Part shown: in pieces, positions 1 through 64,000 of the stretch
Position numbering within the stretch: position 1 is the stretch's first letter
How the letters are laid out: each line of letters begins with the position of its first letter
Source of the DNA: a virus
Taxonomy: Duplodnaviria; Heunggongvirae; Uroviricota; Caudoviricetes
Virus record (IMG/VR): IMGVR_UViG_3300009826_000019
Span: 43,941 to 107,940 of that record
Direction: 5' to 3' (one strand)
DNA length: 64,000 nucleotides
Notes under the pieces: model-generated
Databases searched by the model: none
What the model was told of the DNA's origin: nothing
The model's input: the letters and a program-made list of their open reading frames with translations, nothing else
Program-made: the position numbers and the translations under genes

Positions 1-186
1 ATTTTTGACGTTTGGCGTGAGGGTTTGGTGTTGGAACGTGGCAAATATGATGCTCAGTGTATTGGTTTTCGTGATAGGGTTTATATGTTTATTTTCTCTA
101 TTGATGGCGAGGATATTGGTTCGGTATTAACATCGGAACGCAATTTAGCGTCTATGAATGGTTTTTTCAAGACGGTACAATTATAA

Positions 187-200
187 TACTCAAATGAGTA
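187..200 (+). promoter_or_regulatory. TACTCAAATGAGTA inverted-repeat motif
   Basis: 6-bp arms with an AA spacer; 11 identical copies, all in this orientation. Confidence 0.5.
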
Positions 201-239
201 TATTAAAAAAATAATCAATAACAATTAAAAAAAAAGAAA

Positions 240-536
240 ATGGGTTTTGTGAGATTAAATACTATTAAAAACAGTGGGTTTGAGCATACGATTACAGCCA
301 TATATGAGAATGATAGGTTTGTAAAAAATGAGGTTGTTGTTAGTGGTTTATTTAGGAATAAAATGCTTTCGGTTGTGCTTCATGTGTATCAAAACAGGGG
401 TAGTTTGGGTAATTTTGAATGGTGTCATTTTAATTGTGTGCGTGATAATTACGGCGTTGAGAGTGATAGACCGTCTTCCGTTCAAAACAATTTAAAGAAA
501 AAAATCCATAAAAGTATCAATCGAATATTGCAATAG
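240..536 (+). CDS. hypothetical early protein (98 aa)
   Basis: ORF track; A-rich leader before the ATG; the TACTCAAATGAGTA motif lies 40 nt upstream. Confidence 0.55.
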   Translation: MGFVRLNTIKNSGFEHTITAIYENDRFVKNEVVVSGLFRNKMLSVVLHVYQNRGSLGNFEWCHFNCVRDNYGVESDRPSSVQNNLKKKIHKSINRILQ

Positions 537-576
537 CATCGGAATAATATTTTAACATTATATTTAGGATAAATAA
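537..576 (+). promoter_or_regulatory. PeSL-like early promoter element P1
   Basis: CATCGGAATAATATTTTAACATTATATTTAGGATAAATAA; ATG at 612. Confidence 0.55.
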
Positions 577-611
577 AGATAACAATAACAATTAAAAATA
601 GATAAAATGCG

Positions 612-839
612 ATGGTGGTAGAATTTAACGTAGAGGATTGTCCTTTGTGTTTTGAAAAGGATGCGGGTTGGAGTAACAGTTGTTCGTATTGTGGTCAGCC
701 TGACCCACGATTTAATGATAATAATAATGATTGTCCTTTGTGTGGAGCCGAGGGGGAGGGTTTTACAAACAGTTGTATGTATTGTAGGGGTTGCGACCCA
801 CGATTGAAGCCCATTTTTGAATGTGAAGCATCGGAATAA
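612..839 (+). CDS. small protein with two tandem CPLC...SC.YC zinc-ribbon repeats
   Basis: ORF track; internal duplication DCPLCF..NSCSYCG / DCPLCG..NSCMYCRGC; element P1 upstream; ends ...ASE* inside the next element. Confidence 0.6.
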   Translation: MVVEFNVEDCPLCFEKDAGWSNSCSYCGQPDPRFNDNNNDCPLCGAEGEGFTNSCMYCRGCDPRLKPIFECEASE

Positions 840-868
840 CATTAAGATATTATATTTGATAGTATAGT
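829..868 (+). promoter_or_regulatory. PeSL-like element P2
   Basis: CATCGGAATAACATTAAGATATTATATTTGATAGTATAG; supplies the stop (ASE*) of 612..839. Confidence 0.55.
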
Positions 869-899
869 AAATAACAATAACAATTAAAACGATAAAAAA

Positions 900-1100
900 A
901 TGAGTGTATTTGTTGGGTGGTATGAGAGTACGAATGTACACAGTGTTGAAAAGCAATATAAAGAGCGTTGTGAGGCGTTGGGTGTGGAGTTTTCGAGGTA
1001 CGATTTTGAAGACTTTTTAGAGATTTGCGAAAGCAATTTTAGTGAATGGTTGGGTTTTCAGATTGAGAATTTTCACAGAGGCGAACCTCGAAAAGTTTAA
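900..1100 (+). CDS. hypothetical early protein
   Basis: ORF track; element at 829 upstream. Confidence 0.55.
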   Translation: MSVFVGWYESTNVHSVEKQYKERCEALGVEFSRYDFEDFLEICESNFSEWLGFQIENFHRGEPRKV

Positions 1101-1144
1101 AAAAAAAATATTATATTAGTATTTATTGCAGTGAATATTGATAT

Positions 1145-1218
1145 GTGCGCGTACCCAAAATGGTTAAGGGGGCAGTCTGCAAAACTGTTTTGTGCAGGTT
1201 CGAGTCCTGTCGCGCACT
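1145..1218 (+). tRNA. tRNA-Cys (GCA)
   Basis: Manual fold: acceptor GTGCGCG/CGCGCAC; anticodon stem GCAGT/ACTGT; loop CTGCAAA; T-arm GCAGG-TTCGAGT-CCTGT. Confidence 0.65.
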
Positions 1219-1317
1219 CTATAAAAACCGTATAAAATAATCGTATTAACATTAACGTTTCTGAATTTGGTTATATGCGGTTTTTTTCTTTTGATAACAA
1301 TAACAAATAAAAACATA

Positions 1318-1602
1318 ATGAAAAACATATTAAATACGGATACTGTTTCGGTTAAGGTATTATTTACGGGTGATGATAGTACATTTTCGTTTGATATACC
1401 ATTAGATGCTATTTTAGTGGGATTGGAAGCGGAGACTATAGAGTGGCGTGAATACGACCCTGTTTACTTTGAAAGTCAAGTTAGGGTTGAGGCGGTAAGT
1501 TTGGCAATGGATTTGTTTTGGGATAAAACAAAGAATTGGGATAACTTTGATATAAATGATTTCGAGGCAAGTTTTACATATATTCAAAGCGCAGGAAAAT
1601 GA
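1318..1602 (+). CDS. hypothetical protein (start moved to the ATG after the A-rich leader)
   Basis: ORF track 1267..1602; the ATG at 1318 follows the aacaataacaaataaaaacata leader seen at other starts. Confidence 0.5.
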   Translation: MKNILNTDTVSVKVLFTGDDSTFSFDIPLDAILVGLEAETIEWREYDPVYFESQVRVEAVSLAMDLFWDKTKNWDNFDINDFEASFTYIQSAGK

Positions 1603-1805
1603 AAATACCGATTGAAAATATTGCGATAGGGGAGACTTTTAAGTTTGTGCGTACTGCTAAAAACCCGTCTTCTCCTGTATGGCAAATAGTGGAAAAATAT
1701 GGATGGGGAGGTGTTTTAATTAAACAATTTGCTCAATATGTGGGAAATAAACCCAAAACCCGAATAATTGAGGGTTGTACTGTAGTTGTTTTAGATTTTG
1801 ATTGA
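1599..1805 (+). CDS. hypothetical protein
   Basis: ORF track; ATGA overlap with the upstream gene. Confidence 0.45.
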   Translation: MKIPIENIAIGETFKFVRTAKNPSSPVWQIVEKYGWGGVLIKQFAQYVGNKPKTRIIEGCTVVVLDFD

Positions 1806-1817
1806 ATTTCGGTATAG

Positions 1818-1857
1818 CATCGGAATAATATCTTAACATTATATTTAGGATATAATC
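1818..1857 (+). promoter_or_regulatory. PeSL-like element P3
   Basis: CATCGGAATAATATCTTAACATTATATTTAGGATATAAT. Confidence 0.55.
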
Positions 1858-1874
1858 AATTAAATATTTTAGAA

Positions 1875-2384
1875 ATGAAAATAAAAGATTTTATAGGCAC
1901 GTGTGGTTTGAGTTGGAGTGAGCATGAGCGCGACTTTGTAACTAAACTAATGGAAAAAGAGGGTTTTACCTTTGATGAGTGGGCTTACGTTGAGTTTGTT
2001 CGTGAAGACTTATCATTCATTAAGAAGTTGCCGAATGTAATGTTTCAAGGTGTTCACAAAAGTTGGTACACAAACAATCGCGAAATACAATTTAAGGCTA
2101 TTCCGCGTTACATACGTATAACGTTTTGTAAAAAGGAGGGTTTTATTCAGTTTCAACCAAAAGAAGACATAACACAGCAATATAGTTGTTTTGTTAAATT
2201 GGTTGGTGGGTTTGCCTACAAAGGAACGCACAGACAAGATGAGCAACAAGACGAATATAATGATATTCATAGTGATTATCATTATGATACGGAGTTGGAT
2301 ATTATAGTTGGCGAGGGGATTGAATCAGCGGCGACTATGGTGTTAAAAACAAAAAATTACGCAAAGAAACGGGGTTGGAAATAA
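1875..2384 (+). CDS. hypothetical early protein (169 aa)
   Basis: ORF track; element at 1818. Confidence 0.6.
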   Translation: MKIKDFIGTCGLSWSEHERDFVTKLMEKEGFTFDEWAYVEFVREDLSFIKKLPNVMFQGVHKSWYTNNREIQFKAIPRYIRITFCKKEGFIQFQPKEDITQQYSCFVKLVGGFAYKGTHRQDEQQDEYNDIHSDYHYDTELDIIVGEGIESAATMVLKTKNYAKKRGWK

Positions 2385-2400
2385 CCCCTTTTTTTCATAG

Positions 2401-2440
2401 CATCGGAATAACATTTCAATTTTATATTTAGGGTATAATA
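2401..2440 (+). promoter_or_regulatory. PeSL-like element P4
   Basis: CATCGGAATAACATTTCAATTTTATATTTAGGGTATAAT. Confidence 0.55.
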
Positions 2441-2463
2441 ATAACAATACAATATTAAACAAA

Positions 2464-3066
2464 ATGGTTAAGTTAGTAAAAGAGATTGAGGGTTTTACCT
2501 TTAGTGAGTTGAATAGTGATGCACAGCATACCGCAAAGGGTTGTGTTTTGGAATATGAGCGTGAGGCGGATTGGTTTTCCGAAGACATTGTAAACGATTT
2601 GTTGGAAAGTTTTGGGATAAGTGAATTGACTCCATATTTTTCTCTATCGTATTCACAGGGTGACGGTTTGTGTTTAAGTGGTTCGATTTCATTTAATGAT
2701 TTGTTGAATGAGAAGTTTAGAAAAATTGCTTTTGCTGGTATTCACCACACACAGATAAAAAGTATTGCACAGTATCTTTTTAGAGTTGAATTTTTGCACA
2801 GCGGCAATTATTATTATTCAAGTTCGGTTAATATTACCGATATGTGTGATAATGATGTACCCGATAACCAGGAGGCGATAATTGAAAAAGTTATTGCCAA
2901 CATTAAAAAATGGTATGCGGATTTTTGTCGGCAGTGGGAAAAGCGGGGTTATATGTATTTTTACGAAATTTCGGATGACGAAATGGTTGAAATTTGTGAA
3001 GACCGCGAGTGGTTTTTCACAGACAAGGGAAAAATCATAGGTTCGGATTTTCGACAAGTGGGTTAA
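2464..3066 (+). CDS. hypothetical protein, paralogue family A (with 15967..16611)
   Basis: Shared block TFSELN...LTPYFSLSYSQGDGLCLSGSISFNDLLNE vs LEPSFSLSHKQGDGLCLHGYISIDDILENE; element at 2401. Confidence 0.65.
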   Translation: MVKLVKEIEGFTFSELNSDAQHTAKGCVLEYEREADWFSEDIVNDLLESFGISELTPYFSLSYSQGDGLCLSGSISFNDLLNEKFRKIAFAGIHHTQIKSIAQYLFRVEFLHSGNYYYSSSVNITDMCDNDVPDNQEAIIEKVIANIKKWYADFCRQWEKRGYMYFYEISDDEMVEICEDREWFFTDKGKIIGSDFRQVG

Positions 3067-3103
3067 GAAAGTTTTTTGATTGATTATTATATGGTTTGGA
3101 GTT

Positions 3104-3135
3104 CCGCTGCCCCCGAAAACTTGGGGCGGCGTTTC
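3104..3135 (+). terminator. terminator hairpin
   Basis: CGCTGCCCC-CGAAAACTT-GGGGCGGCG followed by TTTCTCT. Confidence 0.55.
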
Positions 3136-3142
3136 TCTATTA

Positions 3143-3156
3143 TACTCAAATGAGTA
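3143..3156 (+). promoter_or_regulatory. TACTCAAATGAGTA motif
   Basis: Lies between terminator hairpin 3104..3130 and element P5. Confidence 0.5.
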
Positions 3157-3168
3157 TTGGTGGGATAG

Positions 3169-3208
3169 CATCGGAATAACATTTTACTTTTATATTTAGG
3201 ATATAATA
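3169..3208 (+). promoter_or_regulatory. PeSL-like element P5
   Basis: Consensus copy after terminator hairpin 3104..3130 and the TACTCAAATGAGTA motif. Confidence 0.55.
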
Positions 3209-3225
3209 ATTAAATAACAATAACA

Positions 3226-3462
3226 ATGAATTTTTATTACATAGTTAATTTTGACAATAAGTTTGTGGGTTGCGGGTTGTGTACTATGCAACAAATAAAT
3301 GATATTTGTAGTAATATACGTGGCGATAGAAACATAATTGTTTGTAAAGACGCAAATGATTATGAGCGCGCACAGGATGCGGTAAGGTATAGTTTGGGAT
3401 TACCTTTTTATAAATTGATTTCAATTATAAATGGTCAGTTCAATTTAATGCAAGTGAAATAA
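3226..3462 (+). CDS. hypothetical protein
   Basis: ORF track; element at 3169. Confidence 0.55.
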   Translation: MNFYYIVNFDNKFVGCGLCTMQQINDICSNIRGDRNIIVCKDANDYERAQDAVRYSLGLPFYKLISIINGQFNLMQVK

Positions 3463-3482
3463 CGATAAAAACAGACAATAAA

Positions 3483-3728
3483 ATGACTAAAAAAGAAGCA
3501 AAGGTTGTAGCCCTTACGATAATTAGGGATATGGAAAATAGATTGTCCGAGGAGTTGTACGGTGGTATGGGTCAGATTGACACAGAAACTAAAGAAAGGC
3601 GTTGGTATAACATGAATGAAACGGATATGATACAAAAGCAAATGACCGCTATATTTCATAAAATGGGAGTTGAGGTAACAAAGTTGGAAAACGAATTAGG
3701 TAGTTCCATAATTGTATTTGGCGGATAG
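3483..3728 (+). CDS. hypothetical protein
   Basis: ORF track. Confidence 0.5.
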   Translation: MTKKEAKVVALTIIRDMENRLSEELYGGMGQIDTETKERRWYNMNETDMIQKQMTAIFHKMGVEVTKLENELGSSIIVFGG

Positions 3729-3778
3729 TAAAATATTATGTGGTATGTAAGTAAGATTTACGTACCATATTTTTATTA

Positions 3779-3818
3779 CATCGGAATAATATTTTACTTT
3801 TATATTTAGGATATAATA
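3779..3818 (+). promoter_or_regulatory. PeSL-like element P6
   Basis: Consensus copy. Confidence 0.55.
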
Positions 3819-3841
3819 ATAACAATTAAAATTTTCATAAG

Positions 3842-4258
3842 ATGACAAAGACAGAGGTTAAACTTTTATATAATACATTACAGAGACAGGTTGAATTTGT
3901 AACTGAATTGGTGGACTCGGTAGACCAACACGTTGATATTTTGGGTTTGCCGTCATTTGCGGCGCAGTATTATAAAATGGTGGGTATGCGGCAAATGTTG
4001 GGTTTGACTGAAATTGCGAACAACAAAAGGCGGTTTTTTCTCTATGAGATAGATTTGCAGATAAATTACATTGAGCTACGTATTGCGTTGGATATGGTGG
4101 CAAAGGCCGAGGTTATTGAGGTAAAATGTGATTGTTGTGGCGGTTTAATGGATATTCATTCTGCGCACTATCCATGTGAAAATAACACAGACGTTGTTTT
4201 ATGTTACAGTTGTTTTTTAAGGTCGAATAACATATTTAGTAACAAAAATAAAGTATAA
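3842..4258 (+). CDS. hypothetical protein with Cys-rich C-terminus (CDCCGG...CYSC)
   Basis: ORF track; element at 3779. Confidence 0.55.
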   Translation: MTKTEVKLLYNTLQRQVEFVTELVDSVDQHVDILGLPSFAAQYYKMVGMRQMLGLTEIANNKRRFFLYEIDLQINYIELRIALDMVAKAEVIEVKCDCCGGLMDIHSAHYPCENNTDVVLCYSCFLRSNNIFSNKNKV

Positions 4259-4264
4259 AAAACA

Positions 4265-4453
4265 ATGGCAGCAGTTAGAAAATTACGTAAAGATCATGGT
4301 ATTCAATTAAGTGAATTAGGTTATGCAAACTTTCATTATACGGGTTCCATTAAGGGTATGAAAGCGAAATATTACGGTCGTAATGCGTTGTTGGTCAGAC
4401 AAGGTAGTTGGATTTACAATGTGGATGAGTATATTTATAACATAGCGTATTAA
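4265..4453 (+). CDS. hypothetical small protein
   Basis: ORF track. Confidence 0.4.
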   Translation: MAAVRKLRKDHGIQLSELGYANFHYTGSIKGMKAKYYGRNALLVRQGSWIYNVDEYIYNIAY

Positions 4454-4458
4454 AGAAA

Positions 4459-4755
4459 ATGAAAACAAAAATAGAAATAGGTCGCGGTGACGTTGTTAAG
4501 TACAAATTGAAGGGACAAAAAGTAACTTTTGGGTTTGTTTTATGTACGTTGGAATTTGGCGAAATACGTACCGAAACAGACGGCGTTATATGTGAGAGCG
4601 ATGTTATTAAGGTTTATAAAGATAAAAACGGTTTCGGTCGGGATTTAGCGGATTTGTACCACAAACGAGATACGAGTTCGTATGATATTGCGATAACATT
4701 ATTAAAAACCATGCAATTTTACAAAGACCTTTTAACAGCGAAAGTTCGGAAATAG
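4459..4755 (+). CDS. hypothetical protein, paralogue family B (with 19726..20013)
   Basis: GDVVKYK...DVIKVYKDKNGFG shared with 19726..20013. Confidence 0.6.
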   Translation: MKTKIEIGRGDVVKYKLKGQKVTFGFVLCTLEFGEIRTETDGVICESDVIKVYKDKNGFGRDLADLYHKRDTSSYDIAITLLKTMQFYKDLLTAKVRK

Positions 4756-4795
4756 CATCGGAATAATATTCTAATGTTATATTTGGGGTATAAGT
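4756..4795 (+). promoter_or_regulatory. PeSL-like element P7
   Basis: Consensus copy. Confidence 0.55.
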
Positions 4796-4821
4796 TAATA
4801 ACAATAATAACAATAAATAAT

Positions 4822-5034
4822 ATGGCACGATTTGTTTTAGATATAGCGAATTTGAGTGAGCAGGAAACCGAAGACATTATGCTTCGTATTCTCAATGATG
4901 AGGTGATTTCAAAAACGGTTGTAACAATATCTTGTATTGATACCACTAATGATAATCAGTTTCACGAGGATGGTGCGGACAATGTATTTTCCGAGCGTCA
5001 GATTGAGAAATTTCGGGAGTTGATGAGTGATTAA
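4822..5034 (+). CDS. hypothetical protein (start moved downstream of the element)
   Basis: ORF 4774..5034 begins inside the promoter-like element; the ATG at 4822 follows the AATAACAATAA leader. Confidence 0.5.
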   Translation: MARFVLDIANLSEQETEDIMLRILNDEVISKTVVTISCIDTTNDNQFHEDGADNVFSERQIEKFRELMSD

Positions 5035-5061
5035 AGTGATTAACATTTGATATTAAATAAA

Positions 5062-5226
5062 ATGAGAACGTTTATATTAAACAAATATGATTTTAGAAAA
5101 TCAAATTTTCCGTTGAAAGTAGAATATGTTGAGTTTGATTCGTTGTTTGCGGCGGAAATTTACGTATCCAGGCGTAATATGCGATTAAAGCATCATAAGT
5201 GGCAGGTTGGCGGTAGTATGCGATAG
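5062..5226 (+). CDS. hypothetical small protein (54 aa)
   Basis: Manual ORF; fills a gap before the element at 5228. Confidence 0.35.
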   Translation: MRTFILNKYDFRKSNFPLKVEYVEFDSLFAAEIYVSRRNMRLKHHKWQVGGSMR

Positions 5227-5227
5227 G

Positions 5228-5267
5228 CATCGGAATAATATCCTAATTTTATATTGAGGGTATAACA
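5228..5267 (+). promoter_or_regulatory. PeSL-like element P8
   Basis: CATCGGAATAATATCCTAATTTTATATTGAGGGTATAAC. Confidence 0.55.
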
Positions 5268-5291
5268 ATAACATAATAATAAATAATAATA

Positions 5292-5582
5292 ATGAAGACA
5301 GTAGGTTTAAAAGCGGCGATTAGCGCAGTATTTCCAGGTGCAACAAACATTGATGTACAATGTAGTTATCGTTATCGCAGTTGTTGGTTTGATTGGAATG
5401 GCGAAACGTGGAACCTTTTTACGAACAAAGTAGGTTGGCAGAGAAACAACGATGTAACTTATCGTGTTGTTGAACACAGAAAAGATTACTACGGCGGGGC
5501 TAATCAGTGGGGTTTTTTACGTACATTGGAACAACTGAAAATGCAGTTATATGTTTCGATTAAGAATTGCGATAAAATGTAG
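5292..5582 (+). CDS. hypothetical protein
   Basis: ORF track; element at 5228. Confidence 0.6.
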   Translation: MKTVGLKAAISAVFPGATNIDVQCSYRYRSCWFDWNGETWNLFTNKVGWQRNNDVTYRVVEHRKDYYGGANQWGFLRTLEQLKMQLYVSIKNCDKM

Positions 5583-5588
5583 GGTTAG

Positions 5589-5628
5589 CATCGGAATAAT
5601 ATCCTAATTTTATATTGAGGGTATAATA
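5589..5628 (+). promoter_or_regulatory. PeSL-like element P9
   Basis: Identical to P8 over 38 nt. Confidence 0.55.
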
Positions 5629-5645
5629 ATAAAAACAACAAAACA

Positions 5646-5903
5646 ATGCAAATAGAAATTGGTAAGAGTTACGGAGTAAAACATTACGGCGGTATATTTT
5701 TCGCAGGTGCGGAGGTTTGCCACCGTTACATATACAATGAGGCACGAAATGATTATTCGTGGTCGGCGACCGATAAACAGGATTTGCCGAGAATACCTGC
5801 CGCTTTACTTGACGTTCATATTAAGCAGATATATGCGGGAAAGGGTGCAAACATTATTGAATTAACACAGCGTCAAATAGACGTACATTCATTTAACTTT
5901 TAA
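5646..5903 (+). CDS. hypothetical protein
   Basis: ORF track; element at 5589. Confidence 0.6.
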   Translation: MQIEIGKSYGVKHYGGIFFAGAEVCHRYIYNEARNDYSWSATDKQDLPRIPAALLDVHIKQIYAGKGANIIELTQRQIDVHSFNF

Positions 5904-5915
5904 AAACAAACAGAC

Positions 5916-6143
5916 ATGACTAATAGATTAACGGGGGTAGTGGAATTGTTGGAAGAGCATTTATGGAATTACCACACTAACGATGACGTTGCGAGGCTTG
6001 ATGACCTATCGAAACATTTATCGGGAGAGGAAATTATCGAAGGTTTATCCACAAAAGATGCGTTTCACGAGTTTTTGGATATACAAGACGATTTGGTTCA
6101 AAAGGCGTTGTGGGGTATGCAATGTACGCATGATAGATTTTAA
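5916..6143 (+). CDS. hypothetical protein
   Basis: ORF track. Confidence 0.5.
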   Translation: MTNRLTGVVELLEEHLWNYHTNDDVARLDDLSKHLSGEEIIEGLSTKDAFHEFLDIQDDLVQKALWGMQCTHDRF

Positions 6144-6200
6144 AATAGATATTGATTGATTATTGTTATATAATATTTCCTGAGGCGGGAAATGTTTAAT

Positions 6201-6241
6201 GTGGTGGTTCCTGTTGTGAAACACGTTACCACCACTTTTTA
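6201..6241 (+). terminator. rho-independent terminator
   Basis: GTGGTGG...CCACCAC hairpin followed by T5. Confidence 0.6.
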
Positions 6242-6244
6242 TTA

Positions 6245-6258
6245 TACTCAAATGAGTA
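6245..6258 (+). promoter_or_regulatory. TACTCAAATGAGTA motif
   Basis: After hairpin 6201..6235. Confidence 0.5.
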
Positions 6259-6263
6259 TGAAG

Positions 6264-6303
6264 GATCGGATAACAATAGTATCTTTATATTACATATCAT
6301 ATA
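6264..6303 (+). promoter_or_regulatory. PeSL-like element, divergent variant
   Basis: GATCGGATAACAATAGTATCTTTATATTACATATCATA. Confidence 0.35.
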
Positions 6304-6322
6304 ATAATAAAAACAATAAAAA

Positions 6323-6880
6323 ATGACAGAAAATAAAAGAAAAATATTTGAGAAAATTACCGATGTGTTGTTTTCTTGTGAAACAAAAGAGCATTTTCAA
6401 ACGTACAAAGGGTGGATTGAGAGATTACGTTGTAGTGGTACATTCGACACAAATGATATGATACTTATTTCAACTTTGAATGAGAAAAAGTTGGAGGCGG
6501 ATATAAAAATATTGTCGGCAAAGAAAACAATTATTGAGGAGTTGGAACGAGGTGCTATGTTTGTGGAAAGTTTAACAACACTTGAAAAAAGAGAGGTTAT
6601 TCGCGGTTTTGGAGACTTTATTTTAAGGTTTTTCAATAATAGAAACGAACAAAAACATTATTGCGTACACAATTTACCGTTGGGTATCAATTTATTGGAC
6701 TTCACGTTTGAAGATTATGTACCAACGTTGAAAATATATTTACAGCGACCAGGTCTTTTGATTGGTAAGGCTGGCGAAACGATTGACAGTTTGACAGAGG
6801 GTTTGAGAGAATTTTCAAAACAACCCAATTTACAAATTTCGATTGTAGAAACATTTGGATACAAAGATTACGATTGGTAG
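6323..6880 (+). CDS. hypothetical protein with C-terminal KH-like motif (GLLIGKAGETIDSL)
   Basis: GxxGxxG-type KH signature near the C-terminus; variant element at 6264. Confidence 0.55.
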   Translation: MTENKRKIFEKITDVLFSCETKEHFQTYKGWIERLRCSGTFDTNDMILISTLNEKKLEADIKILSAKKTIIEELERGAMFVESLTTLEKREVIRGFGDFILRFFNNRNEQKHYCVHNLPLGINLLDFTFEDYVPTLKIYLQRPGLLIGKAGETIDSLTEGLREFSKQPNLQISIVETFGYKDYDW

Positions 6881-6974
6881 TTAATACCATTAAGAAATAA
6901 GTTATTTTTATTTATTGTTGTTGTTGTGAGCGGGGGCGTGTTTTATTCACTTCCGCTTTTTCTACATGAAATAA

Positions 6975-7014
6975 CATCGGAATAATATTATAACATTATA
7001 TTTTGGATATAATA
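6975..7014 (+). promoter_or_regulatory. PeSL-like element P10
   Basis: Consensus copy. Confidence 0.55.
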
Positions 7015-7037
7015 ATAACAAATAAAAACTTAAAAAA

Positions 7038-7379
7038 ATGGATATAGATAACAATGTAAAATTTTTATACAAACTCAAGGCGTTATTGAATGAATTTGAC
7101 GTTTCAATGCAATTTAATTGTGATGAGAGTTCCGATATGGGCGGAGTATATGATGCGCGGATTGAATTTGTTGATAACCATACGCACAAACCAATTTTCC
7201 GAACAAACTCGTCATTAGAAATAAATGCTTCGGATATAACGTTTGAAAATGAGGCGGAGGTACAAGGCGAGGTTATATACAGTGATTGTGATGCGTGGCA
7301 GTGTGAAATGTGTAACAGTGATTGTGCGCAGTACAAATATATGCGTAGGCAAATGGAGGGGCATCGGAATAATATGTAG
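7038..7379 (+). CDS. hypothetical protein
   Basis: ORF track; element at 6975; the C-terminus ...GHRNNM* is encoded by the next element. Confidence 0.55.
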   Translation: MDIDNNVKFLYKLKALLNEFDVSMQFNCDESSDMGGVYDARIEFVDNHTHKPIFRTNSSLEINASDITFENEAEVQGEVIYSDCDAWQCEMCNSDCAQYKYMRRQMEGHRNNM

Positions 7380-7401
7380 GAATTATATTTAAAGAAAATA
7401 A
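7362..7401 (+). promoter_or_regulatory. PeSL-like element P11 (degenerate 3' half)
   Basis: CATCGGAATAATATGTAGGAATTATATTTAAAG. Confidence 0.4.
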
Positions 7402-7540
7402 AAAAATTATCATTTTACTATGCAAATTTTGTTTCTTATCTTTATACCATTGATAAGGGATAACAGGAGGAAACCGCCAAGGGTATGGTGTGTCGAGAGT
7501 TGTAAGTAAAATGATAGTTTTTTAAATAAAAACAAAAAAA

Positions 7541-7750
7541 ATGACAGATAGAGAAATAAGAATGTGGGGCGAATTAAACGCCGCTAGTATGACCAAAAGA
7601 GAATACTTTATTAGTGTCGCAATAAGCGGCATATTATCGAGTGGGAATTGGGTTTCGCCTCAACGTGTTAATAGTATGGCGATACAAATTGCTGATGACC
7701 TTGTATTGAAAATGCAGGAACGTTACACTAACGCCGAAGCATCGGAATAA
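7541..7750 (+). CDS. hypothetical protein
   Basis: ORF track; ends ...EASE* within the element. Confidence 0.5.
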   Translation: MTDREIRMWGELNAASMTKREYFISVAISGILSSGNWVSPQRVNSMAIQIADDLVLKMQERYTNAEASE

Positions 7751-7779
7751 TATCCTAATTTTATATTGAGGGTATAGTA
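7740..7779 (+). promoter_or_regulatory. PeSL-like element P12
   Basis: Consensus copy. Confidence 0.55.
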
Positions 7780-7805
7780 AATAACAATAATAAACAACAA
7801 AAAAA

Positions 7806-8150
7806 ATGAATAGAATTGAAACAAACAGAGCGGTTGCTCAACTAAAGGAACAAATTTTGGTAGGAGCCGAATTGATTTACAACAACATTAGAAGTTTGTG
7901 TGACAGTTACGGCGGCGAAATTAGGGTATTTGAAATAACCATTGACAAGGGTATTGACCCAATTTCACTTTCGGATTACGAATGTGGCGTTATTTATCCA
8001 CAGGAATTATATGTGGATGAGGTAGACGGCGAAACTGTTTATCTTAGAGGTTATGACTCCGATGGAAACGACATTGGTAGTATGGATATCGGAGTTTTAT
8101 CTATCGAAGTTTTGATTGATTTTTATGAGTTTCTGTATAAAATCGTTTGA
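7806..8150 (+). CDS. hypothetical protein
   Basis: ORF track; element at 7740. Confidence 0.6.
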   Translation: MNRIETNRAVAQLKEQILVGAELIYNNIRSLCDSYGGEIRVFEITIDKGIDPISLSDYECGVIYPQELYVDEVDGETVYLRGYDSDGNDIGSMDIGVLSIEVLIDFYEFLYKIV

Positions 8151-8211
8151 TAGATCGGATAAAAAAGTTCTATTTATATTTATACAGTATAATTTATAAA
8201 AGAGTTAATCA

Positions 8212-8646
8212 ATGGAAAGTAGAAAAATTGTGTGGACAGGTTGTCAACTAATTGGAAAACTTATTGTAAAAGAATTTTCCACAGTATTTCCCGAATTTAA
8301 GATTAGCACTAAAGAGGAACAATATAATAGTAATGTGCAAAGACAAATTGTTATTGTAATGGAGTTCAATGGTGTGGACACTACGGATGGACTTATGGTT
8401 TTAACAGTTCAACAGCGATTAAATGAAGACAAACCCTTTGTTTATATGGATAGCATAGGTATCCCCGAAGCGATACGGGGTAATGGTTTAAGTAGAAAAA
8501 TATTGGATTGTTTTTGTAAAATGGTGCAGGCGGGGGTTTTCAATCACCTCAATATAAAAGATTGGAGTGACGGATATTGGGGTCATGTTAAAAAAGATTT
8601 CCCCTTTGTACGTGATAAATACACTAATGGTTGGTTAGCAGGTTAA
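8212..8646 (+). CDS. hypothetical protein, possibly a GNAT-like acetyltransferase (weak)
   Basis: IRGNGLSRKIL resembles GNAT motif A; weak. Confidence 0.45.
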   Translation: MESRKIVWTGCQLIGKLIVKEFSTVFPEFKISTKEEQYNSNVQRQIVIVMEFNGVDTTDGLMVLTVQQRLNEDKPFVYMDSIGIPEAIRGNGLSRKILDCFCKMVQAGVFNHLNIKDWSDGYWGHVKKDFPFVRDKYTNGWLAG

Positions 8647-8899
8647 ATTAGTGTATATTTAAAAAGTAATTTATTCATAGTTGTTAAGATAGTAATTTGG
8701 GGGTCGCATGGCGGCTATTCGGATAAAAAAAACATATTAGGCGATAGTATCAGTACCAATGTGCCTTCAGCAAGCACTACCCAGCTTTAATTGTTTTTCC
8801 CAAGCGGTAACAATGACCCCCGATTACTTTTTTGAGAATGGGCATGGAACGATAGAATCCTTGTTCGTTCTCTTTTTTTTTAATTTCTATCCACAATAA

Positions 8900-8939
8900 C
8901 ATCGGAATAATATGTTGTGATTATATTAAGAGTATAATT
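8900..8939 (+). promoter_or_regulatory. PeSL-like element P13
   Basis: Consensus copy. Confidence 0.5.
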
Positions 8940-8952
8940 AAAAATAATAACA

Positions 8953-9192
8953 ATGGACAAAAATAAAATTTCAGTAATACAGAGGTTTGCGCAGGAGGTT
9001 TATGATAATCTTTTGAAGTTATACCCCGAAAAAAGTGATTACACGTTGGAACATAATTTTCACTACCTATGTGGTGTGGATATGCTTGTATGTTCGGTGA
9101 TATGGGATGATGATAGGTGTTTATTCCAATTTTTTGATTACACGATAGAGAATTTTAACGCAATTAAAGACGGAGGTTTTCCATGCGAATGA
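8953..9192 (+). CDS. hypothetical protein
   Basis: ORF track; element at 8900. Confidence 0.55.
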   Translation: MDKNKISVIQRFAQEVYDNLLKLYPEKSDYTLEHNFHYLCGVDMLVCSVIWDDDRCLFQFFDYTIENFNAIKDGGFPCE

Positions 9193-9599
9193 CAGAAAAA
9201 CAGATAAAAAAAGGCGAACAACTTGCAAAAAGGTTTGAGGGTCTTATGTTAAAGGGTGTTATCGTAGCAAACACGTTTGAATTTTGGGATGCCATTATTG
9301 TTGACCCCAACAGATTTTTGAAAGGGTTTATTGATACAGAGGGTTTGAGGTCGTATGTTTATTACGATGGGTTTGACGATATTCTTGTCAGTAGCGATGC
9401 TCTTGCAGGGTTTAATTTCAGTGCATTGCAGGAAATTATGAAGTCGGTAAATGATTTCGTTACATACCTCAATTATCTTACGTGGTTGTTGTATAAGGAT
9501 TTACTCCACAATTACAGATACCACCACACAGGATTTGAATTGTTTGATATTTTCAGAACGGATGGGTTGTTCCTACGTTTGAAGTTATCGTATAAATAA
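9183..9599 (+). CDS. hypothetical protein
   Basis: ORF track; the stop abuts the TACTCAAATGAGTA motif. Confidence 0.5.
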   Translation: MRMTEKQIKKGEQLAKRFEGLMLKGVIVANTFEFWDAIIVDPNRFLKGFIDTEGLRSYVYYDGFDDILVSSDALAGFNFSALQEIMKSVNDFVTYLNYLTWLLYKDLLHNYRYHHTGFELFDIFRTDGLFLRLKLSYK

Positions 9600-9613
9600 T
9601 ACTCAAATGAGTA
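9600..9613 (+). promoter_or_regulatory. TACTCAAATGAGTA motif
   Basis: Abuts the stop codon of 9183..9599. Confidence 0.5.
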
Positions 9614-9654
9614 CAAATAAAAGATTTTTTGAAAAAAATTTACAATAAAATAAA

Positions 9655-9939
9655 ATGACAACAAAAGATATTAAGTTTATAGATACTTTGTTAAGACACG
9701 TTAGGGATGTCGATCAAATTATATGTGTTGCAGAGGGCAAAGATTACGATATGAAAACCTTTGCAGACGTTCCGAATGGTTGGGGCAAAGAAAAGGTAGA
9801 TAAGGGGTTCTATGTGTATGGTAGTGCGTTGGATAGCGATATTTTTCTTCAATTTCCTTGCACAATATCATTTCCTTTGTCGGATACAGACGAACAATTA
9901 TATTATTGGGATACGGATAATATCGTTGAACGGTTTTAA
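9655..9939 (+). CDS. hypothetical protein
   Basis: ORF track. Confidence 0.5.
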   Translation: MTTKDIKFIDTLLRHVRDVDQIICVAEGKDYDMKTFADVPNGWGKEKVDKGFYVYGSALDSDIFLQFPCTISFPLSDTDEQLYYWDTDNIVERF

Positions 9940-9980
9940 GTAAATAAAATAAGTTAATAACAATAATAAACAATAAAAAA

Positions 9981-10229
9981 ATGTACAAAGTAATATATTT
10001 AGGTTGGATGGTTGGTTGCACAGGTGCAAGCGAGCGCGACGTGGTTTTATCGGAAAAAGTTAAAACTTTAAAAGCGGCGATTGAAATGTGTAATTTACAC
10101 ACAGAAAAAGTAACAGGACACTCCCCGTATGTGTCGAATGGTGTGAAATTTAAAAGTGGTGGCAGAGGTCGCAATAATGTAATCGTAACAGGTTCGATAT
10201 TGTGTTATGAAATTCACAAAATTAAGTGA
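9981..10229 (+). CDS. hypothetical protein
   Basis: ORF track. Confidence 0.5.
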   Translation: MYKVIYLGWMVGCTGASERDVVLSEKVKTLKAAIEMCNLHTEKVTGHSPYVSNGVKFKSGGRGRNNVIVTGSILCYEIHKIK

Positions 10230-10232
10230 TAG

Positions 10233-10272
10233 CATCGGAATAATATCTTAATATTATATTTAGGGTATAAAC
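10233..10272 (+). promoter_or_regulatory. PeSL-like element P14
   Basis: Consensus copy. Confidence 0.55.
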
Positions 10273-10297
10273 AATAACAATTTAAAAAAGTTTTACA

Positions 10298-10534
10298 ATG
10301 GATAGAATACATGAATTTGACAATGGTGACGTGTGCATTTTGCGTGAATACTTTGACGCAGACGACGACGAACAAGGAATTGAAGTTTGGGATGAGGCGG
10401 ACACAGAATGTTTGTGTTACGTACCAATGGCGGAGTTTTTAGACGAAGATGACCCCGATGCAGCCGAATGGAATCCCAAAGAATTGGCGTATATTCAAGA
10501 AGTTTATTACGACCAGGGGTACAACAAAAAATAG
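10298..10534 (+). CDS. hypothetical acidic protein
   Basis: ORF track; element at 10233. Confidence 0.55.
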   Translation: MDRIHEFDNGDVCILREYFDADDDEQGIEVWDEADTECLCYVPMAEFLDEDDPDAAEWNPKELAYIQEVYYDQGYNKK

Positions 10535-10564
10535 AGGTTTAACAATTAAAAAACAATAACACAA

Positions 10565-10981
10565 ATGGAATTAAAAGAATACGTAGAATATTGTAGGGAT
10601 TTTATCATAGATAACATCCGCGATTTTGAGGGCGAAGAAACCCCAGCCGAAGATTTTGGTGCGAGAATGTGTGCAGGTCCTCACATGGATGGTAGTCTTA
10701 CATATAGCAGGTATGACGCGGAAAAATACATTATACATTGGTGGGGCGAATGTGGTGACTATATGGAATACCTTAAAGAAGCGTTTGGTTCGGAATGTGT
10801 TATAAACCCATTCAATGAAACAGAAAAATTTATGGTTTCAATGGTCTGTGACGGTGTGAACCAATTACTTTACAAGTCATTTGATATGCTTGAAATTGAG
10901 GGTGGCGACCACGTAGAAATAACCCCCGAATTGATTGAAAAAATATTGTTGGATTTAGATTCTTTCGACATACGGTTTTGA
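10565..10981 (+). CDS. hypothetical protein
   Basis: ORF track. Confidence 0.55.
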   Translation: MELKEYVEYCRDFIIDNIRDFEGEETPAEDFGARMCAGPHMDGSLTYSRYDAEKYIIHWWGECGDYMEYLKEAFGSECVINPFNETEKFMVSMVCDGVNQLLYKSFDMLEIEGGDHVEITPELIEKILLDLDSFDIRF

Positions 10982-11041
10982 GATTTTTGTTGATTATTAT
11001 TATAATTTGGGTTGAGGTTTTTATCTCAACCCATTTTTATA

Positions 11042-11081
11042 CATCGGAATAATATCTCAATTTTATATTTAGGGCATATAA
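11042..11081 (+). promoter_or_regulatory. PeSL-like element P15
   Basis: Consensus copy after hairpin GGGTTGAGG...CTCAACCC. Confidence 0.55.
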
Positions 11082-11111
11082 AAAAAAATAACAATAATTA
11101 AATTTAAAGAT

Positions 11112-11345
11112 ATGGAATACAAGGGTAAAGAAATAAGTTGTGAGGCTGAGGCGTTACGAATGATTGAGGTTGGTGACGAACTTTTGATTGGTTATTATGG
11201 TTCGGGCGGCGTTTTTGTAGAGTTTGACCGTTTTACCAACGAATTAGAAGCGGAGGAGGCGTTTGACGAAATTTACGGTACTCTATCCTATGAGGAGGAT
11301 GAGTTGTGGGAACCTAATGAGGATTGGGAGGAGGAAGCCGAATAG
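11112..11345 (+). CDS. hypothetical protein, paralogue family C (with 20893..21111)
   Basis: Shared IGYYG(S/A)G..FV..D pattern with 20893..21111; element at 11042. Confidence 0.6.
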   Translation: MEYKGKEISCEAEALRMIEVGDELLIGYYGSGGVFVEFDRFTNELEAEEAFDEIYGTLSYEEDELWEPNEDWEEEAE

Positions 11346-11385
11346 CATCGGAATAATATCCTAATTTTATATTTGATAGTATAGT
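11346..11385 (+). promoter_or_regulatory. PeSL-like element P16
   Basis: Consensus copy. Confidence 0.55.
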
Positions 11386-11412
11386 AATAACAAACAATAA
11401 TAGTTAAATAAT

Positions 11413-11724
11413 ATGAAAACAGTATTTCATGGTTTCTTTGCAGAAGACGACAATTTTATTCTAATGCAGGGACAGGGAAACGGATACGGTGATAACAACG
11501 TGTATATTGCTTTCACAAAGGAAATTGGTGGTAGGCGTTTTGCACGTTTCGCCAAAAAGGAAATAACCAACGCAGCAAAAGAAGCGTTCAACTACGGTTT
11601 TAGGACTTCATATCCTAATTTGAGTGACGCGGTTAATGACAAATTGAGAGGGCGCAATGTGTATTACAGTGAGTTGTTGCTTCGCACAATCGGACAAAAC
11701 ACGTTAAATATGATAGTTGGATAG
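11413..11724 (+). CDS. hypothetical protein
   Basis: ORF track; element at 11346. Confidence 0.55.
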   Translation: MKTVFHGFFAEDDNFILMQGQGNGYGDNNVYIAFTKEIGGRRFARFAKKEITNAAKEAFNYGFRTSYPNLSDAVNDKLRGRNVYYSELLLRTIGQNTLNMIVG

Positions 11725-11750
11725 TAATAACAATAAAAACAATAACACAA

Positions 11751-12140
11751 ATGAAAAATATAAAAGCAGAAAATTTTACCTCGTGGAGTGATTTATGGAA
11801 CGCGGGGGTTGCAAACAGTGAGGTTTATAAAAACATACGCTACTTTATGATTGGCGGCGAAACCTACTTTTTCAACGAACATGACGTAGAATGTAAGCAC
11901 AGTTTTTACAGATTACTTCATTTTCGCACAGAGAGTGAAATAGAAGCGTGGATTAGTGATAATTTAGTGTTTTTACAGAAACTGAATGAAAAAACCGTTA
12001 TCGGTAATTTGGAACGCAGATTAGAGGCTATCGGACAGGAAAAAGAAGCGTTGAATATGGAGGCTACTGAAATTTATATTCTCTTATCTAAAATTTATGA
12101 AAAGAGAGTAGACCAAGTAGAAACATTTTTTGGAAACTAA
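11751..12140 (+). CDS. hypothetical protein
   Basis: ORF track. Confidence 0.55.
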   Translation: MKNIKAENFTSWSDLWNAGVANSEVYKNIRYFMIGGETYFFNEHDVECKHSFYRLLHFRTESEIEAWISDNLVFLQKLNEKTVIGNLERRLEAIGQEKEALNMEATEIYILLSKIYEKRVDQVETFFGN

Positions 12141-12156
12141 AAAAAAGTGGGTAGCG

Positions 12157-12196
12157 CATCGGATTACTACCCTCTTTTTATATTAAGAATATAAAA
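12157..12196 (+). promoter_or_regulatory. PeSL-like element P17, variant embedded in terminator hairpin 12149..12172
   Basis: GGGTAG-CGCATCGGATTA-CTACCC then TCTTTTTATATTAAGAATATAA. Confidence 0.5.
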
Positions 12197-12219
12197 TAAC
12201 AATAAAAAATAAAATACAA

Positions 12220-12798
12220 ATGAATACAATAATTGTAAATGGAAAACAGAAAATCGTTTTGAGACAGGTGTGGATTGGCGATTTGTGTTATGTTAGTAGT
12301 GACGAAAAATGGTCGCAAATGTGCGATACAATGCAAAAAAACGATAATTGGGATGAGTTACTTGTACCAGGTGAATCGGCGTTACATGGCACTGCCCACG
12401 GTGACGGTAGATATTTTGGTCTTGAAGACCCACGTAGTCTTGAAGAACTACGTCTTGAAAATGATGACATTGATACTTCGCCATATTTGTATGGTGTGGA
12501 TAGCGGTACGTTGGGTGTGATTTGGTTTGACAAAATAACCAAACCCGAAGGTATACCATTTGGGCAAATATTTGACGTAGAATATGACGAAGATGAGGGG
12601 GAACCTCTATTGTCAGTTGCCTATGATTTGGGAATAATTGATTTCTACATTGGTACGGATTTGATTGAACAAATTGATACAAGCGGTGATGACGATTGGT
12701 CTGAATACGATTTTGAAGACGAAGACGGATTTTTGAAGACCGATTATGATGACGGGGATAACGAAGACGAAGACGGATTTCTTAAATGTAAGCAATAA
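12220..12798 (+). CDS. hypothetical protein with acidic C-terminus and EDEDGFLK repeat
   Basis: ORF track; element at 12157; overlapping ORFs in the other frames are rejected. Confidence 0.6.
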   Translation: MNTIIVNGKQKIVLRQVWIGDLCYVSSDEKWSQMCDTMQKNDNWDELLVPGESALHGTAHGDGRYFGLEDPRSLEELRLENDDIDTSPYLYGVDSGTLGVIWFDKITKPEGIPFGQIFDVEYDEDEGEPLLSVAYDLGIIDFYIGTDLIEQIDTSGDDDWSEYDFEDEDGFLKTDYDDGDNEDEDGFLKCKQ

Positions 12799-12814
12799 AA
12801 AAAAATGGGGGTAG

Positions 12815-12854
12815 CATCGGATTACTACCCCCTTTTTATATTTAGAATATAACA
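12815..12854 (+). promoter_or_regulatory. PeSL-like element P18, variant embedded in hairpin 12807..12832
   Basis: GGGGGTAG-CATCGGATTA-CTACCCCC then TTTTTATATTTAGAATATAA. Confidence 0.5.
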
Positions 12855-12873
12855 ATAATAAAACTAATAAAAA

Positions 12874-13158
12874 ATGGATTACATAAACATTAAAGAAATA
12901 AAAAGAAATTTATCGTGGTATCGCGATGAACTTTACAATCAGCTTGCCATTATTGTAAAAGAAAATGGGGGTCGAATGTATTTTGAGTGCAGTGGGTATA
13001 TTTTGTGGGAGTATAAACCAACAAAACTTTTTTTCCACAAAGAAAAATTGGCAGTAGGATTTGAGGAGCCCGATGGTCATGATAATTGGACTGTTGCTAC
13101 TAATTTGGGTGTTGAGGATTTGGTTAAAATATATGATGTTGTGGCAGCATCGGAATAA
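12874..13158 (+). CDS. hypothetical protein
   Basis: ORF track; element at 12815. Confidence 0.55.
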   Translation: MDYINIKEIKRNLSWYRDELYNQLAIIVKENGGRMYFECSGYILWEYKPTKLFFHKEKLAVGFEEPDGHDNWTVATNLGVEDLVKIYDVVAASE

Positions 13159-13187
13159 TATCCTAATGTTATATTGAGAGTATATAA
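13148..13187 (+). promoter_or_regulatory. PeSL-like element P19
   Basis: Consensus copy. Confidence 0.55.
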
Positions 13188-13223
13188 AAAACATAACAAT
13201 AACAAACAATAAAAATAAATACA

Positions 13224-13859
13224 ATGAGAGTATTAGAATTAAGTAACGATTTTTTTGGTAAAATGTTGTTGTACGGACATATTGATACGTACAGTGGTGA
13301 CTTAAACCCCGATTACTTTGATAACAGAGATTGGGATGAGGATGAAGATTCGGAATTTGATTACGAGGAGTTTCTTTCAGACGTTAACGATGAAATTGAT
13401 TATTGGTTTGCCGATACGGTTTTCGAGAGATATTTCAAACCATTGGGTTTCGCGGAAATTAGAAACTCCGAATTACAAAGACCAAAATATTACAATTACA
13501 CAGGCGACAAAGTAACATTTCAATTACTTTATGACCCCGCAAAGTTTGGTGGATTGTTTTTCACTTCGTTTGAAGACTGGGCAATCTCAATTTTAGAAGG
13601 TGTTGGGGGTAAGTTTCGCAGTGATATGGAAGCGTTTTTGGCGGAGGAATTTTCTTCACAACCAGGGTTTGTTTCCTGGACGCCTAATAACATTAAGGAT
13701 TTGAAAAAAGCGTTAGCAGATGACCACAATATTTTTCACGCAATTAACGCCTTTGTAGCAGCCTTTTTACACGCAAAAATAGCAGCGGGTGAAATTGAAA
13801 TATTAACCCCAAACGATTTTAATGAGATTGTTGAACGAATGAACAACAGGTACTACTAA
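13224..13859 (+). CDS. hypothetical protein (211 aa)
   Basis: ORF track; element at 13148. Confidence 0.6.
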   Translation: MRVLELSNDFFGKMLLYGHIDTYSGDLNPDYFDNRDWDEDEDSEFDYEEFLSDVNDEIDYWFADTVFERYFKPLGFAEIRNSELQRPKYYNYTGDKVTFQLLYDPAKFGGLFFTSFEDWAISILEGVGGKFRSDMEAFLAEEFSSQPGFVSWTPNNIKDLKKALADDHNIFHAINAFVAAFLHAKIAAGEIEILTPNDFNEIVERMNNRYY

Positions 13860-13873
13860 TACTCAAATGAGTA
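13860..13873 (+). promoter_or_regulatory. TACTCAAATGAGTA motif
   Basis: Abuts the stop codon of 13224..13859. Confidence 0.5.
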
Positions 13874-13893
13874 ACAAAGAATAATAGGGGTAG

Positions 13894-13933
13894 GATCGGA
13901 ATAATATCCTACCCATATATTTAGAATATAACA
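13894..13933 (+). promoter_or_regulatory. PeSL-like element P20 (hairpin GTAGGAT..ATCCTAC)
   Basis: The CGGAATAAT core lies in the loop of a 7-bp stem. Confidence 0.5.
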
Positions 13934-13957
13934 ATAACAAATAATAATTAAATAAAA

Positions 13958-14266
13958 ATGAAAAGATTTGATATAGCGGAAGCGCAAAAACAAGTTAATA
14001 AAGTAAGAAGCCAGGCGATAGATTTTATTCGCCATAGTATTCTTGAACAACACAGCGGACATCACGTTTTGTGTAACGAAAGTGAAACATTTATTGAATC
14101 ACCGTTTGAAGACGACGACGCTTGGAAAGTTGTTGAAATAAAAGTAGACGGCAAAGATGACGGTGTTTATTACACACACAGTAATCCATACGATGAGTAC
14201 GATTGGCATTACATTGGTGGTATGTGTATTGAAGACCTCCTTTACGTAGCGGGTTTATACTCGTAG
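13958..14266 (+). CDS. hypothetical protein
   Basis: ORF track; element at 13894. Confidence 0.55.
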   Translation: MKRFDIAEAQKQVNKVRSQAIDFIRHSILEQHSGHHVLCNESETFIESPFEDDDAWKVVEIKVDGKDDGVYYTHSNPYDEYDWHYIGGMCIEDLLYVAGLYS

Positions 14267-14358
14267 TTGAAAAAGATAAAAGCTTATTGTTTTTTTATTA
14301 TTGTGCGGGTTGTATGGGGATAGTAAATGTATTATCCCCACGCAATACCATTCCACAG

Positions 14359-14398
14359 CATCGGAATAATATTGCACAATTATATTAAAAGTATAACA
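14359..14398 (+). promoter_or_regulatory. PeSL-like element P21
   Basis: Consensus copy after hairpin 14316..14342. Confidence 0.55.
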
Positions 14399-14414
14399 AA
14401 TAAAATAAAACACT

Positions 14415-15179
14415 ATGTATTTAGCAGTTGATAGTAAAAACAAGGAATATCGTTTTTCATATTCACCATATAGAGTGTGGGTTGATAGAAACGATAAAAG
14501 TAAGGGTGGTGTTTGGCGACCATTAAAGTCTAATGACAGGTGGTTTAACCTTGAACCAGGTACGATTAAAAAATGGTCGGGTAAAGAATTAACATGGGCA
14601 GAATCGCCCATAAAAATTTCACAGGCGGAAATTAACACGAGATTATTATTCATTGCCCCGCAGGGATTGTTAGAGGTTTTGAGAAACGAAACAAACGATT
14701 TAAAAATTTTGTTTTTGGAAAAAACTAAAACCTATGCTCAAAGTGAATTTGATAAAGCAAAAGAAATATATCAAAGGACTGCAAAAGATTGGTGTGAAAT
14801 TTTTGAAATAGAACCTATGGTAGACGGCGATTACGTTGGATTTCCGAACAACTTTTGGAAAACGGATAACGGTCGCTATTATAGTAGTAAAAGTAGCGCA
14901 GCACGTGATATTGTGTGGAAAGGTAAGGATAAATTTGTTGCTGATGCTATTAAAAAAGCGGAACGCCATTATGTGAGTTCGTTACAAAAACTGATTGACC
15001 GATTGGTTAAAAAGGGTTTGACTGATACCAACTTTCAAATTATTGAAAAAAGTCTTGGTGTTAATTTTGATTTACTTCTCGAACATGAATTTGAGGGTCG
15101 CAAAATACAAACAAGGTGTTGGACTATCATAGCAGAGGGCGAAATACAAAAACCACACTATCGTTATTTAGTAAATTAA
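14415..15179 (+). CDS. hypothetical protein (254 aa)
   Basis: ORF track; element at 14359. Confidence 0.6.
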   Translation: MYLAVDSKNKEYRFSYSPYRVWVDRNDKSKGGVWRPLKSNDRWFNLEPGTIKKWSGKELTWAESPIKISQAEINTRLLFIAPQGLLEVLRNETNDLKILFLEKTKTYAQSEFDKAKEIYQRTAKDWCEIFEIEPMVDGDYVGFPNNFWKTDNGRYYSSKSSAARDIVWKGKDKFVADAIKKAERHYVSSLQKLIDRLVKKGLTDTNFQIIEKSLGVNFDLLLEHEFEGRKIQTRCWTIIAEGEIQKPHYRYLVN

Positions 15180-15349
15180 AAAACAAAAGATATGATAATG
15201 TTTTATGAAATATTAAATTATGTTTTGCTTGGTATGGTCATATTTTGGTCTATTTGGGGGGTTGCTTTGTGTGTTGGATTGATTGGCGCAATTATCAAAT
15301 TTACAATCGAAGCGTTTACAGGAAAATAAAAAATGTTATTCCGACATAA

Positions 15350-15389
15350 CATCGGAATAACATTGAAAAATTATAATGAATAGTATAAG
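15350..15389 (+). promoter_or_regulatory. PeSL-like element P22 inside a perfect 12-bp inverted repeat
   Basis: ATGTTATTCCGA-CATAACA-TCGGAATAACAT. Confidence 0.5.
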
Positions 15390-15435
15390 AAATTTACATA
15401 AAAATAATAGTAATAACAATAAAAATATAATAAAA

Positions 15436-15846
15436 ATGAATAACGAAAAAGCGAGAACGTTGTTAAAAGAGGCTTTAGAAGACATGAATAGCCGTGATTT
15501 GGTACAATTACACAATGTATATTGCGACCTATGCAATATGTGTGATGACGAAATTCATGCGAATGACGAGGACTTTTTTGAAACGTTTTTTAACGGTTCG
15601 CCGTATGATTTGTATGCTGCGGTTGCACGTGGCGACTGTAATCCTAACCACGATTGGATACGTTTCAATGGTTACGGAAATTTGCAAACCTCTAATTGTG
15701 TGAGCGATTGGATTGACGAAAGCGATATCGTTGATTACATGATTGAGAATGACGAAGACTTGGAAAACGAAGACATTCGCGACATTCTGAATGATTGTGA
15801 AAACGAAGATGACGAAGACGATTTTGACGGCGAAGATGACGAGTAA
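15436..15846 (+). CDS. hypothetical acidic protein (start moved downstream of the element)
   Basis: ORF 15376..15846 begins inside the element; the in-frame ATG at 15436 follows the A-rich leader. Confidence 0.5.
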   Translation: MNNEKARTLLKEALEDMNSRDLVQLHNVYCDLCNMCDDEIHANDEDFFETFFNGSPYDLYAAVARGDCNPNHDWIRFNGYGNLQTSNCVSDWIDESDIVDYMIENDEDLENEDIRDILNDCENEDDEDDFDGEDDE

Positions 15847-15900
15847 AAAATATTTGGGTGTGGGATTAACCTGCACCCATTTTTCATTAAAAACTGTTAG

Positions 15901-15940
15901 CATCGGAATAATATGTTACTTTTATATTAAGAGTATAGTA
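15901..15940 (+). promoter_or_regulatory. PeSL-like element P23
   Basis: Consensus copy. Confidence 0.55.
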
Positions 15941-15966
15941 ATAACAATAATAAAACAAATAATAAA

Positions 15967-16611
15967 ATGAAGCAGTATAAAAGAGAACAAACGGTAAATA
16001 CTTACAGTTTTGATGAGTTGAATGAACGGGCAAAAGCAAACATACGCAATACGTTTGCAGACCATTGCATAGAACCCGAAGACTTTAAATTCGATGTTAT
16101 TCATTTTTTAACGGAGGATTGGGGTATTTCAACTTTGGAACCTTCTTTTTCTTTGTCGCACAAACAGGGTGACGGATTGTGCCTACATGGTTATATATCC
16201 ATTGACGATATTTTGGAAAACGAAAATATGTGTATGGCGATTATACCAGGTGTTAGTGTTGATAAGACGTTTTTGCGTCAAATTGTAAAAGGGTTTGATT
16301 TGAAAAAAACGGGGCGATATTCTCACGCTAGTTCGGTAGATATTGAGATTTTGTTTAACGATTACGATGTCAATGAACATGAGTTTTCTATAGAGGTGTG
16401 GAGTGATACCCTTACCATTATTGAGGAAAATTTTATAAGGTGGTATTGGGAACGTTGCACTTACTTTGTGAGGATGGGATACGAGTTCTTTTACGAATAT
16501 GAAGACAAAGTAGTAAAAGAATGGATTGACGAGGCTGGATATTTGTTAAATATCAATGGACAAATTATTGGAACCATTGACAGTAATGAAAATATTGAGT
16601 GGAATATCTGA
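15967..16611 (+). CDS. hypothetical protein, paralogue family A
   Basis: See 2464..3066; element at 15901. Confidence 0.65.
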   Translation: MKQYKREQTVNTYSFDELNERAKANIRNTFADHCIEPEDFKFDVIHFLTEDWGISTLEPSFSLSHKQGDGLCLHGYISIDDILENENMCMAIIPGVSVDKTFLRQIVKGFDLKKTGRYSHASSVDIEILFNDYDVNEHEFSIEVWSDTLTIIEENFIRWYWERCTYFVRMGYEFFYEYEDKVVKEWIDEAGYLLNINGQIIGTIDSNENIEWNI

Positions 16612-16615
16612 TTAG

Positions 16616-16655
16616 CATCGGATTAAAATACTAAAATTATATTACAAGTATTAAG
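16616..16655 (+). promoter_or_regulatory. PeSL-like element P24 (variant)
   Basis: CATCGGATTAAAATACTAAAATTATATTACAAGTATTAAG. Confidence 0.45.
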
Positions 16656-16678
16656 TAACAATAATAAAATTTAAACAA

Positions 16679-17083
16679 ATGACAAAAAATAATAATCCCT
16701 TGTATTTGGGAATGACAGTAGAATTTGGTGATGGTAGTCAAGATTATAGCACTACTATTGCAAATGGTAGAGTTGGTTGGTATACGCCGAGAACATATTT
16801 ACGTGAATTAGCCAACGTTGTACGTGCTGATTACATTGAAACAAGTAGTTCGGCGGGCGATTGGAGTGGTTGGTACGCGGTTCGCGTTGCCGAAGACAGA
16901 ATTGAAATTGTGTCTTTTGCACAGGAAAACCTTTTTCCACGAGCAACAGGATACGTTTTACAAACAGGCGATGCGCCGTTTGCAGTTGTAAGCAATGAAG
17001 CGGATATTGACGAAGCCGTAAATGATTATGTGCGTTACCTTTTTGGTGACTATGACGATGATTTTGACGGCGAAGACGAATAA
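16679..17083 (+). CDS. hypothetical protein with DYDDDFDGEDE tail
   Basis: ORF track; variant element at 16616. Confidence 0.55.
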   Translation: MTKNNNPLYLGMTVEFGDGSQDYSTTIANGRVGWYTPRTYLRELANVVRADYIETSSSAGDWSGWYAVRVAEDRIEIVSFAQENLFPRATGYVLQTGDAPFAVVSNEADIDEAVNDYVRYLFGDYDDDFDGEDE

Positions 17084-17176
17084 AACATAAAAAGGTGGGG
17101 ACAATCTCAATTACTATATGTAAATGACAATCTCCCCACTCTTTTATTTTAACATAACAAATAATAAATAAAGATA

Positions 17177-17398
17177 ATGCGAAGACAAGGAATTAGTTTA
17201 CAGCAAATGGATTTGAACCAATTTAATGACAATTTGTTAGCAACAGCGAATTATCGTGAGGTGCGAATTTGTCAGAATTGTAGGTTTTTTAAAAACCACG
17301 AATTTTCGGGTAGAATGTTTTGTAATGGTATCGGTTTAGATATCCAATTAAAAACCGCTCTTAACGTTTGTGATGAGCATAAATTTGAAACAGAATGA
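17177..17398 (+). CDS. hypothetical Cys-rich protein
   Basis: ORF track. Confidence 0.45.
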   Translation: MRRQGISLQQMDLNQFNDNLLATANYREVRICQNCRFFKNHEFSGRMFCNGIGLDIQLKTALNVCDEHKFETE

Positions 17399-17598
17399 CA
17401 ATTTATTACGTAGGTGATCAACAGTTTTTCAAGGCTTCCTCCGCTAAAAAATATATGCGGGAAACAGGATTAACAGGTTCCAAAGTAAAAGTTTATTCAA
17501 ATGGCGATTGGATACCAATGGGCGAAATAACCCTCAAAGGTAGCAATAAGTCGTTTATTGCAAACAGTCCCCGAAATATGAAAAAGTCGAATTATTGA
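17395..17598 (+). CDS. hypothetical protein
   Basis: ORF track; ATGA overlap. Confidence 0.45.
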   Translation: MTIYYVGDQQFFKASSAKKYMRETGLTGSKVKVYSNGDWIPMGEITLKGSNKSFIANSPRNMKKSNY

Positions 17599-17638
17599 CA
17601 TCGGAATAATATCTTAATTTTATATTAAGGGTATAGTA
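17599..17638 (+). promoter_or_regulatory. PeSL-like element P25
   Basis: Consensus copy. Confidence 0.55.
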
Positions 17639-17661
17639 ATAACAATAATAAAAAATATAAA

Positions 17662-18183
17662 ATGGAAAATACCATAATTGAAAAAGTAAAAAGTTTTATT
17701 GACGAAGATGGTCATATTGATTTGGCTTGGGCGTTGGGAACCTCTGATGAATACATGATAACAGAGTATTTTAAAGAAGACAACGACGGCGAAGAGCCTA
17801 ATGATGGTGATTGGGATGTCATTAACGATAGTATTGAAAATTTTGAAAGTACGTATCGTTCTATTTTGGAAGAATTTGTCAGCGGCGGTTCTCGTAATGA
17901 GGGTCATGACAGCGATAACGATTTGGTTGGTAGTTGTTGGGCAACATTGAGAGAGGTGGTTGAAATAATCAATGGTGGTGAGTCAAATAGCCACGGTGAG
18001 ATTATTTTCAATACATCAAGCGGGTCACTTTCTTGTGAAGAAGTGGATTTGTTGGAGGGTTGTGTAAATGCACATTTGTTGTTTTTCATTCCCGAAGACC
18101 TGTTTGACTTGTTGGATGCAATGAGTTTTGCAGAACAAAACGCCTTGGTAGCGGAATTAGAAGCCGAAGGCGAAAATGAATAA
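17662..18183 (+). CDS. hypothetical acidic protein
   Basis: ORF track; element at 17599. Confidence 0.6.
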   Translation: MENTIIEKVKSFIDEDGHIDLAWALGTSDEYMITEYFKEDNDGEEPNDGDWDVINDSIENFESTYRSILEEFVSGGSRNEGHDSDNDLVGSCWATLREVVEIINGGESNSHGEIIFNTSSGSLSCEEVDLLEGCVNAHLLFFIPEDLFDLLDAMSFAEQNALVAELEAEGENE

Positions 18184-18215
18184 GATTATTTGATTTGTAG
18201 TTTGTGTTTGTTGTT

Positions 18216-18251
18216 GCGCCGCCACCCTAAATATGTGTGGCGGCGTTTTTT
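18216..18251 (+). terminator. rho-independent terminator
   Basis: GCGCCGCCAC-CCTAAATATGT-GTGGCGGCG followed by T6. Confidence 0.7.
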
Positions 18252-18255
18252 ATAA

Positions 18256-18269
18256 TACTCAAATGAGTA
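18256..18269 (+). promoter_or_regulatory. TACTCAAATGAGTA motif
   Basis: After terminator hairpin 18216..18245. Confidence 0.5.
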
Positions 18270-18272
18270 TAG

Positions 18273-18312
18273 CATCGGATAAACAAATTACTTTTATATT
18301 ACAATCATAACA
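18273..18312 (+). promoter_or_regulatory. PeSL-like element P26 (variant)
   Basis: CATCGGATAAACAAATTACTTTTATATTACAATCATAAC. Confidence 0.45.
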
Positions 18313-18328
18313 ATAAAACAATAATAAG

Positions 18329-18712
18329 ATGACAATAGAAGAAGTTGTAGATTACGCTCACTTTATTGGGGCAGAGTTGAACGGAGAGTTGGGTAAAATT
18401 GGTATTTACGCTCAGGTAAACGAAACTTTTGGGAACTTTTTTGCGTTCTATATTGATACAATGTATCGGACAAAAGACGGTGGAAACCTATTTCAACACA
18501 AACAATTTAGAGTTGAGGGTGGTGTGGATAATGAAATATTGCGTGAGCGTTTGAAAGCAGTTTATCACGAAATACTTTGCGAATACTTTGTATTTTCAAA
18601 AGAAACATATCTGAATTGCCGCTGTGAATATTGCGGCAGGGAGTTTACTCCGAAACAAAATGAGAGTGAAAACTTTTGCAACGAATATTGTGAGAGAAAC
18701 GCTTACGTGTAG
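18329..18712 (+). CDS. hypothetical protein with C-terminal zinc ribbon (CRCEYCG...CNEYCERN)
   Basis: ORF track; variant element at 18273. Confidence 0.55.
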   Translation: MTIEEVVDYAHFIGAELNGELGKIGIYAQVNETFGNFFAFYIDTMYRTKDGGNLFQHKQFRVEGGVDNEILRERLKAVYHEILCEYFVFSKETYLNCRCEYCGREFTPKQNESENFCNEYCERNAYV

Positions 18713-18752
18713 ATCGGAATAATATCCTAATGTTATATTAAGAGTATTAATA
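18713..18752 (+). promoter_or_regulatory. PeSL-like element P27
   Basis: GATCGGAATAATATCCTAATGTTATATTAAGAGTATTAA. Confidence 0.55.
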
Positions 18753-18772
18753 ACAATAATAAAAATAATAAA

Positions 18773-19069
18773 ATGGCAAAAGCAATAGAGTGTTTTGAGG
18801 TTATAGTAATTAACCAAAACGATGTTACGGATTGGGTTGAGGGTAATGATTTGGAATTTACCCCCGATGCAGCAGATATTGGTAACAACGAAATAATGGC
18901 AAACATAGCGCAGGGAATGGTGGAATACCTTGTTGAATGTGGTGCTTATGACGATGCTATGCGATTTGTTTTAACAAATATGGGTATCGTTAAGGAAGTT
19001 GAAGACATTGAAGACGATGTTTTTCTGAATGACAGTGATATTTTGGCGGGATTAATAGAAATTTTTTAA
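18773..19069 (+). CDS. hypothetical protein
   Basis: ORF track; element at 18713. Confidence 0.55.
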   Translation: MAKAIECFEVIVINQNDVTDWVEGNDLEFTPDAADIGNNEIMANIAQGMVEYLVECGAYDDAMRFVLTNMGIVKEVEDIEDDVFLNDSDILAGLIEIF

Positions 19070-19080
19070 TCATATACATA

Positions 19081-19130
19081 ATTGTATATATACAAAAACG
19101 TATATATACAATTTTGCATATATACAAAAA
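19081..19130 (+). promoter_or_regulatory. three TATATATACAA direct repeats (first is the palindrome TTGTATATATACAA) upstream of the DUF262 gene
   Basis: tgtatatatacaaaaacgtatatatacaattttgcatatatacaaaaatg. Confidence 0.45.
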
Positions 19131-19140
19131 TGAATACATA

Positions 19141-19680
19141 ATGAAAACTTTAGAACAATTAAGATTACATAACCCCTACGAAACGCGAGAGATGGGGTCT
19201 TCGCTGAAATATTTGAATAGGCGGTATCATGAGGGTAAAATTGATTTCAACGTTTATCTTACCTCAATAGACCAAAATTTACAACGCCCATTTGTTTGGA
19301 CACTGCATCAGAAGCAGGAGTTGGTGCGTTCAGTGTTTTATAGGCGACCGATTACCGATTTGACGATTATCAATCGTTTTGACGATACATTGGAAATAAT
19401 TGACGGAAAACAAAGATTACATAGTCTTTTGTTGTTTTTAAATAACGATTTCGGTTTGTGGTTTGACGAAAATGAATATCATAAATTTGAAACATTACCT
19501 CCCGATTATCAAAAGGAATTTGAAAATTATGTGGTACGTTATACTGAAATACTTGAATGGACAACCCCAATCCCCGATTTGTTTAAAATACAGTTTTTTA
19601 ATCAAATAAATTTTGCGGGTACTCCGCAGGATAGGGATCATATTAAGAGTTTAATGAAATTGTCAGGTACATCGGAATAA
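19141..19680 (+). CDS. DUF262 (ParB/GmrSD-N-like) domain protein
   Basis: QRPFVW...IIDGKQRLHSLLLFL matches the DUF262 DGQQR-type motif; unusual upstream region of three TATATATACAA repeats instead of the PeSL element. Confidence 0.55.
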   Translation: MKTLEQLRLHNPYETREMGSSLKYLNRRYHEGKIDFNVYLTSIDQNLQRPFVWTLHQKQELVRSVFYRRPITDLTIINRFDDTLEIIDGKQRLHSLLLFLNNDFGLWFDENEYHKFETLPPDYQKEFENYVVRYTEILEWTTPIPDLFKIQFFNQINFAGTPQDRDHIKSLMKLSGTSE

Positions 19681-19709
19681 TATCTGAATGTTATATTAAG
19701 GGTATAACG
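19670..19709 (+). promoter_or_regulatory. PeSL-like element P28
   Basis: Consensus copy; supplies the TSE* stop of 19141..19680. Confidence 0.55.
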
Positions 19710-19725
19710 ATTAAAAAACAATAAA

Positions 19726-20013
19726 ATGAATAATGAAATTGAAGTTGGTGATGTTGTAAAATACAAGTCCCGAAGCGAAGACAAGCAATTTGATATTGGA
19801 TTTGTTTTAAGTGTCTATGAGGGCGGGGATATAAAAATTGACGTTGATGGTATTATACCAACTAGCGATGTCGTAAAAGTGTACAAGGACAAAAATGGGT
19901 TTGGTTTAACTTTGAAAGTGTTGTATAACAAATGTATTGATATTAATATGCGACCTTTCAACATTTTTGATTTAATGGAAGATTACAAAGATTTTTTATA
20001 CAGACAAAAATAA
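19726..20013 (+). CDS. hypothetical protein, paralogue family B
   Basis: See 4459..4755; element at 19670. Confidence 0.6.
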   Translation: MNNEIEVGDVVKYKSRSEDKQFDIGFVLSVYEGGDIKIDVDGIIPTSDVVKVYKDKNGFGLTLKVLYNKCIDINMRPFNIFDLMEDYKDFLYRQK

Positions 20014-20021
20014 AAACTGAT

Positions 20022-20264
20022 ATGACAAAAGTAGATTATAAAGTACAAGGTGTACGCGGTGGTAATCCACAGTACAAAGAAAATGTTGGTTATGTGTCAA
20101 TTTTTGCTGACAATTTAACAATAACTGCCGATGCTTTTGAGGGTTTTGGTAGTGATTACAAAAGGCGTGAGCAAACGCAAATAACCATACAAACTAATGA
20201 AGACGGAATTTTGTTTGAGGGTAGTATAGACGACCTTCGGAAAATTCTGAAAACATCGGAATAA
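20022..20264 (+). CDS. hypothetical protein
   Basis: ORF track; ends ...KTSE* inside the element. Confidence 0.5.
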   Translation: MTKVDYKVQGVRGGNPQYKENVGYVSIFADNLTITADAFEGFGSDYKRREQTQITIQTNEDGILFEGSIDDLRKILKTSE

Positions 20265-20293
20265 TATCCTAATATTATATTAAGGGTACATTA
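20254..20293 (+). promoter_or_regulatory. PeSL-like element P29
   Basis: Consensus copy. Confidence 0.55.
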
Positions 20294-20324
20294 AAAGTAG
20301 TAACAAACATAAAAATAAATAAAA

Positions 20325-20627
20325 ATGAGTAGATTAAAGGTTTTTGTAGAAGTGGGTTATTATGAAATAACCATTCGCCCAATGAGAGAGGGTGATAAAC
20401 CATTATATTACGCGGGTGCTGGTGGTCTTTTTGAAAACCACAGAAACGCCTTTGTAAGTTTTGAAACCGCAATGCGCCATATTGATCGCAAAAAGTTTGA
20501 CGACCATTTTAGCGTACATAAAAGTTTTAAAGACGAATATTTGGATTTTTGTGGTAACAACATTTGTACCCCAATTTCCGAAGAGGATATACGTTGGAGT
20601 GATTGCGGCGAATGGATGCTTAATTGA
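20325..20627 (+). CDS. hypothetical protein
   Basis: ORF track; element at 20254. Confidence 0.55.
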   Translation: MSRLKVFVEVGYYEITIRPMREGDKPLYYAGAGGLFENHRNAFVSFETAMRHIDRKKFDDHFSVHKSFKDEYLDFCGNNICTPISEEDIRWSDCGEWMLN

Positions 20628-20855
20628 TTTAGGTACGAAAGAAAAAATAAAAAGAGTATATTTATAAAAGTATTAAGGGGGTTATTCACCTGAGCCGTTT
20701 CGGTTAATGTGTTAAAAGCACAACCCTAAGCTAGGCCACCTTCGGGTATTGGGTTATGTGACTATCCCACACGTAAAACCCCTTTGGAAACTTGTGGCGA
20801 ATACTCCACCATTGAGCGTTAAGTTATTATAGTTATAGACGCTCTTTTTTTATTG

Positions 20856-20869
20856 TACTCAAATGAGTA
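20856..20869 (+). promoter_or_regulatory. TACTCAAATGAGTA motif
   Basis: After structured GC-rich region 20690..20830. Confidence 0.5.
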
Positions 20870-20892
20870 TTAATCATTAACAAATAACAGTA

Positions 20893-21111
20893 ATGCAATA
20901 TAGAGGACAAAATATAGATATTGATACCGACAAATTGTGTGTATTAAAAGAGAATAACGAATTTGTTATCGGTTATTATGGTGCGGGTAGTATCTTTGTT
21001 ACGATTGATAAAACAGAAAGTTTTGAGGAGGCGGATGCTATTTTTGATTTACTTTACGATGGTTTACTTCAAGAAGAAGAATTTGAACGGAAAGTATTTG
21101 CATCGGAATAA
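20893..21111 (+). CDS. hypothetical protein, paralogue family C
   Basis: See 11112..11345. Confidence 0.55.
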   Translation: MQYRGQNIDIDTDKLCVLKENNEFVIGYYGAGSIFVTIDKTESFEEADAIFDLLYDGLLQEEEFERKVFASE

Positions 21112-21140
21112 TATTTTACTTTTATATTAAGAGCATAACA
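21101..21140 (+). promoter_or_regulatory. PeSL-like element P30
   Basis: Consensus copy. Confidence 0.55.
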
Positions 21141-21155
21141 AATAACATAACACAA

Positions 21156-21470
21156 ATGAAAACAACAGAGTTTGATATTTTAATCAATGATGACAATACT
21201 TTTTTAGCAGTAAAAAATGAGGTTGGCAACATAATAAAAAATAATCGTTTAATAGACGATAGAATTAACCAACTAAAAGAGTTGGGAATAAATTGTATAA
21301 ACAGGGCGGTTGGTTCGGGTGGTGTTGGTACTGTTCGTATTCAACGTAATGGAGTTGTAACAATGCAAATTAGTTACGGAAAATCAAATTGGAATTACGC
21401 TTGGTTGGCAGAAATTGGTTATTTTCGTAAAAACGAAAACAATCCTATTCAACGCACGTATTTTCTTTAA
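21156..21470 (+). CDS. hypothetical protein
   Basis: ORF track; element at 21101. Confidence 0.55.
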   Translation: MKTTEFDILINDDNTFLAVKNEVGNIIKNNRLIDDRINQLKELGINCINRAVGSGGVGTVRIQRNGVVTMQISYGKSNWNYAWLAEIGYFRKNENNPIQRTYFL

Positions 21471-21479
21471 AAATAATAT

Positions 21480-21642
21480 GGGAGTAGTGGCGGAGTTGGT
21501 TTAACGCAGGGGGCGATAAGGGAAAGCGAATGTCTGATAAGAAGTTGGAATAGCAATGCGAACCGTAAAACCCGAAACCCCACGATAACAACTAATTCGA
21601 CTTGTATGTTATCTCGTAGGTTCAAATCCTACCTATTCCCCT
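21480..21642 (+). ncRNA. aberrant tRNA-like element (~160 nt)
   Basis: Acceptor-like GGAGTAG...CTATTCC pairing; D-loop-like AGTTGGTTTAA; perfect T-arm GTAGG-TTCAAAT-CCTAC; ~85 nt inserted where the anticodon arm should be. Confidence 0.4.
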
Positions 21643-21654
21643 AATAAACAAACA

Positions 21655-21834
21655 ATGGATAATACTGAATGGAATCCTGGATATTCTCCTTGTTCAAATT
21701 GTTCGGAAACATATCGAAAAAGACCTCGTTGTAAAAAATTGGGGTGTCCTGTTTATGTGGAAATTGAACGTAAAGCAGATGATTTACTTGAAAAATACTC
21801 AAATGAGTATAGTATTAAAAGAAGATCGGAATAA
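21655..21834 (+). CDS. small Cys-rich (zinc-ribbon-like) protein, 59 aa
   Basis: Manual ORF; CSNCSE...CKKLGC; the stop is supplied by the next PeSL-like element (RSE*). Confidence 0.4.
   Translation: MDNTEWNPGYSPCSNCSETYRKRPRCKKLGCPVYVEIERKADDLLEKYSNEYSIKRRSE
21796..21809 (+). promoter_or_regulatory. TACTCAAATGAGTA motif
   Basis: Inside small ORF 21655..21834, where it encodes YSNEY. Confidence 0.5.
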
Positions 21835-21863
21835 TATTGTATTTTTATATTAAGAACATAACA
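21824..21863 (+). promoter_or_regulatory. PeSL-like element P31
   Basis: GATCGGAATAATATTGTATTTTTATATTAAGAACATAAC. Confidence 0.5.
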
Positions 21864-21881
21864 AAAATAATAATAATAAAA

Positions 21882-22103
21882 ATGGCAACAAAAATAGGAC
21901 AAACATTAGCAAACGCATCAAATAGACTTTTTGAATTGAGGTCTGATCGTATGTATTATGTGTGTGAACAAAGAAAGCAAATATACGCTGCATGGGCTAA
22001 TATGTATGCAGTAAAAATTGCGCTATGTGATCAAAACATATCATGGTATCAAAATACATTTAATAACCTTATAACAAGAGTAAGAAATGGAAAAACAGTT
22101 TAA
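21882..22103 (+). CDS. hypothetical protein (start moved downstream of the element)
   Basis: ORF 21837..22103 begins inside the element; ATG at 21882. Confidence 0.5.
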   Translation: MATKIGQTLANASNRLFELRSDRMYYVCEQRKQIYAAWANMYAVKIALCDQNISWYQNTFNNLITRVRNGKTV

Positions 22104-22623
22104 TTTCAAATTGGTAGAAAAGGATGGTATCCTTAGAAAAACCCTAAAAGTTAATGTGGAATTAGGTGGCGACGATACTGATCAACCACGTTTTTCGGCA
22201 AGTGGTTCTATACCACGAGTAACAGCAGGACAAATTTTGGACAGAGTAACTGACCACTATAATTTTCTCAACAAAAAAGATGGGGAAAAGTTTAATGTAA
22301 TTCGGTCTTTGTGGGAAAAATATCATTTGAACGATATGAACGCAGGAACTTTGAAACAGGAGGAGGCGTTAATAGTAGAATTTGGTAATACCCATGCAAA
22401 CGATTTTATGACACACTGTGAATATTTGAAATCCATTGGTTTGTATGAAGACGAAGGGTATAAATATGGGTCGGGTTGGTTGTATCGTGCAATTCCCGAA
22501 GATGATTTGAACGTTATTAAGGCGTTGATAACTTCCACTTCAAGACAAATATCGGAATCAATGGTTGAATATATGCAACGTCAAGGGGTTTCGGTTAATC
22601 ACGAAAACACAGATACAATATGA
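22087..22623 (+). CDS. hypothetical protein (178 aa)
   Basis: ORF track. Confidence 0.55.
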   Translation: MEKQFNFKLVEKDGILRKTLKVNVELGGDDTDQPRFSASGSIPRVTAGQILDRVTDHYNFLNKKDGEKFNVIRSLWEKYHLNDMNAGTLKQEEALIVEFGNTHANDFMTHCEYLKSIGLYEDEGYKYGSGWLYRAIPEDDLNVIKALITSTSRQISESMVEYMQRQGVSVNHENTDTI

Positions 22624-22814
22624 TAACCCTAAAAACAAAACTTATAAAGGGGGAAAAATACCTACTCGATGAAGGAACCACTTGTCAGAATAAGGTTATT
22701 TTGCTTGAATTTGGTAGAATTTACGGATTAGTTACCCCCGCTTCGCCAACTATGTATGCGGCAAATAGGGATACTTGGGAGGTGATGTTGAACCGATTAA
22801 CAAGGGTAATTTGA
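22620..22814 (+). CDS. hypothetical protein
   Basis: ORF track. Confidence 0.45.
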   Translation: MITLKTKLIKGEKYLLDEGTTCQNKVILLEFGRIYGLVTPASPTMYAANRDTWEVMLNRLTRVI

Positions 22815-22819
22815 TTAAG

Positions 22820-22859
22820 GATCGGATTACCTTTTTACATTTATATTAAGGGTATAGAA
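22820..22859 (+). promoter_or_regulatory. PeSL-like element P32 (variant)
   Basis: GATCGGATTACCTTTTTACATTTATATTAAGGGTATAGA. Confidence 0.45.
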
Positions 22860-22861
22860 AA

Positions 22862-22897
<36 letters not shown>

Positions 22898-22899
22898 CA

Positions 22900-23628
22900 A
22901 TGAAACAGTATACGGATTTTTATAAAACAATGATTGGAAATACCCAATTTGAAGAAATATTGGCGAACACAACATTTGGTGGTTCTACTGCAATAGATAA
23001 TTTGCATAAAATTTGTATGGAGTATGTTCTCGGACAAACACAAAGTCCTAAAGAGGTTGTGTATTGGAAAAAGGGTGGACCTAAAAACATAGAATTTCGC
23101 CCCGCTTATTTAAGTGAGGAGTACCGTAAAAAATGGAATGTGTCTAAAAGTTTGAAATATCTTGAAATATGGATGGATGGTCGTAAAATTGACAACAAGT
23201 TATACCGTTTTGGTTGGAATGATGAGTGGAGTGAGGGGTATATCTCTATACTTCAAGCAAGGGAAGCGTATTACGAATCTCATATTACAAAAAAAATAAA
23301 GGAACAACGTCATTTGGCTGAACACAAAACTATATTGAACGATCAAGGTAAAATTGTGTTTGTTAATGAAGAAAACTATCTTCGAGATGAACTATCACAA
23401 GTAAAGGGGTTTATTTGGAAACGTGGTAAAACGGTATTTAATATCGAAACCAACTTTATTTACACAAATTTCGGCGACAAATTTTTTACCAGCGATAGAT
23501 ATGCGTTTATTGAAATTGCGTATGCAGGTAACAAATATAACAACTCGGAAAACGAAGAAAATGGTGTTTTACAAATAGACTGTGTGTCGGGTGGTTCAAC
23601 GTTGTTTGTTCGGTCGGGGCGTAGATAA
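22900..23628 (+). CDS. hypothetical protein (242 aa)
   Basis: ORF track; variant element at 22820. Confidence 0.6.
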   Translation: MKQYTDFYKTMIGNTQFEEILANTTFGGSTAIDNLHKICMEYVLGQTQSPKEVVYWKKGGPKNIEFRPAYLSEEYRKKWNVSKSLKYLEIWMDGRKIDNKLYRFGWNDEWSEGYISILQAREAYYESHITKKIKEQRHLAEHKTILNDQGKIVFVNEENYLRDELSQVKGFIWKRGKTVFNIETNFIYTNFGDKFFTSDRYAFIEIAYAGNKYNNSENEENGVLQIDCVSGGSTLFVRSGRR

Positions 23629-23631
23629 CAA

Positions 23632-23645
23632 TACTCAAATGAGTA
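23632..23645 (+). promoter_or_regulatory. TACTCAAATGAGTA motif
   Basis: Three nt after the stop of 22900..23628. Confidence 0.5.
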
Positions 23646-23660
23646 TAAATACCCAATAAA

Positions 23661-23927
23661 ATGGTTGAGAAAGAAATAAAATGGATTGAAGTAAAAGATG
23701 GTGAGGGGTTTTTTAATAAACCCCCACACACTTTAGGTGTTTGTAAAAAATGTGGTGAGTCTGCGTGGATTATAAATGCTTGGGTTGAAGGTGCTGACCC
23801 CTGTACAAAATGTGGTGGGGTTATGGAACTTAAAAATGTTTTCGGTGGTAAATGTGATACTGCCATAAAAATACTTACAAATGGTTGCTTCGGAAGCCCA
23901 TTTATTATAAACAAAAATAAAATTTAA
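23661..23927 (+). CDS. zinc-ribbon protein (CKKCG...CTKCGG)
   Basis: ORF track. Confidence 0.5.
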   Translation: MVEKEIKWIEVKDGEGFFNKPPHTLGVCKKCGESAWIINAWVEGADPCTKCGGVMELKNVFGGKCDTAIKILTNGCFGSPFIINKNKI

Positions 23928-23933
23928 AATAAT

Positions 23934-24077
23934 ATGAAAATAGTAGAATGGATAGACAGTAGTATTACCTTATTTCCAGGTAATAATTGGATTTTAATAA
24001 CCCTTGCAGTATGGTTAGTCATTAGAGGAATATTATCCCTGTGGGGATACGCAAAACTCGTTAAAAAAATAAGATAA
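23934..24077 (+). CDS. small membrane protein (47 aa)
   Basis: Manual ORF; hydrophobic core WILITLAVWLVIRGIL. Confidence 0.35.
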   Translation: MKIVEWIDSSITLFPGNNWILITLAVWLVIRGILSLWGYAKLVKKIR

Positions 24078-24078
24078 A

Positions 24079-24249
24079 ATGACAACAGAAGAAATTAAAA
24101 AATGGTTGCAATCGGAAATTGATTTGATTGAAAAGGATTGGGATCAATTTCCACCACAATATTGTGGGGCTGTTGAAGCAGCGATTCAAACACGAGAAAA
24201 AGATGCTAAAATTGAATTATTGTATAGATTAATAAGTAATTTGGAGTAA
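24079..24249 (+). CDS. hypothetical small protein
   Basis: Manual ORF. Confidence 0.35.
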   Translation: MTTEEIKKWLQSEIDLIEKDWDQFPPQYCGAVEAAIQTREKDAKIELLYRLISNLE

Positions 24250-24250
24250 A

Positions 24251-24469
24251 ATGACAAAAAAACAAAGAGAATATAGCGAAGCTCGTGCTATCGGACAATA
24301 TGGTCTGAATAAAAGAGATTACTTTGCCGCATTAGCAATGCAGGGGATGATAGCAAACCCAACTTATCTTCACCCCACTATACTTGCAGAAAGAAGTGTT
24401 GAATACGCTGATGCTGTGATAAAAAGATTAGTAGAAACCGAACCATTCCCGATATATGATGAAGATTAA
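24251..24469 (+). CDS. hypothetical protein
   Basis: ORF track. Confidence 0.5.
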   Translation: MTKKQREYSEARAIGQYGLNKRDYFAALAMQGMIANPTYLHPTILAERSVEYADAVIKRLVETEPFPIYDED

Positions 24470-24737
24470 AAAACATTTATACGTAAAATACGGTCTTATA
24501 ACCTTTAAAGACGTTATGCGCATGTTATTTGGTGTGAAAAAGTATTTCTATTTGGAACCCTTCATATACATTAATGGTTGGGGGAAACCCTGTGAAACTC
24601 ACGAAATGAGTAGCGTGGTGCGTTGGTTGGATAAGAAAACTGTTTCTGAATACAGCGAAGTACGTGCTATGAGGTATTGGAATAATATTTTAACGGAAAA
24701 ATACAAACTCCAAAATTCAGCAATATATTATTTTTAA
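24456..24737 (+). CDS. hypothetical protein
   Basis: ORF track. Confidence 0.45.
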   Translation: MMKIKKHLYVKYGLITFKDVMRMLFGVKKYFYLEPFIYINGWGKPCETHEMSSVVRWLDKKTVSEYSEVRAMRYWNNILTEKYKLQNSAIYYF

Positions 24738-24805
24738 ATCATAATGTATAATATCCCGAACATTATCCTAATACAATGTTTAATATTTTGAACATTGTAT
24801 TGTAG

Positions 24806-24845
24806 GATCGGATTATGATATTAGAATTATATTTTGGTTTAAACT
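24806..24845 (+). promoter_or_regulatory. PeSL-like element P33 (variant)
   Basis: GATCGGATTATGATATTAGAATTATATTTTGG. Confidence 0.4.
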
Positions 24846-24861
24846 AAAAAAACAATTAAAA

Positions 24862-25437
24862 ATGAAATCTGAATATAAGTTATCAAAGGATGCGCGAACG
24901 CGTCATGTAAATAGTAAGGAACCTGATTTTTTACCTTATTCGACTTTGTGTGTAAAACCAAGTGAATATTGGCATAAAACCGTTCAAATGGAGGGGTTTG
25001 CTGAACAAATAGAAAATATGTGGAATAGCGAAAATAGTAGTTATACGGAGTTTATCCTAAAATTACCTATGCGTTTTCCGTATCGAATGATGCCCACAAT
25101 AATAAGGGTACATAAAGTTTTCGGTATTGTTAGGGGGGAAGATATTTTTACTAACCGTAAAGTAAATCATTTGGAAGTTGAAATTTTGTTTGACTGCGCT
25201 GTTACAAGTGTTGTTCGCTTTTCAATTCACATGTACGATTTAAAGGGAAATTTGAATACACGCGAACTCCTCGAATTGTATATTACAATGGGGTTTGAAC
25301 AATTTAACAATATATGGGAAGAAACAAATAAACACTTAAACAACGATTATCAAACCGCTCGTAGAGGTGGTAATGCTATCACAGACGTAAATTACACTAA
25401 AGAGGAATTATTGGTGTTACTCAAAGAGTATTTGTAG
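24862..25437 (+). CDS. hypothetical protein (191 aa)
   Basis: ORF track; variant element at 24806. Confidence 0.55.
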   Translation: MKSEYKLSKDARTRHVNSKEPDFLPYSTLCVKPSEYWHKTVQMEGFAEQIENMWNSENSSYTEFILKLPMRFPYRMMPTIIRVHKVFGIVRGEDIFTNRKVNHLEVEILFDCAVTSVVRFSIHMYDLKGNLNTRELLELYITMGFEQFNNIWEETNKHLNNDYQTARRGGNAITDVNYTKEELLVLLKEYL

Positions 25438-25491
25438 ATTGGATAAAAAAGTTGTTAATTTATTAGACAGTAAAAATTTTAATTAAAATAA

Positions 25492-25662
25492 ATGCAAATG
25501 GATAATATGTTCAAAGTAGTGGCAGTAGAGGATGACGGTAAGGTTAATAACCACTATTATCCCACGTTAAAAACAGCGATAAATGCTGCTGACGCAATTA
25601 GCGAGTTCTTTTCAGATGCTGTCGAGGTATTTGATAAAGAAGGCAAGCGTGTTCATTATTAG
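25492..25662 (+). CDS. hypothetical small protein
   Basis: Manual ORF followed by terminator hairpin 25673..25698. Confidence 0.35.
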   Translation: MQMDNMFKVVAVEDDGKVNNHYYPTLKTAINAADAISEFFSDAVEVFDKEGKRVHY

Positions 25663-25672
25663 TGATGGTACA

Positions 25673-25704
25673 TCCACCCGATTAAGTTTGGGTGGGTGTT
25701 TTTT
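25673..25704 (+). terminator. rho-independent terminator
   Basis: ATCCACCCG-ATTAAGTTT-GGGTGGGTG followed by T6. Confidence 0.65.
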
Positions 25705-25722
25705 CCATTAAATTCCGAATAG

Positions 25723-25762
25723 CATCGGAATAATATTATAAGATTATATTAGATAACAGTAT
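25723..25762 (+). promoter_or_regulatory. PeSL-like element P34 with flanking 7-bp inverted repeat ATTCCGA/TCGGAAT
   Basis: Last + strand copy. Confidence 0.5.
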
Positions 25763-25778
25763 TAACAAAAAAATAAGA

Positions 25779-26210
25779 ATGGTTAAGAGAAGCGTAAAAG
25801 AAATATTAGATAATTTATTGGCAGAAACTCGATTTGAGTTTGCTGTGCTTCATTATTCTGACGGCTGCGGTTATGTGCAGTGTGCAAAATTCGGGGCAGT
25901 AAATGTGGTGGCAACAAAAGACGGTAACATTGAAGTTGTCGTTGATAAACCATGCTCCAGGATAGGCGACAACGATTTATTAATAAATCAGTTGTTCGCT
26001 TTTTTTGCGTTGAAATATCCTGAATACAAAGGTCATGTTGGTATGGGTTTTCACTCACAAAAAGGGGTTATAACCCTGAAAGTACCTGAAAAAGCAAAAA
26101 TAAACAACATAGTTAGAATACTCCGAGAGAGTTTTGACGACAAAATAGATGGTTATTGTTGGAAGACCGAATATTTGGAGTTGGTGGCAAAAAGAATATT
26201 AAACAGTTAG
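25779..26210 (+). CDS. hypothetical protein
   Basis: ORF track; element at 25723. Confidence 0.6.
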   Translation: MVKRSVKEILDNLLAETRFEFAVLHYSDGCGYVQCAKFGAVNVVATKDGNIEVVVDKPCSRIGDNDLLINQLFAFFALKYPEYKGHVGMGFHSQKGVITLKVPEKAKINNIVRILRESFDDKIDGYCWKTEYLELVAKRILNS

Positions 26211-26212
26211 AT

Positions 26213-26452
26213 ATGCACTATTTTTGTATTAATGATACGTTGTATCGAATGACCGAAAAAAACTTTAAACGGTTATGTAAGAAATATCCTATGAAAAAGT
26301 ATCCGAATGATTATGAAACGGAACAATCATATATTCATAAAATAGGACAAGCCACTAGGTTTGATGAAGGTTCTACTCATGAGGAATGTTTAGATTGGAT
26401 TATTGATAATTCAAAATTAGTGAATCAAGTTGTTCATGTTCATAATTATTAA
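26213..26452 (+). CDS. hypothetical protein (start moved to the first ATG after the upstream stop)
   Basis: ORF 26156..26452 overlaps the upstream gene; in-frame ATG at 26213. Confidence 0.5.
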   Translation: MHYFCINDTLYRMTEKNFKRLCKKYPMKKYPNDYETEQSYIHKIGQATRFDEGSTHEECLDWIIDNSKLVNQVVHVHNY

Positions 26453-26469
26453 TTTAAAACCAAAATAAT

Positions 26470-26688
26470 ATGCCGATAGTTGAACAAGCACCATTAGTAG
26501 TGTGTGATATATGTGAAAAAAAGGAAGTGATGACGACTAATTCCTATATGTATCAATTTTGGAAAATAAGTCTGAAACAAATGTATTGTTCGGGAAAAAC
26601 CCGACAGTATCATAATGACGAATGGGGTATTCAAAAGGATTATATCCTGTGTACCGATTGTAAAAACAAACTAATAAATTTGAAGTAA
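26470..26688 (+). CDS. hypothetical Cys-rich protein
   Basis: ORF track. Confidence 0.5.
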   Translation: MPIVEQAPLVVCDICEKKEVMTTNSYMYQFWKISLKQMYCSGKTRQYHNDEWGIQKDYILCTDCKNKLINLK

Positions 26689-26854
26689 TGGATACAAAAA
26701 ATTTGTTTTCATCAACTAGTTTTTTGGTGTGTGGAATTACCAACACAGTGTTTCTACATTTAACACAACAATTTTTCTTTGTTGGTGTTGTTGCGTTTTT
26801 TCTATTGATGCTTTATCTCCAAGTACATTTTAAGAATAAACCTTGATTGTACTA

Positions 26855-26868
26855 TACTCAAATGAGTA
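26855..26868 (+). promoter_or_regulatory. TACTCAAATGAGTA motif
   Basis: At the 5' end of 26862..27068. Confidence 0.5.
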
Positions 26869-27068
26869 CATATATGAAGTTAGAAAACATAGAAACAGAA
26901 AAATATAAAGTAAAGAAACTCGGTCGAAACGAAGCATGTATCGGTGGATTACTTGTTAAAGTTGTTGAGAATAAAATCTCACCAACCAACACTTTTAAAG
27001 ACGCTGAAATTGGTTCGGTACTTGACCTATGGGGTAAATTGAACGGAGTAAGATTAATTTTAACATAA
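26862..27068 (+). CDS. hypothetical protein (start uncertain: 26862 or 26874)
   Basis: The ORF track begins at a TTG at 26847; the first ATG lies inside the TACTCAAATGAGTA motif. Confidence 0.4.
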   Translation: MSTYMKLENIETEKYKVKKLGRNEACIGGLLVKVVENKISPTNTFKDAEIGSVLDLWGKLNGVRLILT

Positions 27069-27079
27069 AAATAAAGAAA

Positions 27080-27301
27080 ATGTTTGTAATTGAAAAAATT
27101 GAAAATTTATATACCGATATTCTTGAAAAAGAAATTATTGGTTACGCTGATTCGGAAGCGCAAGCATGTGTTTCACTTTTACGCCTAAAACGTGAACAAG
27201 TAATGGGTGGAAAAACCTATGTGGGTGGAAATGGGGAAGATTATCCTCAATATAATTATTATACAATTCCCCATATAGATCAGATTCGTATTTATCATTA
27301 A
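27080..27301 (+). CDS. hypothetical protein
   Basis: ORF track. Confidence 0.5.
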   Translation: MFVIEKIENLYTDILEKEIIGYADSEAQACVSLLRLKREQVMGGKTYVGGNGEDYPQYNYYTIPHIDQIRIYH

Positions 27302-27313
27302 ACAAAAAATAAA

Positions 27314-27688
27314 ATGAAAGTAGAAGTTGAAATAAAAACACAACTCACTGTTGAGTTTGACGAAAACTCCAAAGAATTTTTGGAATTATACAAAAAATAT
27401 TGGAGTAAAGATACTGAAAATATTAAAGATAAGGATTATCGGTATTTCGCTGAAAGTATGGCTGAAAAACTTATGCTTGGCAATGTAGATAATTTTTATC
27501 AATTCATTGAACTTGATGCTGGTGGAAATGAAACCGGTTGTTTAAAAATAAATGGGGAAGCAGTTGGTTATAGTGAAGACGAGGAAATACCCAATTCCCC
27601 CATTAATTTTATTATCCCACAATTTGATAGGGGGGGTAGTGATGTTTTTCTTCATTGGGATACCGATTCATATATCATAGAAGAATAA
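27314..27688 (+). CDS. hypothetical protein
   Basis: ORF track; last gene of the + strand array. Confidence 0.55.
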   Translation: MKVEVEIKTQLTVEFDENSKEFLELYKKYWSKDTENIKDKDYRYFAESMAEKLMLGNVDNFYQFIELDAGGNETGCLKINGEAVGYSEDEEIPNSPINFIIPQFDRGGSDVFLHWDTDSYIIEE

Positions 27689-27722
27689 TATGATAATAGA
27701 ATGGTAGAAGGCATTGGTAATA

Positions 27723-27736
27723 ATACTCAAATGAGT
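27723..27736 (+). promoter_or_regulatory. TACTCAAATGAGTA motif
   Basis: Last copy, at the end of the + strand array. Confidence 0.5.
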
Positions 27737-27740
27737 ACTA

Positions 27741-28034
27741 TTACAATTTGAGTGTTGAACCTAGTGAACGTTTTATTGTGGATACTTCTTGATCGTTTAG
27801 AGCGATTTCACCCCTAACTTTTTTGGATAGGAGGCTTCGAGCGGTGTCTTCATCCATACCCGACCACACGGTTTTAATTAAAGCACGAGCAACTTCTGCT
27901 TGATTTATACCAGGTTGTTTAAGTTGGGCAATAAGTTTTGCTCTTTCACCGGTTGCTTCACCTTCGGTTAGTGCTTGTCTAACCTTACTTTCTATGATTT
28001 GTTTTAATTGACTTTCTGTTATTTGAACTTTCAT
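27741..28034 (-). CDS. hypothetical protein (convergent; start at MKVQITESQL)
   Basis: ORF track 27741..28100 trimmed to an internal Met. Confidence 0.45.
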   Translation of the reverse strand: MKVQITESQLKQIIESKVRQALTEGEATGERAKLIAQLKQPGINQAEVARALIKTVWSGMDEDTARSLLSKKVRGEIALNDQEVSTIKRSLGSTLKL

Positions 28035-28129
28035 GACGATTAATTGTTTAATATAAATAGAACTATTTGTGAAATCGAAACTGAAATAGTATCTTTCCAT
28101 TAAATAAAACTCTTAAAATAATAGGTGTT

Positions 28130-28321
28130 ATGGATGATATTCAAATAGTAGTCAAATTTCAAAGGAACAAGGGTGTTTACGTTAATTTTGAGAGCGTGAA
28201 CAAGAAGAAAGTAGATTGGGATAGTATAACTGACGAACAGTATATTAATATGATGGAAGTTGCTATCACAACAATTGCTGATTGGCGTGAGAAATATATA
28301 GCAATACCGGAAGTAGCATGA
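28130..28321 (+). CDS. hypothetical protein
   Basis: ORF track. Confidence 0.45.
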   Translation: MDDIQIVVKFQRNKGVYVNFESVNKKKVDWDSITDEQYINMMEVAITTIADWREKYIAIPEVA

Positions 28322-28500
28322 CAATGGATGTTGAAACCTTTGAAGGTATGGCGCGTGATAGTTTGGTGGAGTTTAAAAATCGTTGGTTGAACGCTGTTAA
28401 ATTTAACGATACTATTTATCCAATAGAATTACCGAGTTTTCCCGATTGGTTAGATATTTTCAAACATTGGTGCGAAACAGACGAAATATGTCTTACATAG
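28318..28500 (+). CDS. hypothetical protein
   Basis: ORF track. Confidence 0.45.
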   Translation: MTMDVETFEGMARDSLVEFKNRWLNAVKFNDTIYPIELPSFPDWLDIFKHWCETDEICLT

Positions 28501-28572
28501 AGCGGTGTATTTCAATGGTTAGAATGACGGTCTCCAAAACCGTAGATGGGAGTTCGAGTCTCTCCACCGCTG
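28501..28572 (+). tRNA. tRNA-Trp (CCA)
   Basis: Acceptor AGCGGTG/CACCGCT; anticodon arm ACGGT-CTCCAAA-ACCGT; T-arm GGGAG-TTCGAGT-CTCTC; discriminator G then an encoded CCA. Confidence 0.75.
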
Positions 28573-28617
28573 CCAAGTGGGTTTAACACCCCCTGTTATT
28601 CATATTTTTTAAGAAAA

Positions 28618-28648
28618 AACCCCACTCAATATGAATGGGGTTTTGTTT
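28618..28648. terminator. bidirectional rho-independent terminator
   Basis: Hairpin ACCCCACTCAATATGAATGGGGT flanked by an A-run and a T-run. Confidence 0.7.
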
Positions 28649-28705
28649 TTTCTCATAATTAACCCAAGGTGAAAAAAAAATAAATAAGAAGTTTTTTGAC
28701 AAACT

Positions 28706-29845
28706 TTATTTTTTGGGTTGTAATAGTTGTTTTGTTTTGTTACGTAAATCTTTTTGAATTGACGATTCGTTTATCGTGCTTCCACCGACCGCTTTTCTTG
28801 TGTCATATTCCCACAAATTTTTCATTCTTTCCAAATCTTTTCTTGCTTTTACAACATTCTTGTATTCAAGAACAAGTGCTTGTTTGTTAATATCACACTC
28901 TATTAGATATTCGTTACCGGCGTTGTCAATCATAACAAATTTGTTGCCGGGTGTTTTGTATTGTTCAGCTATCAACGATTTAGCGTGATTTTCATTAATG
29001 AAAGTGAGTTTCTTGAAGATAAGACGTTTGGTTTTATTTTCAGACACTTCCTTTTTATCTTCCTTTTCTTCGGTAGTAACAGCATCAACCACTTTTTTAC
29101 CTGCTTCATCTCCTGCCGAAGCAGCAGCAGATGTTGCCATTTGTTTTGCCATAGGTGCAGCGGCTCTTGCGCCGGCAGCAACTAATGGTGCAACTTCTGT
29201 AAGCATTTCAGCACCTTGTCTCACCATTTTATCTTCTTTAACAACTTGTTTGAATTTTGAAACCGCCAAAGAATATTTTTTACCTGACTCATCTATAAAA
29301 TTGATACGCGTTTTGTCTTCGTTCAATCCTGTAACTTTTAAGTTCAGATTGTCTTTTACGAAAATATCACCAACTTTGACTTTACCTTCGGTTGCAAATT
29401 GTGGTTTGGATTTAGGTGGGTGAGCAATCCTATCATTTATTTGTGTTGCACCCGATATTTCAGCATACTTTTTATTGTCCGCTGCCATTTTATCGAAAAA
29501 CTTCTCATTTCCCTTTGCGTCAACGCCAGCCGCTGTAACATCAATATCCGCCTGTTCAGGGGATGCTTTACCTTGAACCAATGCTTTTACCCTTTCTTGA
29601 TATTTTTTATCAATTCGGTCATAGTTCAAATTCAATGCGTTTCTACCTGACGGTGGTTGTTCACCTCTATAACCGTCTATCTGTGTAGAACTTTTTGTGG
29701 GCGTTGAATCGTCAATGCGTTCTTCGGCATCCTTTTCAACATTTTTACTCTCTTTCTCATTTTCAGAACGAATATCAGTAAAAAGTTTTTCTTCCACAGC
29801 CTCATTAACCAAGGCTTTCAAATCTGCTAAACTAATTGTAGCCAT
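28706..29845 (-). CDS. Ala/Glu-rich low-complexity protein, putative head/scaffold-associated; N-domain paralogous to 46444..46851
   Basis: ORF track trimmed to M22 (MATISL...) because a late-motif-like GCTATTTATAATAAA lies 26 nt upstream; KVGDIFV..NLNLKVTGLNEDKTR block shared with 46444. Confidence 0.5.
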   Translation of the reverse strand: MATISLADLKALVNEAVEEKLFTDIRSENEKESKNVEKDAEERIDDSTPTKSSTQIDGYRGEQPPSGRNALNLNYDRIDKKYQERVKALVQGKASPEQADIDVTAAGVDAKGNEKFFDKMAADNKKYAEISGATQINDRIAHPPKSKPQFATEGKVKVGDIFVKDNLNLKVTGLNEDKTRINFIDESGKKYSLAVSKFKQVVKEDKMVRQGAEMLTEVAPLVAAGARAAAPMAKQMATSAAASAGDEAGKKVVDAVTTEEKEDKKEVSENKTKRLIFKKLTFINENHAKSLIAEQYKTPGNKFVMIDNAGNEYLIECDINKQALVLEYKNVVKARKDLERMKNLWEYDTRKAVGGSTINESSIQKDLRNKTKQLLQPKK

Positions 29846-29869
29846 ACTCTTATTTTTTTTTAGTGATAA

Positions 29870-29884
29870 TTTATTATAAATAGC
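29870..29884 (-). promoter_or_regulatory. late-motif variant GCTATTTATAATAAA (minus strand)
   Basis: Lies 26 nt upstream of the MATISL start of 28706..29845. Confidence 0.3.
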
Positions 29885-29965
29885 AGTGTTTTCAAATAAT
29901 AACTGCAAACCAATAAAAAAGGACTCACTAATAAGTGAATCCTTTGTTTTCGCATTGTTCCGGGA

Positions 29966-30253
29966 TTATCCTTCGTCTTCTTCCTCTTCTTCGTAATCGA
30001 GATATGAGTCGAAAATGATTTCGTCGCTAAGGATTTCAGGCTTACCGCAAGAAATAACCACTACTTCTTTTTCTGTTGTGCCGCAATGGTTAGTTAAACT
30101 AAACGTTACAGGAAATTCACCATATTCAGTAGGATTACCGAATAATTCACCTGTTGCTTCGTCTAATTGTACGCCAGCTGGTAATACACCACTAACAAGT
30201 TTCCACTCACCAGGGGAGCCTCTAAACAATATTTGTTCTCTTTGTTCTTCCAT
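29966..30253 (-). CDS. Ig-like (He_PIG-type) domain protein
   Basis: G.PGEW...GVLP.G.QL.E.TGEL.G.P....FPVT motif shared with 45132..45821. Confidence 0.5.
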   Translation of the reverse strand: MEEQREQILFRGSPGEWKLVSGVLPAGVQLDEATGELFGNPTEYGEFPVTFSLTNHCGTTEKEVVVISCGKPEILSDEIIFDSYLDYEEEEEDEG

Positions 30254-30463
30254 GACTGTAATTTATTATAAGATTATTATTATATTATTTTTTACAATAA
30301 TAAATAGTGGAAAAAAAACAATTAATTATTGGTGGTGGTAAAATTCGGAAAGATTTTTTCTTCATGTTGTTTGTCATTAAAAAACGTTGTTTGTCAAAAT
30401 ATATCTAAAAAACTATTTTATGTAAATATTTATACTCGGTAATAATAAATAAATTTAAACAAA

Positions 30464-31534
30464 ATGAAAAGATTTTTTATGTATTTGGTAGCAGTAATGG
30501 TATTATTTACTGCGTGTGCGAAGGATGCTTTGCAGGATGAATCAGCTTTGAAAAGTGCGCAAAACATTGCAAAGGCTGTTGATGTGAAAACAATACTTTC
30601 AACTCATGGTGAGTGTATTGCGGATTTTAACGACATTGGTTATGACCAACAATGGTTTAACAAATTCGGAAAACAATTGAACGGTTCGGGTTTCCACAAA
30701 GTGGATAACGGAGTTAATTTTGAAAAGAAGGGTAACGATACGTGGTTACATTTTGATGAAGAAAACGAAGCGGGTATAGTAACCGTTGCTTATAAGAATG
30801 GTAATTATTTTGCGTTCTTCAATTTTGACGCACAGTGTTTAGCGGGTCAATCGGTGTATTTTGACGGTAAGATTTACAGTGTATTAAAATGGGATTATGA
30901 TGCGGAAGGAAGTTTTGCGAAAATTGAATGTCCTTATCCTGATACCGATTTCACTGAGTTGTTTGATAATATTGTGTTCGTACAAGAAATGGGGTTAGTA
31001 AATGGACAAGCGTGTTATACAGAAGATTCGTGGGCAACATTGTGGTTAGCACTTCAAACCGCTGCTGCTTTAACAACTGAAATATGTGTATCACAAGAAG
31101 ACGTTGACGCTGCTGCAAAGGATTTAATGGATGCGTTTGACGCTTTAATTTACAAGGTAACTGCTGACGCTTTCTTCATTAATTTGAATAACCTTACAAA
31201 TCAGGTTTCCCAATCCATTAAAGAAACGTATGTATATCCATTCTTCCCTGATATGACCGATGATGAAATTGAATCGAAATATGGTGGTGGTGCACAAAGA
31301 ACGTTGGTTGTATTAACCTTATTCAATGATTGTTTATACACACCATTCGGAACAGTAAAATCATGGCTTGCAGAGGGCACACAAGGCGACAGCGGTACAA
31401 CGGGTGTGAACACCTTTGCTGATGACAATGTAATTGTAACCGTTAATCATAGCGCACGTTCAGGTGAACAAGTATTTTCTTGTACCTACGGTTCTTTTGT
31501 TTATAAAGGAAATCCGGTTGTAACTTTGAAGTAA
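30464..31534 (+). CDS. lipoprotein (356 aa)
   Basis: N-terminal signal with lipobox LFTAC; direct repeat TTGTTTGTCA x2 upstream. Confidence 0.6.
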   Translation: MKRFFMYLVAVMVLFTACAKDALQDESALKSAQNIAKAVDVKTILSTHGECIADFNDIGYDQQWFNKFGKQLNGSGFHKVDNGVNFEKKGNDTWLHFDEENEAGIVTVAYKNGNYFAFFNFDAQCLAGQSVYFDGKIYSVLKWDYDAEGSFAKIECPYPDTDFTELFDNIVFVQEMGLVNGQACYTEDSWATLWLALQTAAALTTEICVSQEDVDAAAKDLMDAFDALIYKVTADAFFINLNNLTNQVSQSIKETYVYPFFPDMTDDEIESKYGGGAQRTLVVLTLFNDCLYTPFGTVKSWLAEGTQGDSGTTGVNTFADDNVIVTVNHSARSGEQVFSCTYGSFVYKGNPVVTLK

Positions 31535-31549
31535 TTTCTTACATTCATA

Positions 31550-31580
31550 TAAACAAAAAATCCGATATATTTCATATCGG
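31550..31580. terminator. bidirectional rho-independent terminator
   Basis: Hairpin AATCCGATATATTTCATATCGGATT between an A-run and a T-run, between convergent genes. Confidence 0.75.
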
Positions 31581-31606
31581 ATTTTTTTTGTTACTCTACA
31601 TAGTAT

Positions 31607-31987
31607 TTAATATACTATTTCAATGAAATTAAACTTTAATTTAATGATAAAGGCATACTCCTCTCCCGATTCTAACATATCGTCATCATCGTGTTCATAA
31701 AACCAATTGATTGTTACACCCTTGTTGGTTTCATTAACTTTTTCCAATTTCTTGAAAACATCTAACAAACATTTGGAAGTACCTGTATTAAAGTATTCCA
31801 ATTTTATGTTGACGATTGTTTCCGGTTTTGCTGTTTTAACATAACCGTCTATCCATTCGACCAGGGGTATGAAAAAATCAATTGAATTTTCAAGAAGTGA
31901 CCTTCCTTTAATTTCAAGTAATCCCTGTTCAGCATCAAATACAATAGTCGGGGTTCGTGCCGTTCCTTCTAATATTAGTGTGTCCAT
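31607..31987 (-). CDS. DUF1987 (SiaC-like) protein
   Basis: Recalled family signature: LEGT..TPTIVFDAE.G.LEIKGRS...FNTGTSKCLLDVFKKL...INWFYEHDDDDMLESGEEY. Confidence 0.6.
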   Translation of the reverse strand: MDTLILEGTARTPTIVFDAEQGLLEIKGRSLLENSIDFFIPLVEWIDGYVKTAKPETIVNIKLEYFNTGTSKCLLDVFKKLEKVNETNKGVTINWFYEHDDDDMLESGEEYAFIIKLKFNFIEIVY

Positions 31988-32037
31988 GTTGTTAAAAATA
32001 ATTCTGAATTAATTTCTTATAAATAGAATCATTTTAC

Positions 32038-32253
32038 CTACACAAGTCCCAAATTCTTCAAATAGTTATATTCATCGCTTCCCTCTTCAACGGTTTCTAT
32101 TTGATAGTTTTGAAGGCGTTTGGCAACGTGTTTTAAATATTCTAACTCTTCCTCACCCATTGCACAGTTGGGGATACAAGTATTAAGGTGCGACAATAAC
32201 CTTGTGGCAAAGGTTTTATCACCCCAAACTAATCTATCATTCTTTTCTATCAT
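32038..32253 (-). CDS. hypothetical protein
   Basis: ORF track; within a minus-strand operon. Confidence 0.45.
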   Translation of the reverse strand: MIEKNDRLVWGDKTFATRLLSHLNTCIPNCAMGEEELEYLKHVAKRLQNYQIETVEEGSDEYNYLKNLGLV

Positions 32254-32265
32254 TTTATTTATGTT

Positions 32266-32721
32266 TTAAATTTTCACACCCATTTTTAATAAACAAACTT
32301 TTAAATAGTTAAGTTCTTCGTTGATTTCTTCCACTATGTGCGGAATGAACTTATTGCGTAGTCGTTTAAAAGATAAATTTTGTACAGTGTCGTGTCCAAA
32401 TTTTGGGGCATCATGCATTGAATACTTATATGTATTTCCCTTTTCAAGAGTACCCCCATTTTCAGGATATTTCAACACAAACCCTATAAAACCATTATAG
32501 TTCATTTTTGGAGTTCCAAGTAGATTTTCTTTAATTTCGTTGAGAACATCCATCTGCTTCTTAACCTCTATCAACATATCAATATCTTCGTATTTCACAG
32601 TTGGTATGTTGGCAATTTTCTCACGCAATTCGTTTTTTTCTTGTATGTGTTGATCCTCGTCAAAGTTCGGTCCGGGATTCATTATTGACCGATATACCCC
32701 GCTTTCATCCATATATCCCAT
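32266..32721 (-). CDS. hypothetical protein
   Basis: ORF track. Confidence 0.5.
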   Translation of the reverse strand: MGYMDESGVYRSIMNPGPNFDEDQHIQEKNELREKIANIPTVKYEDIDMLIEVKKQMDVLNEIKENLLGTPKMNYNGFIGFVLKYPENGGTLEKGNTYKYSMHDAPKFGHDTVQNLSFKRLRNKFIPHIVEEINEELNYLKVCLLKMGVKI

Positions 32722-32725
32722 ATTC

Positions 32726-33772
32726 TTAAATATTTTTATTATTAATTATCACTTGTCTATATACACCCGCCATGGTTGCTACATTTACGGTTGATTCTCC
32801 CCAATGTATTATTGTATTTTCTTCCACATATTTATTAACCAACCCATTAAAATTTTCTGCTATAATACCACTATTTTTTAAATCATCAAAAAACTTGGTT
32901 CCATACATATTTTCATATTCAGCGATTGTTCGACCCCTCCAATATGAACCATATAATCCCCCCCATGAAAACCTTGTTGCCGCTTTTAACCAATCAACCA
33001 TAACTCCTTTATCACCAATGTTGGGGTTTTCCAAATGACAATCATGACATAAGAGAACAATGTTATCAGGAGTATTAGTGCCTCCCAATGCTTTGGGAAC
33101 TATATGACACTCTGTTAATCTTCTTTTTTCACTACAACGCCAACACCGCTCATGCGCATCAGACCAATCCACATTTAGTTCACCCTCATATATTTGTTGT
33201 TCCCAATACCTCACAATTTGTTCACGCCTTGTTGATAAGTCTTTTGTATAATAATGGGTTTCGGGGGATATTTCGTTCTTTGTATAGTTTTGTTCTTCAA
33301 ACACTTCACCCATTTTATTTTTAGTGGGTTGCAATATTATTTTTAATACATTATTCAAATATCTTTTACTTTTGAAAAAATTTTCCGCACGTCTAATTAA
33401 TCCATTTACAATTTCTTTTGTTTGATATTTGGGTTTTGGTATTATAATAATCATTTTACCGTATTCTTTATCATTGAAAAGGTGTGTTTCTTTACCCATT
33501 GCTACAAACCCCAAAATTATTCCTTCCGGTGTAGCGTCATCTAAACTTGTTTCTGCTTTCACCACTTCAATATCATAGTTATCTATTAGAAATTGATCTT
33601 TTCCAAAATATTTATTACCAATTTGAATAATTTCTTTTATATCTGTTTTGGATTTTTTATTTAATGTTTTTATTTCACATATTAAGGGATATTTTTCACC
33701 CTTTTCATGTATATAACCACCAACTTTTAATGCTTTCATTATATTAATTGTTTTAAACTTTCTATATTCCAA
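32726..33772 (-). CDS. HNH endonuclease-domain fusion protein
   Basis: CWRCSEKRRLTECHIVPKALGGTNTPDNIVLLCHDCH is an HNH motif, flanked by unknown N- and C-terminal domains. Confidence 0.65.
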   Translation of the reverse strand: MEYRKFKTINIMKALKVGGYIHEKGEKYPLICEIKTLNKKSKTDIKEIIQIGNKYFGKDQFLIDNYDIEVVKAETSLDDATPEGIILGFVAMGKETHLFNDKEYGKMIIIIPKPKYQTKEIVNGLIRRAENFFKSKRYLNNVLKIILQPTKNKMGEVFEEQNYTKNEISPETHYYTKDLSTRREQIVRYWEQQIYEGELNVDWSDAHERCWRCSEKRRLTECHIVPKALGGTNTPDNIVLLCHDCHLENPNIGDKGVMVDWLKAATRFSWGGLYGSYWRGRTIAEYENMYGTKFFDDLKNSGIIAENFNGLVNKYVEENTIIHWGESTVNVATMAGVYRQVIINNKNI

Positions 33773-34416
33773 GCGTCTTCATACAATTTTTTGATTGCTG
33801 CTAACGCTACTTTTTTAAGGTCATCACCAACATAGTCTTTGTTATCAACCCATTCATTGGTGGTTTTATCTTTTACTTGATATTTCTGAATAGAGCGTGA
33901 ACCTATACCCGCAAAATTCGTAAATAATAACGGTGTGTCGTGAAATCGTTGAAACCCTTCCATCTTGTTTACCCAAACATACCAACTTTCTTGACTAAAA
34001 TCAAAAACATAAACCAACTTATTTAATGATATTGCGTATTGAACAGCGTAATTTGTTCCACCCCTCACGCCTTGAAAATCAGGTTTCATTTCAGCAACAG
34101 CGTAGATTGCTTGTGCGTGTTTAACCTGATAATAGTTTCGTGCTTTGAGGTCGTCTGCATACGTTCTCTTAACTGTTTTTAACTTTTTTTTATCAAAACA
34201 TTGTGCCATGAACTTATAACACTCTTCCATTTGAATATTATCCATAATGGTAGGGTGGATATTAAATTCTTTCAGTTGTTTAGATACATTGGGGTTTTCT
34301 TCCGGTCTGAAATGAAATTGTCTATCAGGAGTAATACCATACTTCAAACCATACACACCAAATGCTGTATCTGCGCCGTATGCGCCACCACTATATAATT
34401 TGTGATTTGTTAACAT
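33739..34416 (-). CDS. SLOG-superfamily (DprA/YpsA/LOG-like) Rossmann-fold protein
   Basis: N-terminal YSGGAYGADTAFG glycine-rich nucleotide-binding motif. Confidence 0.45.
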   Translation of the reverse strand: MLTNHKLYSGGAYGADTAFGVYGLKYGITPDRQFHFRPEENPNVSKQLKEFNIHPTIMDNIQMEECYKFMAQCFDKKKLKTVKRTYADDLKARNYYQVKHAQAIYAVAEMKPDFQGVRGGTNYAVQYAISLNKLVYVFDFSQESWYVWVNKMEGFQRFHDTPLLFTNFAGIGSRSIQKYQVKDKTTNEWVDNKDYVGDDLKKVALAAIKKLYEDAWNIESLKQLI

Positions 34417-34709
34417 GGTATGGGGTTTTTATGATATTTACTTTCATATAACGAAGAAAGATTTTCATCCAAAGTACCTGTTATACCTGCGGTAAAATCT
34501 AATATTTCCCAATCCTTTTCTTCCCACGTTTTTTCTTCAATGCGTTCCAAATATTCTTTAAAACAACTTATCCACTCGTGAACCGTAAATTCTGTTGGGT
34601 GATTTTCATCCTTTTCTATATCGTCTGCTACACCCAAGATATATTGGTCTAAACCCCTTTGAGCAAATTTAGCAAACCCCTCTAACGTTAATTGTCTTTC
34701 CTGTATCAT
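34410..34709 (-). CDS. hypothetical protein (first gene of the minus-strand operon)
   Basis: ORF track. Confidence 0.45.
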   Translation of the reverse strand: MIQERQLTLEGFAKFAQRGLDQYILGVADDIEKDENHPTEFTVHEWISCFKEYLERIEEKTWEEKDWEILDFTAGITGTLDENLSSLYESKYHKNPIPC

Positions 34710-34749
34710 ATTATTTTAAATGTTTCTATGTCGTAAATTTACATTTAAT

Positions 34750-34765
34750 TCTATTTATATTAAAA
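34750..34765 (+). promoter_or_regulatory. candidate late promoter motif TCTATTTATATTAAAA
   Basis: Lies 11 nt upstream of the gp21-like protease ATG. Confidence 0.4.
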
Positions 34766-34776
34766 TTTAATGGTGT

Positions 34777-35496
34777 ATGAATAATATTCAACAACAATTA
34801 CTAAAAGAGGTTAAGCGTGGTCAATCAGGTTACGGATTTCTATTTGAGAATGACGGATTTGTTGATCCTACTAACCAAAAACATATGTTAAATGAAGACA
34901 GAGATAGAAGTGAATGGTATATACCATTTCCTTATATTATCCACGCCGTCTTTCAAAAAGCGGATACCCCAAACGCCAACGGTAGAATATACCCAAGACC
35001 AATATTAGAAAGAGAACTTATAAAATATCAACTAAAAATCAGTGAAAGAAGGGCTTATGGTGAAAGTGACCACCCCGAATCAACCATTATATCCACAAAG
35101 GGTATTTCAATGAACATTATTAAATTATGGTGGGAAGGAAAAACTATTGTGGGTGATTTGGAAGTACCACTATCACATGGATTTGTGAAGAATGGTATTT
35201 GTAGCACTCCGGGAGATATTATTGCGAATAATATTTATTATAATAGGTTGAAACTTGGTGTTTCTTCGAGAGGTGTGGGTTCCGTGGAAGCAGGAAAAAA
35301 CAATATTAATGTTGTTGGAGACGATTTTGAACTTTTGTGTTGGGATTGGGTGACTGACCCTTCAACACCGGGTGCTTGGACAGCAAAAGATATGAGTGAT
35401 TTGAAACCTTATATTGAAAACACAGAAATCAAAACTTGTGAAAAGAAAATATTCATCATTGAAAAAGTTGATAAAGTATTACAAATTATAAAATAA
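34777..35496 (+). CDS. prohead core protease, T4 gp21-like
   Basis: Recalled T4 gp21 blocks: GRIYPRPILERE~KRLYPKRILEKA, GESDHP~GELNHP, IIKLWWEG~IIEDMWWKG, GVSSRGVGS~GVSSRGLGS, DPSTPGAWT~GPSAPDAWV. Confidence 0.8.
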   Translation: MNNIQQQLLKEVKRGQSGYGFLFENDGFVDPTNQKHMLNEDRDRSEWYIPFPYIIHAVFQKADTPNANGRIYPRPILERELIKYQLKISERRAYGESDHPESTIISTKGISMNIIKLWWEGKTIVGDLEVPLSHGFVKNGICSTPGDIIANNIYYNRLKLGVSSRGVGSVEAGKNNINVVGDDFELLCWDWVTDPSTPGAWTAKDMSDLKPYIENTEIKTCEKKIFIIEKVDKVLQIIK

Positions 35497-35500
35497 AGTT

Positions 35501-36076
35501 ATGTTAGATTTTTTTTCCAATTTTCATTTGTCGTGGCTGTTTTACATGTCATTTACCGTTCTCTTCGGTTGGGTTGGAGTACTGTTATTTAAAATTAAGG
35601 GTATCCCTGTAAGTCTTAGTGAAACAAGATATTTAGTTAATCACCGAAAAGTTGGACACCTTCTATGGTATCTTATGTGTACCTTAACCGCAATACCATT
35701 AATGATAGTATGGATATACTATTTGAATAAGTATGAAATGGAAGGACAAATACTTGCTTATTTGACCTGTTTGGCTTTGGTTGGTGTCGGAATTGCGGGT
35801 GATTTCAAAGACGCTGGGTGGAAGTTTTTTATTCATTGTTTGTTTGCTTTAATTAGTGCCGGTGCGTGTGTTGTGTGGATTTGTCTATATTCACCACTTG
35901 CTTTTATTATCATACCGATTGCAATATTCTTTACATTGGTAGGATTGTGGACAGGTGGTCGGTCAGCAGAAAACCGTGTGGGAAAACCAAAGAGAAACGC
36001 TATTGTATTTTATCTCGAATTTGTTTGTTTTTTAGCAATTTACCTCTGTATCTACGGTTTGATTATTGGTATCTGA
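35501..36076 (+). CDS. polytopic membrane protein
   Basis: Five to six hydrophobic helices. Confidence 0.55.
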   Translation: MLDFFSNFHLSWLFYMSFTVLFGWVGVLLFKIKGIPVSLSETRYLVNHRKVGHLLWYLMCTLTAIPLMIVWIYYLNKYEMEGQILAYLTCLALVGVGIAGDFKDAGWKFFIHCLFALISAGACVVWICLYSPLAFIIIPIAIFFTLVGLWTGGRSAENRVGKPKRNAIVFYLEFVCFLAIYLCIYGLIIGI

Positions 36077-36292
36077 ATCGGTGATACAATAACTTAACAT
36101 TTGAAGTCGCTTCTGTTTTGCTGTCTGACATTTTGGACAAAGGTGTTTGAATTTTCTACCTTTTGGGTCACTATACCAACCATGTTCCAAAAACCGTTTA
36201 AGGAGTTCTTCCCAACTACTACCCCAAACATCACTATTACAACATTTGTCACAATGTGCTTCAAAAATTACATTACCTATACTCTTAATCAT
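36032..36292 (-). CDS. small Cys-rich zinc-binding protein
   Basis: HCDKCCN...CPKCQ. Confidence 0.45.
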   Translation of the reverse strand: MIKSIGNVIFEAHCDKCCNSDVWGSSWEELLKRFLEHGWYSDPKGRKFKHLCPKCQTAKQKRLQMLSYCITDSDTNNQTVDTEVNC

Positions 36293-36330
36293 ATTATTTA
36301 CCTATTATTTGATCAGTTACCTATGTTGGG

Positions 36331-36372
36331 TAACTGTGTTAAAAAAAATAACACCCCCAAAGTTATGAGGGT
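36331..36372 (-). terminator. rho-independent terminator (minus strand) ending the SPFH operon
   Basis: Minus-strand hairpin AACACCCTCATAACTTTGGGGGTGTT followed by T8. Confidence 0.65.
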
Positions 36373-36387
36373 GTTAAAAATTATAAT

Positions 36388-36660
36388 TTAATTACTTAAA
36401 TACCGGTTGAGTTTTGTGTCTTTCATTTTCACTCTTGGGGTGTCGGATACACCGCAGTCAAAAGAGTTGAACATTAATACAAGTATATACACCGCACCTG
36501 CAACTATGTTCACAACCGGTACTAATCCCAAGACAAGAAGTAAGAGTATAAAACCTTTTGGTATTGGTTTATCTTTCCACAATAAGTGCCTTCTTGAAAA
36601 CCACGCCGCTATTAAACATATAGTGAATGGTATTAAAATTAATCCCAAATTAAGTCCCAT
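36388..36660 (-). CDS. small two-helix membrane protein, possible NfeD-like SPFH partner
   Basis: Two TM helices; immediately downstream of the SPFH gene. Confidence 0.45.
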   Translation of the reverse strand: MGLNLGLILIPFTICLIAAWFSRRHLLWKDKPIPKGFILLLLVLGLVPVVNIVAGAVYILVLMFNSFDCGVSDTPRVKMKDTKLNRYLSN

Positions 36661-36665
36661 AATGC

Positions 36666-37499
36666 TTACCTCCCCACTTGTGGTAAATTAATCAAAGGTA
36701 CACCGGAACCACCACTATACATAGGGAGTTTTCCATCCCACTTTTCGATAGCGTATTGTTGAACGAGTAACATATTAAGTGATGCTGCAACAACCCTGTT
36801 GTAGTATGCTTCGCCGTCACCCTTAATTTTCAAGGCTTCCGCTTCACCACGCGCTTTAGTTACTTCGATTTCCGCTTGTGCTCTTGCACGAGCGACCTCA
36901 TTTTCCGCCCTCATCGCTTCCTGTACCATTCGGTTTCTTGAATCAATCGCCTCTACCAAACTTGCCGGTGGTGCAATCGCAGCCGTAAATTCAACAACCT
37001 GAAAACCTTGACTACCTAACGATTGTTCGAGCATTTCTCGGACTTGTGCCTCAAACTCACCACGCTTCGCCATTAATTCATCGGATGTGAAGAGGTTCCC
37101 AACAGTTCGATAAGCGTCAAACACACAGGTTAGAATAAATCCTTGTTCGATTTCCTTTATGGGTCTACGATATGTTAAAAACACATCAATCGCCTTATCG
37201 GGATTCAAACGGTACGCCAAGTTTGGTGTGATACGGAAAATTGCCGCATCCTTCGCATTAACGGTGATTTCACCATACGAAACTCGTTGTACGTACACCG
37301 GATACTGATGTACACTCTGTGTAAAGGGGTTAAACCACACAAAACCACGTACAGTTCCCATTACACCACCTTGTTTCTCTTCCGAAACACTCCACTTGTG
37401 GAATTTAATACCAACCGAGGTCGAATCGACCGTGGTACAACTTTGGGCGAACATCATAATCGCCACTAAACTCAAAATCCAAAAACTTCCTTTCTTCAT
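36666..37499 (-). CDS. SPFH/band-7 (stomatin/prohibitin/HflC-like) lipoprotein
   Basis: Signal with lipobox MFAQSC; SPFH core plus coiled-coil EAMRAENEVARARAQAEIEVTKARGEAEA. Confidence 0.75.
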   Translation of the reverse strand: MKKGSFWILSLVAIMMFAQSCTTVDSTSVGIKFHKWSVSEEKQGGVMGTVRGFVWFNPFTQSVHQYPVYVQRVSYGEITVNAKDAAIFRITPNLAYRLNPDKAIDVFLTYRRPIKEIEQGFILTCVFDAYRTVGNLFTSDELMAKRGEFEAQVREMLEQSLGSQGFQVVEFTAAIAPPASLVEAIDSRNRMVQEAMRAENEVARARAQAEIEVTKARGEAEALKIKGDGEAYYNRVVAASLNMLLVQQYAIEKWDGKLPMYSGGSGVPLINLPQVGR

Positions 37500-37563
37500 C
37501 TGTTCTAAAAAAATTTAATGTTAAAAACTTATTTTACTTATCAAATATACATAATATATTTCA

Positions 37564-38562
37564 TTACTTAAAAACGTTACGATTTTCCCTAAAGAATTTC
37601 AATAACGTGGTTTCAGACCAACTAACCCTTTCGTCTGAACGAGAGGTTGGGGCAAACTTTTGTTCTATCGCGTCAATATACATTGTGTGAGAAAAATCAT
37701 CACCTTGATAATTTTCTTCCCAATATTTCGGCGGAATCTTGTTTTCCATATCCAACTGCTCAATAGAGAGGTTGTCGAAACTGATAACATTGGTGTAAGA
37801 TACAATTTTAATAATATTCCGATCCCATTCCACAATATTATTCTTAATATCCTCTGAATAAGATTTATAGTAATCTAATCCTCTACCAAACTCTTTATAA
37901 CCAAGCAATAGAAACTTTCGTAATCCGAAGCGGTCTCTTAACTGTGTTATAATTTCCGGTGTGTGTAGACCTATAATAAGGTGCGCAACTGTGTGTTCAT
38001 ACTTCAAAAAATACTCTTCGTCTGCTGAACACTTATCAATACCTTCTATTGGAATTGATACACCTAACCCATAAATCAATTTTTCTTCCATATAACGTTT
38101 CAATTCAACCGCATTACTTCCATGTAAGTGGTGAAAATTAACCGTCAAACTAGGGAATATCTTTTTTGTTTGACAGAATTGAAGAAGTAGTGGGAGGTCG
38201 GGATGTGATAATGGATTACCGCCGCCGACTGCCATTTCCTGTCCACCTGGTAACACATCCAAAACTTCTATCAACGCATTTATATCAGCGTGTTTTCCGT
38301 GAAAATGTGATTTTTCATGACAAAAAGCACAGGGTTTAAAATCACCCATACCATATTTAGATGGTATGCCCACACATTGGTTTGTGATTTTTATATCCAT
38401 ACTGTTCGGATAGTCAAACACAACAGGTTTGGTTTCGTCAAACTCCATTATTCGTGTACCATCTTCAAAAAGTTGGACTTTTACATTACCGTTTTGGTAG
38501 TTTATTATTTCTTTCATTGTGTTTTTTAAATTAACAATCATTTCCGAATTTTCCAAAAGCAA
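37564..38562 (-). CDS. radical SAM-like enzyme with non-canonical Cx14CxxC cluster motif
   Basis: NQC-VGIPSKYGMGDFKP-C-AF-C (C-x14-C-x2-C) followed by GGGNPLSHPDL, a GGEP-like SAM motif. Confidence 0.5.
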   Translation of the reverse strand: MLLENSEMIVNLKNTMKEIINYQNGNVKVQLFEDGTRIMEFDETKPVVFDYPNSMDIKITNQCVGIPSKYGMGDFKPCAFCHEKSHFHGKHADINALIEVLDVLPGGQEMAVGGGNPLSHPDLPLLLQFCQTKKIFPSLTVNFHHLHGSNAVELKRYMEEKLIYGLGVSIPIEGIDKCSADEEYFLKYEHTVAHLIIGLHTPEIITQLRDRFGLRKFLLLGYKEFGRGLDYYKSYSEDIKNNIVEWDRNIIKIVSYTNVISFDNLSIEQLDMENKIPPKYWEENYQGDDFSHTMYIDAIEQKFAPTSRSDERVSWSETTLLKFFRENRNVFK

Positions 38563-38869
38563 CTATTTTATCACCGCTCGGGGTGGTGTGATCCATTTCA
38601 AAACATTCTAAACACTCATCTTCCAACCACTCCTCATAGGTTTGAATGTTTTCATTTTGATATTCTTCAAAAGAATCATAATAAGTCCTTTCGTCATTAT
38701 CTTCAAACTCTTTCTGAAATTGTGTTAGTGTTCCCAACGTTTCTTCATCACGATTGAAAACTAACATACCGTCTTTCCACAAATCAAATTCTGATCTCGC
38801 CACTATCGTTAGTGTGTGGGTCGAAGAAGAATTGGTTTCAAAAACCCCTAATCTACATACCTGTTTCAT
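38531..38869 (-). CDS. GVFETNSSSxH-motif protein, paralogue 1
   Basis: N-terminus MKQVCRLGVFETNSSSTHT matches the N-terminus of 39251..39802. Confidence 0.5.
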   Translation of the reverse strand: MKQVCRLGVFETNSSSTHTLTIVARSEFDLWKDGMLVFNRDEETLGTLTQFQKEFEDNDERTYYDSFEEYQNENIQTYEEWLEDECLECFEMDHTTPSGDKIVAFGKFGNDC

Positions 38870-38890
38870 ATTATTTACATTTAATTTATA

Positions 38891-39250
38891 TTATTTTACT
38901 AATTTATCTACCATTTCAATCACATCCCCGTGTAACAACATTTCTGCTTCCGATATTTCCTTAACCACAACGGGTTTAGGTTTGGGTTTCTGAAACACAT
39001 CAAATAGTCTTTTTATCCATCCAACCCCACTATCAACGGGGGTTGATTCAATGTTCACTTCTTGTTCACGAATAAATATTCTGTGTCCTACCCGCGCTGC
39101 TTCTTCTTGTTGTCGTCTTTGCATTTCTTCAAGACGTTGTTGGAACTTCGACTTTCGTGGTGGTATATCTGTTACGATAAAACGACCATTACCTTCTTGT
39201 AAACGCGCTTGCATTTCTTCAAGGCGTTGTTGAAATTTTGACTTTCTCAT
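38891..39250 (-). CDS. coiled-coil protein with internal 30-aa duplication (RKSKFQQRLEEMQ x2)
   Basis: Direct repeat visible in the protein and in DNA 39120..39250. Confidence 0.5.
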   Translation of the reverse strand: MRKSKFQQRLEEMQARLQEGNGRFIVTDIPPRKSKFQQRLEEMQRRQQEEAARVGHRIFIREQEVNIESTPVDSGVGWIKRLFDVFQKPKPKPVVVKEISEAEMLLHGDVIEMVDKLVK

Positions 39251-39802
39251 TTAATTTCTCCCCTGTCTTACTAAAATATATTTAGTTTCATCTTTGATAA
39301 CTTCCAAGAATGGATCAATTATCTTTTCCATAATTTCGTCAAATGAAAAATTCATTGTGTTCGTAAACTCTTCAATAAAACTAAATGTTACTTCACCCCT
39401 ATCTTCGTAAATAGAAATAGAGGTATCTTCGAGTACAACGTCATTATATGGTAAGTTCATTTTAATATAATGTATTGCTTTATAAACAATATCTTTGTCA
39501 AGACACAAATATCTTTGAACTGTACCATCACAATCACGTTTCATTTCATTCATATACAACATTAATAATGCCGCCTTTTCGTCAAATGTGTAAGCCACCC
39601 ATTGTTTTCCATTATAAAGGTCCCCACCACATTGGGTTTCGGTTGGTTCAGTGTATGTGTGATAGAAAACACTTGGGTATAAAATGTTTTTCTCAACCAA
39701 ACCCATTTTCTTCAAAGGAATTTTGGATTTCAGTTGAACTACCATTGTGTGAACTGAACTAGAATTTGTTTCAAATACACCTCTTCTAATAACTTTCTTC
39801 AT
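39251..39802 (-). CDS. GVFETNSSSxH-motif protein, paralogue 2
   Basis: N-terminus MKKVIRRGVFETNSSSVHT. Confidence 0.5.
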   Translation of the reverse strand: MKKVIRRGVFETNSSSVHTMVVQLKSKIPLKKMGLVEKNILYPSVFYHTYTEPTETQCGGDLYNGKQWVAYTFDEKAALLMLYMNEMKRDCDGTVQRYLCLDKDIVYKAIHYIKMNLPYNDVVLEDTSISIYEDRGEVTFSFIEEFTNTMNFSFDEIMEKIIDPFLEVIKDETKYILVRQGRN

Positions 39803-39892
39803 TTCAATTATTTTTTACGTTAAAAACTAATTCAAAAATACAATTAGAAATCATAGAAAACAAATGTATATTTGGGGTAACAAAAATTTAAT

Positions 39893-40579
39893 ATGATGGT
39901 AAACATAAAAAAATTGTACAAGTATGGTTACTTGGAAATAGAAGGTGATAGTGAAAATATATGGTTCACATCGGACTTACACTTATATCACAAAAACATT
40001 ATCAAACTTTGTAATAGACCATTTGCTGACGTTGAGGAAATGTCAAATACATTGGTCGAAAATTGGAATAGTGTGGTTAAAGAAGATGATTTGGTATTCA
40101 ATCTTGGGGATTTCTGTTGGTCAGAATGTTCTATCGTTTGGTCAAAACTCATAGATAAACTTAATGGTCGTCAAATTTTGATAAAAGGAAACCACGATCA
40201 CCCCAAAACATTACAAAAATTATCCGATAAATATTCTCTTATTGAAGTTTGGAAACCAGGGTCTAATTTCCCAATTAAGAATTTGAATAAGTTATTTATG
40301 ATAAGAGAAAGTTTAGAGGTGCGCCACAACGGGGAACGCTTTCTACTTAATCATTACCCACAAGCACATTATGTTGGACAATATCATTCCGTTAGACAAA
40401 TATTTGGGCACACCCATGAAAAATCATGTGCATATTCACCCAATCATTACAACGTTTGTGTTGAGCGAAACCTGTATCGCCCTGTATCATTGGAAGAGGT
40501 GGGAATGTTGCTGACAATGCAGTGTCGGGATAACGAAACAAATTATTTTTTAGAAGACCTACTATATAAAGAAACATAA
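39893..40579 (+). CDS. calcineurin-like metallophosphoesterase
   Basis: TSDLHLYH ... LGDFCW ... KGNHDHP metallophosphatase motifs. Confidence 0.7.
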   Translation: MMVNIKKLYKYGYLEIEGDSENIWFTSDLHLYHKNIIKLCNRPFADVEEMSNTLVENWNSVVKEDDLVFNLGDFCWSECSIVWSKLIDKLNGRQILIKGNHDHPKTLQKLSDKYSLIEVWKPGSNFPIKNLNKLFMIRESLEVRHNGERFLLNHYPQAHYVGQYHSVRQIFGHTHEKSCAYSPNHYNVCVERNLYRPVSLEEVGMLLTMQCRDNETNYFLEDLLYKET

Positions 40580-40619
40580 AAACATTTATCTCCTATTTAT
40601 TTATAAAAAAGGAGATATA

Positions 40620-41108
40620 ATGGAAGCGTTAGATTTTAGATTGACCGATATATTTGCCATTTTATCATCATTGGTTGTGGTGGTAACGGCATTAGCAGCA
40701 CTGTTCAAAAAACTACGAACCAATCTTGTGACCAATATGGCTTCACTGATTGATGTGGATAGTTTGAATAGAAATTCTTCTTTGTATAAAACATTGGAGA
40801 TTAACAACCAAATATTGGATCAAGTGAACAATATTAATATGAAAAACATTGATGCGTTTGATAAAATAAACGACCAATTTTCCAATATTAATAAATCGCT
40901 GCTGCGGTTGGAAATTTTATCACTTATGGATCACAGGTCGAATGACATGGCAACTATCTATAAGATATATGAAGATTACAAAGAAAATGGTGGAAATTCA
41001 TATATAGATAAGTTGATAAAAGATTGGGAGAAGGGTAACTATCCTTCTGTTGATAAAATAGTCGAAAAAATACTCGAAGAAAAAGAGAGAGAAAAGAATA
41101 TTAAATAA
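40620..41108 (+). CDS. bitopic membrane protein (N-terminal TM + coiled-coil)
   Basis: Hydrophobic segment DIFAILSSLVVVVTALAALF. Confidence 0.5.
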   Translation: MEALDFRLTDIFAILSSLVVVVTALAALFKKLRTNLVTNMASLIDVDSLNRNSSLYKTLEINNQILDQVNNINMKNIDAFDKINDQFSNINKSLLRLEILSLMDHRSNDMATIYKIYEDYKENGGNSYIDKLIKDWEKGNYPSVDKIVEKILEEKEREKNIK

Positions 41109-41109
41109 T

Positions 41110-41490
41110 ATGGTACATACAATTATAATCGGTGTTTGGATGACATTGTTATTTATAACATTGTCTGTTGTTTTCGTATATATGTTTAAGAAACCAAAAC
41201 ATAATATAAACGAGGTTTTTGAACAAATATTTAAGAAACAAGTTGATTTGTTAAAAAAAATTGACGAAGAAAACACAATGCAAGTAGAGGTGTTTGATAA
41301 ACTTAACCATAATATTGTAGAGAATTATCGCATACTATTGCAAATACAAATAAAAGAATCTATTAAACACAACCCCTTTGAAACAGAACATATTCTAAAA
41401 TTATATAACGATTACATTGGTATTGCCAAATATCCGAACACAGTTTTAGATGATGCGGTTAATGAGTGGAGAAACCTATACGGTTATTAA
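41110..41490 (+). CDS. bitopic membrane protein
   Basis: Hydrophobic segment IIIGVWMTLLFITLSVVFVYMF. Confidence 0.5.
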   Translation: MVHTIIIGVWMTLLFITLSVVFVYMFKKPKHNINEVFEQIFKKQVDLLKKIDEENTMQVEVFDKLNHNIVENYRILLQIQIKESIKHNPFETEHILKLYNDYIGIAKYPNTVLDDAVNEWRNLYGY

Positions 41491-42086
41491 CAAATAAATT
41501 CCACCATACCACTATCCAAATAGAGATATGCGCCAACAATTTTTATATCACCATTTTTTTCCTTTTCACGTAAAAAACGATATTCCCGAATTGTATTTAC
41601 AGATTGTTGAACATTTGTTCGACACACCAAATCAAAGAAACCAGGATTAGACGATACGGTTTCACCACCATAAATAATATCCGCACTTGCTCGTACCGCC
41701 GGTAGTATTGGGCGAAGTTTTCCTAACAAACCCCAATCCTTTTCCTCTGTATCAATAACACGTTTGACAGCAGCACAATTATCATGTCCCAAAACCATTA
41801 CCAAATTCACGGAAGGAAAACTACAAGCAAATACCAAATCAAATAAAATTTCATTGGTAATAACATTCCCCGATGTGCGAATTGTAATAACATCACCCGC
41901 ACCCAATTTAAAAATATCTTCAACCACAATACGAGAATCTATACAAGTTACTATCACCGCTTTCGGTGTTTGTTCCTTAATACTATGGGGTTTGTCGTTA
42001 ACATATTCTTTGTTACGACATTTTAAAACTTCAAGTGTCGGGTGAGGCACTTCTTCTTTCTTTTTGAATTTAAAAAAATCTTCCAT
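41487..42086 (-). CDS. beta-class carbonic anhydrase
   Basis: CIDSR...GDVITIRTSGN...VLGHDNCAAV carries the Cys/His/Cys zinc-ligand pattern. Confidence 0.75.
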   Translation of the reverse strand: MEDFFKFKKKEEVPHPTLEVLKCRNKEYVNDKPHSIKEQTPKAVIVTCIDSRIVVEDIFKLGAGDVITIRTSGNVITNEILFDLVFACSFPSVNLVMVLGHDNCAAVKRVIDTEEKDWGLLGKLRPILPAVRASADIIYGGETVSSNPGFFDLVCRTNVQQSVNTIREYRFLREKEKNGDIKIVGAYLYLDSGMVEFIC

Positions 42087-42093
42087 TTTGATA

Positions 42094-42918
42094 TTATTTA
42101 AGGTTTTCAGTTTCGAGTTGTAATATTTCTTTCTCCAACGATGCTGTTATTTTCATAAGTGTTTTTAAATAAAACGTGTTTATAATCCACTTGTTTAAGT
42201 GTCGCCACCTGCGCTTATCCCAATCAGCCAATGGTGTATAAAACCCCAATAGTGTGGAACGATTATAAGCAGTAGGTGTATTAAGAAATGATTTACGAAA
42301 AGATAAAAAACTCCGCAATTCCCTAAACATAGCATGAAACACGGTGGCGCGACAAATTGTTCCACCACAATTTTTATCACGATACAATCCCTTGAATTTT
42401 ATCCAACGTTTTAAGACTTCACCCATATAATTTGCTTTGTATTTAAACTCTGCAACAATACCCCAATTGAAGAAAAACCATTTTGGTTCAATCCTAAACA
42501 AATGGTCTCTTACACCCATTTTGTATATTTCAACATTCGACTGACGGCGAATAGAATTAAACGGTGCCGGATTTTGACCAATAGCAAGATTACTCCAATC
42601 GCCAAAGAACATTTTGTTTTTACGCTCACCCCAATCACCCATAAAATAATAATCTCCGTAAGTGTCATATTGATAATCTGCTGAAGGACAATCTGTCATT
42701 GGACAACGATACATGTCTTCTATCGAACCATTCCCATTAGGATCAGTTACATGATCTAACGACGTTTCAACCCGTGCCTCACCAACATATTCAAGCCGCA
42801 CACGAGGTCCACAAAACGCACAACGAAAATCTTCTTTCTGACCATCTATTCTATTATCACATACCCCATAGGTTGGGGATTCATTCATACTTTCCATTTT
42901 CATATTTATTTTAAACAT
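42094..42918 (-). CDS. hypothetical protein (274 aa), co-transcribed with the carbonic anhydrase
   Basis: ORF track; minus-strand PeSL-like element upstream. Confidence 0.55.
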   Translation of the reverse strand: MFKINMKMESMNESPTYGVCDNRIDGQKEDFRCAFCGPRVRLEYVGEARVETSLDHVTDPNGNGSIEDMYRCPMTDCPSADYQYDTYGDYYFMGDWGERKNKMFFGDWSNLAIGQNPAPFNSIRRQSNVEIYKMGVRDHLFRIEPKWFFFNWGIVAEFKYKANYMGEVLKRWIKFKGLYRDKNCGGTICRATVFHAMFRELRSFLSFRKSFLNTPTAYNRSTLLGFYTPLADWDKRRWRHLNKWIINTFYLKTLMKITASLEKEILQLETENLK

Positions 42919-42954
42919 TTATATCAAATATAATATCACAAAATTATTCCGATC
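42915..42954 (-). promoter_or_regulatory. PeSL-like early promoter element (minus strand)
   Basis: Minus strand reads TAGGATCGGAATAATTTTGTGATATTATATTTGATATAAATG...ATG of 42918. Confidence 0.5.
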
Positions 42955-43062
42955 CTATAAAGATATTATTCTGAATGAAATGTTTGTGTAACTAAAAATA
43001 CACTATTTTCCACTGTTTCCCAATTTATTTTATTTTTCTATTTATAAAAAATACAAAAAACC

Positions 43063-43827
43063 ATGAGTATTCAAGAAGAAGAAATAAAGAAATTGAAGGA
43101 GGAAAATGAGTTGTTGAAAAAGCGTTTGGATAACGCAAACAAACTCAAATCAACCTTTCTTGCTAATATGAGCCACGAAATTAGAACACCGTTAAACGCT
43201 ATTGTGGGGTTTTCTAATTTTTTAACCGAATGTGAAGAATTAACCGAAAGTGAGCGCAACGAATTTATTAACATTATTCAACAAAATAATGATTACTTAT
43301 TGAAAATCATTGACGATATTTTAGAACTCTCTAAAATTGAAAGAGATCAAGTCTTTATTAATAATGTTAAACTGAAACTAAATCAGTTTTTAGGTGGATT
43401 GATTAATGAGAATAAGAAAAAAATTAACCCCAATAGGAAAGTCGAATTAATATTAGACGATGTGGATTTTATTGAAAATTGTCTTATTGAAGTTGATGCC
43501 ATAAAATTAGAGCAGATACTTAATAATCTTATTGATAATGCTATTAGATTCACATTGAGTGGATATGTGTTAGTTGGGTATAAACAAATACCGGGTTTCA
43601 TTGAATTTTATGTTGAAGATAGTGGAGTTGGAATACCCAAAGAAAAATTAGAACACGTTTTTAATAGTTTTTACCAAATCAATAGTGCTATATGTCCCGA
43701 TTCGGGAATGGGCGTTGGGTTATTTATTTCAAAAAACTATGTTAAAAGAATGGGTGGTGTTATGGGTGTAAGTTCAGTCGAAGGTGAAGGTAGTAGATTT
43801 CATTTTACCATACCATATCTTGTATAA
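43063..43827 (+). CDS. orphan cytoplasmic histidine kinase (HisKA + HATPase_c, no TM, no receiver)
   Basis: H-box MSHEIRTPLNAI; N/G boxes LNNLIDNAIRF, DSGVGIP, GMGVGL, GGVMGV. Confidence 0.8.
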   Translation: MSIQEEEIKKLKEENELLKKRLDNANKLKSTFLANMSHEIRTPLNAIVGFSNFLTECEELTESERNEFINIIQQNNDYLLKIIDDILELSKIERDQVFINNVKLKLNQFLGGLINENKKKINPNRKVELILDDVDFIENCLIEVDAIKLEQILNNLIDNAIRFTLSGYVLVGYKQIPGFIEFYVEDSGVGIPKEKLEHVFNSFYQINSAICPDSGMGVGLFISKNYVKRMGGVMGVSSVEGEGSRFHFTIPYLV

Positions 43828-43903
43828 TAATTAAAACACAGATAAAAAATAAATATTTAACTATTTATTCATAAAGAATAAAAATAAATTATGATATAAT
43901 GCT

Positions 43904-44395
43904 ATGAGCGATTTATTGATTAAAATGCCGTTGGTTTACGAACCATTAAGACAAAATAGGTTTCTGTTGAGGTTTCCTTCTGATCTTGGAATACAAGAAT
44001 GGTGGGTAAAAGACACTGTTAGACCAACTTTGGAACTACCGTCAAAAGAAATTGAATTTATGAATACCTCAACTTGGATTACAGGAAGATACAAGTGGAA
44101 GGCAATGACTGTTAAGTTAAGAGATACTATTGGTCCTTCTACAAGTCAAGCTGTGATGGAGTGGGTACGTTTACATGCGGAATCTGTGACCGGCCGTATG
44201 GGTTACGCCGCTGGTTACAAACGTAATTGTGAATTGGAAATGTTAGACCCAACCGGTGTTGTTGTTCAAAAATGGATATTGGTGAATTGTATGTTATCAG
44301 GTGATATTAATTTCGGAAGTTTAAGTTATACATCGGAAGAAATTGCTGAAATAGATTTTTCTATACAACCCGACTATTGTGTATTAGCATACTAA
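43904..44395 (+). CDS. tail tube protein, T4 gp19-like
   Basis: 163 aa; recalled T4 gp19 ends F.RPN.F and LALDYWE resemble YEPLRQNRFLLRF and SIQPDYCVLAY. Confidence 0.6.
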   Translation: MSDLLIKMPLVYEPLRQNRFLLRFPSDLGIQEWWVKDTVRPTLELPSKEIEFMNTSTWITGRYKWKAMTVKLRDTIGPSTSQAVMEWVRLHAESVTGRMGYAAGYKRNCELEMLDPTGVVVQKWILVNCMLSGDINFGSLSYTSEEIAEIDFSIQPDYCVLAY

Positions 44396-44422
44396 TACAA
44401 CACAATATTTACAGAATACAAG

Positions 44423-44458
44423 CGAATTATGATGGTATTACCATCATATATTCGTTTT
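44423..44458. terminator. bidirectional terminator hairpin
   Basis: Near-perfect inverted repeat CGAATTATGATGGTA / TACCATCATATATTCG followed by TTTTGT. Confidence 0.65.
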
Positions 44459-44459
44459 G

Positions 44460-44660
44460 TTATTTGTATATGTATTGAATGTTCAACTCTTTTTCTGAAC
44501 GCACGTGTTCTCTCCAATTATCAAGACACTCCGCGCTTAATTCTTGTTTATCTGACGTGAACAAGTAATTTACGCCACCGTCATCGTCTATGATTTCTAA
44601 AAATTGAACGCCGTAGTGCATAACGTCATTTACTTTATCGTAAGCCTGTACTGTTAACAT
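44460..44660 (-). CDS. hypothetical protein
   Basis: ORF track. Confidence 0.4.
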   Translation of the reverse strand: MLTVQAYDKVNDVMHYGVQFLEIIDDDGGVNYLFTSDKQELSAECLDNWREHVRSEKELNIQYIYK

Positions 44661-44953
44661 TGTTTTAATATGGTATTATTAAGTTTATTACCCATCCATT
44701 CACAAAGTCGGATTAGGTGTTCTATTGTTAAATCTGTATCGTCTGTGTATTCTTGTAATTCACATGGGTCATCACAATACTTACCGAGACAACCTATTAG
44801 TTGTTTTCTTGGATACAACTCTTCGTTATTTGTCCAACCCTTTTCAATAAGGTCGAGTTCGTGGGTACAACCACCACAAACTTCTTGACATGATTTACAG
44901 ACAAAGTGTCCTCTTAATTTCCATTCTATATTATTCATATTACAAATATACAA
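44654..44953 (-). CDS. Cys-rich protein
   Basis: CKSCQEVCGGC...C..C. Confidence 0.45.
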   Translation of the reverse strand: MYICNMNNIEWKLRGHFVCKSCQEVCGGCTHELDLIEKGWTNNEELYPRKQLIGCLGKYCDDPCELQEYTDDTDLTIEHLIRLCEWMGNKLNNTILKQC

Positions 44954-45131
44954 TAAATGCTATTTATATAAAATTAGAATACGATATGAGTGAAAAGGAT
45001 ATTGAGAAATGGTTTAAGAAACAACTTGAAAGTCGTGATTTTGAAAAGACGATAAAAAAAATAATCTCCAAGAGTTTTGAAGATTATTTAACTATGATGT
45101 ATCAGCAACGTCATTTTCTCAAAAACCAACT

Positions 45132-45821
45132 TTAAACACAACTTATAACACGTAAGGTGTGTGTTGAACTATTTAACAAAGTACCTTGTGCTGTGTTCAT
45201 TTCCGTAACGGTTATTCTAAACTGATAAATTTCGCCAACTTGTGCGGTTGCGGGAATAGTAACAGAAATAACACTATTATTATTACCATTCAGATTGTAA
45301 TACGGACCCGCACTTCCGGTTAACCCCCTATCCCAAATTGTTAATAGACTTGGATTATTATAGATTGTTCCACTCGGATAACTTTCTTGTGCAAATGTTG
45401 TAACATTTCCTGTTATATTTGTGTCTTTTATTCCAAAAGCAATTGTTACCACATGTCGTGTACCATTACTTCTTCCTCTCCAACTACCACCTAAATAAAC
45501 TGTGGTTTGTTGTCCAGCACAAACACCTGTGATTTGTGGTGGGTTGGGGTTGTTTGTTCTTGGTGCTGTCAAATGGTAATTTATATTAGTACCGTTACTT
45601 ATATCCGGCGTATCCGGTGGTTTTAAGGTAATGATATTAATATCTTTTATTGCTTCGCCGCAGCGATTAGAAAACTTTATTGTAACGGGAAATACAGCAT
45701 CTTGTTCGGGAGTGCAGGATATTTCCCCTGTTCGCTCATTTAATTGTGAACCTGGGGGTAACACACCTTCTGTGATTTCCCAAAATCCTGGTATCCCTTT
45801 ATGTAAAATTTGTCGTATCAC
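45132..45821 (-). CDS. Ig-like (He_PIG-type) domain structural protein
   Basis: GIPGFWEITEGVLPPGSQLNERTGEISCTP...FPVT; GTG start. Confidence 0.5.
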   Translation of the reverse strand: MIRQILHKGIPGFWEITEGVLPPGSQLNERTGEISCTPEQDAVFPVTIKFSNRCGEAIKDINIITLKPPDTPDISNGTNINYHLTAPRTNNPNPPQITGVCAGQQTTVYLGGSWRGRSNGTRHVVTIAFGIKDTNITGNVTTFAQESYPSGTIYNNPSLLTIWDRGLTGSAGPYYNLNGNNNSVISVTIPATAQVGEIYQFRITVTEMNTAQGTLLNSSTHTLRVISCV

Positions 45822-45898
45822 AATTCTTGGTTTTTCTTATATGGATAAATATACGAAATTTTGAAATAATTCTAAAATTAAGTAAAATAATATTCCCA

Positions 45899-46243
45899 TT
45901 AGGATTTTTCTAACATTTCGATTGCAGCACCGATATTGGGTGTGATATTTAATATAGTATCAAGTTGTGATATAAAAATCAGGCGTTCCACCGCTTCGTT
46001 CAATCCACTGAGGATAAATTTACCACCGGCGTTTTTACACAACCTGTGGGCAACAAGAATTGCACCTAAGCCGGAAGAGTCACAGTATTTGCACATTTCC
46101 AAGTTCAAAATAATGTTCTTCTCACCATTCCCTGATATTAAGACTAATTCGGATTTGAGTGTTGGTGCAATATGTGTGTCTAATTTTTGTTGTTGTACAC
46201 TGATAACGGTGTGTGTAACGTTTTGGTCAATTTTTAAGTTCAT
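45899..46243 (-). CDS. STAS-domain protein (anti-sigma-factor antagonist-like)
   Basis: 114 aa; LDTHIAPTLKSEL...LEMCKYCDSSGLGAIL...GGKFILSGLNEAVERL has SpoIIAA-like topology. Confidence 0.65.
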   Translation of the reverse strand: MNLKIDQNVTHTVISVQQQKLDTHIAPTLKSELVLISGNGEKNIILNLEMCKYCDSSGLGAILVAHRLCKNAGGKFILSGLNEAVERLIFISQLDTILNITPNIGAAIEMLEKS

Positions 46244-46415
46244 TGCAATAAAATTTTTATAATAAATACTTATTTCTTTCTATAAATATACATGTTTTTC
46301 AAAAATAAACCCCTACAAATTTTATATGTAAGGGTTTAATGGAAAAATATAATGAACTACATTAGGACAAGAATGTAGGTAAGTCAAATATACTATTTTC
46401 GTTTTACATATTAAC

Positions 46416-46431
46416 TCTATTTATATTAAAA
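46416..46431 (+). promoter_or_regulatory. candidate late promoter motif TCTATTTATATTAAAA
   Basis: Lies 12 nt upstream of the ATG at 46444. Confidence 0.4.
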
Positions 46432-46443
46432 ATCGTATTTATC

Positions 46444-46851
46444 ATGAAAAAAATTAAAGTTGGAAGCGTATTGGTTGAAACAAAACGCAACTTACAATTA
46501 ACGTATGTTGGTTTGAATGAGGATAAGACACGAGCAAAGTTTGTGGGTGGAAATAATCAACAGTATTCAATGTCTAAACAAAATTTATTAAATGGTTTGA
46601 AGGAAGGAAGAATAATGGAAACAACTGAACCGATAGAAGAAGATGGTAGTGCAGCGGGTGGTGGGGCCATTTCGGGTGCTGGTGGTGGTGCGGGAGCAGG
46701 TGCTGCTTTTGGTGGAACGTATGACGCACCCGCTTTTGGTAAAGCACCCAAAAGTGTTATAAAGAAAAAACCATATACTATATGCGCCGAAGAAATTAAG
46801 AAAAACGTCATTCGCCCTATAGTAGAACAACACCTTAAAAAGTATTTTTAA
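46444..46851 (+). CDS. Gly/Ala-rich small protein; N-domain paralogous to 28706..29845
   Basis: KVGSVLVETKRNLQLTYVGLNEDKTRAKF; late motif 12 nt upstream. Confidence 0.5.
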   Translation: MKKIKVGSVLVETKRNLQLTYVGLNEDKTRAKFVGGNNQQYSMSKQNLLNGLKEGRIMETTEPIEEDGSAAGGGAISGAGGGAGAGAAFGGTYDAPAFGKAPKSVIKKKPYTICAEEIKKNVIRPIVEQHLKKYF

Positions 46852-46860
46852 TTTAATCTA

Positions 46861-46876
46861 CTATTTATTATTAAAA
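46861..46876 (+). promoter_or_regulatory. late-motif variant CTATTTATTATTAAAA
   Basis: Upstream of 46899. Confidence 0.3.
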
Positions 46877-46898
46877 TAAACGAATAATATAATTAATT

Positions 46899-48599
46899 AT
46901 GTACAAAAATAATTATGCAACCATAGAAGAGAGTATAGGTAGGATGCAGAAACTTATGGGCAACACCGCGCCGGTGGTTCGCACGGAACAAGTGCTTGGA
47001 AACATTGAAAAGGTGTATAGGGGTCATGATAATAATGCTTATGCTATTGTAAAAGAAAATTCACACTACTATTTAAAAGTATCAGGAAAAACATCAGATT
47101 TGTCTTTGAACGATTTTGAATATTTGGGTGGAAACAGACAATGTAAAAATCTGTATGAATATAGTTCCTTTGCCAATGCAGAGAAGTTCCTTAAAGAACA
47201 TTTAATTACCTTGAACCAACAGGTTAACAACCAAGAATTACTTAAAGAAGAAGCAAAACGTGTTGATACCAACCTTGAAAAAACCGCTACTTCAACAGCA
47301 ATGCGCAGTGAAATAGACCGTATTCGTGAGATTATGGAAAACACCAATAGAATTAATAAAGGTGGTAGTGCAAGTGTTGTTAAGAAATCTCTAAACGAAA
47401 AAGTAAATATCGCTAACGAAGAGAGTGGTATGATTACCGATAGTGTGAACGAAGAACCCGTAAACGAAATTATTAGCAATGCTATTAAAAATGTTGCTAG
47501 TGGAATTGGTAATATGGGTGCCGGTGTTATTCACGGTCAAACAACAGAAGGAAGCGAAGAACCTGTGAATGAATTTGTCAGTAACGCCATAAAAAACGTT
47601 GCTAGTGGAATTGGTAATATGGGTGCCGGTGTTATTCACGGTCAAACAACAGAAGGAAGCGAAGACGACGAACTTGAACTCGAATTAGACGGTGATGACG
47701 AATTTGATTTAGACGACGAATTTGACAGCGAAGAAGAAAATGAATTTGAAGAAGATTTGGAAGACGAATTTGACGGTGAAGAAGACGAAGAAATGTCAAT
47801 GCTAAATGCTTTAATGGATAAGTTGAATAGTATTGAAGAAAAATTAGACGGTGCTGACAGCGAAGAAGGTGAATTTGAAATAGATTTAGACGACGATAGC
47901 GAAGGTGAATTTGATTTAGACGAATGTGGTGTAGTTGGTGAAGGTGACGATATTGAAGAAGCGTTTCTATCTGACAAACTCAACGCAAAATATGGTACAT
48001 TACCAAAACAAGCCGATGAAGCAAAAGCAAATTTTGAAAGAGTTATCACATCTTGGTTGGAAAGAGACCGACCTGGTATGAGTCCAACAGAATTAGCAAA
48101 CGCACTTAAAGCAAAAATAGACGAAATAGTTGCCGAAGAAGAATCAGACGATATTGATAACCCACTGTTTGATGACCCCGATGACAGAATGACGGGTACT
48201 ATGGGTGAAGCCAATATGAAAAGAATGGTTCAAAAAATTATTAAAGAAACTATTAGTACAATCGCTTCTGATGTAACAAAAGATAATTTTGGATATACTA
48301 ACGCCGAACCGGATAGTAAAGGTAGAACGAGTTTTGATAACCCAAAAGCCGAAAAAGAAATTGGTTTAGGTAATCACCACGAAGATACACTTGATCAAAT
48401 TAAATCAACAACAGGAAATCATTCTAAACCTTCAACAGGTAGTACACCAGCAGGTAAAGTTGCTAACGTTATTGACGATATAGAAGTTGAAATCGTTGAT
48501 TGTTGTGAGTCAAAAAACAAAAAACCTCTCTACATTGTAGAACAAGACGGAACAGTTATTGGTAAAATTGCACGTGAAACGTTGAAGAAGCGTAAATAA
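46899..48599 (+). CDS. highly acidic low-complexity protein (566 aa) with 37-aa tandem duplication; putative scaffold/internal head protein
   Basis: EEPVNE(I/F)(I/V)SNAIKNVASGIGNMGAGVIHGQTTEGSE x2; long D/E tracts; antisense ORFs rejected. Confidence 0.55.
   Translation: MYKNNYATIEESIGRMQKLMGNTAPVVRTEQVLGNIEKVYRGHDNNAYAIVKENSHYYLKVSGKTSDLSLNDFEYLGGNRQCKNLYEYSSFANAEKFLKEHLITLNQQVNNQELLKEEAKRVDTNLEKTATSTAMRSEIDRIREIMENTNRINKGGSASVVKKSLNEKVNIANEESGMITDSVNEEPVNEIISNAIKNVASGIGNMGAGVIHGQTTEGSEEPVNEFVSNAIKNVASGIGNMGAGVIHGQTTEGSEDDELELELDGDDEFDLDDEFDSEEENEFEEDLEDEFDGEEDEEMSMLNALMDKLNSIEEKLDGADSEEGEFEIDLDDDSEGEFDLDECGVVGEGDDIEEAFLSDKLNAKYGTLPKQADEAKANFERVITSWLERDRPGMSPTELANALKAKIDEIVAEEESDDIDNPLFDDPDDRMTGTMGEANMKRMVQKIIKETISTIASDVTKDNFGYTNAEPDSKGRTSFDNPKAEKEIGLGNHHEDTLDQIKSTTGNHSKPSTGSTPAGKVANVIDDIEVEIVDCCESKNKKPLYIVEQDGTVIGKIARETLKKRK
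47449..47660 (+). repeat. 111-bp tandem duplication (two units) within 46899..48599
   Basis: The 3' ~65 bp of each unit are identical; the 5' halves differ at synonymous or conservative sites. Confidence 0.85.
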
Positions 48600-48621
48600 T
48601 ATCAATAATACATAAGGCGAT

Positions 48622-49047
48622 ATGGATAGAAATATATATGAAGCATTTCTTGAAATTAAACAAGAAATGAAAGAAGAAATATTAGAGGTGTTGGTTCCAA
48701 CGATCCAACAGGTCGCCGATTCGGTTCACAACAGTAATGTTAAAACTTTGGAGGCAATAACTGCTGAAAATAAAACATTAAAACAAGAACTTGATGGTTT
48801 ACGCCGTGTTGTAATAACTAAAAATCACTTAGGAATAATATACACAATATTATTTATGTTATTATTCACTGTTGGATTTTTATTTATTTCAAACAGACAA
48901 TTGGAACAACGTGAATTAACGTTGGAAAAGGAGTTTAGAGAATTAATGGTTAAATTGATAGATTATCGAATATTAGTTAATGACAGAGGTATTTATATCC
49001 CCGAACACAGTCCCAACTCAACTCCCGACCCAAATCCAAGAAGATAA
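48622..49047 (+). CDS. bitopic membrane protein
   Basis: TM segment LGIIYTILFMLLFTVGFLFI. Confidence 0.5.
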   Translation: MDRNIYEAFLEIKQEMKEEILEVLVPTIQQVADSVHNSNVKTLEAITAENKTLKQELDGLRRVVITKNHLGIIYTILFMLLFTVGFLFISNRQLEQRELTLEKEFRELMVKLIDYRILVNDRGIYIPEHSPNSTPDPNPRR

Positions 49048-49054
49048 AATAGGA

Positions 49055-49252
49055 ATGGAAGAAGAGGTTTTGTGTAAGATTAATCAACTTATTATGGAGA
49101 AAACCGGTAAAAGCATTGAGGATTTAGAATATGCGCCATTACCGGAAGAGGATCATAGATACAACACACAGCGTTTTGGTAGAGCGGAAGATATTCTAAC
49201 ACCAAGACAAGCAAATGAAAAAATACAAAAATTTCTATCATTAAAATTTTAA
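49055..49252 (+). CDS. hypothetical small protein
   Basis: In-frame ATG of ORF 48980..49252 lying after the upstream stop. Confidence 0.4.
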   Translation: MEEEVLCKINQLIMEKTGKSIEDLEYAPLPEEDHRYNTQRFGRAEDILTPRQANEKIQKFLSLKF

Positions 49253-49259
49253 AAAGAAA

Positions 49260-49290
49260 AATCCCATTCAAACTCGAATGGGATTTTTTA
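49260..49290. terminator. bidirectional terminator
   Basis: Hairpin ATCCCATTCAAACTCGAATGGGAT followed by T6. Confidence 0.75.
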
Positions 49291-49394
49291 TTTGGGGTGG
49301 GGTTTTTCTCAGGAAATGAATTTTACGTTGTGCACTACGTACCCCACAAAGCTTCACTTGACACTACTACTGTCTCTTCGTAACTCTTCCCAAT

Positions 49395-51311
49395 TTAATT
49401 AACTTCTTCCGCTTCCTGTGGTCCACCGGCGGTTGCTTTACTGAAATCAAAATCACCAAATGGGTTGTCCGCACCCATATTAGCAAACGGATTGCTTGGG
49501 TTTCCACCACCAGGGTTATTTGCCGCATACAATCTTGTTGAAATCGGTATCCACACCTCATCCATTTTCTTTGCTAACTCATCCACCTTTTCGTGGTTTT
49601 CGGTTTTAATAACTTCCTTCAATTCGTCAATCACCGTTTGGATTTTTATTTTTTCCTCATCGGTAATTTTATCACCCATTTCGTCAATTTGTTTTTCGGT
49701 TGAGAAAATTATGGAGTCCGCCTTATTCATAGCTAAAACCTTTTCCATTTTTTTCTTATCCGCTTCGGCGTTATCTTCTGCTTCACGTTTCATTCTTTCA
49801 ACCTCTTCTGACGATAATCCTGATGAAGATTGAATGGTGATATGTTGTTCTTTGTTTGTCCCTTTATCAGTTGCTTTAACAGACATAATACCGTTGGCAT
49901 CAATACTAAATGTTACCTCTATTTGTGGTGTACCGCGCCTTGCCGGTGGAATACCATCTAAATCAAATTGACCTAATAGTTTATTATCATTGAAAGAGGG
50001 GCGTTCACCTTGGGCTACGCGAATGGTTACTGCCGGTTGGTTATCAACTGCTGTGCTGAAAATTTGTGATTTTGAAACAGGGATTGTTGTGTTCGCATCA
50101 ATAAGTTTTGTGAACACACTACCCATAGTTTCGATACCTAATGAAAGTGGTGTGACATCTAAAAGTAGAACGTCTTGTGTTTCACCACTTAACACAGACC
50201 CTTGAACTGCTGCTCCAAGGGCAACAACTTGGTCGGGATGTACACTTTTGTTTGGTTTTCTCCCAAAAAACTTCTCAACAGCCTCTTGTACAGCGGGAAT
50301 ACGAGTACTACCACCAACAAGAATTACTTCGTCAATATCACTTGTGGTTATACCTGCGCTTTTCAATGCTGATTTACAAGGTTCGATTGTGCGTTTAACG
50401 ATAGTTTCTATCATTTGTTCAAATTTCGCACGTGTAATCGTTTGCACGAGGTGTTTTGGTACACCGTCAACCGGCATAATGTATGGAAGATTTATTTCTG
50501 TTTGAACTGAACTTGACAACTCAATTTTCGCCTTCTCAGCGGCTTCTTTCAGGCGTTGTAATGCCATTGGGTCTTTTTTCAAATCAATGGCGTATTCCTT
50601 ATTAAATTCGTCAGCAAGATAATTTATAATGACATGGTCAATATCATCACCCCCCAACCTTGTATCGCCGTCAGTGGATTTGACTTCAAACACACCACCA
50701 CCGAGTTCAAGTATTGATATATCGAATGTACCCCCACCGAAGTCAAATACAGCAATTTTCATATCGTCTTTCTTATCTAAACCAAAAGCCAATGCTGCTG
50801 CCGTAGGTTCATTAATTATACGAGCGACTTCTAATCCGGCTATTTCACCCGCTTCTTTGGTTGCTTGACGCTGTGAATCGGAAAAATAAGCCGGTACAGT
50901 GATAACTGCTTTAACCACCTCTGTTCCAAGAAAATCTTCCGCTGTTTTCCGCATTTTTTGCAGGATTATTGCTGAAATTTCTTGTGGGGAATATTCTTTA
51001 TTTTCAATTTTAACACGAATAGTGTCATTAGTACCACTTACAAGTTCGTATGCAACTTTATCCTTTTCGTTGTTGATTGAACTATATTTTTCACCCATAA
51101 AACGCTTTATGGAATAAACCGTTTTTGTTGGATTAGTTACCGATTGGCGTTTCGCGGAATCTCCCACAACACGCTCACCGTCTTTTATAAAACCAACAAT
51201 TGAGGGGGTGGTGTCCTTCCCCTCACCGTTTGGAATAACCATTGGCTTACCACCTTCTACTACTGAAACACAAGAGTTACTTGTGCCTAAATCTATACCT
51301 ATTATTTTCAT
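49395..51311 (-). CDS. dnaK: Hsp70 chaperone DnaK
   Basis: [17 protein letters not shown]...; full-length 638 aa with canonical ATPase and substrate-binding regions. Confidence 0.9.
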
Positions 51312-51328
51312 ATTAAATATTTATTTTT

Positions 51329-51796
51329 TCAATTTATATCAATTTTTCTAATTGTGGGTTGTTCGGTAGAACTCCACATTTTATCTATAACAATCTCCAA
51401 AATACCATCCACAATATGTGAAGTAGTAGTATCTAAATCACAATCTTTTGGAATGGTAAATGTTTCTTTACCGGGTTTTGTGTTGAAATGAAAACCATTA
51501 TCACGTGGTTTATACTCCACAGTTAGAGTATAATCTTGTAATGTGATTTCAATATCATTTTTTGATAATCCTGGAACCAACAATTCAATCGAATGAGTGT
51601 GTGCATCACTCTCGATATGACAGTTTGATCTACCTATACCGTATGATACAGTATAACTTGGTGGCGCAATTATGTCTTGCGCACGTGGGAGAATACCCCA
51701 CCATGGGCTTGTATCCTCACTTGGTAAAAAATCACCCACATGAAATCTATATGGATAATTACCTGTACCTGTTCTTATGTTACAACAACTTTTCAT
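51329..51796 (-). CDS. small heat-shock protein (Hsp20/alpha-crystallin family)
   Basis: 155 aa; ACD-like LLVPGLSKNDIEITLQDYTLTVE...GILEIVIDK. Confidence 0.75.
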   Translation of the reverse strand: MKSCCNIRTGTGNYPYRFHVGDFLPSEDTSPWWGILPRAQDIIAPPSYTVSYGIGRSNCHIESDAHTHSIELLVPGLSKNDIEITLQDYTLTVEYKPRDNGFHFNTKPGKETFTIPKDCDLDTTTSHIVDGILEIVIDKMWSSTEQPTIRKIDIN

Positions 51797-51908
51797 ATTA
51801 TATAATTATTATTATTATTTATTTTTACATTTACCACTATTCAAAGAGTGTGCCAAAGGATTTTTGTCACAAAAAAAGATGTTTTTTGTGACAAAATATG
51901 ACAGATTG

Positions 51909-52160
51909 TCATACTTGTCCTTCATCTACTGACACCTTTGCAGTATTGAACCGGCGTGAAATACGACCTCTTGTCAGATCGTATGGCGACATTTCTATTT
52001 CGACTTTATCACCAACTAAAATTTTAACGTAGTTTTTGCGTATTTTACCTGATATTACACACAGCACCATGTGTTCGTTTTCCAACTCAACGCGAAAGGT
52101 GGCGTTACCCAACGCTTCTGTAACTATACCTGTTTGGATTATAAGATTCTTTTTACCCAT
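51909..52160 (-). CDS. infA: translation initiation factor IF-1
   Basis: [57 protein letters not shown] nearly collinear with bacterial IF-1 as recalled. Confidence 0.85.
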
Positions 52161-52521
52161 TTTCTTTTTTTATAAATTGTTTTAAATATTTCATTTCGAT
52201 ATGTTTCTTAATAATATCCCCATGACATGACTTCGGCGCACAAAAACAACCAAGACATATGTTTTCACCACGTATATACATATCATATATTTCGTCTATT
52301 TTCTCTCTAAATGTGGGGTTATTTTCATAGTTTTCAAGAAAATATTCTTGGTATTTTGCAATTGCGGTTTCTCTATCTGATACCGTGTATTGCGCTAACG
52401 TTCCTGTTTTGGTACTATATGGATTACCCAATATGTTATTTTCTCTGTTTCTACCTATGTAGAAATACACACCATCGTTTGGGGTGTGTTTATTAATGTT
52501 TATTACTTCTATACTTCCCAC
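52153..52521 (-). CDS. DUF4326-family protein
   Basis: [15 protein letters not shown] ... [15 protein letters not shown] signature. Confidence 0.55.
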
Positions 52522-52709
52522 TATCTTATTACCATTACTGATTTTTCACCGATACCATTTTCTTCTTTGTGGTCTATATAATGACACACAACTTCTTCTG
52601 TAATAGATTCAATGTGGTCAAAACCCGTACCACTACAATTAACAATAAGAACTTCCATTGTTTTAGGAAGACCTTCCAACGCATTTTCTATATCAAGTAC
52701 TGTTAACAT
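52521..52709 (-). CDS. hypothetical protein
   Basis: ORF track. Confidence 0.4.
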   Translation of the reverse strand: MLTVLDIENALEGLPKTMEVLIVNCSGTGFDHIESITEEVVCHYIDHKEENGIGEKSVMVIR

Positions 52710-52750
52710 ATCAATTATTTTGTTTCAAATATACAAAAAATAACAAAAAT

Positions 52751-53758
52751 TTACAAGTATGTTGCTGTTTGAAGTAGTTTAATTACACCATCAATACCTC
52801 TTTCTCTATACAGGTCGGAAACGTCTTTACATTTCTCCGGCAGCGTTAATTTAGACCAATCTACTATGCGTATCCGCCCACACAATCTACCTACGTTCAA
52901 CGTTTCATAAATCTTTATCCAATCCTCATACGCTTTTTCTTCATAGTCGGGTATTAACAAAACACTGTTTGCTCTTTCCAACAATACGTTGAATAATCGG
53001 AAGTCGGAGTTTAATTTCTTTCCTAATATTGGAATAGCATTTGAAGGTAATGGAATAGCGTCTAAAACACCTTCGACTAATCTAACTTCACCGTCAAATT
53101 GTGTTTTATTGTATCCCCATATTATTTCACGTTTATCGTGATCTGATGGTAGAACAAATTTTGTTTGATATTTGTTTTCCTTATACAGACGACCAACAAA
53201 ATAATCTATGCTACCGAATGACCAATTAGTAAAGATTATTCGATTACGAATACTTTTTGTGTATTTACAACCGGTTGTGCATTTGTTACAAACATTTGTT
53301 GTGCAATGTATGTTATTTTTTTCGATTTCATAATCAACCAAACCACGATCAATCAAATAATTGTATGCGTCTTTATGTTCGGGTCGAAGTTTGTTTAATG
53401 GAACACAGCACTTGGGTAGTTTAAAGATGGGTTTTTCAAAACACTCTTCGTCAAAATGTAATAGGTACAAACGACTTTCCCTGATATTCTTAATCTCATC
53501 GAAATATTCTTTGTATATTCGTTCATTGCCGAATTGTTTGATTAAATAGGATAATCTACCTGATTGTTCGGGGCAACACCAAGAGTTGTATATACCTTTG
53601 GGAAAATTTACTTCCAAATTACCTTTACCCACACCCCCACAGTAGGGACAATCGTACTGCGACTGTCCATTTTCACTAACACCACGTTTAGTGCTACCTA
53701 AAAAGGATTCAAATATTCTTTCTAATTTGTTGTACATCAATCCATTTTTTGTGAACAC
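52751..53758 (-). CDS. DNA primase, T4 gp61-like (zinc finger + TOPRIM)
   Basis: CPYCGG zinc finger; blocks LPKCCVPLNKL, VRLVEGVLDAIPL and KDVSDLYRERG recall gp61. Confidence 0.7.
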   Translation of the reverse strand: MFTKNGLMYNKLERIFESFLGSTKRGVSENGQSQYDCPYCGGVGKGNLEVNFPKGIYNSWCCPEQSGRLSYLIKQFGNERIYKEYFDEIKNIRESRLYLLHFDEECFEKPIFKLPKCCVPLNKLRPEHKDAYNYLIDRGLVDYEIEKNNIHCTTNVCNKCTTGCKYTKSIRNRIIFTNWSFGSIDYFVGRLYKENKYQTKFVLPSDHDKREIIWGYNKTQFDGEVRLVEGVLDAIPLPSNAIPILGKKLNSDFRLFNVLLERANSVLLIPDYEEKAYEDWIKIYETLNVGRLCGRIRIVDWSKLTLPEKCKDVSDLYRERGIDGVIKLLQTATYL

Positions 53759-54036
53759 CTTTTACAATGCCCATATTCTTTTGCACAATCAATACACAAA
53801 TCATCGGTGTAGGTGCTTTCAAAATATAATTTTTTACCACAACAATCACAAGGTTTTGTTGTCATCGAAGCACCACCTATTTTAGAGGATACATATTTAC
53901 AATACTTACATAGACAATGTTCTCTACGTTCTTTTTTTTCTGTATCGTTGGTGTAATCTTCGATTGTTTTTTTATAACCGTCTATAACACGTTTATTTCG
54001 TGCTTTACTATCCAACGCTCTTGTTTTACTAACCAT
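53737..54036 (-). CDS. zinc-ribbon protein
   Basis: HCLCKYCKY...CDCCGKK...CIDCAKEYGHCKRC. Confidence 0.45.
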   Translation of the reverse strand: MVSKTRALDSKARNKRVIDGYKKTIEDYTNDTEKKERREHCLCKYCKYVSSKIGGASMTTKPCDCCGKKLYFESTYTDDLCIDCAKEYGHCKRCSQKMD

Positions 54037-54040
54037 ATAA

Positions 54041-54805
54041 TTACACTATATTTTGAATATTCCACTTCCTCGCTGACTTACAAAACTTTTTATATTCAGG
54101 ATATTCGTTATAAGAATGTTTCCAATACCATTCTCTGAACATATGTGGTGGGTGGTTGTTTGATAAGTCATAATAAATATCACACATACTAACGGTTACT
54201 TTACCTATTTTACAATCACCACCAATTCGGTTTTTAACCCATTTAACATCATCATGAAAAAGGTCGTGTTTATCACAAAAACACCTTACCATATTATCGC
54301 ACCACTCCTCATATTGTTCAACGGTGTTTCTAATTCTAGTATTCAACCACGTTTTTCTGTCCTCTACTTCGTCATCGTAATCTTCGAGAGAGGAAATCAT
54401 TTCCCTTTTTTCCTCATTGTAGAAATCCACATCAAACCTCAATTCATCTTCGGTATATATTAGGTCTTCCTCATATCTAGTGTCATTTGTTCTCAGGATA
54501 ACATATTTATTCTTAACAGCACCGTTGATTTCATACAGTGAAGTTGTGAAATTTGTTTCAGAATATATGTTCTCATATTCATAGATATAAGGGGCGTTGT
54601 TGTTTATTGGTGAGGATTTATCAACCAATTTCGCCTTATATAAATACATAGGGCAACCAACACCATCACACATTGCATATCTGTTTAATAATGTTAATGT
54701 ACCGTCATCGTTACCATAAATTTTACTTACACCCACCCTAGTTGTGGTAATTGCTATCAATTTTATTCCATTCATATTATTATATTTTTTTAATAAACCA
54801 ATCAT
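54041..54805 (-). CDS. hypothetical protein (254 aa)
   Basis: ORF track. Confidence 0.5.
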   Translation of the reverse strand: MIGLLKKYNNMNGIKLIAITTTRVGVSKIYGNDDGTLTLLNRYAMCDGVGCPMYLYKAKLVDKSSPINNNAPYIYEYENIYSETNFTTSLYEINGAVKNKYVILRTNDTRYEEDLIYTEDELRFDVDFYNEEKREMISSLEDYDDEVEDRKTWLNTRIRNTVEQYEEWCDNMVRCFCDKHDLFHDDVKWVKNRIGGDCKIGKVTVSMCDIYYDLSNNHPPHMFREWYWKHSYNEYPEYKKFCKSARKWNIQNIV

Positions 54806-54816
54806 ATCATTTTTTA

Positions 54817-55647
54817 CTAATTTAACCTTTCTTCTCTAAATTCACAAATATCCAACAAACAAAAGTCTATGTTATTTACCCTCGTTGTTTGTGTTGCATG
54901 AAAATGCCCATAATACCATTTTGATAATATTTTCTGATTATCTTTAATTTTATAGAAATTATTATCCATTGTTTTACGCTCTGTATCCACATCATATTTC
55001 AATTGCATATCCACCATTATCCAACTTTGGATACCGCTCTTTGTATATGGATAAACAAATGACGGTGCAGTATGTGATGCAATAATATCAATGTTATTCG
55101 GGAATTTTTTATTGATTTCATCTATCTTTGATTCATTATATATGGGCATTTCACCTTCCCAATAATATTTTCTACCGGGTTTTTCACGTTCCCACCTCCA
55201 ACGTTCAGTTCTATCAACACTCAATCCACCACCAATACATAATATATTTTTAGAAATGGTAAAGATTGGGGGTGCAAAATATAAAGAGTTGTCATCTTGT
55301 GGAAGTTCTCTTGTGTAAAATATTTCAATAACAGTGTAATCAGATACTAAATGAATGTTGGAATATGATTTGGAATATACGCCGTCAAAATATTTTGGGT
55401 CATCGTGATTTCCTCGAACTACAACAAGGTGATTCTTTTTCTTTTTTAGTTTGCTGTTGAGTTTCTTCAACTCCACTTTATTGTGTTCTTCGGAATGAAA
55501 ACCAATACCAAAATCACCAAGTTGAATGATTACATAGTTTTCCAATTGGTATTGTACACTTGCTTTGTGTGCAAGGGTACTCCATTGTCCGTGAACATCG
55601 CCAACAAAGGTTAATCCATTGGCATCATTAAATTTTATTGTATTCAT
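54817..55647 (-). CDS. metallophosphatase (PPP/ApaH-like)
   Basis: GDVHGQ ... GDFGIG ... RGNHD motifs. Confidence 0.65.
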   Translation of the reverse strand: MNTIKFNDANGLTFVGDVHGQWSTLAHKASVQYQLENYVIIQLGDFGIGFHSEEHNKVELKKLNSKLKKKKNHLVVVRGNHDDPKYFDGVYSKSYSNIHLVSDYTVIEIFYTRELPQDDNSLYFAPPIFTISKNILCIGGGLSVDRTERWRWEREKPGRKYYWEGEMPIYNESKIDEINKKFPNNIDIIASHTAPSFVYPYTKSGIQSWIMVDMQLKYDVDTERKTMDNNFYKIKDNQKILSKWYYGHFHATQTTRVNNIDFCLLDICEFREERLN

Positions 55648-55648
55648 T

Positions 55649-55975
55649 TTATCCGTTACTTAATGTTCTAACTCTTTTATTACCACCCATTTCAACAACT
55701 TTAATACCACTTGGATCAACAAATGGTTGTTGTTCAACCATCGGTTCAACAACAGGTGGAACAACTTCTTTTTCTAAAACTACATCATTTTTCGGAACTT
55801 CCAAAACGGAGGGTGTTACCTCTTTTGGTTTTACAAACGCCGGTTCTTCACCATACACATAGGATACGTGCACCTTTTCTATTAGTTCGTTAATATATTC
55901 ATTAACGTCTAAATCATTCGCAGCACAATATTCTTCAATAGATTTAATCAATCTTTTCTTAAAAACAAATTTCAT
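55649..55975 (-). CDS. hypothetical protein
   Basis: ORF track. Confidence 0.45.
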   Translation of the reverse strand: MKFVFKKRLIKSIEEYCAANDLDVNEYINELIEKVHVSYVYGEEPAFVKPKEVTPSVLEVPKNDVVLEKEVVPPVVEPMVEQQPFVDPSGIKVVEMGGNKRVRTLSNG

Positions 55976-56037
55976 ATAAGTTCAATTTTATTAAAAATAC
56001 TATTTATAATAAAATAAAACTAATTATATTAAAAGTC

Positions 56038-56508
56038 ATGGCGTTAATTAATGGTCAAAGTTGTCTTGAAAACATAGGTCTGGGTCACAGACCGGTTTTG
56101 TTGATGAAGAACGAATATCAAAAAGAAGAAGCATACGATGTCAATCACCCCAACGCTCTTGCTACCGGTGATGGGCGTGGTCGTGGTACGGCACATGGTG
56201 GTCATACACACTCAATACCTGATTGTACAAAAGCAGAATATATTGGTGAACATTTTCAATCACCTATTGAAGCACAAATAGATAGTAATATTGATTCAGG
56301 TCCGAACCAAACAGGTGCGGGAGATTGTGTTGACGTGAATGGTCGTCTTGGTTTAGCACACAGTGGGCGTAATGCTCTAATTGGAATAAATATTTATGAT
56401 CATATAAATACTTATGGTGCGCACTCTGTAAATACTGAATTGAACGTTAATGACGGTCAGTTCGTTGTTGGATATAACGAAAGAACACCGATTCTTTGTG
56501 CAACATAA
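56038..56508 (+). CDS. hypothetical protein
   Basis: ORF track. Confidence 0.5.
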   Translation: MALINGQSCLENIGLGHRPVLLMKNEYQKEEAYDVNHPNALATGDGRGRGTAHGGHTHSIPDCTKAEYIGEHFQSPIEAQIDSNIDSGPNQTGAGDCVDVNGRLGLAHSGRNALIGINIYDHINTYGAHSVNTELNVNDGQFVVGYNERTPILCAT

Positions 56509-56514
56509 CATATT

Positions 56515-56697
56515 ATGATTTGGTTTCTTATAATACCGATTATTGTAATTTTCATTTTATTTTGTTTTCCACAAAAAAGCAGAAGTGGAAGAGGTGCTGG
56601 TTGGTATAGCGATAGAAAAACTTCCGGTGGTCTCGCTTTTAACACTGAAACAGGTGAATTAGAAGCAGGTGCCGGCAAATTGATTTTACCGTTTTAA
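56515..56697 (+). CDS. small membrane peptide
   Basis: MIWFLIIPIIVIFILFCF. Confidence 0.35.
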   Translation: MIWFLIIPIIVIFILFCFPQKSRSGRGAGWYSDRKTSGGLAFNTETGELEAGAGKLILPF

Positions 56698-56715
56698 TAT
56701 TAAAAATGAAAAATA

Positions 56716-56898
56716 ATGAAGTACGCAGGAGGAATAATCTTATTGGCAGCAGCCTTTTGTTGTGTGTACATCTTTTGTGTATGTCTAATCTTCTTTGTAA
56801 GGACAATACAAAGTATGTTCGCACGAACAAGGTCTGTACACGACCGTATATTGAAGAACAAACGAATTAAACGTTTATTTAGAAGTAAACAAACATGA
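56716..56898 (+). CDS. small membrane peptide
   Basis: GGIILLAAAFCCVYIFCVCLIFF. Confidence 0.35.
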   Translation: MKYAGGIILLAAAFCCVYIFCVCLIFFVRTIQSMFARTRSVHDRILKNKRIKRLFRSKQT

Positions 56899-57008
56899 AT
56901 GTAGGTGGATTAATGTGTGTTATTTTTGCGTATTATATTGCAATATGTGTGTGGGCAGTATTTGCGTTTAGAGGTGCGGATGACGAAACCAATCACCATA
57001 ATCTCTGA
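56895..57008 (+). CDS. small membrane peptide (37 aa)
   Basis: Manual ORF MNVGGLMCVIFAYYIAICVWAVFAF; ATGA overlap with the previous gene. Confidence 0.3.
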   Translation: MNVGGLMCVIFAYYIAICVWAVFAFRGADDETNHHNL

Positions 57009-57313
57009 TTCCAACGTTTCTTAATCCAATTTCCCGATTTATTCGGCCAAGCAATTTGATTGTTTGCACTTGCTTCGGCAAAACTAATTATTAATAGAAG
57101 TAGTACCCAAGCAATATTAATTACCGGTATCCAACCAAATAAAATACCCAAAATAAGATGTTTGGTTTTGAAACCATATTTTTGTGGTATTTCATTACCA
57201 TTATCATCAAAGATTTTATCCTCTTTGGAAACCCATATATTTATTACACGTGCCCTGATAGCATAACCACACAACACCGCTAATATCCCTGCTATTCCAT
57301 ATATTATTGTCAT
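56993..57313 (-). CDS. membrane protein
   Basis: Two to three TM helices. Confidence 0.5.
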   Translation of the reverse strand: MTIIYGIAGILAVLCGYAIRARVINIWVSKEDKIFDDNGNEIPQKYGFKTKHLILGILFGWIPVINIAWVLLLLIISFAEASANNQIAWPNKSGNWIKKRWNQRLW

Positions 57314-57325
57314 ATCATTTGTATA

Positions 57326-57802
57326 TTATTCTTCCTCAAAATCACTTTCATCACCAACACGATGGTTAATTAAAACAGAATCTAATGGTATAGAAAGCGT
57401 ACACTCATATCTAATAGGGTCATCATTTACAAGATTAAACCCTGTAATATAATATGGTTGTCCGTCAATCATTATTTCCATTTGTCCTTTAAAATCAATG
57501 GTAGTACCCTCTTTGTGAAGGCGACACCACTCCATAAGTGCTTCGGATACGCTGGGTTCGGTGTCTTTTTCGGTAAATGTCATTTCAATATTACTCCAAT
57601 GTAATTCTTTATGATTATTCGCAATCTTATCCACAAGTTGTTCTTCCAAAGATATTTCACTTTCAAGTCGTTTTTTACATTCTTGAAGAACTTCTTGGAT
57701 AATATTATCTTCCGGCGTTACATATTCATATTTAGTAAACATTGGACTATCTACTTCCCCAATATTGAGAGGGGGTGTCATTTCATTACTTTCATTATTC
57801 AT
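57326..57802 (-). CDS. tail-tube-family paralogue (158 aa)
   Basis: ORF 57326..58111 trimmed because its N-terminus overlaps tRNA genes; EALMEWCRLHKEG resembles QAVMEWVRLHAES of 43904..44395. Confidence 0.45.
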   Translation of the reverse strand: MNNESNEMTPPLNIGEVDSPMFTKYEYVTPEDNIIQEVLQECKKRLESEISLEEQLVDKIANNHKELHWSNIEMTFTEKDTEPSVSEALMEWCRLHKEGTTIDFKGQMEIMIDGQPYYITGFNLVNDDPIRYECTLSIPLDSVLINHRVGDESDFEEE

Positions 57803-57855
57803 ATCATTTTTTCTATAAATATACAGTATTTTAAAATAACATTGAATTATATGTG

Positions 57856-57936
57856 AGCGGATAGTGGGACTCGAACCCACACGCCTTTCGGCACTAGTTC
57901 CTAAGACTAGCGCGTATACCATTCCGCCATATCCGC
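57856..57936 (-). tRNA. tRNA-Leu (TAG), class II
   Basis: Acceptor GCGGATA/TATCCGC; anticodon arm CTAGT-CTTAGGA-ACTAG; long variable arm GCC-GAAA-GGC; T-arm GTGGG-TTCGAGT-CCCAC. Confidence 0.8.
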
Positions 57937-58002
57937 ATATTATCACAAATATTTGCACTGTTATCATAGGTATTGATAATAGTGCAATTTTATTTGATAA
58001 TG

Positions 58003-58075
58003 TATGAGTGGAGGGATTCGAACCCCCGATTTCGTGGTCCCAAACCACGCGCCATACCAACTTGACCACACCCAT
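58003..58075 (-). tRNA. tRNA-Pro (TGG)
   Basis: Anticodon arm CGTGG-TTTGGGA-CCACG; acceptor ATGGGTG/CACTCAT with one G-U. Confidence 0.7.
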
Positions 58076-58082
58076 GTTGTTG

Positions 58083-58154
58083 ATGTTCCACCAGGACTTG
58101 AACCTGGACAAACAGATTCAAAATCTGTTGTGCTAACCATTACACAATGGAACA
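58083..58154 (-). tRNA. tRNA-Gln (TTG)
   Basis: Acceptor TGTTCCA/TGGAACA; anticodon arm ACAGA-TTTTGAA-TCTGT; T-arm CCAGG-TTCAAGT-CCTGG. Confidence 0.75.
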
Positions 58155-58160
58155 ATGTAG

Positions 58161-58233
58161 CTGGGATAGTAGGTCACGATCCTACGACCTGCGGATTAAC
58201 AGTCCGATGCTCTACCAACTGAGCTATATCCCA
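58161..58233 (-). tRNA. tRNA-Asn (GTT)
   Basis: Anticodon loop CTGTTAA; T-arm GTAGG-ATCGTGA-CCTAC has an unusual A54/T58; acceptor TGGGATA/TATCCCA. Confidence 0.6.
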
Positions 58234-58240
58234 ATTTTGC

Positions 58241-58311
58241 GGTCGATGTGGGATTCGAACCCCTCCTCTACCGTGACAGGGTAACGTGCTAACCATTACA
58301 CTACACCGACC
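58241..58311 (-). tRNA. tRNA-Asp (GTC), possibly non-canonical T-stem
   Basis: Anticodon arm TTACC-CTGTCAC-GGTAG; acceptor GGTCGGT/ATCGACC; T-stem has two mismatches. Confidence 0.5.
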
Positions 58312-58317
58312 ATTTTG

Positions 58318-58393
58318 GGTGAGAGAGGAGAATCGAACCCCCGACCTTCTGATCCACAATCAGACGCTCTAACCTACCTGAGCTACCCTCACC
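58318..58393 (-). tRNA. tRNA-His (GTG) with encoded G-1
   Basis: Extra 5' G pairs with discriminator C73; anticodon arm TCTGA-TTGTGGA-TCAGA. Confidence 0.75.
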
Positions 58394-58401
58394 ATATATT
58401 G

Positions 58402-58474
58402 TAGTCGGTACGGGACTCGAACCCGTTTCTCCACCTTGAAAGGGTGGTGTCCTGACCAATTAGACGAACCGACC
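58402..58474 (-). tRNA. tRNA-Glu (TTC)
   Basis: Anticodon arm CCACC-CTTTCAA-GGTGG; T-arm ACGGG-TTCGAGT-CCCGT. Confidence 0.8.
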
Positions 58475-58483
58475 ATATTTTTG

Positions 58484-58568
58484 TGGAAAGGGTAGGATTC
58501 GAACCTACGAAAGTCCGAAGACAGCGGAGTTACAGTCCGCCCCAATTGACCAACTATGGGACCTTTCC
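58484..58568 (-). tRNA. tRNA-Tyr (GTA), class II
   Basis: Acceptor GGAAAGG/CCTTTCC; anticodon arm GCGGA-CTGTAAC-TCCGC; variable arm GTC-TTCG-GAC; T-arm GTAGG-TTCGAAT-CCTAC. Confidence 0.75.
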
Positions 58569-58569
58569 A

Positions 58570-58609
58570 AACATTTTATCCAAAATAATATTCACATATT
58601 ATTCCGATC
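58570..58609 (-). promoter_or_regulatory. PeSL-like promoter element inside the tRNA cluster (minus strand)
   Basis: Minus strand reads AAGATCGGAATAATATGTGAATATTATTTTGGATAAAATG just upstream of tRNA-Tyr. Confidence 0.5.
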
Positions 58610-58614
58610 TTATG

Positions 58615-58687
<73 letters not shown>

Positions 58688-58774
58688 ATTATTTTTTCGT
58701 TTATACGTTGCTATTTTGTGGTATTTTTACCCACTTTTAGCAACCTATTTTATGTCAAAGAACTTCAAAAAAAA

Positions 58775-58807
58775 ACTCCCATTCATTCGGATAGAATTTA
58801 TGGGAGT
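58775..58807 (-). terminator. rho-independent terminator after the portal gene (minus strand)
   Basis: Hairpin ACTCCCAT...ATGGGAGT with a T9 run on the minus strand. Confidence 0.65.
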
Positions 58808-58970
58808 GTGAAAATATATGAGTTTTACAGAAATTACATAGAAATTCCTCCCAATGGTTTATTATCCTCTGGTTGATCATTATGATACGTTTCGGGTAGT
58901 CCCGCACTGTATGTAATATACTTTTTCATTTCTTTAAAAATAAATTCTATTATAAATAGACAGTTTTTTT

Positions 58971-60950
58971 TTAATTAACCAAAATTTTTTCACTATTTTC
59001 TAAATATTCATCAATTCGTACTATTAAACGTTCAAATTCTTCATTTATTACAGGAGAACCTGTTAAAGTTGGTTTATTTTGTACTACAATATTTTCTGTG
59101 ATAATTTTTTCTTTGTTATGTTTTTTATTTTCCATTGGTGCTGCTTCTGCTGCCCCAGCCTCTGCGCCACCCACATCGGGTGCACCACCTTCGGCAGGTG
59201 CTTCGCCACCACCTTCTTCTGCGCCGCCGCCCATATCATCCATACCCATATCGCCACCTGGTGCACCTCCACCGCCGCCACCGGCAGCCGCTTCTGCTTG
59301 TCCTATTTCAGTAGCACCATAATTATATTCTGCATTTGCTTCACCATATAATGTATCAACTCTATCAAAAAGACCTGTTTTCTTAATAATTTGTTGTGTT
59401 AATACTAATTCGGTTGCCAATGCTTTTTCAAGTCGAAGGTCTTCCAATATCTGATTAATTTCGCTTTCAGGGAATTTCATAATTTCCCTTAACGCTTTTC
59501 TCCACGAATATACTGCTAATCCACCACCCGGATCTGAAAGAGCATCTTTACAAACAAGAATCTTCTTCTGCATTTCTTCAATACGTTGAATTTCTGCTTG
59601 TGTTGAAGGATTGTTCATTGTTATTGTAAAGTTATTCAGTTCGTCTGTAAAACCTAACAAATAAAGATGTATGATAGCAATTTTATTTAGTTCAAGAATA
59701 ACACATTGTTGAATACGTGTAATTATTTTGGCAAATCTTACGTCAGTCATTGATAGTGTTCTACCTTCGGCTGGTGATGCTTCAAAATTTAAAAATACCT
59801 TTGGAATACCCAAGGCGGTGAGCATTTGCAAATGAAGATATTCTAAAATATCTTTAAATTTTTCAAATGCTGAACTACCACTTAACGCCTCGATTTTACT
59901 TGCGTCATTGTTACCTCTAACCGGGATAAAATAATCGTCTAAGGGTGACATTACGTTTTTAGATAAGTCAATATGACCTGTTTGTGGGTCAATTCGGGAA
60001 GTTCTTTTAAATCTGTTTGCTATTTCTTGTACGTATGGTTCAATGTCAGCATCGTCAATTAATCCAACGTCTATTTTGTATATTAATCTATCGTATGCTC
60101 TCTCCATCATATGTATTAACATATGATCTTCCGCCATCATTAATCTTCGCCATTGTTGTCTTGCACCATTAATATATGAACAACCATAGGGGGCGGCAAT
60201 CATATCATTCATTAGTCTGAAATGTCCCACTTGCCAACTATGAAATGTTTGTGGTGCACCTGCGCCAATATATTGAAAATGTGGTTGAAGTTGTGATACG
60301 TCATTGTTGGATACACTACCAGCGTTTTGTGGCATAACACCGTAGGGGTGTAAACTTTGAAATCTTCTCATTTCGACCACAGGTACGGAGTGCCACGCCA
60401 ATATACCGTTTTTAGATTGAATGTTTAACAGTTTATATTCGTTACCATATTTTACCATAGTACGGACTAGGGGTAATAGTTCCAAATGTATTTGAAGTCT
60501 ATTAACGAAAAGGTCTTCTAAAATAAACTTAATTCTATCTGATTTTGAGGTGATATTAATTAGTGAACCGTCAGGTCCTAAAGTACATGTTTCTGATGCT
60601 ACCAAATTTAAAGCCTGATATATTTCAGGTCTTTGGCACATATTTTCAATATCACGATACATTAAGTCAACATAACCCATTGACTGTAAATCACGCATAT
60701 TAGTACGTGCTTGGGTATGTATCCACGTTGAACTTAACCATTTGTCTTGTTTACCTTGAAGTAGTGCCGCATCATATTCCGCTTTATTCTTTGTTTTAAG
60801 AATAATATCGTTATTGTAATCATAGGTGCTCGGGTGAGATGACTGAACAGTGGTGTTGTACTGCCCTTTATCCCACCCTGTTAAAGTTTTTATCAGTGCG
60901 CTATATATACTTATAGGTTTTTCTTGTTTCTTATCCATTATCGAATACAT
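58971..60950 (-). CDS. portal protein, T4 gp20-like, with Gly/Ala/Glu-rich C-terminal extension
   Basis: 659 aa; LDDYFIPVRGNNDASKIEALSG region resembles gp20 [22 protein letters not shown] as recalled; late motif immediately upstream. Confidence 0.6.
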   Translation of the reverse strand: MYSIMDKKQEKPISIYSALIKTLTGWDKGQYNTTVQSSHPSTYDYNNDIILKTKNKAEYDAALLQGKQDKWLSSTWIHTQARTNMRDLQSMGYVDLMYRDIENMCQRPEIYQALNLVASETCTLGPDGSLINITSKSDRIKFILEDLFVNRLQIHLELLPLVRTMVKYGNEYKLLNIQSKNGILAWHSVPVVEMRRFQSLHPYGVMPQNAGSVSNNDVSQLQPHFQYIGAGAPQTFHSWQVGHFRLMNDMIAAPYGCSYINGARQQWRRLMMAEDHMLIHMMERAYDRLIYKIDVGLIDDADIEPYVQEIANRFKRTSRIDPQTGHIDLSKNVMSPLDDYFIPVRGNNDASKIEALSGSSAFEKFKDILEYLHLQMLTALGIPKVFLNFEASPAEGRTLSMTDVRFAKIITRIQQCVILELNKIAIIHLYLLGFTDELNNFTITMNNPSTQAEIQRIEEMQKKILVCKDALSDPGGGLAVYSWRKALREIMKFPESEINQILEDLRLEKALATELVLTQQIIKKTGLFDRVDTLYGEANAEYNYGATEIGQAEAAAGGGGGGAPGGDMGMDDMGGGAEEGGGEAPAEGGAPDVGGAEAGAAEAAPMENKKHNKEKIITENIVVQNKPTLTGSPVINEEFERLIVRIDEYLENSEKILVN

Positions 60951-60956
60951 TTAATA

Positions 60957-60971
60957 TTTAATATAAATAGA
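60957..60971 (-). promoter_or_regulatory. candidate late promoter motif TCTATTTATATTAAA (minus strand)
   Basis: Immediately upstream of the portal ATG. Confidence 0.4.
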
Positions 60972-61046
60972 TGTGGTAGTATTTCAAGATTTAACTATTG
61001 AAATTTTATATTGCAAGGTTATATTATCAATGTATTTAAAATTTAT

Positions 61047-61061
61047 TCTATTTATATAAAA
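61047..61061 (+). promoter_or_regulatory. candidate late promoter motif TCTATTTATATAAAA
   Basis: Lies 15 nt upstream of the ATG at 61077. Confidence 0.4.
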
Positions 61062-61076
61062 AACTGATTATTTAAT

Positions 61077-61907
61077 ATGAAACAGATAAGATCATTTAAT
61101 AAAATGCATGCTTTTTTTACCTCAAAAATCACTGATTTGTATGAAACAGTGGAAGGTAAGAAAATAATCGGCAATTATATAAAACTGTTGAAGGAAAACG
61201 CTATATTGCGAAGACAATTTGATTTATATACACAACTTGAAGAGGGTGTAACCAAATATATTAAGGAAAGTGGTAAAGAGGAATATGTCAATGAGATTTT
61301 AAAATCTTTTGACGGTATGACAAAAAAACAACTTACCGAGGCTAACAACAAACTCTTTTGGTTCTTGATTGAGAATGAGGTTATCACCGAAACTGAAAAT
61401 CCATGGGGAAAACGAAAAGGTGGTGTAATTTTAAAAGAAGGCAAAGAAACATTTGATTGGATATTTACCAAAACCCCTGTGGTTTTCAGGAGTGCCGACT
61501 ATTTGTTGTATGAAGGAAAAAAGGATTTATCCCTGTTTATTGAAAATAAGAAAAGACTTGGGGATAACCTAATTTTGAAAGAAAAAACAGTTAACGAAGA
61601 AGTTACTCCCGAACAACGAATAAAAAATTTCAACCAAAAATATCGTGGTAAATTGACTAACGAAGAAATGAATCTCGTTAGAGAATTGGTTAAAACAACC
61701 AAACCACAAGGTGTAATAGTTGAATATCAAAAGTCTGTAACCAATTCTATTAACGACTTAATCAAAGAAACAGAAGATTTTGAATTGAAAAACAAATTTC
61801 TTCAACTGAAAGAACAAGTTTTATTTGAAGATTATTCTAATCTTGATAAAGCAATGAAACTGTTTGAGATTAGACAGGTAATAGATGAAATTAAAACAAA
61901 TAAATAA
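61077..61907 (+). CDS. hypothetical late protein (276 aa), Lys/Glu-rich
   Basis: ORF track; late motif 15 nt upstream. Confidence 0.55.
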   Translation: MKQIRSFNKMHAFFTSKITDLYETVEGKKIIGNYIKLLKENAILRRQFDLYTQLEEGVTKYIKESGKEEYVNEILKSFDGMTKKQLTEANNKLFWFLIENEVITETENPWGKRKGGVILKEGKETFDWIFTKTPVVFRSADYLLYEGKKDLSLFIENKKRLGDNLILKEKTVNEEVTPEQRIKNFNQKYRGKLTNEEMNLVRELVKTTKPQGVIVEYQKSVTNSINDLIKETEDFELKNKFLQLKEQVLFEDYSNLDKAMKLFEIRQVIDEIKTNK

Positions 61908-61915
61908 TTAATAAT

Positions 61916-62149
61916 ATGTTACAAAGATTTAATAGAAAGCACATACATCACATGCCAAAATTGGTTTATCCTGCTCGAACAGTGTCTAATAAAACACCAA
62001 AAGTAGAAGTTGAAGAAGTTGTTGTACCACAACCAACAGGAAGACCAACTCAAACTGTTACAAGAACCGTTCAACCGGTTGTTGTACCTGTTGCCCCCGT
62101 AGTTACACCTGTACAAGAGGATGAAGAAATAACTATGGAAGTAGAATAA
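61916..62149 (+). CDS. hypothetical protein with Pro/Val-rich tail
   Basis: ORF track. Confidence 0.45.
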   Translation: MLQRFNRKHIHHMPKLVYPARTVSNKTPKVEVEEVVVPQPTGRPTQTVTRTVQPVVVPVAPVVTPVQEDEEITMEVE

Positions 62150-62166
62150 CGGAATAAAAAACAGAA

Positions 62167-62334
62167 ATGATGACAATACAAGAACAAAAGAATAAAATTG
62201 GTTCGCTGTTGGGTGAACCTGTTGTTAATAGGGTACAACCAATCAAAAAAAATGACGGTCTATTTGAAAAAAAGGCGACAACTTGTTCTAAAATTTTGAT
62301 TACAGAAGATAATAAATTATTATTAACCGACTAA
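62167..62334 (+). CDS. hypothetical small protein
   Basis: Manual ORF. Confidence 0.3.
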   Translation: MMTIQEQKNKIGSLLGEPVVNRVQPIKKNDGLFEKKATTCSKILITEDNKLLLTD

Positions 62335-62339
62335 TAATC

Positions 62340-63278
62340 ATGGCAAAATATAATAGAAAAATATATTCATACAAAGGATATAAAATAAAGGAAAACTTGG
62401 AAACAGGTGGTTTCGATATTTTTAAACCTTCGTGGGACCCGAACTATCCGGTTTTTGAAGAATTACCGGATTTGGAACACGCAAAGGTGTGGATCGAATC
62501 TGATAAAAAATCAGACGATGAGGAAAGAATTATGAAGGAAAACGCTGTCAGGAATTATGCACAAAGATTCAAAATAATATGCGAATATAATTTTAATACC
62601 CGACTTGAAGAGGAAGGTGAAGGAGACCCCAACGCCGACCCTAACGCCGCACCACCCGCCGATCCCAATGCAGCACCACCAGCTGACGCTGGTGTGGAAG
62701 GTGATCCAAATGCAGCACCACCGGCAGACCCCAACGCTGCACCACCAACAGACGCTGGTGTGGAAGGTGATCCAAATGCTATGCCAATGGAAGGGGAAGG
62801 TGATTTTGAGGATGTTGAAATGGATGAAGGTGGACTACAACCTGACGACAACGTAATAGACGTGTCTGAAATTACCGGTAATCAAGAACAGACCAATAGT
62901 GAAATGGAAGAGTTGAAAAGTAAATTTGAACAATTGGTTCAACTCAATGATAGAGTTACACAAACATTGGAAAAATTGGCACAGTCGGCAGAAAGTAGTC
63001 AGAGTGCCATTCAATCTGTAAAAGATGATTTAGCACAACGTGTTCCAACTGAAATTGAAAAGTTACAAGCAAGACCAACACAAAGCGGTCCCTTTGAACA
63101 CACAGTAGAAGATTATTGGAAAAACAGACCGGGTGGTGATAAATATGATATTTACCCCGATACCGAAGAAGATGGTGAACCTGAATATGTGTTGCGCAAA
63201 TCTGACATTGAAAATATCAACCCACAATCGGTTTATAACTCATTCAACCAAAAATTAAGAGATATTATCAATTTTTAA
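62340..63278 (+). CDS. protein with (A/T)DAGVEGDPNAAPPADPNAAPP tandem repeats and coiled-coil C-terminus
   Basis: ~60-nt DNA tandem repeat at 62625..62790. Confidence 0.55.
   Translation: MAKYNRKIYSYKGYKIKENLETGGFDIFKPSWDPNYPVFEELPDLEHAKVWIESDKKSDDEERIMKENAVRNYAQRFKIICEYNFNTRLEEEGEGDPNADPNAAPPADPNAAPPADAGVEGDPNAAPPADPNAAPPTDAGVEGDPNAMPMEGEGDFEDVEMDEGGLQPDDNVIDVSEITGNQEQTNSEMEELKSKFEQLVQLNDRVTQTLEKLAQSAESSQSAIQSVKDDLAQRVPTEIEKLQARPTQSGPFEHTVEDYWKNRPGGDKYDIYPDTEEDGEPEYVLRKSDIENINPQSVYNSFNQKLRDIINF
62625..62790 (+). repeat. ~60-bp tandem repeat (~2.5 units) encoding DPNAAPPAD.. repeats
   Basis: Read directly from the sequence. Confidence 0.8.
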
Positions 63279-63350
63279 TTGTTAAAATTCCTTAACATTT
63301 GTTAAATACAAAAATTTTATGTTATTTTATTGAAATAACATAATTTAAGT

Positions 63351-63926
63351 ATGATATCCCGCAAAGGTAAAACGGTCTCATTGGATATAAACAATAATTG
63401 GAAAATCAGTTATGGTACATTTGACGTTAAACATCCAATAACATTATATATTAAATTACAAACGTATGTAATACCATTAGAGGATAAAATAGATACGAAC
63501 ACTATTTTAAATTCTATTGGTGGTTATCAGATTCCATACAGCAGTATATTTTGTTCTCGATTTATTCATAAAACCACATTTGCCACAGCAAAGGTGAAAA
63601 AGAATAAACCGAGTTGTTTAGTGATAACACTAACCGTAAAACAAGAATACAAGGGTATGACACCGTTTGATTCCATACAAAAACATGTGGTTAATCTTGT
63701 AATTGATTTTATGGCAAAAATAACAACCCAATGGAATTTCAAATATAATTTATCAGTTGGTCGTCATCAGGTGGAAATATCACCTACCGACATTGAACTT
63801 GGTAGAGAATATAAGAAATTACTACATTTGGGTTGGGAACCGGAAGAGGTCGCTCAAAAAAACCACAAAACCGTGGAGTTTATAATGAATTGTATTACAA
63901 AATCAAATCAGACTTTGTTGGGGTAA
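63351..63926 (+). CDS. hypothetical protein (191 aa)
   Basis: ORF track. Confidence 0.5.
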   Translation: MISRKGKTVSLDINNNWKISYGTFDVKHPITLYIKLQTYVIPLEDKIDTNTILNSIGGYQIPYSSIFCSRFIHKTTFATAKVKKNKPSCLVITLTVKQEYKGMTPFDSIQKHVVNLVIDFMAKITTQWNFKYNLSVGRHQVEISPTDIELGREYKKLLHLGWEPEEVAQKNHKTVEFIMNCITKSNQTLLG

Positions 63927-64000
63927 AAATTACCGGGACCTGTTTTTCGGGGAAATTTAAGTTCACGTGCAGGTTTCATACTACCACTCGTTCCTGTAAA

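Follow-up and report, generated by a model that had tools for sequence, protein, structure and literature searches.

What recognises a 14-base near-palindrome, TACTCAAATGAGTA, that recurs letter for letter through the first part of this phage DNA, and does so as DNA or as RNA? An earlier note had described eleven identical copies with an AA spacer, all on the + strand, and had taken them for sites of a dimeric DNA-binding protein or of RNA processing. We followed this up in the window (the whole stretch of 64,000 nt analysed), in flanking sequence of the same phage and in other phages.

Occurrence and placement of the motif

A recount on both strands gave 11 exact matches, 11/11 on the + strand, compared with 0.00 expected and a maximum of 0 in the shuffled window. 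Searches with 1–2 mismatches yielded as extra matches only reverse complements of the known sites, and no such variant exists across 74 kb in which 17/17 copies are identical; the motif is hence all-or-none. The 16-mer ATACTCAAATGAGTAT, to which the copies were said to be usually extended, is complete in six of the eleven window copies and incomplete in the other five, position −1 being A in 10/11 and position +1 being T in 7/11. The consensus, ATACTCA-AA-TGAGTAT, corresponds to two 7-bp half-sites ~9 bp apart. Because the flanks have in common no more than ~5 nt 5′ of the motif (a loose TATAA) and a single nucleotide 3′ of it, and because the genes adjoining the copies showed no paralogy when compared, the copies are independent elements, as had been proposed, rather than fragments of a longer duplication. 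Some copies have flanks that prolong the palindrome with differing letters (AAATAG...CTATTT, TTAAGG...CCTTAA, ATATG...CATAT).

Over 10,536 nt, the window matches ena:ERZ27264051:k141_2927976 (367,985 bp) at 100% identity, and its source is an uncultivated 368-kb phage encoding a distant T4-like portal. Upstream of the window lie six further exact + strand copies, at −10471, −9493, −7151, −5689, −3382 and −1381 in window coordinates. The resulting total of 17, all on the + strand, is coextensive with a 38.8-kb array of ~100 small + strand genes that starts ~11 kb upstream of the window, directly after a gene for an ECF-like sigma factor, is 80% coding, makes up ~10% of the genome and holds ~61 promoter-like elements (gCATCGGAATAATATnnTAAnnTTATATTnagnGTATAAyAATAACAAT). 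The array has 17 copies, compared with 0 in 51.6 kb of other sequence of the same phage; the reported absence after 27.7 kb holds for the rest of the window and extends 9.9 kb past its end. Spacing within the array is more even than chance (CV 0.435, p = 4e-4; about one copy per 2.5 kb), and at least 15 of the 17 copies are intergenic, although intergenic DNA is only 20% of the array sequence (p = 2e-9). The features in the window are as follows.

1..27737, + strand: in-window part of the early-type array of small ORFan genes, holding every in-window motif copy
187..200, + strand: motif copy, 0 nt past the stop of ORF 25-186; ATG 240 lies 39 nt on, with no promoter-like element after the motif
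3143..3156, + strand: motif copy in terminator-motif-promoter order; GC-rich hairpin and T-run immediately 5′, ATCGGA 13 nt 3′
6245..6258, + strand: motif copy in terminator-motif-promoter order, beginning 9 nt past the T-run start; ATCGGA 6 nt 3′
9600..9613, + strand: motif copy, 0 nt past the stop of ORF 9183-9599; ATG 9655 lies 41 nt on, with no promoter element after the motif
13860..13873, + strand: motif copy, 0 nt past the stop of ORF 13224-13859; promoter element 21 nt 3′
18256..18269, + strand: motif copy in terminator-motif-promoter order, beginning 10 nt past the T-run start of a −18 kcal/mol hairpin; ATCGGA 4 nt 3′
20856..20869, + strand: motif copy beginning 11 nt past a terminator T-run start, where a structured 229-nt intergenic region ends; ATG 20893 lies 23 nt on
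21796..21809, + strand: motif copy within a doubtful 59-aa ORF (21655-21834), read in frame as YSNEY; promoter element 15 nt 3′
23632..23645, + strand: motif copy, 3 nt past the stop of ORF 22900-23628; ATG 23661 lies 15 nt on
26855..26868, + strand: motif copy in a 27-nt intercistronic gap, 8 nt past the stop; the next ORF starts from the motif's own ATG (26862) or from ATG 26874
27724..27737, + strand: last motif copy, at the array end between convergent genes, where the + strand stop (27688) lies 35 nt before it and that of the − strand ORF 27741-28035 is 3 nt away; its flanks lengthen the palindrome (predicted RNA fold −10.2 kcal/mol)

The sites sit at transcription or translation unit boundaries of the early-type array, in agreement with the placement at gene 3′ ends and beside terminators described before: five abut a stop codon (187, 9600 and 13860 at 0 nt, 23632 at 3 nt, 26855 at 8 nt) and four lie directly 3′ of a terminator T-run (3143, 6245, 18256, 20856). 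A promoter-like element comes after the window copies at 3143, 6245, 13860, 18256 and 21796. Terminator, motif and promoter element are packed together at five copies (−10471, −9493, 3143, 6245, 18256), the motif starting 9–17 nt after the T-run start and ending 3–13 nt before the promoter element; by predicted signals, this gap is the least-transcribed spot of the array. The distance from the motif to the next ATG ranges from −7 to 124 nt and that to the promoter element from 3 to 21 nt, and such variable spacing rules out both a promoter box at a set position and a translational operator.

Recurrence in other phages

The search in related phages that the earlier note had suggested recovered exact copies. 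A relative, IMGVR_UViG_3300009784_000001, a second jumbo phage that has ~10 early genes in common with the source phage (39–56% amino-acid identity), carries 10 exact TACTCAAATGAGTA copies. These are non-syntenic, 7 sense and 3 antisense to genes, with 2 intragenic, as would fit a symmetric DNA site subject to gain and loss. In another phage lineage 7/7 copies are antisense (TT orientation), yet abut stop codons, and at least 10 other contigs of large phages (GC 26–52%) carry the motif in multiple copies. The strict strand specificity seen in the source phage (17/17) is therefore not a property of the element; across lineages, AA is the sense form in 50 of 67 orientable copies. The core is invariant over 71 distinct copies from ~14 phage contigs of 26–52% GC, none of which has a compensatory or G-U change within either arm, and is thus letter-identical in distantly related phages despite positional turnover. 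Such letter-perfect repetition, together with unchanged recurrence in a dozen other giant-phage contigs, indicates that TACTCAAATGAGTA is almost certainly the recognition site of a putative conserved factor.

Of at least 120 bacterial-genome matches, the 120 listed were taxonomically scattered single hits, bar one probably mis-binned phage contig, and on these a host regulon was discarded as the origin of the motif. In the unrelated phage contig L072, a gene for an HTH_36 protein is preceded by six GGTACTNATTTGAGTAC units, set at intervals of 22, 32 or 33 bp (close to multiples of 11 bp), which vary in a non-compensatory manner. This arrangement is that of a classic DNA iteron or operator array, with the same palindrome as its unit, and offers an analogue of use at the DNA level.

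Recognition as DNA or as RNA

Our preferred, still tentative reading, to which we assign a probability of about 0.4, is that TACTCAAATGAGTA is a double-stranded DNA site for a putative dimeric protein, sequence-specific and conserved, which would mark the borders of transcription units. The terminator-to-promoter gap contains five of the copies; these are thus left out of terminated upstream transcripts as well as of those begun at the promoter element downstream, evidence against a role in RNA. A DNA-level role is also favoured by the invariance of the arms, devoid of compensatory or wobble change, and by the occurrence in related phages of both orientations and of intragenic copies. Of the two possibilities raised by the earlier note, the evidence thus leans to the DNA-binding site, without proving a DNA-level role. 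The putative protein would bind as a symmetric dimer and be conserved throughout a clade of jumbo phages that are uncultivated, and its occupancy of the sites would act on the whole array and not on particular genes. It might insulate or road-block transcription between units or, alternatively, modulate the adjacent promoter elements during a switch away from early expression. Uniform orientation (17/17 here, 7/7 opposite elsewhere) is not predicted by a perfectly symmetric site and speaks against a dimer site of that kind; the AA/TT at the centre and the loose TATAA on the 5′ side may lend a slight asymmetry, which would account for an orientation that is constant in each lineage but untied to the direction of transcription across lineages. 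Exact invariance is itself unusual for transcription-factor sites, a point against recognition as DNA.

The main rival, which we consider rather unlikely, is an RNA-level element: a small hairpin in read-through or polycistronic early transcripts, bound or cut by a phage protein that would process or destabilise the mRNA. The copies do lie within a co-directional transcribed block, most would occur in read-through RNA, and the RNA hairpin predicted for them is weak but consistent, all of which tells against a DNA site. That all 17 are sense within this one-directional block, often intercistronic at 0–8 nt past a stop, and that AA sense prevails among orientable copies, fits an RNA element. The earlier dismissal of an RNA hairpin on account of short arms was overstated, since a stem of 5–6 bp closed by an AAAU loop has predicted energies of −4 to −5.5 kcal/mol, with z-scores mostly of −2 to −5; a hairpin is predicted in 10/11 window copies (−4 to −10 kcal/mol). 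Extension of the palindrome into the flanks is in modest excess (mean 1.35 vs 0.78; covariation 0.169 vs 0.130), which is also compatible with a folded single strand, and 8 copies have a G-U pair at −1/+1. The early protein encoded at 6323-6880, with a sub-threshold KH_2 match, is conserved in the relative. Against an RNA element stand the absence of the five terminator-to-promoter copies from most transcripts, the antisense copies (7/7 in one lineage, still at stop codons, and 3/10 in the relative), a weak, AU-rich stem free of compensatory or wobble variation, and the lack of any Rfam family above gathering thresholds.

Improbable in our view is a REP-like or mobile extragenic palindrome, a short hairpin spreading as single-stranded DNA via an HUH/RAYT-type enzyme supplied in trans, in which conservation would reflect enzyme specificity and not benefit to the phage. 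Extragenic location immediately past stop codons, an identical core at positions not syntenic between related phages, orientation uniform by block and independent of transcription, and palindromic flanks of differing sequence on some copies would all suit such an element. REPs, as described in PMC3733652, are 20–40 bp long with a GTAG or CGTC tag; the core here is only 14–16 bp and has neither tag, the copies are singletons rather than doublets, and no Y1 transposase or RAYT was found among the Pfam-annotated called genes (~62 kb) or the 10–64 kb ORFs scanned separately. Moreover, even spacing and identity across lineages of 26–52% GC would be unexpected of a selfish element.

Less probable again is a promoter of a second temporal class, hairpin-type or extended −10-like, that a phage-specific polymerase or sigma factor would fire downstream. 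The exactness of the motif recalls promoters served by a single polymerase, as in T7 and N4; the copies are placed after terminators and before genes, six in the window or upstream of it precede genes devoid of an early-type promoter element, the 5′ flank and first T often spell TATAAT, and the ECF-like sigma factor is encoded next to the array. However, the next start codon may be anywhere from −7 to 124 nt away, no conserved partner element stands at a fixed distance on either side, the last copy points into a convergent gene, and the inverted and intragenic copies of relatives would fire antisense. A nick specific to one strand, or another enzymatic mark that a phage nuclease would put on the DNA, as in T5/phiKMV-like phages, would account for exact, dispersed, evenly spaced copies in one orientation throughout the surveyed source-phage sequence, but is very improbable given a near-perfect palindrome that a symmetric enzyme would cut on both strands, mixed orientation in relatives, restriction to ~10% of the genome and no nuclease linkable to the motif.

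As to the protein expected for a DNA site, a 113-aa winged-helix protein of the Trans_reg_C (OmpR) type (E = 1e-13), whose gene lies near the array start just outside the window, is the only annotated DNA-binding protein common to both jumbo phages. It is tied to the motif by co-occurrence in these two genomes only, and the OmpR/PhoB family usually binds direct repeats, not inverted ones. Two products encoded in the window were considered as well.

19114..19680, + strand: ParB/Srx-superfamily (GmrSD_N, formerly DUF262) protein, encoded within the array
27741..28035, − strand: 97-aa ORF abutting the last motif copy, with a segment that by eye looks like a helix-turn-helix

The former, for which pairwise comparison with ParB-like proteins of related phages showed no similarity, is a weak lead; the latter, with no significant family match and no homologue detected in the relative, is unsupported as a candidate.

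Comparison with known systems

Among RNA elements, T4 RegB sites, T7 RNase III sites and lambda nut boxB are likewise short and intercistronic in early polycistronic RNA, each read by a dedicated factor, and the proposed RNA function would resemble that of RegB or RNase III sites; nutR, too, comes after a stop codon. Unlike these, the motif has five copies outside predicted transcripts and is reversed in some lineages, and it bears no likeness to GGAG, ~20-bp dsRNA or boxB loops. Its setting in an early array of small genes with their own promoters recalls the T4 PeSL cassettes and MotA boxes. It adjoins PeSL-like promoter elements, yet is separate from them (17 copies vs ~61, at variable distance), is devoid of promoter hexamers at fixed spacing and, as had been stated, has no sequence relationship with the MotA box, (a/t)(a/t)(a/t)TGCTTtA. 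With REP/BIME elements it shares an extragenic position just past stops, hairpin capability, non-synteny and high similarity within a genome, but it is much shorter, without GTAG/CGTC tag or RAYT, and has only tens of copies that are identical between distant genomes.

Like parS, the motif is a 16-bp palindrome whose sequence is kept across very divergent genomes, with several copies clustered in ~10% of the genome, non-syntenic and occasionally intragenic; in two related phages ParB-family genes lie 3.5–5 kb from motif copies. Its sequence, however, bears no relation to that of canonical parS, and neither its bias in orientation nor its location at gene borders is a feature of parS sites. The 90 kb surveyed of the source phage yielded no HTH-containing ParB, and three contigs encoding ParB homologues have no motif. 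Plasmid RK2 carries 12 KorB OB palindromes, and prophage N15 dispersed SopB centromere repeats. The motif differs from these in being confined to one co-directional array, nearly all intergenic, uniformly oriented within a genome and identical in its core across phages of 26–52% GC. It resembles them in consisting of about a dozen near-identical 13–16-bp palindromes that are spread through a replicon, their distances to promoters varying; KorB OB and SopB sites act regionally through one dimeric protein, as the putative protein for TACTCAAATGAGTA would.

Motif copies and their setting in the early-type array

A recount of the 14-base near-palindrome TACTCAAATGAGTA, whose arms TACTCA and TGAGTA surround an AA spacer, agreed position for position with the earlier note: the window holds 11 copies, and the strand bias described there is complete (11 of 11 on +). 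Dinucleotide-preserving shuffles gave an expectation of 0.00 matches (maximum 0). With up to two mismatches allowed, the only extra matches in the window were the reverse complements of the same sites, and in the window plus 9.8 kb upstream the nearest non-motif sequences were at least three positions off; without near variants, the motif is hence all-or-none. The flanks of the copies share no more than a loose TATAA 5' of the motif and a tendency to T at +1, and no paralogy was found among the adjacent genes, for which reason we dropped the idea of duplicated cassettes. The copies are therefore independent and not pieces of a longer duplication, and the earlier claim of a motif in its own right stands.

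Before the window starts, between window coordinates -10471 and -1381, there are six further exact copies, again on the + strand. The resulting 17 are coextensive with a 38.8-kb array of ~100 small + strand ORFan genes (80% coding) that starts from a divergent point ~11 kb before the window and includes window 1-27.7 kb; we infer from its architecture that this array is early. No copy was found outside it in 51.6 kb of the same phage (window 27.75-64 kb, 9.9 kb past the end of the window, and 5.4 kb ahead of the array). At least 15 of the 17 copies are intergenic, compared to 20% intergenic sequence in the array (p = 2e-9), the remaining two falling within doubtful ORFs of 44 and 59 aa, and their spacing (mean 2.5 kb) is evener than random (CV 0.435, p = 4e-4).

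Promoter-like elements of the array and the sigma factor gene before it
Window 558-25744, + strand: about 38 of the ~61 array copies of a 45-bp promoter-like element, gCATCGGAATAATATnnTAAnnTTATATTnagnGTATAAyAATAACAAT (the PeSL-like element of the earlier note)
L243 288-9305: further copies, in a stretch upstream of the window in the same phage
L458 6311-8125: further copies, in another such upstream stretch
L458 3699-4259, ~14.5 kb upstream of window position 1: ECF-like sigma-70 family protein with regions 2 and 4, 186 aa

The promoter-like element precedes almost every array gene, with three more copies on the - strand at the divergent array start, and its upstream half often forms the loop of a stem (e.g. 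12141-12219, 12799-12873, 15332-15364). IMG/VR had no match to the pattern, and metagenome contigs yielded only single, apparently unrelated chance matches. Encoded just before the array, the ECF-like protein could be the reader of this unusual element.

Nine motif copies start 0-35 nt past the stop codon of the preceding gene (at 0 nt in four cases), six begin 9-17 nt from where the T-run of an intrinsic terminator starts, and eight have a promoter-like element 3-21 nt downstream of the motif end; at five, terminator, motif and promoter are tightly packed in that order. Where no promoter follows, the next ATG is at -7 to 124 nt. The final copy occupies the convergent junction that closes the array, with the stop of a - strand ORF 3 nt away. 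Conversely, the motif accompanies 8 of the ~61 promoter elements and only 5-6 of the ~30 terminators, and obligate coupling to terminators was dropped on the latter count.

Other intergenic features were seen along the array. A TTTTTGATTGATTATT(G/A)TTATATAAT-like stretch, similar in sequence to the opposite strand of the promoter leader ATAACAATAA, recurs between a stop codon and the next terminator (3067-3095, 6144-6175, 10982-11008, 18184-18215). Long, GC-richer, ORF-free stretches lie at 20628-20892, 21471-21654, 7380-7540 and 8647-8952; Rfam at a looser E-value threshold gave nothing significant for the first two. Positions 21480-21650 are tRNA-like (acceptor, D and T arms), split by a ~90-nt insert and missed by ARAGORN, and a comparable interrupted tRNA-like gene lies downstream of a motif copy at L539 8488-8610.

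The phage itself corresponds to a 367,985-bp metagenomic contig (ena:ERZ27264051:k141_2927976), 100% identical to the window over 10.5 kb; the contig ends fall inside the window, and the ENA assembly is thus circularly permuted. It encodes a distant T4-type portal and prohead protease and a DnaK similar to that of 'huge phages', and megablast with the window as query found no near relatives among GenBank phages. Window 55847-64000 matches L454, a stretch of the 368-kb contig, at 99.5% identity (33 mismatches, 7 gaps); for other assemblies the identity is 99.99-100%, and the array part is identical. This indicates variation at strain level, localised around the portal region. Many palindromes of 6 bp are strongly avoided on both strands, in window 27.75-64 kb and in the array: GAATTC and ATCGAT are absent (26-39 and 16-29 expected, respectively), and GATATC, GGTACC, CAATTG, TTCGAA, ATGCAT and CATATG are also depleted, suggesting unmodified phage DNA exposed to host restriction.

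Auxiliary genes unusual for a phage
Window 31607-31987, 41487-42086, 43063-43827, 36666-37499 and 49395-51796: a set that includes a SiaC-family regulatory phosphoprotein, a beta-type carbonic anhydrase, a histidine kinase (HisKA + HATPase_c), an SPFH/Band 7 protein, DnaK and Hsp20

Recurrence in other large phage contigs

A second jumbo phage, IMGVR_UViG_3300009784_000001 (359,943 bp; GC 26% versus 34% here), came up in a 16-mer scan of IMG/VR, and 41.3 kb of it, assembled from five loci, were examined. This relative has ~10 early genes in common with our phage (39-56% amino-acid identity), and its promoter motifs differ, being of the Bacteroidetes-style TAnnTTTG. It carries 10 exact copies of the 14-mer, non-syntenic with those of the window, seven sense with the genes and three inverted. 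Two are intragenic, one of them in the gene for a CCA-adding enzyme, where it is translated as YSNEY, and most of the others closely follow stop codons. An exact copy of our phage's winged-helix gene is present in L460, from the relative's own metagenome (JGI 3300009784), and both jumbo phages hence co-occur in one sample.

IMG/VR scans run to completion returned 38 stretches with ATACTCAAATGAGTAC and 57 with GTACTCAAATGAGTAC. Beyond the two jumbo phages, at least 10 large contigs (42-393 kb, GC 26-52%) have 2-7 or more dispersed exact copies, mostly intergenic and 0-60 nt past a stop, and several encode homologues of genes of the window or the relative. Orientation relative to genes is uniform within some lineages and differs between lineages: 17 of 17 copies are sense in our phage, 7 of 7 antisense in 3300028886_000029, and others are mixed (pooled, 50 sense and 17 antisense). 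The two jumbo phages studied have A/T at -1/+1, where the other contigs have G/C; farther out, the excess of palindromy in the flanks is only modest. Homologue searches with the early proteins returned almost nothing, and a full-text search did not find the 14-mer in the literature.

DNA-level and RNA-level readings of the motif

We consider recognition of the motif by a protein at the DNA level likelier than any RNA, REP-like, promoter or nick-site reading, at a probability of roughly 0.4. The operator of a dimeric DNA-binding protein has dyad symmetry, with two conserved half-sites about one helical turn apart, and the motif, ATACTCA-AA-TGAGTAT in its extended form, has this symmetry and spacing, with both arms invariant in 71 distinct copies. 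No compensatory or wobble substitution occurs in either arm among these 71, which we counted for DNA; as a test for the compensatory changes of a structured RNA, five core pairs that never vary are uninformative. Copies packed between terminator and promoter lie outside both the terminated upstream transcripts and those from the downstream promoter, which also argues for DNA, as do the use of both orientations, the intragenic copies and the turnover of sites with constant sequence. An unrelated phage contig offers a further parallel.

Palindrome array in an unrelated 33-kb phage contig
L072 6541-6690: six GGTACTNATTTGAGTAC units at distances of 22, 32 or 33 bp, flanked by genes for a 239-aa HTH_36 protein and a C5-methyltransferase

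These units contain the same palindrome, upstream of the gene for the HTH protein, and vary without compensation. They probably constitute an iteron or origin array, and their arrangement, a textbook DNA iteron or operator layout, was likewise counted for the DNA reading of the motif.

The main rival, an RNA hairpin or processing site (or a folded single strand), we judge unlikely. It would account for the uniform orientation within our phage and the restriction of the motif to a co-directionally transcribed block, and a small hairpin is consistently predicted. There is also weak covariation in the flanks, where, from -1/+1 to -6/+6, pairing is seen in 39-75% of copies: it amounts to 0.169 versus 0.130 +/- 0.012 in shuffled sequences (0 of 500 shuffles), among copies that are related within a lineage. 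Rfam detected only tRNAs, and the motif matches no known RNA family.

REP-like elements, promoters and nick sites are each less likely than either the DNA or the RNA reading. As far as PMC3733652 describes them, REP elements are imperfect palindromes of 20-40 bp tagged by GTAG or CGTC at one end. The conserved part of our motif is only 14-16 bp and has neither tag, and no RAYT or Y1 transposase was found among called genes with Pfam hits in ~90 of the 368 kb. In promoters of the sigma-70 or MotA type, a conserved -10 element and a -35 element or MotA box keep a constant spacing, and a constant distance to transcription start and gene; we rejected this class, given that there is no information at fixed distances beyond -5..+1. 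No MotA-box sequence was found at the motif, and a fixed-geometry promoter or activator box would give erratic leader lengths with the ATG anywhere from -7 to 124 nt away. The hairpin promoters of N4-type virion RNA polymerase are strictly oriented to their genes and start transcription at a fixed distance from the hairpin; orientation is strict in our phage (17/17), 3/10 copies are inverted in the relative and 7/7 in another lineage, and 90 kb of our phage contained no gene recognised as a virion RNA polymerase.

Intrinsic terminators are stable GC-rich hairpins directly followed by a U/T-run, and were rejected as a class for the motif: its stem has 5-6 AU-rich pairs (-4 to -5.5 kcal/mol), its 3' flank is A-rich without a T-run, and the genuine array terminators lie upstream of it. 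A translational operator was rejected because the motif is too far from many start codons. A host transcription-factor regulon was not supported, the bacterial genomes among the matches listed having single hits scattered across phyla, with the exception of one phage contig that is probably mis-binned. Nor was there nuclease-type avoidance of the half-site, TACTCA being only mildly depleted (rank ~45-75 of 3,300 hexamers), and not in the relative. Likenesses to the 16S rRNA 907-918 region, LexA, CIRCE and IHF boxes, Cas12a repeats and the tf and phiKMV nick consensus sequences were dropped as unsupported.

Candidate binding factors and wider significance

Among ~50 array proteins and those with conserved counterparts in the relative, Pfam and PHROG searches gave no match to a nuclease, RNA-binding or HTH family apart from Trans_reg_C, GmrSD_N and sub-threshold KH_2 and TerB_C; nearly every array protein has no family assignment. 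Trans_reg_C (E = 1e-13) is a 113-aa stand-alone OmpR-type winged-helix protein encoded near the array start, outside the window, and the only annotated DNA-binding protein common to both jumbo phages. Its output domain could be the partner of the HisKA + HATPase_c kinase. Judged by sequence, this protein and ParB-like proteins are the only candidate motif binders. The latter were found in the relative (HTH_ParB, E = 1e-6) and in contig 3300028805_000041 (ParB_N, E = 5e-10), in both cases encoded 3.5-5 kb from motif copies.

ParB-like gene group of the relative
L296 1684-3907 (contig 37.2-39.4 kb): ParB-like (HTH_ParB) gene near an SMC_N/AAA-type ATPase gene, with one 97-aa gene between them and an ABC-type ATPase nearby

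This group could be a DNA-organising module of the phage. In ParB-parS systems, a ParB (ParB_N plus HTH) from the same replicon binds a palindrome specifically and spreads in a CTP-dependent manner. A further proposal, which we hold to be improbable, is that a ParB-family clamp system peculiar to an uncultivated clade of Bacteroidetes-type jumbo phages loads at the motif, as at a centromere-like, parS-type site. At ~2.5-kb intervals, the ~17 sites would then seed a nucleoprotein domain spanning the entire early-gene array, with the effect of silencing or insulating the 10% of the genome expressed first, or of organising it in space; the adjacent SMC-like ATPase of the relative might contribute. 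It weighs against a link to ParB that three contigs with homologues of the relative's ParB (L461-L463) carry no motif. In 90 kb of our phage no ParB of the relative's type was found, only a GmrSD_N/DUF262 protein (19114-19680), which is not similar to those ParB proteins, and a 21-residue HTH_ParB-like stretch in ORF 63351-63926. Three (T)ATATATACAA(AAA) direct repeats (window 19070-19140) were noticed immediately upstream of the DUF262 gene.

The motif is a real, exactly conserved, boundary-associated palindrome of the 16-bp class that marks an early-type region and recurs across an uncultivated jumbo-phage clade, and the finding is larger than the earlier note reported. Many giant-phage contigs, all of them known from metagenomes only, carry this 14-base signal without a letter changed despite wide differences in base composition, which points to one conserved, putative recognition system acting on the early, host-takeover part of the genome. 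That region is almost without annotation, nearly all of its ~100 genes being ORFans, and the motif provides a searchable marker for the clade and its early regions, a ready-made pull-down bait for the binding factor, and a handle on the organisation or shut-off of early transcription in a 368-kb T4-like phage with ~61 near-identical promoter elements. A parS-like or boundary system, if true, would represent a new form of regional genome control among lytic phages. Altogether, the motif resembles the dispersed operators or loading sites of a global DNA-binding protein more than it does a promoter, a terminator, a REP element or any known RNA element.

What the first reader, a model, noticed from the sequence alone, without database searches (positions are those of the whole stretch)
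537..25762. About 36 copies of a ~40-nt conserved element (CATCGGAATAAT-N-TTATATTNAGGGTATAA) punctuate the early region: PeSL-like promoter cassettes that often also donate the upstream stop codon
The element precedes almost every small + strand gene at a fixed distance of about 60-75 nt from the ATG, followed by an AATAACAATAA-type leader. Two minus-strand copies precede minus-strand transcription units (42915..42954 before 42094..42918, and 58570..58609 before tRNA-Tyr), which argues for promoter function rather than a translational signal. Many copies overlap a hairpin: GTAGGAT/ATCCTAC at 13894; GGGGGTAG/CTACCCCC at 12815, where the CATCGGATTA core sits in the terminator loop; a perfect 12-bp palindrome at 15350; ATTCCGA/TCGGAAT at 25723. 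The TCG-GAA-TAA of the core is the in-frame stop of many upstream genes (C-termini ...ASE*, ...TSE*, ...RSE*, ...NNM*). This matches the promoter-early stem-loop (PeSL) cassettes reported as drivers of modular gene shuffling in hyperplastic regions of T4-type phages, but the sequence is different and presumably adapted to a non-enterobacterial RNA polymerase.
Basis: partly seen in the sequence, partly recalled or inferred. Interest (0 to 1): 0.6.

Follow-up and report, generated by a model that had tools for sequence, protein, structure and literature searches.

The report
Repeated non-canonical promoter boxes, jumbo phage
A giant uncultivated phage has at least 57 near-identical 44-base signals, one before every one to four small early genes; they look like promoters, but their sequence does not match the promoter type expected for the likely host group and used at the same positions by other jumbo phage contigs that share one of its early genes.

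Summary
The strict core ATCGGA-N15-TATATT occurs 36 times in the window against 0.02 expected. With two one-mismatch copies there are 38: 36 on the + strand (534-25763) and 2 on the - strand (before ORF 42094-42918, and between tRNA-Thr and tRNA-Tyr). The array runs past the window edge, with 19 more copies in the 9.8 kb upstream.

Every copy is intergenic and points the same way as the next gene. The start codon lies a median 66 nt downstream, and 22 of 54 upstream ORFs stop inside the element. It has no conserved RNA structure, no half-copies and unrelated flanking genes.

Best reading: a promoter class with a -35-like ATCGGA block, a -10/-7-like TATATT block and a predicted start in GTATAA.

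The PeSL label is only partly supported. Stem-loops accompany about 40% of copies (background 19-25%), and there is no sigma-70 or canonical Bacteroidota consensus. Other jumbo-phage contigs sharing an early gene carry dense arrays of canonical TTTG-N20-TAnCTTTG promoters at equivalent positions. That suggests this phage uses a different specificity factor. No relative carries this element, so recombination at the elements could not be tested.

The parts
534..577 (+). element copy
   Evidence: PWM 52.3; the upstream ORF's TAG is idx 0-2
826..869 (+). element copy
   Evidence: PWM 31.3; the upstream ORF stops at the TAA of GGAATAA
1815..1858 (+). element copy
   Evidence: PWM 54.4
2398..2441 (+). 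element copy
   Evidence: PWM 55.3; terminator 2371-2388 plus T7 lies just upstream
3166..3209 (+). element copy
   Evidence: PWM 55.4; preceded by hairpin motif 3142-3157
3776..3819 (+). element copy
   Evidence: PWM 52.0; terminator-like stem 3738-3770 upstream
4753..4796 (+). element copy
   Evidence: PWM 52.3; the upstream ORF's TAG is idx 0-2
5225..5268 (+). element copy
   Evidence: PWM 56.0
5586..5629 (+). element copy
   Evidence: PWM 59.3; no significant fold, z -1.27
6261..6304 (+). element copy (divergent)
   Evidence: PWM 24.2; strict core present; hairpin motif 6244-6259 is adjacent
6972..7015 (+). element copy
   Evidence: PWM 47.8
7359..7402 (+). element copy
   Evidence: PWM 35.2; the upstream ORF stops at idx 18 (...NNM*)
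7737..7780 (+). element copy
   Evidence: PWM 56.3; the upstream ORF stops at TAA idx 11
8150..8193 (+). weak element copy
   Evidence: Exact strict core ATCGGA-N15-TATATT but PWM only 3.4; also holds CTATTTATA
8897..8940 (+). element copy
   Evidence: PWM 46.2
10230..10273 (+). element copy
   Evidence: PWM 56.5
11039..11082 (+). element copy
   Evidence: PWM 47.7; terminator 11008-11033 upstream
11343..11386 (+). element copy
   Evidence: PWM 43.0
12154..12197 (+). element copy inside a terminator hairpin
   Evidence: PWM 38.6; stem GGGTAG/CTACCC with the ATCGGA block in the loop, then a T run
12812..12855 (+). element copy inside a terminator hairpin
   Evidence: PWM 44.3; stem GGGGGTAG/CTACCCCC, -15.8 kcal/mol, z -3.35
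13145..13188 (+). element copy
   Evidence: PWM 52.6
13891..13934 (+). element copy with overlapping hairpin
   Evidence: PWM 46.9; stem GGGTAGGAT/ATCCTACCC
14356..14399 (+). element copy
   Evidence: PWM 47.8
15347..15390 (+). element copy with an inverted partial copy upstream
   Evidence: PWM 28.3; 13-bp inverted repeat AATGTTATTCCGA/TCGGAATAACATT at 15332-15364; block 2 reads TATAAT
15898..15941 (+). element copy
   Evidence: PWM 54.3; terminator 15855-15879 upstream
16613..16656 (+). element copy
   Evidence: PWM 37.5
17596..17639 (+). element copy
   Evidence: PWM 53.6
18270..18313 (+). element copy
   Evidence: PWM 33.8; a terminator and hairpin motif 18255-18270 abut it
18709..18752 (+). 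element copy
   Evidence: PWM 46.3
19667..19710 (+). element copy
   Evidence: PWM 48.5
20251..20294 (+). element copy
   Evidence: PWM 50.7
21098..21141 (+). element copy
   Evidence: PWM 52.7
21821..21864 (+). element copy
   Evidence: PWM 46.5
22817..22860 (+). element copy
   Evidence: PWM 41.8
24803..24846 (+). element copy
   Evidence: PWM 28.3; 11-bp stem upstream
25720..25763 (+). last + strand element copy
   Evidence: PWM 30.7; inverted 7-mer ATTCCGA/TCGGAAT; followed by 8 genes with no further copy
42914..42957 (-). element copy before - strand ORF 42094-42918
   Evidence: PWM 35.9; strict core
58569..58612 (-). element copy between tRNA-Thr and tRNA-Tyr
   Evidence: PWM 28.0; fills the 45-nt spacer, where other spacers are 5-8 nt; constrains the start site to upstream of idx 44

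Best explanation
The elements are promoters. Each is one bipartite unit:
- an invariant upstream block ATCGGA, within (T)AGCATCGGAATAAT, in the place of a -35 element;
- exactly 15 nt of spacer;
- an invariant TATATT, within TTATATT(T/A/G)(A/G), as the -10/-7 element;
- a moderately conserved (G)GGTATAA in which transcription is predicted to start, about idx 36-38.

The predicted transcript has an A-rich leader of about 29 nt without a Shine-Dalgarno (AATAACAATAA) and covers one to four small genes. At least 57 such units, about one per 660 nt, drive a + strand block of at least 36 kb. The block consists almost entirely of genes of unknown function, in a roughly 368-kb phage with a T4-type portal. 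Two more copies drive a - strand gene pair and eight tRNAs.

Shown: the anatomy, copy number, orientation and spacing; the sharp homology boundaries; the lack of RNA structure; and the mismatch to the known consensus sequences.

Inferred: promoter activity, the start site and the timing.

Which polymerase form reads the elements is not resolved. I lean to a specificity determinant other than the canonical host primary sigma: a phage-encoded or phage-redirected sigma or activator, or an injected polymerase (about 0.45 absolute). Unaided host holoenzyme is about 0.35.

As a side effect, the 44-nt identical tracts probably act as recombination linkers between unrelated gene cassettes. This is inferred from spacer variants shared by unlinked copies and from similarity falling with distance.
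For: Statistics: 36 exact cores against 0.02 expected. PWM scores are 24-59 against 8.6 for the best shuffle. In 56 copies ATCGGA is 56/56 and TTATATT is 54-56/56, with invariant spacing.

Position and orientation: all 54 + strand PWM copies (35 in the window, 19 upstream) lie in an all-+ gene block, and both - copies precede - strand genes or tRNAs. The start codon follows at a median 66 nt, IQR 61-69. The two blocks never occur apart.

Transcription-unit boundaries: rho-independent terminator-like hairpins lie just upstream of, or around, several copies.

Start site: the copy between tRNA-Thr and tRNA-Tyr ends 1 nt before the mature tRNA-Tyr. The start must therefore lie upstream of idx 44, which makes TATATT and not the downstream TATAAT the -10/-7 box.

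Not an RNA element: there is no consensus structure (0 pairs), no Rfam family, and a typical copy folds no better than shuffles.

Not explained by gene duplication: only 4 weak paralogue pairs exist among 75 proteins, and homology is bounded to idx 0 to about 45.

Comparators: four jumbo viral contigs share an early-gene family with this phage. They carry 18-25 canonical TTTG-N20-TAnCTTTG promoters per 20 kb at the equivalent positions, with the same AACAATTAAA leaders.

A second promoter class: a distinct motif, CTATTTATA, precedes the portal and other genes outside the array (12 against 1.4 expected). This fits separate temporal classes.

For a non-canonical factor: only 7 of 56 copies have a perfect TAnnTTTG. 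There is no TTTG at -33, and the conserved block sits 3-5 nt closer to the -7 box. A matrix trained on the comparator promoters scores the elements -9 to -29 and finds nothing above shuffles in 74 kb.
Against: There are no transcript data, so activity, start site and timing are all inferred.

The host is unknown. Bacteroidota is inferred only from leaders without a Shine-Dalgarno and from homologues of one early gene in conjugative-transposon-like contexts. If the host's primary sigma has an unusual specificity, these could be ordinary host-type promoters.

T4-like phages are known to start infection with host polymerase. No sigma, MotA/AsiA or RNA polymerase gene was seen in the 74 kb examined.

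The upstream block matches no described sigma or activator site.

Invariance of 56/56 could partly reflect gene conversion rather than selection on recognition.
Confidence: 0.8

Rival explanations
1. These are ordinary immediate-early promoters read by unmodified host RNA polymerase with its primary sigma. It is nested within the promoter reading and is a rival only on which factor reads the element.
For: The portal and prohead protease are T4-type, and T4-like phages use host polymerase for early genes (PMC2839356). Block 2 plus two bases, TATATT(T)(A/G), matches 5-6 of the 6 specified positions of the Bacteroidota -7 box TAnnTTTG, and 7 of 56 copies match perfectly (consensus from PMC7366714). 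[quoted passage not shown] No phage sigma or polymerase was seen in the 74 kb examined.
Against: The invariant ATCGGA has no counterpart in the host-type consensus and lies at a different spacing. The G of TTTG is missing in 45 of 56 copies. Comparator jumbo phages with the same leaders use textbook TTTG-N20-TAnCTTTG, and a matrix built from them rejects these elements. 56/56 invariance is unusual for sites read by a primary sigma.
Confidence: 0.35
2. The conserved 12-mer CATCGGAATAAT is mainly an operator for a phage DNA-binding regulator that blocks or times transcription. This would resemble the oriented, intergenic 'stoperators' of cluster A mycobacteriophages. The promoter-like part would be secondary.
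For: The site is asymmetric, high-copy, always in one orientation relative to transcription, intergenic, and often overlaps stop codons. The 12-mer is the most conserved part. A small OmpR-type winged-helix protein (PF00486) is encoded within the array upstream of the window (L158:1564-1905).
Against: The 12-mer never occurs without TTATATT at exactly the same spacing, as expected for one recognition unit. Copies sit at transcription-unit starts, after terminators, and before a tRNA block. No integrase or repressor suggesting a temperate lifestyle was seen in the window.
Confidence: 0.08
3. The elements are mainly recombination sites, that is cassette junctions as in integrons or PeSL mini-circles. 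They would be kept because they move gene cassettes, and any promoter activity would be incidental.
For: Flanking genes are unrelated while 41-44 nt are identical, including the 'free' spacer, in unlinked copies such as 826 and two upstream copies. Similarity falls with distance (Mantel rho -0.28, none of 2000 permutations as low). Two copies have inverted partial copies next to them. Homologues of one cassette gene occur in unrelated mobile elements and phages without the element.
Against: No recombinase was seen. There are no half or chimeric copies. Strict co-orientation and a fixed distance to the start codon are not needed for recombination. No variant genome with an indel at an element was found, and all contigs recovered were identical.
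Confidence: 0.05
4. The element acts in RNA, as a 5' UTR signal, a processing site or a terminator.
For: It is strand-specific, lies at a fixed distance from the start codon, and a few copies overlap stable hairpins.
Against: There is no conserved pairing in 35 aligned copies, no Rfam match, and a typical copy folds like its shuffles. Most copies lack a T run. Internal genes of the operons have the same leaders without the element.
Confidence: 0.02

Closest known systems
PeSLs (promoter-early stem-loops) of T4-like phages (Arbiol et al. 2010, PMC2839356; Comeau et al. 2014, PMC4122927)
   Same: Many copies of a conserved intergenic regulatory cassette lie in a region of small genes of unknown function, in a phage with T4-type head genes. 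[quoted passage not shown] Some copies combine a terminator hairpin with the promoter, placed upstream of it or around the -35-equivalent block, which are subclasses described for PeSLs. Identical tracts of about 44 nt sit between unrelated genes.
   Different: The promoter part matches neither sigma-70 nor the likely host's primary-sigma consensus. The stem-loop is present in only about 40% of copies, against 19-25% background. There is no Shine-Dalgarno. Conservation is much tighter, with two blocks invariant in 56/56. Recombination and mini-circles are untested.
T4 middle promoters and PmSLs (MotA box plus -10; sigma appropriation by MotA/AsiA)
   Same: A -10-type element is kept while the -35 position holds a different, highly conserved box a fixed short distance upstream. 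Such promoters also occur as repeated cassettes (PmSLs in phage nt-1, PMC4122927).
   Different: The box is ATCGGAATAA, not TGCTT. The gap to the -10-type box is 10 nt after the 12-mer, against 11-13 nt for T4 (T4 figure from my own knowledge). No MotA or AsiA homologue was seen in the 74 kb examined.
Middle promoters of Bacillus phage SPO1, read by the phage sigma gp28 (AGGAGA-N17-TTTNTTT; from my own knowledge)
   Same: A two-block promoter with near-invariant, non-host hexamers is repeated many times in a large lytic phage.
   Different: The sequences, spacing and host phylum are unrelated. No phage sigma has been identified here.
Canonical Bacteroidota promoter arrays in other jumbo viral contigs (L162-L165, found here)
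   Same: Density is similar (18-25 per 20 kb on the gene strand, against about 27 here). They occupy the same position before small genes, with the same AACAATTAAA-type leaders. The same small hairpin ACTCAAATGAGT lies between genes, and one gene family is shared.
   Different: Their boxes are ATTTGG-N-TA(T/C)CTTTGTA, that is TTTG-N20-TAnnTTTG, the textbook primary-sigma promoter of the phylum. This phage has ATCGGA-N15-TATATT and none of the canonical type in 74 kb.
Stoperators of cluster A mycobacteriophages (from my own knowledge)
   Same: Dozens of asymmetric sites lie in intergenic positions, in one orientation relative to transcription, often at stop codons.
   Different: Those are 13-14 bp stand-alone repressor sites in temperate phages. 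Here the conserved block is always tied to a -10-type box at fixed spacing.

Membership tests
PeSL (T4-like phages) | The genome is a T4-like myovirus | tested here: met
   Portal matches PF07230 at E 1.8e-55. Prohead protease matches PF03420 (S77). The relationship is distant: the best cultured-phage portal match is 33% identical.
PeSL (T4-like phages) | Repeated intergenic cassettes lie in a hyperplastic region of small genes of unknown function and point with those genes | tested here: met
   36 + strand copies lie among about 70 small + genes. 19 of the 20 largest have no Pfam match above the curated cut-off. 19 more copies lie upstream.
PeSL (T4-like phages) | The cassette contains a strong promoter of the host primary-sigma type (-35, N17, -10) | tested here: not met
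   The sigma-70 scan is barely enriched (117 against 92 +/- 10) and does not pick out the elements. The Bacteroidota TTTG/TAnnTTTG consensus is not matched.
PeSL (T4-like phages) | A stem-loop or terminator is a constituent of the cassette | tested here: inconclusive
   15 of 37 copies have a perfect stem of at least 6 bp within -45 to +25, against 25% of random windows and 19% of shuffles. Six are terminator-like: 2398, 3776, 11039, 12154, 12812, 15898, and three more follow a terminator plus the small hairpin. Most copies have none.
PeSL (T4-like phages) | The 3' end of the cassette is a Shine-Dalgarno followed by the start codon | tested here: not met
   No gene in the window has a Shine-Dalgarno. 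An A-rich AACAATAA leader takes its place, and the start codon lies a median 66 nt from the element start.
PeSL (T4-like phages) | Recombination between copies produces indels, replacements or mini-circles in close relatives | not testable with these tools
   No genome carrying the element other than identical copies of this phage was found. There is only indirect support: shared spacer variants between unlinked copies, and similarity falling with distance.
Canonical Bacteroidota primary-sigma promoter | TAnnTTTG at -7 | tested here: not met
   Only 7 of 56 copies match perfectly. The commonest forms are TATATTTA (20) and TATATTAA (13).
Canonical Bacteroidota primary-sigma promoter | TTTG about 19-21 nt upstream of the -7 box | tested here: not met
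   That position reads AGCA. The invariant ATCGGA lies 15 nt from TATATT. A matrix from 43 comparator promoters scores the nine elements tested -9 to -29.
T4 middle (MotA-dependent) promoter / PmSL | The -35 is replaced by a conserved activator box at a fixed distance from a -10-type element | tested here: met
   This holds for geometry only: the 12-mer box ends 10 nt before TATATT in all copies.
T4 middle (MotA-dependent) promoter / PmSL | MotA box sequence TGCTT, with MotA and AsiA genes present | tested here: not met
   The box sequence is unrelated. No MotA or AsiA family hit was found among the window and flank proteins scanned. The other roughly 295 kb of the genome were not seen.
Stoperator-type operator array | Stand-alone asymmetric repressor sites in a temperate phage | tested here: not met
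   The block never occurs without TTATATT at fixed spacing. No integrase or repressor was seen in the window.
Structured RNA family | Conserved secondary structure or an Rfam match | tested here: not met
   There are 0 consensus pairs in 35 copies and only tRNAs in Rfam.

The most novel reading that the evidence does not exclude
The ATCGGA-N15-TATATT element is the recognition site of a phage-specified transcription determinant. This could be a phage sigma, a MotA-like appropriator or a virion-delivered polymerase, in a jumbo phage with T4-type head genes that likely infects Bacteroidota. The phage would then run its whole early-type gene block, and with the CTATTTATA class possibly all its genes, independently of the host's canonical promoter code. 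The identical 44-nt tracts would double as linkers for shuffling gene cassettes.
Probability: 0.4. Interest if true: 0.65.

Novelty: new variant of a known kind. Interest (0 to 1): 0.5.

Why it matters
Dense arrays of conserved promoters before small genes of unknown function are known from T4-like coliphages and vibriophages. There they organise early transcription and are proposed to drive gene-cassette shuffling.

This case extends the pattern to an uncultivated phage of about 368 kb, probably of Bacteroidota. The twist is that the promoter code is the phage's own. It matches neither the code expected of the host phylum nor the one that other jumbo-phage contigs sharing one of its early genes use at equivalent positions.

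If confirmed, it gives a ready 44-nt probe for fishing out an unknown transcription specificity factor. It also gives a set of at least 57 natural variants for defining what that factor recognises. In addition it would be a compact, strong, orthogonal promoter candidate for Bacteroidota genetics.

Tried and rejected
- One search scanned viral contigs with the wrong inter-block spacing (N10 instead of N8). Its 5 hits were chance matches and the scan was wasted.
- Correctly spaced exact scans of viral contigs, metagenome contigs and genome contigs gave only single-copy chance hits. No relative carries the element.
- Megablast of the window against GenBank phages found only tRNA matches.
- The closest portal relative in IMG/VR (50% identity, 360-kb contig, L133) has no copy in the 22 kb retrievable. 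Its early region could not be reached.
- The first 50 kb of Flavobacterium phage immuto, the closest cultured portal relative with a Bacteroidota host (33% identity), have no high-copy motif.
- The 'stops in all three frames' idea holds for only 11 of 37 copies, against 15% of shuffles. It is not a design feature.
- Tandem gene duplication does not explain the repeats: there are only 4 weak paralogue pairs.
- A conserved RNA structure was rejected.
- TATAAT (idx 36-41) as the -10 box was rejected. It would put the start site inside tRNA-Tyr, and it is less conserved than TATATT.
- Sigma-54 and ECF-type geometries were considered by eye and do not fit the conserved positions.
- Literature searches for the motif, the hairpin motif and the sample accession found nothing relevant.
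- Walking further upstream along the 368-kb contig was not possible, because look-ups accept only proteins encoded in the window.

Full report

Yes. CATCGGAATAAT with up to 2 mismatches occurs 45 times against 10 expected.

A 44-nt weight matrix was refined on the copies (consensus TAGCATCGGAATAATATCTTAATTTTATATTTAGGGTATAATAA, about 40 bits). It separates cleanly 35 + strand copies between 534 and 25763 (scores 24-59) and two - strand copies, at 42957..42914 and 58612..58569. The best score in 50 shuffles was 8.6.

The minimal core ATCGGA-N15-TATATT gives 36 exact matches against 0.02 expected. These include one further weak + copy at 8150-8193. The two remaining copies have one mismatch in the second block. 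The window therefore holds 38 copies: 36 on the + strand and 2 on the - strand.

**2. The array is larger than the finding.**

The window comes from a contig of about 368 kb. The same sequence is also held as identical shorter contigs from other samples and assemblies. Locus L158 supplies 9,761 nt upstream of window position 1. It holds 19 more + strand copies.

There are therefore at least 55 + strand copies (54 by PWM plus the weak copy at 8150) over at least 35.5 kb, with a median spacing of 658 nt.

In a 56-copy matrix the invariant positions are:
- A4 T5 C6 G7 G8 A9 and A12, each 56/56;
- T24 through T30 (TTATATT), 54-56/56.

The spacing between the two blocks never varies. Neither block occurs alone beyond chance.

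**3. Anatomy relative to genes.**

Simple gene calling gives about 75 + strand ORFs in 1-28 kb with 83% coding density. About half are directly preceded by a copy, so each copy heads a unit of one to four genes.

An ORF of at least 40 codons starts 55-85 nt after the element start in 50 of 53 copies (median 66, IQR 61-69).

The upstream ORF ends inside the element in 22 of 54 cases. Nine end at the leading TAG/TAA/TGA. Stops in all three frames occur in only 11 of 37 copies, so that is not a design feature.

The leader motif TAACAATAA is enriched (24 against 3.45, with 23 on the + strand). It also precedes internal genes that have no element. No gene in the window has a Shine-Dalgarno. The leader is therefore a translation-initiation feature and not part of the repeat.

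Both - strand copies face - strand targets:
- One precedes ORF 42094-42918 and a carbonic-anhydrase gene.
- The other exactly fills the 45-nt gap between tRNA-Thr and tRNA-Tyr, at the head of eight tRNAs. The other spacers in that cluster are 5-8 nt.

**4. What it is not.**

- It is not a structured RNA. RNAalifold predicts no pairs in 35 aligned copies. Rfam finds only tRNAs. A typical copy folds no better than its shuffles (z -1.27).
- It is not a by-product of gene duplication. Among 75 early proteins there are only four weak paralogue pairs at 23-46% identity. Homology between copies starts sharply at idx 0 and fades by about idx 45, with unrelated flanks.
- It is not a sigma-70 promoter. 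A sigma-70 scan is barely enriched and does not pick out the elements.

**5. Hairpins.**

However, a perfect stem of at least 6 bp lies within -45 to +25 of only 15 of 37 copies. The control values are 25% of random windows and 19% of shuffles.

Six of these look like intrinsic terminators. They lie upstream of copies 2398, 3776, 11039 and 15898, or wrap the ATCGGA block in copies 12154 and 12812. Three more copies follow a terminator plus a small conserved hairpin. Two copies have an inverted partial copy of the core next to them, at 15332-15364 and 25712-25731.

The terminator-plus-promoter composite therefore exists, but only in a minority of copies.

**6. Most likely mechanism.**

The copies are strictly co-oriented and intergenic, and lie at a fixed short distance from the start codon. 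They have two invariant blocks at invariant spacing, and terminators lie just upstream of several copies. Together these describe a promoter with sigma-70-family geometry.

CATCGG-N16-TATATT is 22 bp from block centre to block centre. The tRNA-Tyr copy ends 1 nt before the mature tRNA. This rules out the downstream TATAAT-like block as the -10 element, because the start site would then fall inside the tRNA. The predicted start is therefore 5-9 nt after TATATT, in GTATAA. That gives a 7-nt tRNA leader and mRNA leaders of about 29 nt.

A second, different motif, CTATTTATA, lies 20-40 nt before the start codons of the portal gene and other genes outside the array (12 against 1.4 expected). This fits separate temporal promoter classes.

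**7. Which polymerase or sigma reads the elements?**

The host is unknown. Two lines point to Bacteroidota:
- The leaders are A-rich and lack a Shine-Dalgarno, which is characteristic of that phylum (PMC7366714).
- The 50%-identical homologues of early gene 2464-3066 lie next to DUF3873, PcfK and integrases with an Arm-DNA-bind_5 domain. These are conjugative-transposon-like contexts.

The primary sigma of that phylum reads TTTG (-33) and TAnnTTTG (-7). The element fits this poorly:
- Block 2 reads TATATT(T/A/G)(A/G), and only 7 of 56 copies are a perfect TAnnTTTG.
- The -33 position reads AGCA.
- The invariant ATCGGA sits 3-5 nt too close to the -7 box.
- The full canonical pattern is at chance level in the window.

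**8. Comparators.**

A profile of the 2464-3066 family recovered four jumbo viral contigs (215-380 kb, GC 25-28%; L162-L165). Their small-gene regions carry 18-25 copies per 20 kb, on the gene strand, of ATTAAC..AAAATATTTGG-N-TA(T/C)CTTTGTA. In 31 of 37 cases this is TTTG-N20-TAnCTTTG. The chance expectation is about 2.2. These promoters have the same AACAATTAAA leaders, and some have a stem-loop in the spacer.

These are textbook host-type promoter arrays at the positions that the ATCGGA element occupies here. This supports the promoter reading by analogy of position.

It also shows that this phage's code is different. A matrix trained on 43 comparator promoters finds nothing above shuffles in the 74 kb available, and scores the nine elements tested -9 to -29.

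I therefore lean to a specificity determinant other than the canonical host sigma: a phage sigma or activator made from an immediate-early region elsewhere in the 368 kb, or an injected enzyme. I cannot exclude an unusual host sigma. No sigma, MotA/AsiA or polymerase gene was seen in the parts examined. A small OmpR-type winged-helix protein is encoded behind one upstream copy (L158:1564-1905). It is only a speculative candidate.

**9. Comparison with PeSLs.**

PeSLs are defined as follows (PMC2839356; PMC4122927):
- a strong sigma-70-like early promoter with an AT-rich upstream region;
- a stem-loop that terminates transcription, in one of five positions relative to the promoter;
- a position in hyperplastic regions, flanking genes of unknown function;
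- a 3' end consisting of a Shine-Dalgarno and the start codon;
- recombination between copies that produces indels and mini-circles.

Here the genomic setting and the cassette layout match. The host-type promoter and the Shine-Dalgarno do not. The stem-loop is optional. The recombination behaviour could not be tested.

Indirect support for recombination or gene conversion does exist. Unlinked copies share identical spacers, for example copy 826 and two copies 3-6 kb upstream of the window. Pairwise identity falls with distance (Mantel rho -0.28, none of 2000 permutations as low).

The closer mechanistic analogues may be activator- or phage-sigma-dependent classes, such as T4 middle promoters and PmSLs, or SPO1 gp28 promoters. 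The resemblance is in architecture only.

**10. Verdict.**

The finding is a real and extensive promoter-like array. Its function as promoters is well supported by anatomy but not shown. It is a new variant of a known kind, namely repeated phage promoter cassettes. Its distinguishing features are the non-canonical, near-invariant recognition sequence and its setting in a jumbo phage that probably infects Bacteroidota. Interest is moderate (0.5). It would rise if a phage-specified factor or cassette shuffling at the elements were demonstrated.

Noticed in passing
window 186-201, 3142-3157, 6244-6259, 9599-9614, 13859-13874, 18255-18270, 20855-20870, 21795-21810, 23631-23646, 26854-26869, 27723-27738; also L158 (5 more upstream) and L162-L165: A second repeat, ATACTCAAATGAGTAY (6-bp stem, AAAT loop, about -5 kcal/mol), has 11 copies, all in + orientation, against 0.12 expected. 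It usually lies right after a stop codon or a GC-rich terminator and just before the promoter element or a start codon. The same core ACTCAAATGAGT occurs 2-4 times per 20 kb, again on the gene strand and between genes, in four other jumbo viral contigs whose promoters are different. The sequence, not just the fold, is therefore conserved across distant phages. Its function is unknown; it could be a terminator, a processing site or a protein-binding site.
   Followed up: partly
window 28052-28060(-), 29875-29883(-), 32018-32026(-), 34751-34759(+), 43038-43046(+), 44960-44968(+), 46417-46425(+), 56000-56008(+), 58951-58959(-), 60962-60970(-), 61048-61056(+), 8170-8178(+): The motif CTATTTATA occurs 12 times against 1.4 expected. 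It lies 20-40 nt upstream of the start codons of the portal gene and several other genes outside the early array, on the coding strand. It is a candidate late or middle promoter class. TATTTATA is the reverse complement of the T4 late promoter TATAAATA, which may be coincidence.
   Followed up: partly
L162-L165 (IMG/VR 3300045988 contigs, 215-380 kb): These jumbo viral contigs carry dense arrays of canonical Bacteroidota promoters (TTTG-N20-TAnCTTTG, preceded by ATTAAC..AAAA). Some have a stem-loop in the spacer, which is a PeSL-like architecture with the host-type promoter of that phylum. I found no mention of it in the papers searched.
   Followed up: partly
L163 3786, 4697, 8445, 9841, 10904, 12680 (+) and equivalents in L162, L164, L165: A repeat of about 45 nt, GGTAG.AGTAA.AT..TA.AGTATAGTCTCCAA, lies about 25 nt downstream of some of those canonical promoters, with 6-8 copies per 20 kb. 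It is followed by TTAA-rich sequence rather than an obvious start codon. It could be a family of small RNAs or leader elements.
   Followed up: no
L148 (JGI 3300042600 contig, 20.7 kb), e.g. upstream of the genes at 6861 and 10340: Another phage-like contig with a homologue of early gene 2464-3066 has sigma-54-like TGGCA(C/T)-N5-TTGCA/TTTGA motifs, plus repeated ACGGCAAATAATGGAACTTTG and AACGGTATTTGGCAACGCAGCGGCGG boxes, before its small genes. This is a third, different upstream code for the same kind of gene block.
   Followed up: no
window 31607-31987(-), 43063-43827(+), 45899-46243(-), 41487-42086(-), 49395-51311(-), 51329-51796(-); L158:1564-1905: The phage encodes signalling and regulatory proteins that are unusual for a phage: a SiaC-family phosphoprotein, a histidine kinase (HisKA + HATPase_c), a STAS-domain protein of the anti-sigma-antagonist type, a beta-carbonic anhydrase, Hsp70 and Hsp20, an eIF-1a-like protein, and an OmpR-type winged-helix protein within the early array. 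The partner-switch-type proteins could bear on sigma-factor control.
   Followed up: no
window 58483-58687 (-): The promoter element sits in the only long spacer (45 nt) of a nine-tRNA cluster, between tRNA-Thr and tRNA-Tyr. The cluster is therefore split into a one-tRNA part and an eight-tRNA part. The latter has its own promoter copy, which ends 1 nt before the mature tRNA-Tyr.
   Followed up: yes
window 15332-15364 and 25712-25731: Two element copies are preceded by an inverted partial copy of their own core (AATGTTATTCCGA/TCGGAATAACATT, and ATTCCGA/TCGGAAT). These form perfect palindromes. They could be scars of recombination between oppositely oriented copies, or sites for a dimeric binding protein.
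   Followed up: partly
window 47447-47665 (inside ORF 46899-48599): A tandem duplication of about 115 nt at about 90% identity lies inside a 566-aa ORF of unknown function.
   Followed up: no
window 19141-19680 (+): One gene of the early array has a GmrSD_N (DUF262-type) domain at E 1e-13. This is a partial homologue of type IV restriction enzymes inside a block of otherwise unknown genes.
   Followed up: no
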